Positions 1-32,000 of a stretch of 32,000 nucleotides of DNA are shown here, in pieces. A model generated the notes under the pieces. It was not told the origin of the DNA. It saw only the letters and a program-made list of their open reading frames with translations, and made no database searches. A program made the translations under genes and the position numbers. The DNA comes from Gemmata obscuriglobus (GTDB lineage Bacteria; Planctomycetota; Planctomycetia; Gemmatales; Gemmataceae): contig NZ_CP042911.1 in assembly GCF_008065095.1 (NCBI RefSeq), forward strand, positions 7,830,001 through 7,862,000. The letters are read 5' to 3'. Numbering within the stretch: the first letter of the stretch is position 1; every line of letters begins with the position of its first letter.

Positions 1-35
1 GCGGGGCGGGCGGTCGACTCGGATTTCGCTCCGGG

Positions 36-350
36 CGTCACGCGTCCCCGTCGGTGCCGTCGAGGTGCAGGTGCGGGCTCACCCCCTGGCCGCCCCGCAG
101 CTCGATCACCCGGTCGGCGCGCCCCTGCGTCAGCAGGGCGGTCAGGTCCACGCCCAGCTCCTTGAGCCGCCCCAGGTGCGCCCGCTGCCGCTCGTCGGCC
201 CGGGCCCGCACCTCCTGCTCCGACTCCGCGTCCCGCCGCCGCTGCTCGCGCTGGGACGCGCGCTCCGCCTCCTTCTGGGTCCGCTCGGCCTCCTGGCGCG
301 TGCGCGTCAGGTCGATCTCGGTGTCCACCTCGATCGCCTGCTCGGTCCGC
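36..350. repeat. Direct repeat copy A (~0.31 kb), diverged duplicate of 8561..8808
   Basis: Manual alignment: near-identical starting at the stop codons (38-40 vs 8563-8565). Copy B lacks a 66-nt block and 1 nt. Similarity is lost beyond ~346-360 / ~8804-8810. Confidence 0.85.
38..328 (-). pseudogene. Orphan 3' gene fragment (charged coiled-coil stretch plus tail LGRLKELGVDLTALLTQGRADRVIELRGG), no credible 5' end
   Basis: 96-aa ORF. The frame closes at a TGA about 40 nt upstream of the first Met and abuts AT-rich non-coding DNA. The last 51 codons are co-linear with the 3' end of 8563..9165. Confidence 0.45.
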
Positions 351-384
351 CGGCGCGCAGTTCATCGCATGCAGCGGCCGTCGA

Positions 385-640
385 AGCGGCGCAGGCTGGT
401 TAGTTATACAACAATCAATAAATGCATTAATAGTGTTTTGATATGTAAATTCTTTGTTATTTGCGGCGGAGCGTGCAGCGCCGGAAATTACGAAAAAACG
501 TTGACAGACACGGGTGAACGGGACTAACATTCGCCATCGCGTTAATAATGACGAAGTCGCAGGGGATGATTCCAGCAGTGTATATTTATAGATAGGTTGT
601 TACTTTGATATGTTATATTTTTGTATTAACATGAGTTAAT
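385..640. other. ~250-bp AT-rich island in an otherwise very GC-rich window
   Basis: Runs such as ttatacaacaatcaataaatgcattaatagtgttttgatatgtaaattctttgttatttg and tatatttatagataggttgttactttgatatgttatatttttgtattaacatgagttaatttgatgattt. Confidence 0.9.
501..530 (+). promoter_or_regulatory. Sigma70-like promoter candidate TTGACA-N18-TAACAT facing the DUF1573 cluster
   Basis: TTGACA at 501-506 and TAACAT at 525-530, inside the AT-rich island, ~110 nt upstream of the 641 start. Confidence 0.3.
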
Positions 641-1081
641 TTGATGATTTCGCACGCGAAATGGGCGGTTGTTGCCAAATGGGCACTCTTGACGGGTCTG
701 TTGGCCGGGGGCGGATACGCCGGCGTCGCTGGCGTGTTGCAGGTGGCTGGCAAGCGCACTCCGGCCGGCCTGTCCGTGACAACCCCCGAGTTCGATCTCG
801 GCGAGCACAAAGCGGGGCACGTCGCAAAAGTCAGCGTGCAACTTGTCAACGACTCTCCAGCTCCGGCCCGGGTACTCGGCGTTTACAAGGACTGCACCTG
901 CTTGATGGTTGATGCCCCCTTTCCCGTTGAGATCCCGGCAGGGGGGGCAATCACGATACCAGTGGAGGTGGTCTTCCCGGCCGCCCCCGGGCCGTTCGTC
1001 AGTAAGCTGGCGTTTTTCACCGACGAGCAACACATTCGGCAACTGCGGGTCAAACTGGTCGGCGTAACTTCCCGCGGTTGA
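641..1081 (+). CDS. DUF1573-like secreted/anchored protein
   Basis: N-terminal hydrophobic segment, then FDLGEHKAG...VNDS...VLGVYKDCTC...IPAGGAITIPV. This pattern is typical of planctomycete DUF1573 domains. Start is TTG/ATG at 641/644. Confidence 0.7.
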   Translation: MMISHAKWAVVAKWALLTGLLAGGGYAGVAGVLQVAGKRTPAGLSVTTPEFDLGEHKAGHVAKVSVQLVNDSPAPARVLGVYKDCTCLMVDAPFPVEIPAGGAITIPVEVVFPAAPGPFVSKLAFFTDEQHIRQLRVKLVGVTSRG

Positions 1082-1196
1082 CCGCTCGGAAACACACCCG
1101 GGAAGAGGTTATTTGAGAACAACCCTGCTCCAGCCGCGCACTTCCCGGGCGTGTGCAAACATCGTGCGCAGGCGGTGGGGTTGAGGAGGTCTGAGG

Positions 1197-1466
1197 ATGA
1201 GCAACACGCTGAACCGGATCGCGGCCAAGGCCCTCTGCACCCTGTCGGTGGCCATGTTAACCTTCGCCGGCATCTTGGCCGCCGGTGGGTTCGTTCGCGC
1301 GGACGATCCTGTTCCCGTTCCTGTTGAGGACTACGCGGCCCCTTGCCTCTTAGCCTCTTGCCGGGTCGACCAGAACGGCAACTATCAGGTCGGCAAATCG
1401 TGCACTGGTCACATCATCGGCTCATGCACCTGTTACCAAGTCCTTGGCGTGTACGACTGTCAGTAA
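1197..1466 (+). CDS. Small secreted cysteine-rich peptide (89-aa precursor, ~53-aa mature part with 6 Cys)
   Basis: GAGGAGG Shine-Dalgarno just upstream of the ATG. Signal peptide ends ...AAGGFVRA/DD. C-terminal part is CLLASC..KSC..GSCTC..DCQ. Confidence 0.65.
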   Translation: MSNTLNRIAAKALCTLSVAMLTFAGILAAGGFVRADDPVPVPVEDYAAPCLLASCRVDQNGNYQVGKSCTGHIIGSCTCYQVLGVYDCQ

Positions 1467-1552
1467 CCTCTGGTAGCCACCGGGCGCACCGCCCGGTGGC
1501 TCGGGTCAAACTCGTCTGTTCTGCCGTAACAATCCCGAGTGAATGCTCCCCG

Positions 1553-2137
1553 ATGACCACCCCCCTGCGACTACTCGCGTTTTTATCCGCCTTTTCCATC
1601 TGGGCGGGCCACGCCAACCGGTCGGCCGCGGGCGAGAGCGGCGATCTCAAAGGCACTTTGATCGACCGGGCCGAGGGCTGGCGGAACGTTAAGGACGCCA
1701 AACCCGCCCATCTGGTGTATGCCGCCGCTAACACCCACAACGGCAAGGTCATCCTCCGCCAGTCCATCACCTACCGCAGGGGGGCCGGTGCCCGGGTGGT
1801 CGTGGAGGCCGAGAAGACGATGCCGGCCGCGGGCGCTCGGGCCGCCTACGGAGTGAACCCCGACTACACCTTCATCGTCGGCCGGGGCGGGGGTGGCAAG
1901 CCCTGGTCGCTTCAAGGGTTGGGGAAGACTGCCGACGGGGAGATGCAACGCATGCTGGCGAACCGCTACCTGCTCGCTATCGAGCCCTGGCAGGTATTCC
2001 TGCACGCCGGGTTGCCCGATGCCATCGCCGCCGACAGCACCGACATTGTCTCCGTTGTCGACGACGACCCGTCCCAGGGCCTGACCAAAGTCACTCTGAC
2101 GACCCCGGCGGCCGAGGCCAGTGCTGTGCACAACTGA
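1553..2137 (+). pseudogene. 5' part of a secreted-protein gene split by the IS4-like element
   Basis: ATG at 1553 (aa 71 of ORF 1343..2137) followed by signal peptide MTTPLRLLAFLSAFSIWAGHA. The frame enters the IS left inverted repeat at 2118 and stops at 2135-2137. It continues in frame at 3724 once the IS and one TSD copy are removed. Confidence 0.7.
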
Positions 2138-3716
2138 GTTCAGGGATCCTCGTTGGGCTTGTGGGCTTGTCGACGCCGTTGGACGGAGGTGTGTGCCCCC
2201 TTCTGTTTCGCGGCGTGCGGGTGGGCACGGGGCGCCTTGTTGCGTGTCTTGTCCCAGCCCGGCTTCCACATCGTGCCCAATAACTGATCCAACAACGTTC
2301 CCACACTCTCTGCCGTCTGATCCGTCGGGATCAGGGACACGATCATCGACACCTCGACCAACTCCTTGAGCGCGGCCAACTGACGATGCCAGTCCGTGCA
2401 GAACTGCGCCGTCGAGAGGTCGTCGATGGTCACCTTCCGCTTCGCAACCACATAGCCCTGGAGGACCTGCACCACGTTCGCGAGGACGAAACACATCGAC
2501 GCCTGAAACACGGTCGCCTCCGGTGTCGAACCGATGAACCGACCCAGGGCGAAGATCGCCGTCACCTTTTGGAACGTGCCTTCGATGGTCCACCGGATGC
2601 GGTACAGGTCCAACAGATCGGTCGCCGGGTATGGGGCCGAATCGAGCAGGTCCGTGAGGATTGTAATCGCTTCGCCCACCGGGCGCGCGACGGTGATCCG
2701 CCGGACGTACCGGCGGAGCTTGTCCTTGGGCTTCCCGGCCCACCCCCATTCTTCGACCACGGCTCGTTGGGATGGGTCCGCGGTCGTGACCGCGGGGCGC
2801 TTCGGGTCGGGTTCGAACGACAGGGTCCGCGCGTACCGCACCACGAAATGACCATTGTCCTTGGTGAACTCGGCGAAGTGCTTCGACGCACAGAACAACC
2901 GATCCCCGACCACCAGTTTCGCCGGACCGCCTCGGGCGTGCACTCGGGGCATCAAATCGGGGATCAGTTTGGCCTCGTTGGTTTCGCCATCGAGATCGGC
3001 CGCCATGTCGAGCACCAACCCGTCACGGGGCCGGTACGCCACGAGCAGTTTTCCGCCCAAGAGCTTGCCCGGTGTGCCCCGCGTGTCGACGAGTCGCTTG
3101 GCCACCTTCTTGAGACTCTTGCCGTCGAGGATCAGAACCTCCAGGCGGTCGAAGGAGGTCGGAAGGCGGTGCGCGACGACCTCGGGGAACAGGGCGGTGA
3201 ACCGGTCGGTGACGTCCCGCAGGAACGCTTCGCTCAGGCCCCGGGGGATGCGCCGGAGCTTGCCGTAGAACGCTTCGTGGCACCCGTCGTCGGGTTGCCG
3301 GTGGCGTCGCAGGTGGGCCTGCCGCCCCGAGCCCTGGTGTTCGATGAGCGCATCGAAGATCCAGGTGACCAGTTGGGCGAAGGTCACGACGTCCTCATAG
3401 CCGCGTCCCCGATGTCGCTCGTAGAGGTCCGCGAGGACCGGGTCGGGAACGCCATAGGCGAAGAGTGCGAGCGACGCGTGGGCCAGTGGCAGGCCCTCCA
3501 GGACCTGGCGCGCGAAGTCCGTGGGCGCGTGCGGTTGGGAGCGTGGGACGCGCTGATGAGGTGGCAGAATCACGGTGACCTCCATGTCCCGGGTCGCGGA
3601 CCCCGCACCACCCCGCGTCCCACGACCACTCGGTTAACCCCAATTTCGTCGCAGTGAAAACCCTAAATCAGCAATCCGCAATCAGTTATACAAATCCAAG
3701 ATGTGCATAGCACTGG
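2118..3716 (-). mobile_element. IS4-family insertion sequence (1599 bp), apparently intact
   Basis: Terminal IRs CCAGTGCTGTGCACAACT (2118-2135) and CCAGTGCTATGCACATCT (reverse complement of 3699-3716), 16/18 identical. Flanked by the 7-bp direct repeat GCCGAGG (2111-2117 and 3717-3723). Single transposase ORF inside. Confidence 0.85.
2140..3585 (-). CDS. IS4-family DDE transposase (481 aa)
   Basis: Full-length ORF with DLLDLYRIRWTIEGTFQKV, a Y-x2-R-x3-E-type signature of IS4-like DDE transposases. Bounded by IRs and a TSD. Confidence 0.9.
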   Translation of the reverse strand: MEVTVILPPHQRVPRSQPHAPTDFARQVLEGLPLAHASLALFAYGVPDPVLADLYERHRGRGYEDVVTFAQLVTWIFDALIEHQGSGRQAHLRRHRQPDDGCHEAFYGKLRRIPRGLSEAFLRDVTDRFTALFPEVVAHRLPTSFDRLEVLILDGKSLKKVAKRLVDTRGTPGKLLGGKLLVAYRPRDGLVLDMAADLDGETNEAKLIPDLMPRVHARGGPAKLVVGDRLFCASKHFAEFTKDNGHFVVRYARTLSFEPDPKRPAVTTADPSQRAVVEEWGWAGKPKDKLRRYVRRITVARPVGEAITILTDLLDSAPYPATDLLDLYRIRWTIEGTFQKVTAIFALGRFIGSTPEATVFQASMCFVLANVVQVLQGYVVAKRKVTIDDLSTAQFCTDWHRQLAALKELVEVSMIVSLIPTDQTAESVGTLLDQLLGTMWKPGWDKTRNKAPRAHPHAAKQKGAHTSVQRRRQAHKPNEDP

Positions 3717-4166
3717 GCCGAGGCTGCTGGGCCGGGGGTACGAGACACATGTAGCGTGGTGTTCGACCGAAATAACCGCTGGGTGATCCGGGAGATCACC
3801 CAGCGGCCCGACCTCGGTCCGGGCAAGCCCCGGTTGAAGTACGTGTCCACTTTTGAGTACACCCGGCCCGCCGAGTATGACACCCCGGTCGTTTCGACGT
3901 TCAGGTCGGAGGCTCGAAACGACGACGGCAAGTTCTTCGATGTGCTCACGTACGATCTCGTGGAGGTCCGGCCGGCGGACACCGCCGGTGAGGAGACGTT
4001 CCGCCTGGGCCATTACGGCCTCCCGGAGCCAAGCCCCCCGCCCCCGTCCCCGTCCCCGTCCCCGTCCCCGAGTTCCGGTAGGTGGCGACTCGGGACATGG
4101 GCGTATTTCCTGGCAGGCGGCCTGGGGATTGGGGCGGTCGGCCTCTTTTTCTTGAGGCGGAAATGA
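3717..4166 (+). pseudogene. 3' part of the IS-split secreted-protein gene; PEP-CTERM-like C-terminus
   Basis: The frame from the right TSD copy (gcc gag gct...) runs straight into ORF 3756..4166. It ends GLPEPS-(PS)n-...WAYFLAGGLGIGAVGLFFLRRK, i.e. a PEP motif, hydrophobic helix and basic tail. Confidence 0.65.
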
Positions 4167-4273
4167 GTGCTTGCTGAGGGCAGGCGTTCAAGAACGGTCA
4201 TTGTTCTGGGGCCAAGTCGCGGTTCACCGCCAGGCCGTCGCTCTTCGAACCGAACGACCCACGGAGGTTTAGC

Positions 4274-4720
4274 GTGCGAACGAAGGTGTGTCTGGCGTTG
4301 CTCGTACTTGCTGCTGGCGTCCTCGCCGGGGCATTCTTCTTACGCGCCGGCCCGGTGGACACCGCCGGGGCGACGGGTCCGACGGGTCCGACGCCCCCCC
4401 CGCCCCCCGTCCTCGACGTTCCGGCGGCCGTCGAACTTGGCCGCTGGCCCGGCGCCGAGCCGCGGCAAGTTCGACTCCAGATTGGGAACACCTCGGGTCA
4501 GCCGGTCCACGTCGTCGGGGTGTTGGAGACCTGCACCCCGGACGGGTGCGTAAAAACGGCCACCGAGCTGCCGGCCGTCGTGCCCCCGGGGGGGCACCTG
4601 GAACTGGTACTATTGTGTACGCGGTGGGAGCCCGGACCCTACTCGTGCAATTTCGAGATCTACACCGACATCCCAGGCTGTTTGGTGACGACCGTGCGCT
4701 TGACTGGAACCGTCGAGTGA
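4274..4720 (+). CDS. DUF1573-like secreted/anchored protein
   Basis: GTG start 7 nt after GGAGG. N-terminal hydrophobic helix and a Pro-rich linker, then VELGRW..G...IGNTSGQPVHVVGV..TC...VPPGGHLELVL. Confidence 0.65.
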   Translation: MRTKVCLALLVLAAGVLAGAFFLRAGPVDTAGATGPTGPTPPPPPVLDVPAAVELGRWPGAEPRQVRLQIGNTSGQPVHVVGVLETCTPDGCVKTATELPAVVPPGGHLELVLLCTRWEPGPYSCNFEIYTDIPGCLVTTVRLTGTVE

Positions 4721-4766
4721 CCCCCGTGGCGCAGCCGTAAGACCGTAGCACCGCAGGAGCCCTCTG

Positions 4767-5611
4767 ATGGTCCGGCCACCGAGACGACGACCGCACTTCC
4801 TTCGTTCCGCCGGCTTCACCCTCATCGAACTGCTGGTGGTGATCGCCATCATTGCCGTCCTACTGGGGCTGCTGGTCCCGGCGGTTATGAAGGTCCGGGA
4901 AGCAGCAGCCCGGACGCGATGCACCAACAACCTCCGACAACTGGGTCTGGCCCTCCACAACCACGCCGGCGCGCGGGGAGCCTTCCCCCAGGGATTGACT
5001 CCGGCCGGATCTCCAGACCGAATGCCCAACCTGACTTGGCTGGCCCGCCTCCTGCCGTATCTGGAACTCGACCCGTTGTGGCGGGAGGCCGGGCAAGCGT
5101 ACGAGGCCGACCCGTCCCCGTTCGGGTCCCCGCCCCACCCCCCGATGTCGAAGCCGGTTGCCGTGTTCGCCTGCCCGTCGGACGACCGGGCCGGCCGGGC
5201 GCAGGTCACCCGAAACGACCTCCTCGTGGGGCTGACCAGCTACGTCGGAGTTTCGGGGCGGGACTTACGGGAGTTCGACGGCGTCCTGTTTCTTGGGTCG
5301 AAAGTTCGGCCGACAGACGTGATCGACGGCACCTCGAACACCCTCGTCGCCGGGGAGCGGCCGCCCAGTTTTGACTTCTGGTTCGGGTGGTGGTACGCGG
5401 GCTACGGGCAACTGGGGACCGGCTCCCTGGACTCCGTGTTGGGCGTCGCCGAGGTGAACGTGAAGGACCGCGGGACCTGGTACTGTCCGACCGGCCCGCA
5501 CGCCTTCGGTCCGGCCGTGCCCGCGGACCCGTGTGCCATGTTCCACTACTGGAGCACCCACCCGGGGGGGGGCGAACTTCCTGCTCGCGGACGGGTCGGT
5601 CCGGTTCCTAA
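4767..5611 (+). pseudogene. DUF1559 / H-X9-DG pseudopilin-like protein gene, frameshifted at a G9 run and truncated by the IS701-like insertion
   Basis: Prepilin-type N-terminus [21 protein letters not shown]. The hallmark [17 protein letters not shown] is encoded in the +1 frame after the G9 run at 5564-5572. The IS starts at 5612. Confidence 0.8.
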
Positions 5612-7111
5612 CACTACAGCGATACTTTGACCTAACTGTAGACTTTGCCGGCCGTTTTGGTTTTGGCATTCTCGGTATTTTGCGTGTGCGTGGCTGAACG
5701 ACGCGTCGCTGTTTGGACGCGGTGGCGGCCTTGTTGCGGCGCTGGTGGTACGCGAGGACCTCCAGCACCCAGACCCGTGTCGTCGTTTCCCGGGCCCGCT
5801 CGAGCCACTCGCGGCTCAGTAGGGCCAGGACCCGGCACACCTGCTCCGCGGTCACCTGGGGATTTTCCCCCCCGCAGTTGTTGGGTGTGTTCGGCCACGA
5901 ACTCGAGCATGGCCACGCACAGGCACAGGTGCCGCCGCAGGGCCACATAGTTGCGGCCCTCGAAGTGGGTGAACCCGAGCTCCGATTTACAGATCCGGAA
6001 CACGTGCTCCACGGCCGCCCGGCGGAACCCGACCCGCACCAGCGCCTCGGCCGTGCATTCGGCTGGGGCGTTGGACACCAGGAACTTCTCCTCGCCCGTG
6101 TGGTCGCTACACGCCCACACCAACCAGTACGTGCCGGCCGACCAACCGTCCGCCCCCGAGGCCCACACCCGGGCCCGCTTGACGCGCCACACCTGGTCCT
6201 CGGCGGTGGCCCGGGACAGCCGCAGGATCTGCCACTCCTGGGACCGGAATGCGCCCGCCTGGCGGACCACGTCCCGGGCCTCTTGGCCCTTCACCCCGGG
6301 GGTCGGTTGGGCCCCGGATCGAGCCGCCACCCGGCACGAGAACGTGGACGGCACGTCACCCACGAACGGTTGCCGGCGTTCGCCCAGGCCCCGCAGGAAC
6401 TCGGGACTCTTACCGTACTCGCTGTCGAACGTGAGCCAGTCCAGGTGCACCCCATTGGTCCGGGCCCGGTCCACCTGTTCCAGGGCCATGCGCCACTTGG
6501 GCCGGTGGGCCACGTCGTCGGGAAGACCCGCGGCCTGGCACCGGGGGCGGTCCGCGGACCAGTCGGCCGGCAGGTACAGGTCGGCGTCCAGGAGGGTCCG
6601 GTACGAGCCCCGGGCGACGCCCAGGTGCACGGTCACGATGCCGTTGTCCACCTTGCCCACGCACCCCAAGTACTGGCGGGCCACCCCGGGCGTCCGGTCC
6701 CCCTTCTTGAGGGCACTGGTCTCGTCGATGAGCCCGACCGTGCCGGTCTCATCGCCCGGTTGCGTGGACAACGTGCGGGCGATCCGCTTGTGCAGGTCGT
6801 CGCCCAGGGCCACGTGGTCCCACCGGTGGTCCCGGAGGAACTCCTGGAGGGTCCGCACCGGGGTGCCCGCGGCCAGGGCCACCGGTTCGGCCGTCTTCCG
6901 CGGCAGGTCCGACAGCAACCCGCGGGAGTACGTGCGCAGGTGCTCGAACGTCGGGGCCGATCGGAAGTGGGCTCGGAAACCCTCCAGGAACGTCGCCAGC
7001 GCCGGTCCCAGCGCCTCCAGTTGAACTTCCGTCATCGCATCCCTCCACGGTGGGGCAGAGGATGTTTTAGTCCAAATAACCACAGCACTTACGGATTTTA
7101 GCGCTGTAGTG
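5612..7111 (-). mobile_element. IS701-family insertion sequence (1500 bp), apparently intact
   Basis: Terminal IR CACTACAGCG at 5612-5621 and as the reverse complement of 7102-7111. 4-bp direct repeat CTAA at 5608-5611 and 7112-7115. Coordinates were checked against ORF-track frames. Confidence 0.85.
5632..7035 (-). CDS. IS701-family DDE transposase (467 aa)
   Basis: ATG at 7035 (MTEVQLEALGPALATFLEGFRAHF...). The layout is that of IS701-like DDE transposases. The 741-aa ORF in the track is an upstream read-through extension. Confidence 0.9.
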   Translation of the reverse strand: MTEVQLEALGPALATFLEGFRAHFRSAPTFEHLRTYSRGLLSDLPRKTAEPVALAAGTPVRTLQEFLRDHRWDHVALGDDLHKRIARTLSTQPGDETGTVGLIDETSALKKGDRTPGVARQYLGCVGKVDNGIVTVHLGVARGSYRTLLDADLYLPADWSADRPRCQAAGLPDDVAHRPKWRMALEQVDRARTNGVHLDWLTFDSEYGKSPEFLRGLGERRQPFVGDVPSTFSCRVAARSGAQPTPGVKGQEARDVVRQAGAFRSQEWQILRLSRATAEDQVWRVKRARVWASGADGWSAGTYWLVWACSDHTGEEKFLVSNAPAECTAEALVRVGFRRAAVEHVFRICKSELGFTHFEGRNYVALRRHLCLCVAMLEFVAEHTQQLRGGKSPGDRGAGVPGPGPTEPRVARAGPGNDDTGLGAGGPRVPPAPQQGRHRVQTATRRSATHTQNTENAKTKTAGKVYS

Positions 7112-7186
7112 CTAACGTACAACAGCCGCCCCATTATGAACGCCCTTTCGACCCGAGCCGGCGGGGAAACCGTCGTACTGGAATGA
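7112..7186 (+). pseudogene. Displaced 3' tail of the DUF1559 gene
   Basis: After removing the IS and one CTAA, ...DGSVRFL continues as TYNSRPIMNALSTRAGGETVVLE*, a typical DUF1559 C-terminal ending. The stop overlaps the next ATG (gaATGa). Confidence 0.6.
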
Positions 7187-7992
7187 CTACGATGTTGGAC
7201 CGCGGCGGGACGACAGAGCGGGCCTACCGGTGCGTCGCGGTGGTCCTTGGGGCCGTCCTGGTTACAGCGGCCGTCTTGAAGCTCGTGTCGGCCTGGCAAG
7301 GGCACGCCGGGTTCGGGCCGTATGGCGGACGGGCCGTTTGGGCAGGGGCCGTGACGGCCGAACTCTGCGTCGGGACCTGGCTGGCCGCGGGAGCGGCCCC
7401 CGCCACGGCCCGGGGAGCGGCGGCCGCCATGTTCACCGTCTTCTTTGTTGTCGCCTCGGCGAAGGCGGCCGCCGGGGAGGCGACGTGCGCCTGCTTTGGG
7501 GCCGCCCGGATCGCACCGGCGGCCATGGCCGCGTTCGACGGGTTGGCCCTGGTCGCACTGGCCGCACTGAAACCCCGGCCCCGGCCCGCGAGTCCCCGGT
7601 TCCTCGCAGCCGCGGCGGTATTCTCGCTCTCGGCCGCGGCCCTGACGACCGGCGTCGGACTGACGAGCCCCTCCACGATCGGGGGACCGCATCCCCCTGC
7701 GGAGCTCCACCTCGGGGTGGTTAAGGCTGGCGGAACCGCAAAAGGCTTGCTGAGAGTGCCGGTCGTACAGAACCAGTCCGGGCGACTCGCGCCGCCGAGC
7801 GTAAGTTGCACCTGTTTGGCGGTCACCCAACAGGTGCAAGAGGGAGGAGAAGAGCAAACGGTTTTGCTTTCGATTTGCTTGGATTTATGCAGCAAGCCAG
7901 AGTTTCGAGGAAGTCTCCGGATCGAAGTCGAAGGATCATGGGCCGACGGAAAACAAGCATATAATTGTTTTGTCCTCTGCGAAGTCCAGTAA
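7183..7992 (+). CDS. MauE/DoxX-like membrane protein fused to a DUF1573-like domain
   Basis: N-terminal ~130 aa with several hydrophobic helices and a CACFG motif, as in MauE-type redox-associated membrane proteins. C-terminal part is LHLGVVKAGG...SCTC...LRIEVEG (DUF1573-like). Confidence 0.7.
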   Translation: MTTMLDRGGTTERAYRCVAVVLGAVLVTAAVLKLVSAWQGHAGFGPYGGRAVWAGAVTAELCVGTWLAAGAAPATARGAAAAMFTVFFVVASAKAAAGEATCACFGAARIAPAAMAAFDGLALVALAALKPRPRPASPRFLAAAAVFSLSAAALTTGVGLTSPSTIGGPHPPAELHLGVVKAGGTAKGLLRVPVVQNQSGRLAPPSVSCTCLAVTQQVQEGGEEQTVLLSICLDLCSKPEFRGSLRIEVEGSWADGKQAYNCFVLCEVQ

Positions 7993-8039
7993 ACATCCGC
8001 CGCCATCCCTTTTTGCGTTCGTACCTCGTCCTCAACCGG

Positions 8040-8557
8040 CTAGCTCGGATCATTCGTGAATGCGTGGCGGTAGCGACCCTGAGGTTATGTCTCCATTGGA
8101 ACTGGGCGACATACTGGGACAGGAACCACTTACTCACGCGGCGGAACAGGCGCAAGAAGTTACGGAGCCCGGTCCCGGCGCCTTCCGTGGTGTTGGTGCG
8201 CGTCTCACGAGCCCCGTCCCCGTCGTCATCCCGGACCCACCCGCGGTTGGCCGGCGCGCAACGAGCCGGCTCATGGGTCCGATCGGCCTGGGGCAACCCG
8301 CCGTACCCCTTCCGCCCGTCCATGTTCGCCGTCGCGTTCGTAACCGTGGCCCCGTCACGAGCCCGTCCAGCGTCGCTTGGCTCGCGTGCCTGACGACCCG
8401 CGGCCGCGCATGTCCCGAGTCCCGATCGCCCCGGCCACGGCAGGCGGTCGTTGTCGAACGTTCCGTGCCCGCACCGCTTATTGGCCCGGCGCCGCGGCGC
8501 ACATCGCCGCGGTTGGCCCGGGCCGCCAACCGGAAACGACCGCCCCCGGTATCACGC
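8040..8557 (-). pseudogene. IS1595-family transposase remnant (C-terminal half, multiple frameshifts)
   Basis: Recognisable pieces lie in three frames: PRRRANKRCGHGTFDNDR, then RPRVVRHASQATLDGLV, then WVRDDDGDGARETRTNTTEG..GLRNFLRLFRRVSKWFLSQYVAQFQWRHNLR. The N-terminal half is absent. Confidence 0.6.
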
Positions 8558-8560
8558 CGC

Positions 8561-8808
8561 CGTCACGCGTCCGCGTCGGTACCGTCGAGGTGCAGGTGCG
8601 GGCTCACCCCCTGGCCGCCCCGCAGCTCGATCACCCGGTCGGCGCGCCCCTGCGTCAGCAGGGCGGTCAGGTCCACGCCCAGCTCCTTGAGCCGCCCCAG
8701 GTGCGCCCGCTGCCGCTCGTCGGTCCGGCACGCACCTCCTGCTCCGCCTCCTGGCGCTTGCGCGTCGGGTCGATCTCGGTGCCCACCTCGATCGCCGGCT
8801 CGGTGCGC
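8561..8808. repeat. Direct repeat copy B, shortened duplicate of 36..350
   Basis: See copy A. It has a 66-nt deletion and a 1-nt deletion relative to copy A. Confidence 0.85.
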
Positions 8809-9165
8809 AGGCTCGACCGATTCCGTTTCCGTCCGGCCGTACAGCCGGTCGATGGCGTCCCGGATCTCGTCCCGCGGGTACTGCGCGAACGCGATGTACT
8901 TGTTCAGGAGGAACGACAGCTTGTCCCGGAGCAGGACGTCCGACGGGTAGGCGGTGGCGACGTGAACGGTGCGGCCGTCGAGTCGCACGGCCAGTACGGT
9001 GTGCGCGCGTGCGACCGATTCGGGGATCAGTTGGACGACTGCGAGCGGCGGGGAGCGGGCGGGCACGCCGGCCGGCGCCCCGTGGCCTCTTGTTCCGCGA
9101 TGTGCTGTGCGCCCCGGCGCCGGATCAGCGTGGGGATCATCTGATAGCCAGGATATTAGCCACAA
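8563..9165 (-). CDS. T2SSE_N (GspE/MshE N-terminal)-domain protein with a chimeric 3' end
   Basis: LIPESVARAHTVLAVRLDGRTVHVATAYPSDVLLRDKLSFLLNKYIAFAQYPRDEIRDAIDRLYG fits the GspE N-terminal domain pattern. The last third is repeat copy B, and about 32 of its codons are read in a frame different from copy A. The N-terminal 40 aa are compositionally doubtful. Confidence 0.5.
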   Translation of the reverse strand: MWLISWLSDDPHADPAPGRTAHRGTRGHGAPAGVPARSPPLAVVQLIPESVARAHTVLAVRLDGRTVHVATAYPSDVLLRDKLSFLLNKYIAFAQYPRDEIRDAIDRLYGRTETESVEPAHRAGDRGGHRDRPDAQAPGGGAGGACRTDERQRAHLGRLKELGVDLTALLTQGRADRVIELRGGQGVSPHLHLDGTDADA

Positions 9166-9265
9166 AAAGGCACAACGGGCGCAAAAGGGAGCCGAAGGCA
9201 GAGGACTGATTCAATTGACTATCTGTCTCCGGTTCCCTTTTGTGCCCGTTGTGCCTTTTTGTGGC
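9159..9265. repeat. Hairpin of the GCCACAAAAAGGCACAA(A/C)GGGC repeat family (32-bp arms, 43-nt loop)
   Basis: Arms at 9159-9190 and 9234-9265 are complementary in 31/32 positions. The same family occurs at 23284-23336 and 24652-24889. Confidence 0.85.
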
Positions 9266-9373
9266 CGTAGTTTCGTCTTTCTCTGCGATCACGGCATACG
9301 GTGCCGGGCTCGGCACGACGCGGCTCCGCGGAGCCCGCGCCGCCGACCCGTATACCACCGCGGCCAGTTCGGC
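9191..9373 (-). repeat. Possible decayed terminal attC-like site of the array
   Basis: A GCCGAAC core (minus strand; + strand GTTCGGC at 9367-9373) directly follows the stop of 9374..9724. The nearest partner core is GCCGAAG at 9191-9197. The interior is occupied by one arm of the 9159..9265 hairpin. Confidence 0.25.
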
Positions 9374-9724
9374 CTACTCGCCACAGCGCTCTTTTACCTC
9401 GACTAACTGGAACGGCCGCCGGCGCTCGGCTGCCAAGGCGCAATAAGCGCTGAGAACCCACCAGCTCGTCTGGGCCGCACAGGCAGTCGCACAGGTCCGC
9501 CGCCCCCCTGCCCTCGCAACGCCCTTTCCAACGCCGCGAGCGCCGCGGGGCGCGGCGTACCGCCAGTCGAGCAGTTCGGCGTACCGAAGGGCCAGCCTGT
9601 TGAACAGTTCCGCCCGGCGGGTCGAGCCGGGCCGGAGGGCGTCGTATCGGGACCGCCACCGGCTCGACAGGAACGGGCGCAGGAGGCCGGCGTGGTCCGG
9701 TTCTGGCGCGACGCGTTCACCCAC
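9374..9724 (-). CDS. Last cassette ORF, hypothetical (116 aa)
   Basis: GTG start 6 nt after a GGAGGG that directly follows the core at 9737. The second half is Ala/Arg/Gly-rich, so a frameshift or non-coding status cannot be excluded. Confidence 0.3.
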   Translation of the reverse strand: MGERVAPEPDHAGLLRPFLSSRWRSRYDALRPGSTRRAELFNRLALRYAELLDWRYAAPRGARGVGKGVARAGGRRTCATACAAQTSWWVLSAYCALAAERRRPFQLVEVKERCGE

Positions 9725-9736
9725 CTTGTTCCCTCC

Positions 9737-9837
9737 GCCGAACGACACGCTCACCGGCCCGGCCGCGACACGAACGCGTGAGGGCAAGGAGGAACAGACC
9801 ACGTGCAGGGAGGGTCCGGTGCGGCACCGGGTTCGGC
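9737..9837 (-). repeat. attC-like cassette-boundary repeat (101 bp, divergent centre)
   Basis: + strand GCCGAAC at 9737-9743 and GTTCGGC at 9831-9837. The inner stem CACCGG/CCGGTG is kept. Confidence 0.65.
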
Positions 9838-9843
9838 GTGCCT

Positions 9844-10326
9844 CTACTCCTCGGTGACCTCAACGGTCGGGTACTCGGCCCCGACGTGGGCGCCCGGGCA
9901 GCGGCTCAGCACGACCTCTCGGGACCACAGGCACTCGAGGCTGTACACGGGGTGGATGGAGTTCTGAAACAGGTTGTCCCCGATCCCGTCCGACCACTGC
10001 CCCATCGTGTACTCGACCAGCGCCCGCAACTCGGCCGGCGCGAGCGGCCGCGGCGACCGGTACTCGGTCGTGGCGGTCAGTAACGGCTCGCCGGCGCGGT
10101 GCCCGAAGGTGATGACCCCGCCGGGCTCGAGCACCGCGGCCAGTTCCAGCTCCTCCGGCGTCGGGTGGAGGCCGCCCGGCCCGAGGTAGTCGGTGAACGT
10201 CTCGTCGTCGGCGACGAGGCCGTCGAGCGTGCTCAGGATGTCGGGGTCGGTCACCACCTGACACGGGTCCTCGTGCGGCCCCGGGGAGCAGACGCAAGCG
10301 TACCCACGGATCGCGATTCGAATCAC
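9844..10326 (-). CDS. Cassette ORF, hypothetical protein (160 aa)
   Basis: GTG start 6 nt after a GGAGGG that follows the core at 10343. Balanced amino-acid composition. The stop lies 6 nt before the next repeat. Confidence 0.6.
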   Translation of the reverse strand: MIRIAIRGYACVCSPGPHEDPCQVVTDPDILSTLDGLVADDETFTDYLGPGGLHPTPEELELAAVLEPGGVITFGHRAGEPLLTATTEYRSPRPLAPAELRALVEYTMGQWSDGIGDNLFQNSIHPVYSLECLWSREVVLSRCPGAHVGAEYPTVEVTEE

Positions 10327-10342
10327 GTCACGCCCTCCGCTC

Positions 10343-10427
10343 GCCGAACAACCCGCTCACCCGCCACCATCGGCTGAGCGGTGCGCCCCGAATCAGCGGC
10401 GGCGCCGGGGGCCACGCCGGGTTCGGC
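10343..10427 (-). repeat. attC-like cassette-boundary repeat (85 bp)
   Basis: Cores at 10343-10349 and 10421-10427. Consensus-like centre (...ggctgagcggtgcgccccgaatcag...). Confidence 0.7.
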
Positions 10428-10473
10428 TCGGCCTTACACGCGGCCGACGCCTCGCACCCGACGGCCCGCACGG

Positions 10474-10773
10474 TCAGTCCCTCCGGCACCACGCGGCGGT
10501 GACCGCGCAACCGATCCAGAAGGCCCAAAAGAATGCACAGAACAGCACCGCGGCTCCGATGCCTACGAGCCAGCCGCCACGGCCCGAAAGCGGTGCGACG
10601 CACGCCTCCCCGAGCACGAACGGGAACGACAGCCCCATCACGCGGGTGGCCCACCACCGCGCACGGCGGTAAGCCGCGACCGCCGCTCCGGCCCGCGTCC
10701 CGCGCCGCACGGGTGCCGAGCGCCCCTCCCCGGCGCGCGCGGCTTCCGGCGGCGGAGGCACAGGAACAAACAT
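10474..10773 (-). CDS. Cassette ORF, small membrane protein (99 aa)
   Basis: ATG at 10773, shortly after the core at 10788. Two hydrophobic helices (VMGLSFPFVLGEACV, WLVGIGAAVLFCAFFWAFWIGCAV). Confidence 0.45.
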   Translation of the reverse strand: MFVPVPPPPEAARAGEGRSAPVRRGTRAGAAVAAYRRARWWATRVMGLSFPFVLGEACVAPLSGRGGWLVGIGAAVLFCAFFWAFWIGCAVTAAWCRRD

Positions 10774-10787
10774 CGCGCCCTCTGCTT

Positions 10788-10865
10788 GCCGAACAACAAC
10801 CTCACCTGCACTGCCATCACCCATGAGCGATGCGTCACCAATCAGCCGGCGTTGCCGGGTTCGGC
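10788..10865 (-). repeat. attC-like cassette-boundary repeat (78 bp, shortened 3' arm)
   Basis: Cores at 10788-10794 and 10859-10865. The stop of 10842..11288 lies inside. Confidence 0.7.
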
Positions 10866-11288
10866 CCGGCTTCCCCCGGCCTCGGCCCACCACGCGGCGA
10901 GTTGTGGGGGCGGTTCCTCCCACCCCATCCAACTGCCCCAGTACTCGACCACCCATCGCCCGATCGCAGACCGCTGGTCTTGGGTGAAGGATTGGGGGGC
11001 GAACTCACCGCCGGTCAGCGCCGCCTCCAATGAGTCGACCTGCATGCCATTGGACCCGAATGCCGACAGCATGAACGCCGGCAGGTAGTACCGCTGGGCG
11101 GCCGGGGTGAGCAGCGGGAACGCGTGGTGACATTCCCTGGGAAAACCGGCGGCCACCTCCGGCCACGGCTGCCCCCCGAGCAACACGTCGGCCGCGTCGC
11201 ACTCCGGGCACCGGTGCTCAGTGATCGGACGCGGAGGGAGCGGTGCGTCCGGGAACGCCTCTCGCAACTGCCGCAACAGGGACCGCAC
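10842..11288 (-). CDS. Cassette ORF, Cys-x-E-C / YYLPAFM motif protein (DUF6714-like, tentative)
   Basis: GTG start after GGAGG. Motifs HRCPECD...LLGGQPWPEV...QRYYLPAFM. The last residues, AEPGNAG, are encoded by the repeat. Confidence 0.65.
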   Translation of the reverse strand: MRSLLRQLREAFPDAPLPPRPITEHRCPECDAADVLLGGQPWPEVAAGFPRECHHAFPLLTPAAQRYYLPAFMLSAFGSNGMQVDSLEAALTGGEFAPQSFTQDQRSAIGRWVVEYWGSWMGWEEPPPQLAAWWAEAGGSRAEPGNAG

Positions 11289-11305
11289 GCCGGTAGCCTC
11301 CGCTC

Positions 11306-11349
11306 GCCGAAGATTCAGCCCACCGGCACCGCCGGGGTCGGTCTCGGCG
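11306..11349 (-). repeat. Truncated attC-like repeat (~44 bp)
   Basis: GCCGAAG at 11306-11312 plus arm CACCGGCACCGCC, then an abrupt GGTCTCGGC. The centre and second arm are missing. Confidence 0.5.
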
Positions 11350-11351
11350 AC

Positions 11352-11588
11352 CTACGGCCCGGTCAGCAGTTTCACCAGCGCCATCAGCGCGACCACGAGC
11401 GTGACACCGACGATCACGACCCACATGTACGCCCGCTGCGCCCGGACGGCCCCCTTCTGGAGGGCGACGGACTTCTTCTGGAGGTCGAACGACTCGTCCA
11501 ACACCCGCCGCCGGTAGGCCAACTCCTCCCGCTGCGCGTCACGGATCTCGGTCAGCAGACGGAGGATCTGTTGCTCGGCTTCGCTCAC
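11352..11588 (-). CDS. Cassette ORF, small coiled-coil protein with C-terminal TM helix (78 aa)
   Basis: GTG start after GGGAGAGGG. C-terminal helix YMWVVIVGVTLVVALMALVKLL. Confidence 0.6.
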   Translation of the reverse strand: MSEAEQQILRLLTEIRDAQREELAYRRRVLDESFDLQKKSVALQKGAVRAQRAYMWVVIVGVTLVVALMALVKLLTGP

Positions 11589-11605
11589 GCGGGTCGCCCT
11601 CTCCC

Positions 11606-11686
11606 ACAGGACATCAAGCTCACGGCACCGCCATCACCGGATGAGCGGTGCGTCACCAATCCGCCGGCGCCGCCCCGGGCGCGGCG
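11606..11686 (-). repeat. Degenerate attC-like repeat (consensus centre, mutated cores)
   Basis: ctcacggcaccgccatcaccggatgagcggtgcgtcaccaat matches the family consensus. Both terminal cores have diverged. Confidence 0.5.
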
Positions 11687-12151
11687 CTATTCCTTGGCCC
11701 TGATCAGTACGCGCTCTTCGGTCTCGACCACCAATGTTATCTTGTCACCCGGTTGGCAACGATGGCCGAGTTGGTATTCGTGCCATCCGCCGTCGCCGAA
11801 CCGCACCTTGAGTGTTTCCAGAACGAGCGGCTCGGGATACCTCTCGCTCCAAACCTCCAGCGGTTCCCCTTCGATGGTGGCCTTCCGCGTCCAGTTTGTG
11901 GCATACGAGCGGCGTTTGTCCGGACGATCCACCGACTTACACTTCATCCCGAATTCTTGGATCGGCACCCCGGTTCGGTTGTGAACCCATACCGTGGTCT
12001 CGGCGCTGTTGTTCCTCAGTTGCTGCTCCCTCATCAGCGCGTCGAGCGCGGTCATATCACGATCAGTTTGGAAGGCACAGCCCGCCGTCCAAACGAGCGC
12101 GCCGCCGCAGAGCATCACGCGAGCGAATCGCATCACCGAGTTTGCAACCAT
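11687..12151 (-). CDS. Cassette ORF, lipoprotein (154 aa)
   Basis: ATG at 12151 after AAGGAAG. Signal and lipobox MVANSVMRFARVMLCGGALVWTAGC. Confidence 0.65.
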   Translation of the reverse strand: MVANSVMRFARVMLCGGALVWTAGCAFQTDRDMTALDALMREQQLRNNSAETTVWVHNRTGVPIQEFGMKCKSVDRPDKRRSYATNWTRKATIEGEPLEVWSERYPEPLVLETLKVRFGDGGWHEYQLGHRCQPGDKITLVVETEERVLIRAKE

Positions 12152-12169
12152 ACGTGCTTCCTTGCTGGC

Positions 12170-12256
12170 GCCGAACTTACCACTCACCGACCCCGCCATC
12201 AACTGCACCGCGGCGCCGAATCAGCCGGCGGTGCCCGGTGCCGTGCCGGGTTCGGG
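12170..12256 (-). repeat. attC-like cassette-boundary repeat (87 bp, variant centre)
   Basis: GCCGAAC at 12170-12176 and GTTCGGG at 12250-12256. The stop of 12221..12700 lies inside. Confidence 0.7.
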
Positions 12257-12700
12257 GCGCTCGCGGCCCCCGGCCCAGGCCCGCACGTCCGCCAGGAACG
12301 GCTCGAACCCCGGCCAGTACACCTCCGACTCCCGCACCTCGAACCGCCGCCACCCGACCGCGAACCGCACCGCCCGGTCGCTGAACGTGTCGGCGTCGTC
12401 CTCCCGGCGGAGGTCCACCACGGACCACCACTCGACCGCCGCCCACCGGAGGACGAACCCGCCCACAAGCCGGGGCCGCCTGGAGACGCCGTCGGGGCCG
12501 ACCTCCACCCGTGTCCGCAGGTGGGCGACGCCGAGCAGGGCCACCGCCACCGCAAACGGGGGGAAGCAACACACGCCGACCGCGTCGCCCGGGTGCCCGC
12601 GGAGGCCGGCGCCCAAGCCGACGATCAGCACAACGGCGGCGATACTCACGACCAGCCACCCCTGGTCGCGCCGCGGACGATAAACCCGTGGCCAGTCCAC
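12221..12700 (-). CDS. Cassette ORF, membrane protein (159 aa), possibly bacterial PH-like
   Basis: GTG at 12700, 4 nt after GGAGG. Two N-terminal hydrophobic helices. The tail EPGTAPGTAG is encoded by the repeat. Confidence 0.55.
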   Translation of the reverse strand: MDWPRVYRPRRDQGWLVVSIAAVVLIVGLGAGLRGHPGDAVGVCCFPPFAVAVALLGVAHLRTRVEVGPDGVSRRPRLVGGFVLRWAAVEWWSVVDLRREDDADTFSDRAVRFAVGWRRFEVRESEVYWPGFEPFLADVRAWAGGRERPEPGTAPGTAG

Positions 12701-12709
12701 TGCGCCTCC

Positions 12710-12800
12710 ACCGAAGAACAACCTTGACCGGCACCGCCATCACCTGCACCGCGGCGCGCCCCGAATCCGCCCGCGGTGTCAGGGCCGCACCTGGGCCGGC
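12710..12800 (-). repeat. attC-like repeat with degenerate cores (~90 bp)
   Basis: ACCGAAGAAC at 12710-12719 ... GGCCGGC at ~12794-12800. The centre resembles the 12170 copy (cacctgcaccgcggcg). Confidence 0.55.
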
Positions 12801-12802
12801 AT

Positions 12803-13432
12803 CTACCGGTTTTCGGGCCGCTCCCAGCGAGCTTTGACGACCAGTGCCCAACGGGCCTTCTTCACCGCCTCTTCCAGCGGCTCTCCGTCCATTCGCCCGT
12901 CCGTGCGGACCACGAACGCCCACACCGGTACCACCTCGCCTTCCGCCAACTCCCGTGGCTCGGCCAGGTCCACCGCGCGGCTCATTTGCCCCATGTCCGA
13001 CACTTCCGGGACGGCAGCCGTGTAGGAGTGCGAGGCCCCCTGACCGGACGGCGTAGCCACCGCCGTCACCAGCCGGTACACTCGGCCCCCTTTGGAGTCG
13101 TGTGCCTCCCGAATGGAGAACGACACCTCACTCGGCCCGCGCACCCGCGACTTCGACGAGCCCAGAGTACGCGGCTTTCCCATCTCCCAGAGTTCGGGCT
13201 CGAAGCCGAAAAAGAGGTCCTCGTCGGGGGCGTCGAGACGGAGGCAGCCGGTCGCCGTCAGGTCAAGGTGAGGGGAGAGGCGGCCGAGCTCTCCGGTCAG
13301 CAGCTTGGCCGGCGCGACGCGGACGACTCGGGCGGGCGCCCCTGAATCGGTTGGCGCGGTCGGCGACCGGCGGCACCCGCCGACCACCGCCAGGACGATG
13401 GCGCAGAAGAGTCCCACACACCAGCGTTTCAT
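12803..13432 (-). CDS. Cassette ORF, lipoprotein (209 aa)
   Basis: ATG start. Signal and lipobox MKRWCVGLFCAIVLAVVGGC. Confidence 0.65.
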   Translation of the reverse strand: MKRWCVGLFCAIVLAVVGGCRRSPTAPTDSGAPARVVRVAPAKLLTGELGRLSPHLDLTATGCLRLDAPDEDLFFGFEPELWEMGKPRTLGSSKSRVRGPSEVSFSIREAHDSKGGRVYRLVTAVATPSGQGASHSYTAAVPEVSDMGQMSRAVDLAEPRELAEGEVVPVWAFVVRTDGRMDGEPLEEAVKKARWALVVKARWERPENR

Positions 13433-13449
13433 ACCGGACCCCTTCTGTG

Positions 13450-13498
13450 GCCGAACAACACCTTCACCGGCTTTACGGCACGCCGCGGCTGGCGCGAC
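13450..13498 (-). repeat. Short attC-like repeat (~49 bp)
   Basis: GCCGAAC at 13450-13456 plus CACCGGC, followed by a short divergent second half ending at the stop of 13499..13966. Confidence 0.5.
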
Positions 13499-13966
13499 TC
13501 AGTTGAGCCCCTTACATACTCGGATCTGCTGATGCACCTGCTCGACGAACTCATCAAAGTCTCCAACTCCGCGCCGTGCCCGAGCAATGAGCAGCGCCGG
13601 TACACCCGCATCGGTCACGAGCTGAGCGAATTCGGTTTTGCGGACGGTTGCCAATGCCACCGACGCACAGACCAGGCCGACCCCACCGACGAGAACGGCA
13701 CCGAGCCCCAGGGGGTCGAGCTTGAGCCCTTCCACAAGCACCGGCCAGCCGCACCCCGCTAGCGTCGCGCCCATGAGTCCCGACCAAAATGTACTGCTCC
13801 TCAGCCGCAACCAATCCACTCGCGGTTGCAGTCCGGCCAGCGGCAGCATGGCCTCGATCTCGCCCCGAAGGAAGATCGTGCTGGTGACACGGATCGCATC
13901 AAGTAACAGCACGAACCGGTGCCGGCCCTCAAACGTGACCGCTTCGTACACTGCAATCGCATCCAC
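13499..13966 (-). CDS. Cassette ORF, membrane protein (155 aa)
   Basis: GTG start after GGGGGAGG. Hydrophobic helices in the C-terminal half. Confidence 0.55.
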   Translation of the reverse strand: MDAIAVYEAVTFEGRHRFVLLLDAIRVTSTIFLRGEIEAMLPLAGLQPRVDWLRLRSSTFWSGLMGATLAGCGWPVLVEGLKLDPLGLGAVLVGGVGLVCASVALATVRKTEFAQLVTDAGVPALLIARARRGVGDFDEFVEQVHQQIRVCKGLN

Positions 13967-13988
13967 GCAACCCTCGCCTCCCCCGCGT

Positions 13989-14079
13989 ACCGAACAACAA
14001 CCTCACCGGCACCGCCGCCACCGGATGAGCGGTGCGTCCCGAGTCAGCCGGCGGTGCCCGGTGCCGCACCGGGTTCGGC
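13989..14079 (-). repeat. attC-like cassette-boundary repeat (91 bp, near-consensus)
   Basis: ACCGAAC at 13989-13995 and GTTCGGC at 14073-14079. Perfect 13-bp inner stem CACCGGCACCGCC / GGCGGTG-C-CCGGTG with one unpaired base. Confidence 0.75.
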
Positions 14080-14093
14080 GTCACCCGACGTGG

Positions 14094-14984
14094 CTACTTC
14101 CGTTGGCCCGATACCTTGGCTCCGGCCTTCTCCAGCGATTCCACGATCTCCTGGCTGGAGTGCTTGCGCGCGTAGTCCAGGATGTTCGGGTAAAACTTCC
14201 CACCGGTCACGTCCGTTTTGGCCCCCCGAGCGAGCAAAAGCTTGACGATCTCTTTGTCCCCGGCCCAGACCGCGTTTGTCAAAGCGGTGGCCTCCCCGCC
14301 GGCGTTGGGCATGAACGTCCCCTCGTTCACGTCGGCCCCGGCGTCCAGAAGGAGTTGAACGATCTCCTTGTCCTTCCGGCCGGCGGCCAGCCCCAGCGGG
14401 GTGATACTTCCCCACAGGTTCGATCCCTCGGACGGCCGCCGCGCCAGCTTCGGATCGTCCTTGAGCATCTTCTTGACCGCGTCCCGCTTCTTGAGCATGA
14501 TCGCCGACCGCAAGTCGAGCGCGACGCCGGAGGCCAGGACGGCCTCGGCGACATCCGCGTGTTCGTCCTCGGCCGCCCGTTGAAGAGGCGTGTTCCCCCA
14601 AGCGTCCTTCCGGTTCAGATCCGCCCCGGCCTTGATCAGAAGTTTGGCGACAGCCGCGTTACTGACGACGTGCATCGGGGTGTACCGGTTGTAGGAGACG
14701 GAGTTCACGTCGGCCTTCTGATCGATCAGCCACTTGGCCGTTTCCACGCGGCCGTACCGGGCCGCGTAATGCAGAGCGGTGCAGTCGGATTCGTCCGCGT
14801 CGTGGACGAGTGACGGGTTCTGCTTCACCAGCTTCAGGATCGCGTCGTCTTTTCCATCGGCGAACGTCGTGTGCAGCGCTTTGAGGACGGCAGGATCGGT
14901 ACGTTTGGGCTCCTCGGCGCGGGAAGCACCGCCCGCGCCCACGAGACACAAACACCCGATCAGGAGCAACGACGCCGTTCGCAT
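14094..14984 (-). CDS. Cassette ORF, secreted ankyrin-repeat protein (296 aa)
   Basis: ATG at 14984 after AAGGAGGA. Signal peptide MRTASLLLIGCLCLVGAGGASRA. Repeated TALHYAA/TPLQRAA...G..VN ankyrin units. The 400-aa ORF in the track is a read-through extension across the repeat. Confidence 0.85.
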   Translation of the reverse strand: MRTASLLLIGCLCLVGAGGASRAEEPKRTDPAVLKALHTTFADGKDDAILKLVKQNPSLVHDADESDCTALHYAARYGRVETAKWLIDQKADVNSVSYNRYTPMHVVSNAAVAKLLIKAGADLNRKDAWGNTPLQRAAEDEHADVAEAVLASGVALDLRSAIMLKKRDAVKKMLKDDPKLARRPSEGSNLWGSITPLGLAAGRKDKEIVQLLLDAGADVNEGTFMPNAGGEATALTNAVWAGDKEIVKLLLARGAKTDVTGGKFYPNILDYARKHSSQEIVESLEKAGAKVSGQRK

Positions 14985-15016
14985 GACCTTCCTCCTTGCT
15001 CTACCACACGCAGCAC

Positions 15017-15108
15017 GTCGAACAAACTGATCACCGGCACCGCCCACCACCGGATGAGCGATGCGCACCGAATCAGCCGGCGGTGTCCGGTGGCGTGCCG
15101 GGTTCGGC
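15017..15108 (-). repeat. attC-like cassette-boundary repeat (92 bp)
   Basis: GTCGAAC at 15017-15023 and GTTCGGC at 15102-15108. The stop of 15073..15555 lies inside. Confidence 0.75.
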
Positions 15109-15555
15109 GCCTTGCTCCACGGCACGGACGGCCTGTGGGTCGAGGTAGACCGCGACCGGCCACATGCAGTCCGACCGCTCGGTGCCGACCACGCGGCCGC
15201 ACGCACAGATGCGATTGGGGCCGTGGGCACCGCTCGGCCCGCAGCACCCGATCCAACGCCCCCGCTCCGGGTGGTTGCCCACCCCGACCAGCGCACCCGG
15301 TCGGACCGCGAAACAGCCCGTGAAGTCCACCGGCTGGCCGTCGAAGTTGCTCGGCAGGTGCCCGGCCGCGACCGGCCAGTAATGCTTCTCCGGTACGAGC
15401 GGGGCCAATTCCTTCTCGCAAAGGGCCGCCGCGTCGTCCAACCGCCGCAGCGGCGCGGTCAGCGCGGTTCCGCATCCTCGGCATGCGAACACCGCGACCG
15501 CCGGCGGAGGGGGTGGGACGTGCCACGACTCCTGATGTCGCTGGACCCGCTTCAC
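15073..15555 (-). CDS. Cassette ORF, cysteine-rich hypothetical protein (160 aa)
   Basis: Contains CRGCG...GCCGPSGAHGPNRICACG...DC, a putative metal-binding pattern. The tail AEPGTPPDTAG is encoded by the repeat. Confidence 0.6.
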   Translation of the reverse strand: MKRVQRHQESWHVPPPPPAVAVFACRGCGTALTAPLRRLDDAAALCEKELAPLVPEKHYWPVAAGHLPSNFDGQPVDFTGCFAVRPGALVGVGNHPERGRWIGCCGPSGAHGPNRICACGRVVGTERSDCMWPVAVYLDPQAVRAVEQGAEPGTPPDTAG

Positions 15556-15575
15556 GCCGTGCAGCCCTCAAGGTT

Positions 15576-15666
15576 GCCGAACAAACCGCTCACCTGCACC
15601 GCCATCACCGGATGAGCGGTGCGTCACAATACAGCCGGCGGCGTCAGGTGCCGCGCCGGGTTCGGC
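15576..15666 (-). repeat. attC-like cassette-boundary repeat (91 bp)
   Basis: Cores at 15576-15582 and 15660-15666. Inner stem CACCTG/CAGGTG. Confidence 0.75.
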
Positions 15667-15669
15667 AGG

Positions 15670-16311
15670 TCAGGGCGGACCGGGCCGGCGACTCCCCACG
15701 ACGGCCAACTTCAACGCTCGCGTTGCTTCCTTTCGCACGCCGGCGTCAGGACTCCGAACCGCCCGGGTGAGCGGTCCGACCACGTCATCACGGACGAACG
15801 GCTCCCGCTCCACGATCCGACCCAGCAGTTGGGCGACCAACGGCTGGACAGAGGCGTCCCCCGACTTTAGCCCCTTGACCAAACCCGGGACGGCGTCGGA
15901 CCCGAGATAGTCGAGCGTCTGGAACGCATCGGAACGGATCGGCTCGTCCGCCCCGAGTGCCGTGATGAGTGTCGGTACCAAGTTCGGCTGCCGATCCACA
16001 AGCCCCTCCGGGCGGAGGGACAGCTCCGCGTACAGTTCGCCCCCGCGGAAGTCGGAGGCGAGCCGGAACCGGGCCGGCTTCTTGGGGTCGCATCGCACCT
16101 CGGCCGACCCGCGCAGCAATTCCTTCTCGCCACGGGCGTCCGTGACCGAGTACGACACCGACACCCGCAAGCCGCCGCCCACAGCCCGGACCGCGTCGTA
16201 TGAGACGTCCCACTTGTAGTCCTCATCACCGACCCGGAACGGCAGCCCGTTGTGGTAGGTCTGACGGCCGAGCCGGCCCCATGCCTTGTCCTCCCGGAGC
16301 AATTTGGCCAT
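15670..16311 (-). CDS. Cassette ORF, HEAT-repeat protein; probably the 3' part of a gene starting at 16447 and frameshifted at a G7 run
   Basis: The C-terminal half has HEAT/PBS-lyase-like repeats (VPTLITALGADEPIRSDAFQTL..., LVAQLLGRIVE..., AGVRKEATRALK). ORF 16226..16465 encodes a signal peptide and joins in frame if one G of 16314-16320 is removed. Confidence 0.6.
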   Translation of the reverse strand: MAKLLREDKAWGRLGRQTYHNGLPFRVGDEDYKWDVSYDAVRAVGGGLRVSVSYSVTDARGEKELLRGSAEVRCDPKKPARFRLASDFRGGELYAELSLRPEGLVDRQPNLVPTLITALGADEPIRSDAFQTLDYLGSDAVPGLVKGLKSGDASVQPLVAQLLGRIVEREPFVRDDVVGPLTRAVRSPDAGVRKEATRALKLAVVGSRRPGPP

Positions 16312-16472
16312 AGCCCCCCCGGTCGCCGTTCTGCGGTTGGTGGAACAGCCGCAGGTGGCCTCCGGCAGACGTCGGGTATCGATCCGGAGGGATCGCCTGA
16401 TCGCCCGGTAGAAGGCAGACCAGACCGACGGCCATGAAAGAGAACATTCCCGGACTCCTTTCCACTTCTGCG

Positions 16473-16563
16473 GCTGAACAATGAGCTCACCTGCACCGCC
16501 ACCATCGGATGAGCGATGCGTCCCAGATCAGATGGCGGTGTCAGGTGTAGCGCCGGGTTCGAC
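16473..16563 (-). repeat. attC-like cassette-boundary repeat (91 bp)
   Basis: GCTGAAC at 16473-16479 and GTTCGAC at 16557-16563. Perfect inner stem with one unpaired T. The stop of 16528..16971 lies inside. Confidence 0.75.
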
Positions 16564-16971
16564 GTGCCTGGGCTGCACCCGAACGCCGACTTCCTGCCCG
16601 ACCCGGCCGGCCACCCAAACGAACGGGGCCACGATACCGACCACCAGAAGGGCCGCGCCCCAAGTCTTCGAGTCCGAAGGATATTGGACCAACTGGACGG
16701 CGGGGAACAGGAACAGCAGGGCCGGCACCCAGGCAACCGGCCACACCCGGTACAGGCTTGACCGCCACCCGTCCCACGCACCGACCGCTCCGTTTACGGC
16801 ACCCAGCGCGACCAAGGTCGCGATGTACGGAACGGATTCCGACTCGGTGAGCGCGGACCACTCCGCACGGCCGTCCCATACACAGGCGGCGATGAATACG
16901 ACCGGGGCCAAGGCACCGGCGATCAGGCCGATGACGGCCCCCGCGACGATCCCCCCAGCACGCCGCCCCAT
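16528..16971 (-). CDS. Cassette ORF, polytopic small membrane protein (147 aa)
   Basis: ATG after GGAGGG. Four hydrophobic helices. The tail EPGATPDTAI is encoded by the repeat. Confidence 0.6.
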   Translation of the reverse strand: MGRRAGGIVAGAVIGLIAGALAPVVFIAACVWDGRAEWSALTESESVPYIATLVALGAVNGAVGAWDGWRSSLYRVWPVAWVPALLFLFPAVQLVQYPSDSKTWGAALLVVGIVAPFVWVAGRVGQEVGVRVQPRHVEPGATPDTAI

Positions 16972-16987
16972 CGGTGCGCCCTCCGCC

Positions 16988-17098
16988 CCCGAACATTAAG
17001 GTCACCGGTCCGGCCGCGGCACCAGTCGCGCAGACGGACACCCGGCAAGCAGCGGGAAACCGATCACGTGGCCGGGTCCGGTGCCACGCGGGTTCGGC
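16988..17098 (-). repeat. attC-like cassette-boundary repeat (111 bp, divergent centre)
   Basis: CCCGAAC at 16988-16994 and GTTCGGC at 17092-17098. Inner stem CACCGG-T-CCGGCC / GGCCGG-GT-CCGGTG, i.e. a different sequence with the same architecture. Confidence 0.7.
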
Positions 17099-17135
17099 CT
17101 CTTGCGGGGCGAGGTGCCGAGCCGACGTGGGCGAG

Positions 17136-17846
17136 TCACTTCGCCGGTTGCGTGAGCCGGAACTGATCGATAGTGACCTCGAACTGGGCTTGGTAGGAGT
17201 TCTCGGCTACCACCCCGACGCGAACCGTCTCTTCCCAGCCGACCCGGTGGTCCGACTTGATCTCGTGCCACGTCTTGCCGTCACGGCTCCAAAAAGATGC
17301 GACCGCCTTTCCGGCTCGGGTGAGCCGCACGTAGCCGGCATCTCCCGGCCCGTCCTTGTCAACCGCGCTGGCACCGTAACTGCGATTGGTGGTGTAATGG
17401 TTGAAGTGAAAGTTCTCTTGTTGCGGGTTGGGGATCGGCCGGGGGAACGTGAACTCTGTCCGCACCACCTGCACCACCTCACCCCCGGCCATGGCGAGCA
17501 GACCAGCCCTCGACTCCGCCCTCTGACTATCGCCCGGGGGCGTGACCACGCGGATCGGGAACGCGACCCGGACGGTGGCGGTAAAGTCTCCCTTGACCTC
17601 ATTCCAGGTGTAGGGAGCGTTCATCCGGCTCGCGTCCTCGACCACATGACGGGTCGCCGGGATCGTGATCTGGAGCGCGTCCCGCTTGAGTTCAAAAGTA
17701 CAGTCCTTGTCCGGATCGACGGGTGTGCCGTAGAGCCGACGCAACCGTGTGTCGCCGTCCTCTTTCGGAACCGGCGCGGCCGCGGACACAAACGTCACCA
17801 GGAACGCAAGGGCCGACGTGCTGGCGAGTGGACCCCATCGCTTCAT
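17136..17846 (-). CDS. Cassette ORF, secreted ConA-like lectin/glucanase-fold protein (DUF1349-type, tentative)
   Basis: ATG at 17846. Signal peptide MKRWGPLASTSALAFLVTFVSAAAP. Motifs ...APYTWNEVKGDFTATVRV...AGLLA...VRLTRAGKAVASFWSRDGKTWHEI. Confidence 0.7.
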   Translation of the reverse strand: MKRWGPLASTSALAFLVTFVSAAAPVPKEDGDTRLRRLYGTPVDPDKDCTFELKRDALQITIPATRHVVEDASRMNAPYTWNEVKGDFTATVRVAFPIRVVTPPGDSQRAESRAGLLAMAGGEVVQVVRTEFTFPRPIPNPQQENFHFNHYTTNRSYGASAVDKDGPGDAGYVRLTRAGKAVASFWSRDGKTWHEIKSDHRVGWEETVRVGVVAENSYQAQFEVTIDQFRLTQPAK

Positions 17847-17952
17847 ACACATCTCCGTGTTCTGCACCCCGAGTCGAGAGCGTTCCGAGATTCGAAGCCA
17901 ATTCAAGCTTCTCATCCGCCTCGTGCCCGAGGCTCACCGCTTGCGTGGTGCC

Positions 17953-18042
17953 GCCGAACATCAGCTCACTGGCCGCGGGGAGCCGCGATCCGATCGGGAA
18001 AGTAGACATTTTGCCGTGGTCCGGTGCGGCGCCGGGTTCGGC
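17953..18042 (-). repeat. attC-like cassette-boundary repeat (90 bp, divergent centre)
   Basis: Cores at 17953-17959 and 18036-18042. The inner stem is maintained with G-T pairs. Confidence 0.7.
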
Positions 18043-18052
18043 TCGCCTTTGC

Positions 18053-18568
18053 TCAGAACCCCTTCTTGAGCTTACCATACACTGCCTGTTCCTTCTCGGG
18101 CCACCTCCAGTACACGACCGCCGCCCATCGGTTCGGATTGGCCGGGTCGGACCAGCGGTTCCACTCCCGGTCCGCACGGAAGATGTTCTTGCCCCCGTTC
18201 CACCACCGCAGTTCGAATTCCTCGACCTCCGGCCCCCACGCGCGTCGCTCCGTCGGAGGCCCGAGTAATCGCTCGACCTCTTCCCGGCTTGCTCCCGCCT
18301 GAATCTGGCCGAATCGCTCTGCAACTAGACCGAAGTCGAGGGGCGTCGGTGGTGGGGCAACAGCCCGCGCGCGCTCGGCCGCCTGCGCCCGCTCGATGTT
18401 GGTGACCGCATGCCGCGTCCAAAGGATCAGGACCATGATCCCGGCCAGCCAAGTCAGGTCGATGAGGACTTGGGTCTGGCGCGGGGTGAGTTGCCGCTCG
18501 TTGCCCGGTTGCGGTTCGGGCGCGTGCGACGGGGGTGGTGGATAGCTCGGCAATGATGCGTAGTCCAT
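18053..18568 (-). CDS. Cassette ORF, membrane-anchored protein with BamE/SmpA-like segment (171 aa, tentative)
   Basis: ATG at 18568, 4 nt after GAGGAGGGG. One TM helix (LTWLAGIMVLILW). QIQAGASREEVERLLGPP resembles the SmpA/OmlA motif. Confidence 0.65.
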   Translation of the reverse strand: MDYASLPSYPPPPSHAPEPQPGNERQLTPRQTQVLIDLTWLAGIMVLILWTRHAVTNIERAQAAERARAVAPPPTPLDFGLVAERFGQIQAGASREEVERLLGPPTERRAWGPEVEEFELRWWNGGKNIFRADREWNRWSDPANPNRWAAVVYWRWPEKEQAVYGKLKKGF

Positions 18569-18589
18569 CGCCCCTCCTCGGCTTCTGTG

Positions 18590-18680
18590 ACCGAACATTA
18601 AGCTCGCCGGCACCGCCATCACCGGATGAGCGGTGCGCCCCTGATCACCCGGCGGTGTCAGGTGCCGCGCCGGGTTCGGA
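18590..18680 (-). repeat. attC-like cassette-boundary repeat (91 bp)
   Basis: ACCGAAC at 18590-18596 and GTTCGGA at 18674-18680. The stop of 18645..19646 lies inside. Confidence 0.75.
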
Positions 18681-18950
18681 CTCTGCGGCTCGCACCGGCA
18701 GCGATGCCAGCCACTCGCGGAACAACTCCGGATTGTCCCGTACGCAGTCCGGGCAGAACACCACGCTGACGTACTTCAGGTAGCGGCCGACCACCGGGTC
18801 GCCCCGGTAGATGGTGGCACGGCACGACTCGCAGTGCGTGTGCCCGCCCTCGTCCGGCGACGACCGCCAGCCGTGCATCGGCTCCAGTGGCAACGGGAAG
18901 TGCTGCGGGTATTTCCGCAACCGCTCAAGCACCTCGGCTGGTACCTTCAT
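18645..18950 (-). CDS. Cassette ORF, small CxxC...CxxC zinc-ribbon-like protein (101 aa) if translated from its own ATG
   Basis: ATG at 18950, preceded by ACAGAGGG directly after the core at 18971. HCESC and FCPDC motifs. Tail EPGAAPDTAG. Confidence 0.45.
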   Translation of the reverse strand: MKVPAEVLERLRKYPQHFPLPLEPMHGWRSSPDEGGHTHCESCRATIYRGDPVVGRYLKYVSVVFCPDCVRDNPELFREWLASLPVRAAESEPGAAPDTAG

Positions 18951-19646
18951 CGGTCGAGAGCCCTCTGTGTGCCGAACGATGAGCTCACCTGCACCGCCAT
19001 CACCGGATGAATGGTGCGTTCCAGACCCGATGGCGGTGTCAGGCGCCGCGCCGGGTTCGGCCGCGCCACCTTGGGCGAACACCATCGCCTTTTCAACATC
19101 GACCAGCGCCTCGATGGCGTCTGCGTACTTCGGGTCGATCTCGATTGCCTTTCGGAAGCACTCGGCCGCCTCGCTCAATCGGCCTTGTCCGCGAAGGACA
19201 AGACCGAGGTTGTGATACGCTTCGTCCCGCAGCCAAGATTCCGCCCACTGGGTCGCGGCCCGGTGCGTCGCCTCGGCTTCGTTCAGCTTCCCCTGACGAG
19301 CTTGGCACGCACCGAGGAACATGTAGCTCGCGAGTTCATCCGGCTCGATCTCGATCGCCTTCCGGAACCACGGTTCCGCTCGCGCGGGGTGCCCCCAGTA
19401 CTGGTACATGCGTCCGAGCTGGTTGTAGATCGCCCAACGTCCATCCTCCTCGATCTTGCCGAGTGCGTTCTCGTATACGCCGATGGCCTCCTCGTACCGC
19501 GTCATCTTGTACAACATCTCAGCGTAATTGAGAATGATGCCAAGATCATCCGGGTGGGACTGGAGCCAAAGCGGGGCCAACAGAACGGTCGTCGCGGCGT
19601 GGTCATTGCGGAATGCTTCCTCGACCATTTCGCGGGTCACTTCCAC
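18645..19646 (-). CDS. TPR-repeat protein ORF that reads through the repeat at 18971..19061 into the downstream cassette ORF (333-aa fusion)
   Basis: GTG at 19646 after GAGGG. TPR units (AIGVYENALG..., AEPWFRKAIEIEPD, AAECFRKAIEIDPKYADA). This repeat copy has lost the usual in-frame TGA (atcgggtct instead of ggctgattc). Confidence 0.55.
   Translation of the reverse strand: MEVTREMVEEAFRNDHAATTVLLAPLWLQSHPDDLGIILNYAEMLYKMTRYEEAIGVYENALGKIEEDGRWAIYNQLGRMYQYWGHPARAEPWFRKAIEIEPDELASYMFLGACQARQGKLNEAEATHRAATQWAESWLRDEAYHNLGLVLRGQGRLSEAAECFRKAIEIDPKYADAIEALVDVEKAMVFAQGGAAEPGAAPDTAIGSGTHHSSGDGGAGELIVRHTEGSRPMKVPAEVLERLRKYPQHFPLPLEPMHGWRSSPDEGGHTHCESCRATIYRGDPVVGRYLKYVSVVFCPDCVRDNPELFREWLASLPVRAAESEPGAAPDTAG
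18971..19061 (-). repeat. attC-like cassette-boundary repeat (91 bp), translated within ORF 18645..19646
   Basis: Cores at 18971-18977 and 19055-19061, checked against codon positions. Confidence 0.75.
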
Positions 19647-19662
19647 CGTGCTGCCCTCTGTG

Positions 19663-19753
19663 GCCGAACAGAAAGCTCACCTGCACCGCCATCACCGGAT
19701 GAGCGATGCGTTCCGAATCAGCTTGCGGCGTCCGGTGCCGCGCCGGGTTCGGC
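19663..19753 (-). repeat. attC-like cassette-boundary repeat (91 bp)
   Basis: Cores at 19663-19669 and 19747-19753. Confidence 0.75.
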
Positions 19754-19769
19754 GCCTGAACTCAGCCGG

Positions 19770-20270
19770 CTACTTGCCTTGTCGCCGGAGTACCGTCAGC
19801 ACGAGCGAGGAATTGGCGGGCGAATCGAATGACGTCGGGCGTTGCGCACCGGTGTTGTCGTAGCAGACGGTGAGTCGGTCGCCCTCCAATTTGTAAATCC
19901 CCGGCCGGCGCTTCTTCCCGAACGGCATCGCCGCGTCGTCGTCCATTTGCTTCGGGCTGGCAGTCGGATCGACCCAGATGGTGGACTTGATCGGGGACAG
20001 CCGTTGACCGTCGGCGCGGTGCACTTCCCGCGTCATGGTGTCCTCGCGGATGACGATGGTGCTCCTACCCATCTCCGCAGCCGGGATCTCCTTACCCTCA
20101 ACAATCTGCCGCTCGTACACCCACGTCCCCGCGAGCGCGGCCAGTTCGTCAGCCTTTGCCCGCGGGTCCACGTTCGCCCCGACGCCGGGGCCGCTTGGCG
20201 ACCGACTGCACCCGTTGAGCAAAACGATCGTGGCGAATACCACCGACAGCAGTGCGATTCGTCGCTGCAT
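19770..20270 (-). CDS. Cassette ORF, TIGR03067-type planctomycete lipoprotein (166 aa)
   Basis: Lipobox LLNGC. Motifs LAGTWVYE...DP...PKQMD...PGIYKLEGDRLTVCY....RPTSF......LVLTVLRR match the Planctomycetes TIGR03067 domain pattern. Confidence 0.8.
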   Translation of the reverse strand: MQRRIALLSVVFATIVLLNGCSRSPSGPGVGANVDPRAKADELAALAGTWVYERQIVEGKEIPAAEMGRSTIVIREDTMTREVHRADGQRLSPIKSTIWVDPTASPKQMDDDAAMPFGKKRRPGIYKLEGDRLTVCYDNTGAQRPTSFDSPANSSLVLTVLRRQGK

Positions 20271-20283
20271 GCCTGCTCCACTT

Positions 20284-20314
20284 GCCGAACGTGTTGCTCA
20301 CCCGCCGCCGCCGG
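20284..20314 (-). repeat. Half attC-like site (~31 bp)
   Basis: GCCGAAC at 20284-20290 plus ctcacccgccgccgccgg, then directly the stop of 20315..21550. The second arm and core are missing. Confidence 0.5.
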
Positions 20315-21550
20315 TCACCTTGGGGCGTCGGCCTCCGCCTTCTTCACCAGCTCGTCGAGCAGTCCATCCAGCTCCGGGCCGCGGACCGCCTTCGCCCGGA
20401 TCACCCCGGCATGGTCGATTACGTACACCGTCGGCCAGCCGCTCACGTTCCACGCCCGCGGGACCTCGCCGGCGTTACCCTTCGGCCCGCACCAGAACGA
20501 CCGCCACGGCAGCTTAAGCCCCTCGACCACGGCTTTCGCCGCGTCCCGGTCCTCGTCGACGTTGGCCCCGACCGCCGCGAACGGCCGCCCGGCGAACCGC
20601 GCGACCAGCTTCAGTTCCTGCCGCGCGAACACGTGGCACGGCCCACACCGGCTGTGCCAGAACGTCAGCACCGCCACCTTGCCGCGGTAGTCGCTCAGCT
20701 TCATCGCCCGGCCGTCGAGGTCCTCGCCGACGACCTCCGGCGCCTTCTTCCCGACCGCCAGGTGGCGAACCTCGTACGCCTCCTCCTTGGCCCGCTCCAC
20801 GATCGACACGCCGCGGTGCAGTTCGCCGGGCACCTGCTTCGCGACCAGTTGGTCGAGGATGCCCAGCGCCTCGACCTCGAGCTTGGCCGCGTCCCGCTTG
20901 CGGACCTTGGAGATGAAGTCCCGGCCGTACCGCCGGGCGATCGACGGGTCGGACATCCGGGCGACCTCGGCCTTCTCCTTCAGGTGCACGGCCAGCGCGA
21001 ACTGCAGCAAGGCCCGCTCCTTCGGGGTCCTAGCCCGCTCGGCGAGGAGGCCGCGGATGATCGGCTCGCGGAAGTCGTCGCACCCCCCACCCCGCCCAAA
21101 TTGGGCCCAGCTCAGCACGATCGGGTTGGACAGGTGGTGCCGGCCCATCAGGGCACCGGCCTCCTCCCGGTCGTCGCTGCCGCCGTGCATCGTTGCAAAG
21201 GCCAGCCCCATGTACACCTGCGGGTCTGCGGCGTGCTCGCGCAGCAGCGGCATGAGGGCGCGGGCCGCGGCGCGGTCGGTCGTCTTCAGCTCCTCGCCCG
21301 CGTCGGCCGCCCACTTGTCGACCGCGTCCTGCTCGGCCGGGGCCTTCGCCTTCCCGCCCCTCGCGGCGTACTCCTCGTACATCTTCCGCTCACGGCCCTT
21401 CTGGACTTTGACTGCCGCCTCGATCTCGGCGACCCACGCCGGCTGGTCGCGTGGGGGTGAACTCGCGGGGGGTGTCGGGGGATCGGCCAGGGCGGGGTTG
21501 AGGAGAAAGCTGACGCCGCAGAACACCGCCCCAAACAACACGCACCTCAT
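20315..21550 (-). CDS. Cassette ORF, secreted TlpA-like thiol:disulfide oxidoreductase (thioredoxin fold) with N-terminal helical domain (411 aa)
   Basis: Signal peptide, then APEVVGEDLDGRAMKLSDYRGKVAVLTFWHSRCGPC...GWPTVYVIDHAGVIR (CxxC thioredoxin-like motif). Confidence 0.85.
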   Translation of the reverse strand: MRCVLFGAVFCGVSFLLNPALADPPTPPASSPPRDQPAWVAEIEAAVKVQKGRERKMYEEYAARGGKAKAPAEQDAVDKWAADAGEELKTTDRAAARALMPLLREHAADPQVYMGLAFATMHGGSDDREEAGALMGRHHLSNPIVLSWAQFGRGGGCDDFREPIIRGLLAERARTPKERALLQFALAVHLKEKAEVARMSDPSIARRYGRDFISKVRKRDAAKLEVEALGILDQLVAKQVPGELHRGVSIVERAKEEAYEVRHLAVGKKAPEVVGEDLDGRAMKLSDYRGKVAVLTFWHSRCGPCHVFARQELKLVARFAGRPFAAVGANVDEDRDAAKAVVEGLKLPWRSFWCGPKGNAGEVPRAWNVSGWPTVYVIDHAGVIRAKAVRGPELDGLLDELVKKAEADAPR

Positions 21551-21566
21551 GGTCAGCCCTCATCTT

Positions 21567-21656
21567 GCCGAACTACAGCTCACCTGCACCGCCATCACCG
21601 GATGAGCGGTGCGTCCCGAATCAGCTTGCGGCGTCCGGTGCCGCGCCGGGTTCAGC
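21567..21656 (-). repeat. attC-like cassette-boundary repeat (90 bp)
   Basis: GCCGAAC at 21567-21573 and GTTCAGC at 21650-21656. The stop of 21621..22223 lies inside. Confidence 0.75.
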
Positions 21657-22223
21657 CTCCGGTGCTCCGCCCCCGAGCGGGGTCAGCATCTCGCGGCGCA
21701 GTCGAAGGTAGTCCTGGCCCCGCGGCGTGATCTCGAAGTGGTCTCGGACGTTGACCTCCTTTCCGGCCGCCTCAACGATTGCTCCGAACAGTGACCGGAT
21801 GCCACATCCCGGCCGTCCGACGACGAACCCGAGAGACTTGAGCCGCCGCATTTCGGCCTCGAAAAACGAGGTCGTCGAGTTGCGACGGGCGGGATACGAC
21901 TTGTTGGCAGCCAGCCCTTCCAGGTGACGGCACTCATGCTCGGTAAGGAAGTAGGCCAATAGGAACTTGATCGCATCGATCTCCTGAGCCTGCCGGCGCT
22001 GCTCGGTTTTCACGGCTTGGAACTCGACCTTCAACCCGCCGGGCAACTCGGCCCGTGTTAGGACAGAAGCGAGCCAAGGGAGAATGGCCAATCCAATCAG
22101 GGCGAGCCCGGTGGTGTCAAGCCGTGTCCGCTCTGACGCCATGTGGACGAGAAAGGCGGTGCCAGCGACCGCGCTGACGGCGAGCTTCGCGGTAAGGGTG
22201 CGGCGTTGATCCGGCGATCCCAT
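21621..22223 (-). CDS. Cassette ORF, membrane-anchored hypothetical protein (200 aa)
   Basis: ATG after CACAGAGGG. Two N-terminal helices and a soluble C-terminal part. The tail AEPGAAPDAAS is encoded by the repeat. Confidence 0.6.
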   Translation of the reverse strand: MGSPDQRRTLTAKLAVSAVAGTAFLVHMASERTRLDTTGLALIGLAILPWLASVLTRAELPGGLKVEFQAVKTEQRRQAQEIDAIKFLLAYFLTEHECRHLEGLAANKSYPARRNSTTSFFEAEMRRLKSLGFVVGRPGCGIRSLFGAIVEAAGKEVNVRDHFEITPRGQDYLRLRREMLTPLGGGAPEAEPGAAPDAAS

Positions 22224-22239
22224 TGAAGCACCCTCTGTG

Positions 22240-22331
22240 GCCGAACGATGAAGCTCACCTGCACCGCCCCCTCCCAGGGAGCAATGCGTCGGAAACCACC
22301 TGGCGTTGTCAGGTTCAGCGCCGGGTTCAGC
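22240..22331 (-). repeat. attC-like cassette-boundary repeat (92 bp, divergent centre)
   Basis: GCCGAAC at 22240-22246 and GTTCAGC at 22325-22331. Confidence 0.7.
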
Positions 22332-22352
22332 GTGGCTTCGGCCCGCGGCGAT

Positions 22353-22907
22353 TTACTTGACCGACTTCAGGAACGTCACCACCTCGGTCCGCTTCGTGTC
22401 CTCGGCGATCTGCAGCGCGGTGCGGGCCGGGACGGCGGGGAACTTCACCGGGGCCGCGTCCGGCGGGCCGCCCGGGGCGAAACTCTCGGGGAACGCCGTC
22501 GTCCTGGCATCGGCCTTCGCGCCGGCCTTCACCAGCCGCCTGACCACGTCCAGGTGCCCGCCCTCGGCGGCCAGGTGCAGCGGCGTGTACCCGTAGCCAT
22601 CGGCCACATTCACGCCCGCCCCCTTCTCGACCAGGAAGGCGACGACCTCGCCCCGGCCGTGCCGGGCCGCCGTCTGCAGCGGCGTGTAGTCGTCGCCGTG
22701 GGTGGGCCTGCCGAGCTGCCGGTCCCGCTTGGCGTCGAGAAGCTTCGGGTGCTTCTCGAGGACGGCTCGCAGGTGGGCCAGCTGGCCGTCCTCCGCGAAG
22801 TGGTGGATCGCCTCGACGAGGGCATCCCGGTACGGGTCGGCTGCTTCCGGAGCTTTGCCGAGAGCCGGGATGGACAGCACCACCGGAAGAAGCAACGTCG
22901 CAACCAT
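22353..22907 (-). CDS. First cassette ORF, secreted ankyrin-repeat protein (184 aa)
   Basis: ATG at 22907, 7 nt after AGGAGG. Signal peptide MVATLLLPVVLSIPALG. Ankyrin units YTPLQTAARHG...GAGVN and YTPLHLAAEGGHLDVVRRLVKAGA. Confidence 0.8.
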   Translation of the reverse strand: MVATLLLPVVLSIPALGKAPEAADPYRDALVEAIHHFAEDGQLAHLRAVLEKHPKLLDAKRDRQLGRPTHGDDYTPLQTAARHGRGEVVAFLVEKGAGVNVADGYGYTPLHLAAEGGHLDVVRRLVKAGAKADARTTAFPESFAPGGPPDAAPVKFPAVPARTALQIAEDTKRTEVVTFLKSVK

Positions 22908-22923
22908 CGGTTGTCCTCCTGCC

Positions 22924-22930
22924 GCCGAAC
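22924..22930 (-). repeat. Lone GTTCGGC core at the head of the array (attI-like junction candidate)
   Basis: + strand GCCGAAC at 22924-22930 with no arm or second core upstream. It is followed on the minus strand by the SD and ATG of the first cassette. Confidence 0.4.
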
Positions 22931-23283
22931 CAGTGTTTAGTGTGCGAAGCCTCGCGCACCGACACGGAACCGTTTCCCCTGCCCCCGCACGTGCGGGGCA
23001 GCCCAATACGACCGCGATAGTTACCGCACGAATACCGTCTTCACAATATGAGCAGTAACAAGGTAACGGGTTCGTGCGAAACTTGCAACTCATCGAGCGG
23101 ACTCGTGCCCCCGCACGCGCACGTGTTCCGCGCGTGCGTGTCGTTTACAGTTGTCTCGATGCCAGCGTACCCTGACGGTTCCGGAGTCGTGTTTCGAGCA
23201 CGGTCACGGGACGAATGAATCGCCCGGAGCTTCGGATGAGTTGGTTTTCGGCCGGGAGTCGGAGGCTATTGGACTTGGCTTGG

Positions 23284-23336
23284 CTCGTTTTTGTGCCCTT
23301 TGTGCTTCTTTGCGGCCATTACTTCTTCCTCTGCGG
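23284..23336. repeat. Single copy of the TTTTGTGCCCTTTGTGC... repeat family
   Basis: ctcgtttttgtgccctttgtgcttctttgcggccattacttcttcctctgcgg, ~40 nt downstream of the stop of 23376..24227. Confidence 0.7.
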
Positions 23337-23375
23337 TTGGCCCCACTTCTCCGCGCGTTCCCGTGCCGGTCACGC

Positions 23376-24227
23376 TCACAGCAGCGCGAACGCGCCCAGG
23401 ATCGGAACGGGCGTCAGGAGCAGCACGTCGGCCAGCGCCCGCACGGCGTCGCCGCTCAGCCGGTGGGCGGCGCCGTGCAGCGCCGTGAGCCCGGCGAAGG
23501 ACACCGCGAGCGAGAGGCCGAACGCGCGGCCACCAACCGCCGTCAGGGCCGCGGCCAGCGTCAGCGCGACTCCGAGCCAGACCAGATCGCGGTTCATGGT
23601 CCGCCACCAGCGGGACGCGCCCCCGGGGTCGTTCACCCGGTCGCTGTCGGCGTCACGGGCGGCGATCACCAGACAGGCGAACGTCACCACCAGGAACACC
23701 GATACCAGAAGCGGCCACGTCCGCGCCGCCTCACCCAGGCACGCGTAGGCGCCCAGCGCGAAGAACAGCCCGACGCCGAACTCTTTACCGGGAAGCTTCG
23801 TCCGGAACAAAACCGGGACCACGAACAGCAGCCCGTGAAGACCCACCCCGATCGCGACGAGCGCCGCGCGCTGAATCACCTCGGCCGGCAAGCCAGCCCC
23901 GAGTAGCGCGACGATGCCCACCAGACACACGAGGAGACAGACGCCGAACAGCGGCCGGGCGCTCCGCCCGAACCGCAGCCGGCCGGTGGCGTGCGTCCAG
24001 TCCCGGCAGCGGGCGACATCAATGAGCCGGTCGGACAGGTAGATGAACCACACCACCAGGAACATCGCGGCCGCGGGCCGGGCGTGCAGCGCGACCCCGG
24101 ACGCGCGGCCGGTGGCCCAGGTCCAGGTCAGCGCGACGCACGGGGCGTCGAGCCCCAGCCAACTGGGGAGCAGCCACCAGCGAAACGGGGGCGCGTGGTC
24201 ATCGGTGATGGGGCTTCCGTCGGACAT
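23376..24227 (-). CDS. Polytopic integral membrane protein (283 aa), possibly UbiA-like prenyltransferase family
   Basis: At least 7 hydrophobic helices. YLSDRLIDV is an aspartate-rich motif. The start lies 3 nt after the dgkA stop, giving an operon-like layout. Confidence 0.65.
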   Translation of the reverse strand: MSDGSPITDDHAPPFRWWLLPSWLGLDAPCVALTWTWATGRASGVALHARPAAAMFLVVWFIYLSDRLIDVARCRDWTHATGRLRFGRSARPLFGVCLLVCLVGIVALLGAGLPAEVIQRAALVAIGVGLHGLLFVVPVLFRTKLPGKEFGVGLFFALGAYACLGEAARTWPLLVSVFLVVTFACLVIAARDADSDRVNDPGGASRWWRTMNRDLVWLGVALTLAAALTAVGGRAFGLSLAVSFAGLTALHGAAHRLSGDAVRALADVLLLTPVPILGAFALL

Positions 24228-24230
24228 GAC

Positions 24231-24599
24231 TCACCACCCCACCGCGGCCCCGATTTTGGGCACAAACACCGCGCCGCCGACCACGACCGCCGTGAGCGCG
24301 ACCACCAGCACCGCCGCCGCGCCACAATCTTTCGCCTGCTTGATGAGCGGGTCACGCTCTTGCGTAACGCGGTCGGCGAGCCGTTCGAGCGCGGTGTTCA
24401 TGCACTCGGCGGAGAGCACCAGACCGATGCAGAGCACGACCGCAACCCACTCCCAGGCGGCGAGCGCGAACACGCCCCCCGCGGCGGTCACCCCCGCCGC
24501 AACCACGCAGTGAATCCGCATGTTCTGCTCAGACCGGATCACGTCGATCAGGCCGGCGCAACCGATCGTGAGGCTGCGAACGAGCTTTCGGAAGTTCAT
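24231..24599 (-). CDS. dgkA: Diacylglycerol kinase family protein (122 aa)
   Basis: ATG at 24599. SEQNMRIH...SAECMNTALERLADRV...DPLIKQAKDCGAAAVL matches the DgkA signature. Confidence 0.8.
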   Translation of the reverse strand: MNFRKLVRSLTIGCAGLIDVIRSEQNMRIHCVVAAGVTAAGGVFALAAWEWVAVVLCIGLVLSAECMNTALERLADRVTQERDPLIKQAKDCGAAAVLVVALTAVVVGGAVFVPKIGAAVGW

Positions 24600-24651
24600 G
24601 GCGACACGGGCTCGTCGGCACTCATCGGTTTTGTGGTTGTCAGTGGTGCGC

Positions 24652-24873
24652 CGCGAAGACGTGAAGAGGCAGTAGCCACAAAAACGCACAAAGGGCACAA
24701 AAGGAAACCAAACAGCAGGTGCATTGAACACCCTCTTGCTCTTCGCTTTCTTTTGTGCCCTTTGTGCGTTTTTGTGGCTACTGCCTCTTCTGCTTTTCTC
24801 TTCGGTTTTCTTTTGTGCCCTTTGTGCGTTTTTGTGGCTACTGCCTCTTCACGTCTTCGCGGCTACTGCCTCT

Positions 24874-24889
<16 letters not shown>
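24652..24889. repeat. Cluster of the TTTTGTGCCCTTTGTGCGTTTTTGTGGCTACTGCCTCTTC repeat: one inverted plus two direct copies and a partial copy
   Basis: Inverted arm at 24652-24707. Direct copies at 24748-24790 and 24808-24861 (60-nt period). The partial copy at 24862-24889 contains the trpB stop codon (24874-24876). Confidence 0.85.
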
Positions 24890-26091
<1,202 letters not shown>

Positions 26092-26221
26092 ATGTCGAGT
26101 ACCGGGGAGTGACACGGGAAGCGAAACGGGCCAGAGTCTGATTGTAGCAGCCCGACCGGGGTTCGCGCCGGGGGGCGGATGCGCCATAATTTCTCTGCCC
26201 GTTGTGCGCGGTGGAGCGTTC

Positions 26222-27274
26222 ATGCCCGAACTGCCGGAAGTTGAGACCGTCGTCCGCGACCTGCGCCCGCTGCTCACCGGGCGGGTGATTACCGCCGTCC
26301 GGCGCAGCGCGTTCAAGCTGCGCCGAACGTGGAACCCCGCCTGGGCCGCCGCACTCGCGGGAACCCGGGTGGAAGCCGTTCGGCGCCGGGGGAAGTGGAT
26401 TCTCGTTGACCTGGAGTGCAAGGCAGACCCACCCCCCAACCCCCTCCCTGAAGGGAGGGGGAGGAAGGCAGACCCACCCCCCAACCCCCTCCCTTCAGGG
26501 AGGGGGAGTTCGGGCGCAACGTCTCGCGAACTCGATTCGCAAATCGGTTCCAACGTGGCTTTGCTCCCCTTCCCTTTAGGGAGGGGGCCGGGGGGTAGGT
26601 CTTCCCCCCTGCTCCGCGTTCACCTGGGCATGACCGGGCAGTTCACCGTTGTTCCGGCGGACGCGCCCGAGCCCGACCACCTGCACGCAGTGTTCGCGCT
26701 CGACAACGGTCACGAGTTGCGGTTCCGCGACCAGCGCCGGTTCGGGTCGGCGGAGTTCTTCGCGGACCGGGCGGCGGTCGAATCGGAGATGAACGCGGAA
26801 CTCGGGCCGGAGCCGTTCAACATCGACGCCGACTACTTCCGCGCGGCGGTGAGCGGCACGGGCCGCAACCTTAAAGCGGTCTTGCTGGATCAGACGGTTG
26901 TGGCGGGCGTCGGCAACATCTACGCGGACGAGGCGTGCTTTCGCGCGAAACTGCACCCCGGGCGCCCCGGCAACAAGCTGACCGCCGGGGAGTGCGACGC
27001 GCTGCGGGAGGCGGTCGAAGCCGTCCTCACGCGGGCGATCGAGTCGCGCGGGAGCACGATCCGCGACTACGTGGGCGGGTCCGGGTTGCGCGGCGGGTTC
27101 CAGAACGAGTTCGCGGTGTACGGCCGCACGGGCGAGCCGTGCCCGACCTGCGCGGCGGCGGTGGTGTGCGCCCGCTACGCCGGCCGCGCCTCGCACTTCT
27201 GCCCCCGGTGCCAGGCCCCCGAGGGACAGAAGCCGGCTACCGGTAAGAAGAAGCGGACGACGCGCGGCAAGTGA
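26222..27274 (+). CDS. mutM: Formamidopyrimidine-DNA glycosylase (Fpg/MutM) with a 64-aa in-frame repeat-derived insertion (350 aa)
   Basis: MPELPEVE N-terminus, [11 protein letters not shown] ... [19 protein letters not shown], and a C-terminal CxxC...CxxC zinc finger. The insertion lies at 26417-26608. Confidence 0.9.
26417..26608. repeat. MITE-like GC-rich palindromic repeat insertion inside mutM (two direct copies plus one inverted copy)
   Basis: aaggcagacccaccccccaaccccctccct-gaag/tcag-ggaggggg at 26420-26461 and 26465-26506. An inverted copy lies at 26564-26605. Same family as the palindrome at 29461-29523. Confidence 0.85.
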
Positions 27275-27308
27275 GCCCGATACATAAACCCGCTGGCGCC
27301 AGGACCGT

Positions 27309-27408
27309 GGTGTAACGGGGGTTACAGTGCCGACCGGCGAAGGTTCCGACCGGTTGCACGTCGTCCCCCTTCGGACGAAGGTGTAACGGGGGTTACAGCG
27401 CCGACCGG
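27309..27408. repeat. 29-bp direct repeat GGTGTAACGGGGGTTACAG(T/C)GCCGACCGG x2, each with a TGTAAC/GTTACA hairpin
   Basis: Copies at 27309-27337 and 27380-27408 (28/29 identical). A third CCGACCGG lies between them. Confidence 0.8.
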
Positions 27409-27797
27409 TCGCAGGCGATGGGTCACCGACTGGACATTCGCGGGCAACGGACTACCGCCCCGCTGGGGCATCGCTACCACGGAATCCGGCCCCTCAAGCC
27501 CCGGGAGACGTGCCCGAGAGCGACCGGTATCGGAGCCGAAAGCATCCGAGAGACGCGACACAATATCTTGCTGAAAAACGATTTACGAATCCGAACCCTT
27601 CGTGAAATCGGCTGGAGCAGGCGAACGGAACCCGGTGCCGAAGACTCTGCGGCGGGCGGTCGCGACGAAAAGCAAAACTTCTGGAAGCGGTATGCGAGGA
27701 AATGCGATGGGGAAGTGCCCGATGTGCCGACATTCCTGACGGCGCGCCCTAACTCTTAACTCCTGACCCCTGACCCTTAACTCTTGCCCCCTCTGCC

Positions 27798-29453
27798 ATG
27801 TCCTACAAGGCGTTCAAGCGGCTGGTCGGTGAGACCAGTTTGGAGCGGAAGTGCCGGTGGCTGCTCGGGGCCGGGGTTCTGGTGCTCATGACCGGCAGCT
27901 TCTGGGTCTACTCCAAGCAGACCGAGGACCTGGCCTCCGAGCAGCTCGAAACCACCGGCCGCGCGTTGCTGGCGCCGAGCGTGGCCCGGATGCACGTGAA
28001 GGGGGACGTGCTGAAGGCGGTGGACGAGTTCCAGCACCTCGCGGAGGGGGACTGGCACTGGCCGCAGACGCTCCGCGGGTACAACGTCCGGCTGCTCAAG
28101 CCGAAGGCCCTGGACGACGCCGACAAGCCCGACAGCGACGACCTGCCGGTGTTCACCAAGCTCACCACCGACCCGCTGAAGAACGAGGAGACCCGCAAGG
28201 CCCCCAAGGAGAACGCCTTCTACTACTATGCCGCGGTCCGCGCCCAGCCCTCGTGCGTGGAGTGCCACAAGGACCCCCTGCGGGCCGGCGTCAAGGCCGT
28301 CAACCCGGACCTGCAGCCCGGGCAGGTGATGGGGGTGGTCCGCATCCGCATCTCCACGCAGTCGATCGAGGAGGGGTTCCACACGAACCGGGCGCTGCTG
28401 TTCTCGTTCGCCATCGGCACCTCCCTGCTCATCATCGCGGGCAGTTACCTCATCATCCGGTACGTGATCGTGAAGCCGGTGAAGCACCTGAAGGAGGTGT
28501 CCGAGGCGATCGCCGCCGGCGAGCTCAACATCCGCAGCGAGATCCAGACCGGCGACGAGTTCGAGGACCTGTCGCACGCGTTCAACCGGATGCTCCGCAA
28601 CCTCACCAACATCCAGGAGCGGAACCGCAAGCTGATCGCCGACCTGGACCGCAAGGTGGACGAGCTGGCCCGGGTGAACATGGCGCTGTTCGAGAGCAAC
28701 CGGCTCAAGAGCGAGTTCCTCTCCACCATGAGCCACGAGCTGCGCGACCCGCTGAACAGCATCATCGGGTTCTCGGAGGTGCTGATCGCGGCCGAGAACC
28801 TCACCGAGAAGCAGCAGCGGTACGCGGGCAACATCATGACCAGCGGCCAGCGGCTGACGGCGCTCATCAACGACATCCTGGAGCTCGCCAAGCTGGAGGC
28901 GGGGAAGATGCGGCTGCACCCGGAGCCGTTCAACGCGGCCGCCGCGTGCGAGCACGCGGCGGCCCAGATCCGCCCGCAGGCCGAGAAGAAGAACATCGAC
29001 GTGCGGGTGGCGGCCGACCCGCACGCGCCGGCCACCCGCCAGGACGCCGGCAAGGTGCACCAGATCATCACGAACCTGCTGTCCAACGCGGTGAAGTTCA
29101 CCCCCGAGGGCGGCCGGGTGACGCTCAAGGCGGCGACCGACGGGACCGACCTGGTGCTGACGGTCACCGACACCGGGGTCGGCATCGCGCCCGAGGAGCA
29201 GGACCTGATCTTCGAGAAGTTCCGGCAGGCCGCGAACCCGATGACCCGCGAGCAGGGGGGCACCGGACTGGGGCTGTCGATCGTGCGGGAGCTGGCGAAG
29301 CTGCTCGGCGGGGACGTGACGGTCCACAGCGAGCTGGGCCGCGGGAGCACCTTCACGGTGCGCATCGCCGCCCGCCTGGCCGACGAGCCGCTGCTGGGCT
29401 TCGAGCTGAGCGAGGAGCCGCAGTTGCCGCACCCGGAGGGGGCCGTGAGTTGA
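27798..29453 (+). CDS. Sensor histidine kinase with periplasmic CXXCH (heme-c, DUF3365/Tll0287-like) domain, HAMP, HisKA and HATPase_c (551 aa)
   Basis: TM helix, CVECH at 28254-28268, second TM plus HAMP (VKPVKHLKEVSEAIAAGELN...DEFEDLSHAFNRM), H-box FLSTMSHELRDPLN, N/G boxes NLLSNAVKFT, DTGVGI, GGTGLGLSI. Confidence 0.9.
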   Translation: MSYKAFKRLVGETSLERKCRWLLGAGVLVLMTGSFWVYSKQTEDLASEQLETTGRALLAPSVARMHVKGDVLKAVDEFQHLAEGDWHWPQTLRGYNVRLLKPKALDDADKPDSDDLPVFTKLTTDPLKNEETRKAPKENAFYYYAAVRAQPSCVECHKDPLRAGVKAVNPDLQPGQVMGVVRIRISTQSIEEGFHTNRALLFSFAIGTSLLIIAGSYLIIRYVIVKPVKHLKEVSEAIAAGELNIRSEIQTGDEFEDLSHAFNRMLRNLTNIQERNRKLIADLDRKVDELARVNMALFESNRLKSEFLSTMSHELRDPLNSIIGFSEVLIAAENLTEKQQRYAGNIMTSGQRLTALINDILELAKLEAGKMRLHPEPFNAAAACEHAAAQIRPQAEKKNIDVRVAADPHAPATRQDAGKVHQIITNLLSNAVKFTPEGGRVTLKAATDGTDLVLTVTDTGVGIAPEEQDLIFEKFRQAANPMTREQGGTGLGLSIVRELAKLLGGDVTVHSELGRGSTFTVRIAARLADEPLLGFELSEEPQLPHPEGAVS

Positions 29454-29460
29454 GCGGGGC

Positions 29461-29523
29461 GAAGGCAACCCACCCCCAACCCCTCCCTAACCTAAAGGGA
29501 GGGGTTGGGGGTGGGTTGCCTTC
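29461..29523. terminator. 63-bp perfect palindrome (27-bp arms, 9-nt loop) between convergent genes; bidirectional terminator or REP-like element
   Basis: gaaggcaacccacccccaacccctccc-taacctaaa-gggaggggttgggggtgggttgccttc. It lies 8 nt after the kinase stop and 16 nt before the NRPS stop. Confidence 0.5.
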
Positions 29524-29538
29524 ACGGAACCGGTGCCG

Positions 29539-32000
29539 TCAGCCCACGACGGTCGGGCACCCGGCGTAGGCGCGGTTCGGCAGCAGTCGCTCACGTTTCA
29601 TCACCACGCTGTGCCCCGCGACCCGGGCGCCCGCACCGACATGGCACCCGTACAAGAGCACCGCACCGACGCCCACGGAGGCCCCCGCCCCGATCACCAC
29701 GCGGTCCATCTTCAGCACCCGGTCCTCGAACGTGTGCGCCTGGAACAGGCAGCTCACGGTCGCCCCGTCCCGCATCTCCAGCATGTCGGGATCGACCACG
29801 CAGGCGAACACGTCCCCGATCACGACGCCCCGGCCGACCTTCGCACCCAGCGCCCGCAGGTAGTAGTTGAGCAGGATCGTGCCCTCGAGCGCCTGCATCG
29901 GGGCCAGCGCGAGGTAGTGCCAGGCGATGTAGTTGAAGTCCCACCGGCTGCACCAGCACGACCACAGCCCGCGCGTGGCCGGGCGCACCCGCCCCAGCAG
30001 CGCCCATTTGAGCGCCAGCCCGAACAGCGGCAGCGCGACCAGGAACGCCAGATCGAGCGCCGGGACCACCACGAACATCAGCGTTTCCAGCGACACGTGC
30101 GGCTGCGCCGCCTCGAGCGCCGCGAACCACGTCACCACCAGCAGGAGCGGCGCCACCGGGAGGGCGAACCGCAGCAGCTCCCAGAACACGCGGTTCACGT
30201 ACCGGACGCGCGACGGCCGGTGCGTCAGCCCGGCGTCGGCCTCGACGATCTCGCGCCGGGGCAGCTCGAACGGCGGCACCCCGAACCACGACGTGCCTGT
30301 GGTCATGACGCGATCGTCGGCGACCGTACACACGCCGAGCAGCACGCCGTCCGGAACGTGCTGCCCGGCCGGTACGACCGCGTAGTTCCCGAGGAACACG
30401 CCGGACCCGAGCGTCGTGCGCGCGAGCGTCACGGTCCCGCGGTGGACGTGCGGGGCGCCGAGGTAGATGCCGTCGGCGAAGAAGGTGCCCGGCCCGAGTT
30501 CCACCAACTCCGGCACGGTATCGAAGATCGTGCTGACCTCGGTGTCGCGCCCGATCTTCATGCCCGCGCCGCGGAGCCACGCGCGCCACAGGAGCGTGCC
30601 GTTGAGCCAGTCGTTCGCCCAGTCGAGGGTGTCGCGCTTGAGCAGCACGCGGGCGTAGGTGACGCCCCACCGGCTCACCACGCCCTCCGGGATCGCGCCC
30701 ATCGCGCGCATCGAGACGCAGCGCGACACCAGCAGCACCGGGACGGACAGCACCGACAGAGCGACGCCGACGAGCAGTTCATCGGGTCCGAGGGTGGGGT
30801 GGAGGAACCACCCGGTCGCGGCGGAGGTGTCGATCCCGGCGGCCCACGAGTACAGCACGGCGGCCAGGGCCAGCGGGAGCAACGTGAACGCGGCCAGCGC
30901 GAGCTTCGCGCCACACAGCAGCAACCCGTGGGCGACCGGCGGCAGCCCCCGCGCCCCGGCCGGGAGCGGCGGCGCGGCGGGCGCGCGCCCGGCCGGAGCC
31001 GCCGGAACGCCCGACCACGTTTCGCCCGCCGGCACCGCGGCGCCGGGCACCAGGTACGCTTGTGCCGTCAGGTAGGCGTTTTCGCCGAGGCGCGTGTCGG
31101 GAGCCATACCCGACCGAATGTCCAGCGTCGCGCCGCTCCCGATCGCGACCGGGCCGACCACGATCTGCCCGTCTTCGAGGTCGACCAGCCGGAGCGTGGC
31201 GTCGCGGGCGATGCTCACGTTATCGCCGATCTCGAGCAGGTCCCAGCCGCCGTGAACGAGCGCCACGCCCTTGTGGATGTGAACCCCGCGGCCGACCTTC
31301 GCGCCGAGCAGCCGCAGCACGGCGCCGGTGAACACGGTGCCGTCGAGGAAGCTCCACGGGATCAGCCGCGCGGTCTGCTGGACGATCCAGTTGCGGACGT
31401 AGAAGCTGCCCCAGATCGGCGCGCGGGTCGGCCGGTAGCGGCCGATCAGCAGCCACTTCACGACCGCCGCGAAGAGCACCGAACCGACCGCGTACAGCGC
31501 GACCCCGGCCGCGTACAGCAGCGGGGCGGTGAGCAGAAACGGCGTCAGCCCGAGCCGCTCCGTCGCGTCGGGGACGATGTGGAACGCGAGCAGGTACACC
31601 AGCGGCCCGACCGTGAACACGCCGAGCAGCAGCCACAAGGTTTGGACCACGGTGGCGAACAGCGGGTGCGCACGAGGCGCGGGCGCGGCAGGCGCAGGTG
31701 CTTCGTGCGCCGGAGGCGGGGCCTGCCGGGCGCGCCGGGCCAGCCCTTCGACCGTCCGCGCCTCGTACAGGTCGCGCACCGCCAGCCCGGCGGTCAGCGG
31801 ATCGTCGCGGAGGGCGGAAACCAGCATCGCGGCGCGGAGCGAATCGCCGCCGAGGTCGTGGAAGAAGTCGTGATCGACCGACACACGCTCGGTCAGTCCC
31901 AACACCTGCCGGGCGGCGTCGGCGATGAGCCGCTCGGTCGGGTCGCGCGGCTCCACCACACGCTCGTGCGCTTCGGGAACGTGGGCCGCGAGTTCGGGCA
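29539..32000 (-). CDS. Pls/PosA-type non-ribosomal peptide synthetase, 3' part (carrier domain plus TM-interleaved hexapeptide-repeat domains); 5' end lies beyond the window
   Basis: Carrier-protein motif FFHDLGGDSLRA. This is followed by alternating hydrophobic helix pairs and left-handed beta-helix-like segments (LLGAKVGRGVHI..., LRGAGMKIGRDTEV..., LRALGAKVGRGVVI...). The frame stays open to position 32000. Confidence 0.75.
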   Translation of the reverse strand, partial: PELAAHVPEAHERVVEPRDPTERLIADAARQVLGLTERVSVDHDFFHDLGGDSLRAAMLVSALRDDPLTAGLAVRDLYEARTVEGLARRARQAPPPAHEAPAPAAPAPRAHPLFATVVQTLWLLLGVFTVGPLVYLLAFHIVPDATERLGLTPFLLTAPLLYAAGVALYAVGSVLFAAVVKWLLIGRYRPTRAPIWGSFYVRNWIVQQTARLIPWSFLDGTVFTGAVLRLLGAKVGRGVHIHKGVALVHGGWDLLEIGDNVSIARDATLRLVDLEDGQIVVGPVAIGSGATLDIRSGMAPDTRLGENAYLTAQAYLVPGAAVPAGETWSGVPAAPAGRAPAAPPLPAGARGLPPVAHGLLLCGAKLALAAFTLLPLALAAVLYSWAAGIDTSAATGWFLHPTLGPDELLVGVALSVLSVPVLLVSRCVSMRAMGAIPEGVVSRWGVTYARVLLKRDTLDWANDWLNGTLLWRAWLRGAGMKIGRDTEVSTIFDTVPELVELGPGTFFADGIYLGAPHVHRGTVTLARTTLGSGVFLGNYAVVPAGQHVPDGVLLGVCTVADDRVMTTGTSWFGVPPFELPRREIVEADAGLTHRPSRVRYVNRVFWELLRFALPVAPLLLVVTWFAALEAAQPHVSLETLMFVVVPALDLAFLVALPLFGLALKWALLGRVRPATRGLWSCWCSRWDFNYIAWHYLALAPMQALEGTILLNYYLRALGAKVGRGVVIGDVFACVVDPDMLEMRDGATVSCLFQAHTFEDRVLKMDRVVIGAGASVGVGAVLLYGCHVGAGARVAGHSVVMKRERLLPNRAYAGCPTVVG

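Follow-up and report, generated by a model that had tools for sequence, protein, structure and literature searches.

We identify with high confidence a chromosomal locus of Gemmata obscuriglobus UQM 2246, located at about 0.16-0.19 Mb in CP025958.1, as an integron cassette array of the CALIN type, which comprises 20 cassettes. CALINs are defined as groups of at least two attC sites with no intact intI nearby (IntegronFinder; PMC4889954), and the array is one by definition, because no intact intI is found in its vicinity. Within a chromosomal integron of co-directional architecture, it represents a second platform, of which it forms the promoter-proximal head, with its own attI and a 3' stub of intI, referred to as ΔintI. 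A preliminary description of this DNA regarded cassette arrays in Planctomycetota as poorly characterised; planctomycete integrons and attCs have already been catalogued (PMC4889954; PMC8352920), and the Gemmata array is a solid yet fairly ordinary further example of a known system. In the following, the window denotes the whole 32-kb stretch of DNA that was analysed.

A structured repeat closes every interval of the array

Between positions 9737 and 22331, a structured repeat of about 90 nt occurs in 17 significant and three truncated copies. Every copy is on the minus strand, and each minus-strand ORF of the array is followed by one, in agreement with what had been described from the sequence before. 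A covariance model, which was built from 15 copies of the window and run unfiltered, gave 17 matches (E ≤ 6e-6), 17 of 17 on the minus strand, and no significant copy outside 9737-22331 in the 32-kb window. The three truncated copies, which stayed below the threshold, are located at 20284-~20316, 13450-~13497 and 11306-11350. The heptamer GCCGAAC is found 39 times in the window versus 11.4 ± 3.6 times in shuffled sequences, and a gapped pattern of the whole element matches 11 times versus 0 expected, each time on the minus strand.

The core positions given in the preliminary description could be confirmed, including that of the lone core at 22924-22930, and the same applies to the reported spacing of 0.3-1.3 kb with one co-directional ORF per interval: the 20 core-to-core intervals measure 300-1283 bp and contain one minus-strand ORF apiece. 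Within a cassette, the R'' box follows the stop codon, so that the attC lies at the 3' end of the ORF, and the R' box is followed by the start codon of the next ORF, preceded by the proposed Shine-Dalgarno sequence, i.e. a purine-rich stretch a few nucleotides beyond the core. The cassettes are putatively promoterless. Mean pairwise identity of the attC sites is 0.72 and amounts to 0.80 without four copies with divergent centres.

The repeat has the architecture of attC sites

Each element consists of a 7-bp R'' box, a 5-nt spacer, an L'' box with an extra base, a variable centre, an L' box, a spacer of 5-6 nt and an R' box. The consensus of attC R boxes is RYYYAAC/GTTRRRY. The R boxes of the array read GCCGAAC and GTTCGGC and depart from this consensus at one position (position 4, G/C) by a complementary change; their AAC/GTT ends are invariant in 15 of 15 window copies, and these positions are about 96-98% paired among 150 copies. 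On the L'' side, the extra base occupies model position 16, and a bulged A is conserved in addition. Across the 150 copies, which stem from several genomes, 22 base pairs are paired at 96.5%, and double-sided changes number 144 versus 34 in shuffles and 7-25 with slid partners, counted on an alignment that was itself fitted to the model. Structure is maintained over sequence, since four window copies of 90-111 nt combine the same arms with unrelated centres and the single bulged base is kept, which bears out the earlier observation of conserved ends and variable centres.

The box geometry equals that of the published Planctomycetes attC model (Ghaly et al. 2021; PMC8352920, supplement), with the same spacing (R'' 7, spacer 5, L'' 3+1+4, L' 7, spacer ~6, R' 7), and an L'' core GCA[C/G]C as well as an L' box G[G/C]UGA[A/G]C are common to both. 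In a partial re-implementation of this model, restricted to the emission scores of positions 1-20, 84-90 and 97-103, seven copies scored 25-34 bits and ten copies scored above 20.8 bits, the 95th percentile of the null maximum (largest null value 23.5); all matches were in exact register and on the ORF strand only. The two families differ in that the published consensus reads GCCUAAC for R'' and GUUAGGC for R' with a near-invariant U at position 15, whereas the Gemmata sites carry G both at R'' position 4 and at position 15, the latter turning the published U15-A pair of the L box into a G.A mismatch; their second stem is also longer and contains the conserved bulged A. No Rfam family matched the repeat. 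These data support the assignment of the repeat to an attC family that has standard box geometry and is only mildly non-canonical. The site had previously been called non-canonical, which holds for the one departing R-box position; the geometry is standard, and the published model itself gives about 5% G at R'' position 4.

The 20 cassettes encode mostly orphan proteins

All ORFs and attC sites described here are encoded on the minus strand and are numbered from the head of the array; scores refer to the window-derived covariance model. Cassette 1 encodes an ankyrin repeat protein of 184 aa (22353-22907; Pfam Ank families; gene call in L001) and ends in attC 1 (22240-22331; 81.7 bits, 33.6 bits with the published profile). 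It is followed by a 200-aa orphan without a match in Pfam and NCBIfam (cassette 2, 21621-22223) with attC 2 (21567-21656; 93 bits), and by a 411-aa AhpC/TSA-redoxin protein of the thioredoxin fold (cassette 3, 20315-21550; Pfam), whose attC 3 (20284-20316) was recognised by reading the sequence and is truncated to L' and R'. Cassette 4 encodes a protein with a TIGR03067 domain (19770-20270; NCBIfam, 99.6 bits; attC 4 at 19663-19753, 100.1 bits) and cassette 5 a TPR protein (19077-19646; Pfam TPR families; attC 5 at 18971-19061, 98.4 bits). Two orphans of 88 aa (cassette 6, 18687-18950; attC 6 at 18590-18680, 96.7 bits) and 171 aa (cassette 7, 18053-18568) come next, the latter with an attC of divergent centre (attC 7, 17953-18042; 66.2 bits), as is also found in the long attC 8 (16988-17098; 66.9 bits) behind the DUF1349 (ConA-like) protein of cassette 8 (17136-17846; Pfam).

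Cassette 9, a membrane orphan (16570-16971; attC 9 at 16473-16563, 98.6 bits), is also present in Gemmata algarum (90% aa and 90% nt identity to L065). The HEAT-repeat protein of cassette 10 (15670-16311; Pfam; attC 10 at 15576-15666, 103.9 bits), an orphan (cassette 11, 15113-15555; attC 11 at 15017-15108, 88.1 bits) and an ankyrin repeat protein with a signal peptide (cassette 12, 14094-14984; Pfam; attC 12 at 13989-14079, 94.7 bits) precede a further orphan (cassette 13, 13499-13966), whose truncated attC 13 (13450-13497) was identified by reading the sequence and corresponds in position to a full attC in G. algarum. Cassette 14 encodes a lipoprotein-like orphan that is also found in G. algarum (12803-13432; 86% aa and 89% nt identity), and its attC 14 has degenerate R boxes (12710-12806; 34.3 bits, E 5.6e-6). 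Orphans are likewise encoded by cassette 15 (12262-12700; attC 15 at 12170-12256, 74.8 bits) and cassette 16 (11687-12151), the latter with a degenerate R' in attC 16 (11606-11703; 38.1 bits).

Three of the last four cassettes are again shared with G. algarum, namely cassette 17 (11352-11588; 78 aa, 91% aa identity), cassette 18 (10870-11288; 93% aa identity, weak DUF6714 match) and cassette 20 (9844-10326; 97% aa and 94% nt identity). The centre of attC 17 (11306-11350) is deleted and attC 18 (10788-10865; 43.2 bits) lacks 12 nt in L''; according to the G. algarum orthologues both are internal deletions of full sites. Cassette 19 encodes a 99-aa orphan (10474-10773; attC 19 at 10343-10427, 63 bits), and the final site of the array, attC 20, has a divergent centre (9737-9837; 65.3 bits). 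The product list thus agrees with that of the preliminary description regarding the two ankyrin proteins, TPR, HEAT, AhpC/TSA-thioredoxin, DUF1349 (ConA-like), TIGR03067 and orphan proteins, while the label BamE-like was not reproduced. In total, 6 of the 20 attC sites are truncated or degenerate, which probably leaves some cassettes fused and immobile.

The head of the array retains attI and a relic of intI

Pfam and NCBIfam searches revealed no recombinase in either flank of the array within the 32-kb window. The earlier statement that a flanking tyrosine recombinase is lacking thus stands for intact genes, but a decayed 3' stub of intI is present at 23083-23191 on the minus strand. This ΔintI, which corresponds to the last ~35 codons and leaves about 110 nt of the local gene, is the best tblastn match of the window with three IntI queries and the top match of an IntI profile across six frames (E 0.065). 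Its nucleotide identity to the intact intI of G. obscuriglobus, over the last 110 nt of that gene, is 65.5%, and it shares 16 of 35 residues with P0160; the catalytic Tyr codon now specifies Asp, and no stop codon remains.

Between the relic and the first cassette lies an attI-like region (22931-23082, minus strand), which is 74.7% identical, with blocks of 87-90%, to the region between intI and the first cassette of two intact platforms, one in the same genome (L125) and one in G. algarum (L124); an independent blastn match covers 244 nt at 74.6%. At the array-proximal end, the junction CTAAACACTG|GTTCGGC (22924-22940, minus strand) includes the lone core, and the junction CTAAnnACnnGTTCGGC is kept beside the IntI genes of three loci (L006, L036, L125) and at a G. 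algarum array head (L013). Identity between platforms over 22924-23082 collapses right after the GTTCGGC core, as judged from the alignments, which marks a putative recombination site. Read in the direction of the ORFs, the head is composed of the intI 3' relic and the conserved attI region, which ends at a putative recombination core G|TTCGGC. The identity of attI (87-90% in blocks), compared with an intI relic that has decayed to 65%, suggests continued constraint on attI. The locus had been proposed to be either a CALIN or the distal part of an integron; the former applies, whereas its own attI and ΔintI make it a head and not a distal part.

The genome contains an intact integron whose attCs belong to the same family

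The absence of any IntI from the genome had been named as an argument against an integron, and this argument fails: a genome search identified an intact integron integrase, WP_010036109.1, at ~6.64 Mb in CP025958.1 and ~2.5 Mb from the array in the window. It scores 427 bits on TIGR02249 (cutoff 265), and its gene is followed by at least 20 attCs that reach 65-106 bits with the window-derived model. Single-strand arrays of this repeat also lie directly downstream of integron integrases in related genomes. In this and related genomes, TIGR02249 integrases are positioned directly upstream of and co-directional with the arrays at L036, L006, L007 and L125. At every locus examined the copies occupy one strand (more than 280 copies overall). 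From the linkage to IntI, the covarying stems, the homology of attI and the match to the published model, the attC-like integron reading proposed earlier is well supported.

Reshuffling of cassettes among relatives, which had been suggested as a check, is evident from the comparison with G. algarum (contig_34), in which five cassettes are common at 86-94% nucleotide identity but have a different order and different neighbours. The order is c09-c14-c20-c17-c18 in G. algarum versus c09-c14-c17-c18-c20 in the window, the cassettes intervening between the common modules differ, and similarity drops to the background of ~50% past the neighbouring attC sites. Between the two species, cassettes thus differ in both presence and order. 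At the module boundaries of c20 and c14, the downstream cassette appears to be accompanied by the 3' half of the upstream attC, a pattern that would not be expected from the textbook G|TT crossover and that counts against the integron reading.

Each of the 20 single-ORF cassettes closes with an attC of a family found in Gemmataceae and related MAGs. By analogy to established integrons, the bottom strands of these sites would fold into hairpins with extrahelical bases, IntI supplied in trans would excise cassettes as circles via attC x attC recombination and insert them at attI, and expression would be confined to cassettes near attI. Given the intact integron in the same genome, its integrase may still act in trans on the array in the window.

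Alternatively, the array could be a frozen fossil in which recombination ceased once intI was deleted, so that the differences to G. algarum would reflect old events, RecA-dependent deletions between the ~90-nt direct repeats and palindrome slippage. We regard this as possible, though rather unlikely. The reduction of intI to a 110-nt stub without the catalytic Tyr codon, the truncated or degenerate attCs (several of them internally deleted here but intact in G. algarum) and a nearby IS-type DDE transposase are in line with such a fossil, for which the static intI-less remnant of Treponema phagedenis (PMC3607928) sets a precedent. However, the chromosome also harbors the intact TIGR02249 integrase together with sites of this attC family, attI is better conserved than the adjacent relic, and deletions alone cannot yield the changed cassette order.

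Relation to known systems and to other intergenic repeats

The array resembles sedentary chromosomal integrons such as the Vibrio cholerae superintegron with its VCR attCs: both have long arrays of co-oriented, putatively promoterless single-ORF cassettes of mostly orphan content, a clade-specific and fairly homogeneous attC family, and cassette contents that differ between related species. It differs from them in that an adjacent functional intI is missing, intI of the Gemmata clade has the orientation of the cassettes instead of being divergent, the R boxes deviate (GCCGAAC/GTTCGGC instead of RYYYAAC/GTTRRRY), and no toxin-antitoxin cassettes were recognised in the array. A co-directional intI, transcribed toward attI and the cassettes, is known from the chromosomal integron of Treponema denticola, and Treponema arrays without intI keep attC-bounded cassettes as well (PMC3607928). 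Treponema belongs to another phylum and has another attC sequence family, and the Gemmata case further differs by the intact integron in the genome and by the retention of a full attI together with a recognisable ΔintI stub. Likewise, attC sites that resemble one another are reported for CALINs stemming from chromosomal integrons (PMC4889954), but most CALINs are described without a head. Here the retained attI and intI relic document the origin of a CALIN by decay or deletion of the integrase in place.

It is very improbable that the elements accumulated as REP/BIME-like or terminator-like palindromes between the co-directional genes of an ordinary region rich in operons, unrelated to site-specific recombination, and we consider this reading largely refuted already. 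Like REP/BIME, the elements are short, GC-rich imperfect palindromes in intergenic DNA right after stop codons, and ordinary intergenic regions of Gemmata do contain an unrelated REP-like family, GCACAAAGGGCACAAAAG, in either orientation. REP/BIME are dispersed genome-wide in both orientations and are linked neither to integron integrases nor to modular gene shuffling, whereas the attC-like copies form single-strand arrays at related loci, adjoin integron integrases and a conserved attI junction, match the published attC profile in register and polarity, and bound modules that are shuffled between species; none of the scanned elements ends in a T-run terminator tail. Repeated insertion of MITEs mobilised by the 741-aa DDE_5 transposase encoded at 5632-7857, close to the distal array end, is a negligible alternative despite the 7-bp terminal inverted repeats of the elements, as target-site duplications are absent, the elements adjoin ORF stop codons with strict polarity, their terminal 7-mers are integron R boxes, and IntI rather than this transposase adjoins the other arrays (one weak transposase match, at L015). 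The REP-like family, which is distinct from the attC family, is present in the window at 9159-9265, 23282-23328 and 24685-24828.

Occurrence and structure of the repeat

In the window, which has a G+C content of 67.6%, every gap separating the minus-strand ORFs between 9.7 and 22.9 kb harbors one element of about 90 nt that, read in the ORF direction, starts with GCCGAAC-CCGG and ends with GGTGAGC, 5-6 nt and GTTCGGC. The R-box heptamer is found 39 times, compared with 11.4 ± 3.6 times in shuffled sequences, and a gapped pattern of the whole element matched 11 times, on the minus strand every time, with 0 matches expected. A covariance model built from 15 copies and run without filters gave 17 matches (E ≤ 6e-6), all on the minus strand and within 9737-22331, and no significant match elsewhere in the 32 kb; three attC fragments are located at 20284-~20316, 13450-~13497 and 11306-11350, likewise on the minus strand. 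From the heptamer excess, the pattern matches and the model matches together with the three fragments we conclude that the core coordinates, the copy number and the features of the element had been given correctly in the preliminary description. An Rfam search of the window at gathering thresholds yielded no match, and no Rfam family fits the elements. A tRNA scan of the window did not reveal any tRNA and thus no signature of a tRNA-linked island. Since the R boxes, as read from the window sequences, are nearly uniform, matching R' to the R'' of the downstream cassette is uninformative.

A manually specified structure, which is 91.7% paired in the window copies, comprises a 7-bp R helix, a 5-nt spacer and 2 bp with a G.A mismatch and one extra G, followed inward by a 6-bp helix, a bulged A, a 7-bp helix and a variable centre. 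The same structure is 96.5% paired in 150 copies from other genomes, in which we counted 144 double-sided (compensatory) changes; shuffling gave 34 ± 4, and sliding the partners by one to three columns gave 7-25. These counts are biased towards the structure, since the alignment had been fitted to the model. The copies at 9737, 16988, 17953 and 22240 keep their arms, while their centres are unrelated and differ in length.

For 188 Planctomycetes attC sites, Ghaly et al. 2021 (PMC8352920) give covariance and HMM models in their supplement, with an R'' of 7 bp, 5 unpaired positions, an L'' of 3 bp, a bulge and 4 bp, a loop and, on the other arm, an L' of 7, about 6 unpaired positions and an R' of 7. 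This spacing exactly equals that of the Gemmata repeat, and the GCGGCACC / GGTGAGC of Gemmata is recognisable as the published L''/L' consensus, GUUGCAgC / GCUGAaC. We scored the window with the published emission tables (positions 1-20, 84-90 and 97-103), a partial re-implementation rather than a cmsearch run. Seven copies reached 25-34 bits and 10 copies exceeded 20.8 bits, which is the 95th percentile of the maximum per 32-kb strand in 100 first-order Markov simulations (mean 12.4, largest value 23.5). All matches were in exact register on the ORF strand, and the opposite strand scored 15.7 at best. Within this partial re-implementation, the published attC profile therefore recognises the sites with the right polarity.

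Integron integrases linked to the same attC family

When GTDB species genomes were scanned for the whole-element pattern, matches were listed on many contigs of Gemmata algarum, Gemmata sp., Gemmataceae and Planctomycetota and on a few of Verrucomicrobiota. On contigs among the matches listed, the window-derived model identified at least ~260 copies, which were confined to a single strand at every locus. IntI homologues with 51-55% identity adjoin the arrays of three loci, L036, L006 and L007 (tblastn with an IntI1 query). On TIGR02249 'integron integrase' (cutoff 265) they reach 398-420 bits, and their closest database relatives among the matches listed are annotated integron integrases. In all three cases intI is located directly upstream of the array and is oriented like the cassettes, an atypical layout known from Treponema denticola (PMC3607928). 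The intI of L036 is full length, that of L006 (1204-2058, minus strand) is without its first ~55 codons, and that of L007 (1010-1814) is truncated and encodes Asp instead of the catalytic Tyr. Integrase decay seems to be common in this clade. The Tyr-to-Asp change of L007 is also present in the intI relic of the window.

The same attC family was also observed on L072, L079 and L099, contigs of Verrucomicrobiota MAGs, the last of which additionally carries an IntI fragment, and on L007, which was binned as Alcaligenaceae. Its occurrence on contigs binned to other phyla reflects either mis-binning or inter-phylum transfer of the integron lineage.

The head of the array

For each of three IntI queries, the best window match is on the minus strand at 23092-23190 (with E 0.009-0.11 referring to the whole window), and an HMM derived from 111 integron integrases had its best six-frame match at the same place (E 0.065). 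The peptide encoded there, TTPEPSGYAGIETTVNDTHARNTCACGGTSPLDEL, agrees in 16 of 35 residues with the C-terminal 35 of the G. obscuriglobus IntI. At the DNA level, 23083-23191 shares 65.5% identity with the final 110 nt of the intact intI, and 22924-23082 shares 74.7% identity, with blocks at 87-90%, with the attI region that follows it. Upstream of 23191 and right after the GTTCGGC core at 22924-22930, the similarity to the intact head drops to background. An independent blastn match between this head and the intact intI/attI covers 244 nt at 74.6%, and the junction CTAAnnACnnGTTCGGC is common to the heads of L006, L036, the intact G. obscuriglobus integron (L125) and a G. algarum array (L013).

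By its sequence homology, the array head is a ΔintI/attI platform. Since this homology ends at the core and the junction is common to the other heads, the lone core, whose presence had been described before, would represent the attI crossover point. The earlier statement that no tyrosine recombinase lies on either flank stands except for the recombinase remnant at 23083-23191. The better conservation of attI relative to the dead coding part suggests, without proving it, that constraint on attI is still acting. Scans of the head region for sigma-70 promoters and intrinsic terminators found nothing, and we therefore do not propose a Pc promoter.

An intact integron in the same genome

While a homology search with a Gemmata MAG IntI returned no G. 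obscuriglobus integrase among the 120 matches listed, a profile search with planctomycete IntIs found a G. algarum integron integrase, whose 90%-identity cluster includes WP_010036109.1, 'integron integrase [Gemmata obscuriglobus]'. This protein of 322 aa scores 427 bits on TIGR02249 and is encoded at ~6,641,959-6,642,927 of CP025958.1. On that strand, at least 20 attC sites with 65-106 bits according to the window-derived model follow within 10 kb. The histidine-kinase gene of the window corresponds to CP025958.1:161433-165088, which places the window between roughly 0.16 and 0.19 Mb on the chromosome of 9.0 Mb; the intact integron is about 2.5 Mb away around the circle. A lack of IntI anywhere in the genome, which the preliminary description had named as evidence against an integron, is thus not an applicable objection, since an intact IntI with a same-family array is encoded on the same chromosome. 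The 283-aa protein encoded just upstream of the window array is identical on ABGO01000029.1 (Gemmata obscuriglobus UQM 2246). An IS66-family transposase is located upstream of the intact integron (L125 1-895).

Cassette content and order

The cassette products are mutually unrelated, as had been described for two ankyrin proteins and for the TPR, HEAT, AhpC/TSA-thioredoxin and TIGR03067 proteins; a DUF1349 protein is also present, and about 12 are orphans. Secreted or membrane orphans and the ankyrin, TPR and HEAT repeat proteins make up most of the cassette products, which gives a hint at what these unusual bacteria trade.

Contig_34 of G. algarum carries an unbroken array of at least 27 sites over the 16 kb examined (positions 104-120 kb) and has five cassettes in common with the window, at 86-94% nucleotide and 86-97% amino acid identity. 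Past the neighbouring attC sites, the similarity falls to about 50%. Numbered from the head of the window array, the shared cassettes follow each other as c09, four others, c14, two others, c17, c18, one other and c20 in the window, but as c09-c14-c20-c17-c18 in G. algarum, with other cassettes between them, including between c17 and c18. Cassette content and order, which the preliminary description had proposed to compare among relatives, therefore differ between the two arrays; deletions between direct repeats explain presence or absence, but not the changed order. By this comparison, the truncated attC 11306 and the 12-nt gap in 10788 represent internal deletions, the corresponding G. algarum sites being intact; at the position equivalent to 13450, G. 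algarum has a full attC.

For c20 and c14, the downstream cassette is co-conserved, in the window and in G. algarum, with the 3' half of the upstream attC (attC 10343-10427 with 9844-10326; attC 13450-13497 with 12803-13432), a pattern at odds with the strict G|TT cassette boundary of the textbooks. This could be due to common ancestry of neighbouring cassettes or to crossovers elsewhere in the site.

In cassette 10 (HEAT), a signal-peptide-like ORF in a different frame, starting at 16446 (16312-16446, minus strand), meets the main ORF close to a stretch of seven G near 16320, which may reflect a frameshifted gene or a sequencing error. A 116-aa ORF (9374-9724, minus strand) follows the last attC without an attC of its own and has no counterpart in the segments compared from G. 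algarum; either a terminal cassette has lost its site here, or this ORF is the first non-cassette gene.

Origin and significance of the array

On the best-supported reading, the locus belongs to a co-directional chromosomal integron, of which it forms a second platform of the CALIN type. This reading builds directly on the observed site structure, attC-profile match, IntI linkage, ΔintI/attI homology and modular shuffling, which bear out the earlier assignment to the CALIN type. According to established integron biology, the attC bottom strand would fold, IntI would excise cassettes and insert them at attI, and cassette expression would depend on position. The window array is either served in trans by WP_010036109.1 or now static, and we regard a static fossil as rather unlikely. 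Also unlikely is a broader scenario, in which Gemmataceae harbor a distinct co-directional integron lineage whose platforms multiply within the genome: mobile cassette-like attI units, an idea derived from such units inside arrays of Gemmata sp. SMAG_U3706, would seed new heads, of which the window would be one secondary platform, one surviving IntI would serve all in trans while extra intI copies decay, and IntI would have co-evolved with the GCCGAAC/GTTCGGC R box and the two-bulge L stem. An origin of the repeats as REP/BIME or MITE elements is contradicted by the strand uniformity of the copies, their linkage to IntI, the attC-profile match and the modular shuffling.

Planctomycetes integrons and CALINs have already been recorded in surveys (PMC4889954), a Planctomycetes attC model has been published (PMC8352920), and NCBI annotation already names the G. 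obscuriglobus integrase; in the literature searched, we found no paper linking Gemmata to attC sites or cassette arrays. The array itself is new, as are an attC family of Gemmataceae that has GCCGAAC/GTTCGGC R boxes, the co-directional arrangement in this clade and the clear ΔintI/attI head. While the current understanding of integrons is unchanged by these findings, the locus is a well-preserved example of CALIN origin outside Proteobacteria, documenting a route in which a platform loses its integrase in place and keeps attI, while the chromosome retains, at another place, an intact integrase with the same specificity. The attC family, of which more than 280 copies were collected and whose R box is slightly off consensus, is of use when attC detectors are tuned and when environmental cassettes are to be attributed to Planctomycetota.

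Neighbouring repeats and attI-like units

A 47-nt direct repeat on either side of the array (9231-9277 and 23282-23328) was considered as a possible boundary of a mobile island and rejected, since its motif GCACAAAGGGCACAAAAG is likewise present between genes elsewhere (24685-24828) and in G. algarum. It belongs to a second repeat family built on GCACAAAGGGCACAAAAG and unrelated to attC, with copies at 9159-9265, 23282-23328, 24685-24706, 24747-24768 and 24807-24828 and at 436-587 of the locus L114. The family looks REP-like, since ordinary intergenic regions contain it in either orientation and G. algarum has it too. The copy at 9159-9265 is a palindrome with 44-bp arms that are 91% complementary, and the cassette array happens to be bracketed by two copies of this family. 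About 1.9 kb past the distal end of the array, an IS element encodes a 741-aa DDE_5 / DDE_Tnp_1 transposase (5632-7857, minus strand).

In Gemmata sp. SMAG_U3706, attI-like units of ~190 bp are located inside cassette arrays (L038 ~950-1137; L063 ~3512-3700, minus strand; L110 ~3239-3430, minus strand). They are homologous to the region downstream of the L006 intI, with CTAATTACATGTTCGGC at the end, and are directly preceded by an attC R' core in L063 and by a bare GTTCGGC core in L110 and L038. Because of the core directly before each of them, these units look like cassette-like 'delta-attI' modules or fused platforms.

Follow-up and report, generated by a model that had tools for sequence, protein, structure and literature searches.

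A repeat family with attC geometry in a Gemmata chromosome and its probable place in a decaying cassette array

The ~90-nt repeat at 13989–14079 of the window (the whole 32-kb stretch of DNA analyzed here, to which all positions refer) is very probably an attC site of integron gene cassettes. On the same high level of confidence, the window contains a sedentary chromosomal array of about 20 cassettes (9737–22331), a decaying CALIN. The attC reading was proposed in an earlier note, and it is supported by the published geometry of such sites, by covarying stems, by a one-way array in which the sites follow ORFs, and by the linkage of the same repeat family to integrases in relatives. The literature already covers integrons, CALINs and inverted integrases, and for Planctomycetes it reports integrons together with a taxon-specific attC model (PMC4889954, PMC8352920). 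Our literature search found no description of a Gemmata integron or of this Gemmata array.

The repeat family and its cassette-like layout

Direct-repeat search and pattern matching of the window identify imperfect palindromes of ~90 nt between 9737 and 22331 (Table 1). The focal copy reads ACCGAAC-AACAACCT-CACCGG-CACCGCC-(33 nt)-GGCGGTG-C-CCGGTG-CCGCACCGG-GTTCGGC. Its first base is A instead of G, which reduces the terminal stem to 6 bp plus an A.C mismatch. The 7-bp terminal stem described previously thus holds for the consensus GCCGAAC/GTTCGGC and fails in the focal copy, whereas the variable apical part with its own small hairpin is present there as described. A covariance model (R1) built from an alignment (A2) of 11 window copies of similar length detects 17 copies in the window, with scores of 31.6–105.6 bits and E-values of 1e-6 to 4e-27. 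All 17 copies have a single orientation and lie inside 9737–22331, and the model finds none in the remaining 19 kb of the window. In addition, the R′-L′ arm alone occurs at three more places, referred to as half-sites. Four of the 17 model-detected copies are visibly degenerate, so that together with the half-sites 7 of the 20 sites are affected. The 20 sites follow each other at a spacing of 381–1283 bp, and the attC sites other than the half-sites are 78–111 nt long. An Rfam scan of the window gives no family match.

Sequence changes between the copies are in line with those listed in the earlier note. The copies at 15576 and 16473 contain CACCTG/CAGGTG, those at 9737, 13989, 15017 and 16988 contain CACCGG/CCGGTG, the inner half is altered in the 16988 copy, where it reads TCCGGCC/GGCCGGG, and T.G and G.T pairs are present in the 17953 copy. 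The reported imperfect compensation is likewise found at 19663 and 21567, where CACCTG faces CCGGTG with a T.C mismatch. These two copies have three stem mismatches in common (T.C, A.C and C.T), indicating that one was copied from the other, or both from a common parent, after the mutations.

Table 1 Sites, cassette ORFs and probable integrase remnant in the window
Feature	Position	Strand	Score or evidence
attC, most distal; long variable part, weak inner stem	9737-9837	+	44.2 bits
attC, degenerate; 5-nt deletion in 5′ arm	10343-10427	+	56.6 bits
attC, 3′ arm degenerate	10788-10876	+	45.4 bits
Half-site, R′-L′ arm only, GCCGAAG-N8-CACCGGCACCGCC	11306-11334	+	direct-repeat families D6, D17
attC, degenerate; without both R boxes	11606-11690	+	37.7 bits
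attC	12170-12256	+	70.4 bits
attC, degenerate	12710-12800	+	31.6 bits
Half-site, R′-L′ arm only	13450-13471	+	direct-repeat family D6
Focal attC	13989-14079	+ (putative bottom strand)	97.4 bits; 13-bp stem fully paired
Focal attC, 5′ arm	R′ 13989-13995; spacer 13996-14000; L′ 14001-14003; stem 14004-14016	+	
Focal attC, terminal part	variable 14017-14049; hairpin 14019-14023/14030-14034	+	
Focal attC, 3′ arm, inner	stem 14050-14056; bulge 23 = 14057 (C); stem 14058-14063	+	
Focal attC, 3′ arm, outer	bulge 16 = 14064 (C); L″ 14065-14067; spacer 14068-14072; R″ 14073-14079	+	
attC	15017-15108	+	93.6 bits
attC	15576-15666	+	105.6 bits
attC; minimum-energy fold has both bulges and 3-bp L box	16473-16563	+	102.3 bits
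attC; compensated inner stem TCCGGCC/GGCCGGG, long variable part	16988-17098	+	44.1 bits
attC; G.T pairs and compensated inner stem	17953-18042	+	71.7 bits
attC	18590-18680	+	99.8 bits
attC	18971-19061	+	100.1 bits
attC; three stem mismatches as in 21567	19663-19753	+	101.4 bits
Half-site, R′-L′ arm only	20284-20314	+	direct-repeat families D6, D17
attC	21567-21656	+	98 bits
attC, most proximal	22240-22331	+	73.1 bits
Cassette ORFs	9844-23093	-	GC3 frame analysis, Pfam; most without family match
Ankyrin cassette ORFs	14094-15296 and 22353-23093	-	Pfam
HEAT cassette ORF	15670-16311	-	Pfam
DUF1349 cassette ORF	17136-17915	-	Pfam
TPR domain within cassette ORF	18645-19646	-	Pfam
AhpC/TSA thioredoxin-like cassette ORF	20315-21550	-	Pfam
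Probable remnant, last ~30 codons of integron integrase (...ETTVNDTHA...GGTSPLDE)	23092-23190	-	

The window has a G+C content of ~67% and comes from a Gemmata genome, probably that of G. obscuriglobus. One of its proteins has an identical counterpart in assembly GCA_000171775.1 (contig ABGO01000512.1), which belongs to Gemmata obscuriglobus UQM 2246. The ORFs between the repeats are all located on the minus strand, as indicated by third-position GC and Pfam domains. On this strand, each ORF is followed by one repeat copy. The one-way repeats, each placed after a minus-strand ORF at the spacing given above, form the layout of integron gene cassettes. No stop codon ends the TPR-domain ORF ahead of the attC at 18971–19061, and the frame continues through this site and the following small cassette. 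At the DNA level, the window and the other Gemmata loci described below have nothing in common beyond the repeats, and cassette homology was therefore not usable.

Several other elements are found around the array. Two copies of the 5′ portion of an MshEN-domain gene occur at 36–357 and 8561–8815 (98% and 89% identity, 8525 nt apart). The duplicates bracket two minus-strand IS transposase genes (2140–3585 and 5632–7857) and a gene encoding a DUF1559/N-methyl protein, a type typical of planctomycetes. This layout suggests that an IS-associated rearrangement took place next to the distal array end. Just upstream of minus-strand gene starts, at 9234–9277, 23285–23328, 24747–24790 and 24807–24850, there is a relatively A/T-rich motif of 44 nt, TTTCTTTTGTGCCCTTTGTGCGTTTTTGTGGCTACTGCCTCTTC (repeat family D8); two of its copies are identical and 60 nt apart, and it may be a promoter or 5′-UTR element. 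Moreover, a long near-perfect palindrome at 29464–29520, containing CCCACCCCCAACCCCTCCCT and AGGGAGGGGTTGGGGGTGGG, is located between a convergent histidine-kinase gene and PP-binding/hexapeptide-repeat gene, and may act as a bidirectional terminator.

Geometry and covariation of the stems

Read on the minus strand, the copies follow the consensus GCCGAAC-CCGGCGCGG-CACCKG-R-CACCGCC ... GGCGGTG-CMGGTG-N8-GTTCGGC. When the 5′ arm is set against the reverse-complemented 3′ arm, an extra base always falls on the minus-strand 5′ arm, which corresponds to the plus-strand 3′ arm. Numbered from R″, the elements of the site are the R box (positions 1–7), a spacer (8–12), the L box (13–15), an extrahelical base (16), a 6-bp stem (17–22), an extrahelical T (23) and a further stem (24–30). 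The unpaired base at position 16 is mostly C, and exactly 6 bp separate the two bulges.

The pairing of the stems is maintained by changes on both sides. In the window copies alone, 88% of the cells are paired, and both-side changes occur in 7 pairs; shuffled data give 2.7 and attain 7 twice in 500 trials. A larger alignment (A3) comprises 66 copies, drawn from the window, from two further Gemmata genomes and from a 5.4-kb contig binned under another taxon. It contains 129 double-change cells, compared with 47 ± 5 in shuffles (0/500), confirming the compensatory change in the second stem that the earlier note had suggested checking. When the 3′ partner is slid by 1–3 columns, pairing falls to only 30–42%. 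Particularly, pair 26:131 is UA in 24 copies and GC in 21, representing a T:A/G:C switch at the K/M position of the consensus; pair 29:127 is AU in 33 and CG in 22, and pair 30:126 is CG in 45 and GC in 13. Because A3 had been fitted to the model, the count was repeated in an alignment-free manner, anchored on the sequence ends. In this count 591 of 784 cells pair, as against 537.5 ± 7.7 after shuffling, and none of 2000 shuffles reaches the observed value.

In 64 of the 66 copies the distal bulge keeps its position and arm (T in 59, C in 5), which agrees with the previous observation of a single unpaired base fixed on the plus-strand 3′ arm. The AAC/GTT pairs are preserved in 59–61 of the 66 copies. 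In addition, a 3-bp helix, GCT/AGC, lies beside the 13-bp stem with one base (mostly C) skipped, and this base constitutes the second bulge. We assign this triplet as the L box. All three of its pairs are possible in 36 of the 66 copies and two pairs in 19 more, and it is visible in the minimum-energy folds of the 16473 and 15576 copies. It shows little covariation, with a few compensated changes such as GTT/AAC, and the 5+5 spacer thus depends mainly on conservation. Many window copies carry a T.C mismatch here (CGC for AGC) and the focal copy forms one of the three pairs, which explains why the triplet was missed at first reading. With the L box and the second bulge in place, the unpaired spacer of 8/9 nt described earlier as longer than usual becomes a canonical spacer of 5+5 nt. 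The G/C at core position 4 pointed out in the same note is real and is a minor departure from the textbook site; it results in a purine in R′ and lies outside the conserved AAC/GTT triplet.

Predicted single-stranded DNA folding does not distinguish the two strands. Only a minority of the copies have the attC fold as their minimum-energy structure, its energy averages ~4.5 kcal/mol above the minimum, and the mean minimum energy is −23.6 kcal/mol for the bottom strand versus −23.9 kcal/mol for the top strand. The proposed folding of both strands hence neither singles out the attC fold nor favors one strand, and folding energies, not being decisive, were left out of the support for attC. The strand is instead assigned from ORF direction, integrase position and bulge placement. 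As noted earlier, the bulges are on the strand complementary to the ORFs, which are on the minus strand by GC3 and Pfam. Relative to the ORF direction, the predicted bulges occupy the arm anticipated for a folded bottom strand, consistent with the placement proposed before.

This arrangement closely resembles canonical attC sites such as attCaadA7 and VCR2. In the published description (PMC5027507), the extrahelical bases are usually G at position 16 and a conserved T at 23 or 24, a 6-bp stem is required between the first and last extrahelical bases, the spacer has 5–6 nt per arm, R′ is RYYYAAC, and the bulges are near L″ on the bottom strand. The window sites have the same R box with AAC/GTT, 5-nt spacer per arm, L box with extrahelical base 16, 6-bp stem, extrahelical T 23, further stem and variable tip, with the bulges on the L″ arm of the ORF-complementary strand, and their lengths fall within the reported range of 57–141 bp. 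They differ in having G/C instead of Y/R at R-box position 4, mostly C instead of G at extrahelical position 16, and an L-box T.C mismatch in many copies. Moreover, attC sites of mobile integrons have a bottom-strand advantage of ~2 kcal/mol (PMC5027507), whereas the window sites lack a predicted bottom-strand stability advantage.

Integrases beside the family in relatives and probable integrase loss in the window

A scan of species-representative genomes with a loose pattern gave at least 120 matches; of the 120 listed, ~110 are chance matches in unrelated high-GC genomes. Loci among the matches listed belong to Gemmata algarum JC673, a Gemmata MAG and a 5.4-kb contig binned as Alcaligenaceae. 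In these related loci, model R1 detects 49 further copies, arranged again in one-way arrays. An integron integrase (TIGR02249, cut-off 265 bits) adjoins the array at two loci, L019 (398.7 bits) and L030 (347.9 bits). Both genes look damaged: the L019 integrase is missing ~40 N-terminal residues, and that of L030 is truncated and has Asp at the position of the catalytic Tyr. L030 is the Alcaligenaceae-binned contig itself (CAZKIQ010000141.1), and as it carries Gemmata-type attC sites, it is probably mis-binned. A homologue search additionally identified L205, from a planctomycete MAG, with a full-length TIGR02249 integrase (459.5 bits, profile positions 3–314 of 315). The first ORF downstream of this integrase is followed by an attC of the family, which has a different yet paired 6-bp stem (CAGCAG/CTGCTG) and the same C and T bulges.

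In L019, L030 and L205, the integrase gene is located upstream of the cassettes on the same strand. This lineage has the known inverted-integrase arrangement, like the integrons of the Treponema group and others (PMC4889954, PMC8352920). An attI-like site lies ~150–200 nt past the integrase stop codon in all three. Including a fourth locus, L204, candidate attI sites are found at 1040–1110 (minus strand) in L019, ~1940–2000 in L030, 11070–11112 in L205 and ~1400–1530 in L204. In the motif, which is conserved across the four loci, CA(A/T)|GTTCGGC (GTTAGGC in L204) comes after the inverted repeats GTTAG..TTGCGC / GCGCAA..CTAA. In contrast, many metagenomic integrases with 62–69% identity to the Gemmata integrase (L121–L200) have the usual divergent arrangement, opposite to that of the Gemmata-type loci; where attC sites are detectable, they are upstream of the integrase gene. 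Orientation is thus not closely tied to integrase similarity, in agreement with an earlier report (PMC4889954).

The window itself lacks an intact integrase. Pfam or NCBIfam searches covering all sizeable ORFs within or beside the array detected no integrase domain, and the window likewise lacks the attI-like motif seen in relatives. The cognate IntI presumed in the earlier note is therefore missing from the window ORFs, the only trace of one being a short segment upstream of the first cassette (23092–23190). This segment is matched by the L030 integrase in tblastn (E 5e-4) and by blastn (74.5% over 51 nt, E 0.002), and it is the best six-frame match to the IntI profile (positions 290–323 of 324, E 0.055). 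It is on the cassette strand, in the same position and orientation as the integrase genes of L019, L030 and L205. Each of these scores alone is modest or marginal; the agreement of position and strand with the prediction gives them added weight, and the segment probably represents the 3′ end of an integrase gene.

With 17 model-detected sites and no intact intI in 32 kb, the window corresponds to a CALIN (at least two attC sites, no intI nearby) and is devoid of the intact intI and attI beside the cassettes that characterize a complete integron. Like other CALINs (PMC4889954), it has IS elements close by. An intI pseudogene remnant was reported within 10 kb of 15 of 279 CALINs (PMC4889954), and the window array probably belongs to this minority class. 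It is also larger than most CALINs, with 17–20 sites, as only 6.6% have more than 10 attC sites (PMC4889954). The array resembles Vibrio VCR arrays and the Planctomycetes attC model (PMC8352920) in its many cassettes, mostly of unknown function, in attC sites that are near-identical within a genus and have a long variable tip, and in an attC type common to related species while the cassette content is not. Unlike those sedentary arrays, it has no integrase. The half-sites, the degenerate sites, the nearby IS transposases and the remnant together lead us to read the locus as a decaying chromosomal integron. Most likely, the integrase gene and attI were deleted except for the probable ~100-nt 3′ remnant, leaving a CALIN as a decaying and presumably inactive relic.

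Proposed mechanism, alternative readings and significance

By analogy with known integrons, the window plus strand, when single-stranded, for example during replication, would form an imperfect hairpin in cells. The hairpin would consist of the 7-bp R box (GCCGAAC/GTTCGGC), the 5+5-nt spacer, the 3-bp L box (GCT/AGC), extrahelical base 16 (mostly C), the 6-bp stem, extrahelical T 23, a 7-bp stem and, at the tip, the variable terminal part of ~33 nt, which contains a small hairpin. The R and L boxes would serve as binding sites for an integron integrase, which the two flipped-out bases on the L″ arm would direct to the bottom strand. The cut in R′ would fall within its AAC, separating A from C, and the reaction would excise or insert whole ORF-plus-attC cassettes. 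The window cassettes would be mobile only if an integrase acts in trans.

Such activity is conceivable, as an intact integrase elsewhere in the genome might still reshuffle the cassettes, making the array a live reservoir instead of a relic. In about 10 copies the R boxes are intact and 12–13 of the 13 stem pairs are retained, genomes with CALINs often encode integrases at other loci (PMC4889954), and the mismatches common to the 19663 and 21567 sites point to a site copied after mutation. We nevertheless regard this reading as rather unlikely. Three half-sites and four degenerate sites are gathered in one array, the Gemmata-type integrases are damaged in three of three cases (L019, L030 and the window remnant), and the best 120 database matches include no near-identical full-length Gemmata integrase, though a more distant one may exist. 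The relic of a decaying integron is thus the preferred reading of the array. More tentative still is the proposal that Gemmata-type integrons form a distinct specificity class, defined by C at position 16, a purine at R-box position 4, an inverted integrase and an attI with GTTAG...CTAAC repeats, with arrays structurally constrained across species despite decay of the cis-integrase; we consider it improbable. If it is true, integrases would have to act in trans, or the hairpins would have a second role under selection.

Two further readings would detach the repeats from integrons altogether. An RNA-level 3′-end hairpin after each gene, serving in termination, processing or stabilization, would be equally expected to covary, would sit just downstream of an ORF as every copy does, and would suit the finding that both strands fold about equally well. 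It is very improbable, since the AAC/GTT cores, the 5+5 spacer and the bulges 16 and 23 at 6-bp spacing are attC-specific, Rfam has no match, the copies in the window are confined to one array, and in three relatives the family lies physically beside integron integrases. An intrinsic terminator in particular was rejected because no copy is followed by a T-run. The earlier note had named a terminator hairpin also present outside such arrays as evidence against its reading; no copy is terminator-like, and none occurs outside the array in the window. A REP-like or MITE-like dispersed palindrome, accumulated by chance between short genes, would account for an imperfect palindrome of ~90 nt with many copies in several Gemmata genomes. 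This explanation is barely credible, as all 17 window copies and all copies at each related locus are one-way and co-oriented with the ORFs, the other 19 kb of the window are free of copies, neither target-site duplications nor terminal inverted repeats beyond the R box are found, and, again, the relatives carry integrases beside the family.

The attC assignment opens no new question. Its value is mostly one of annotation, as it establishes what about 20 gene cassettes in a Gemmata chromosome are, on which strand they lie and where they begin and end, and the array documents an integron in the process of integrase loss. The canonical attC geometry, with its 5+5 spacer and bulges at 16 and 23, extends to a planctomycete of high GC content that is remote from the proteobacterial models. 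The sites also constitute a natural test set for two published rules, one describing G16 as no more than 'usual' and the other holding that what matters is the 6-bp distance from bulge to bulge.
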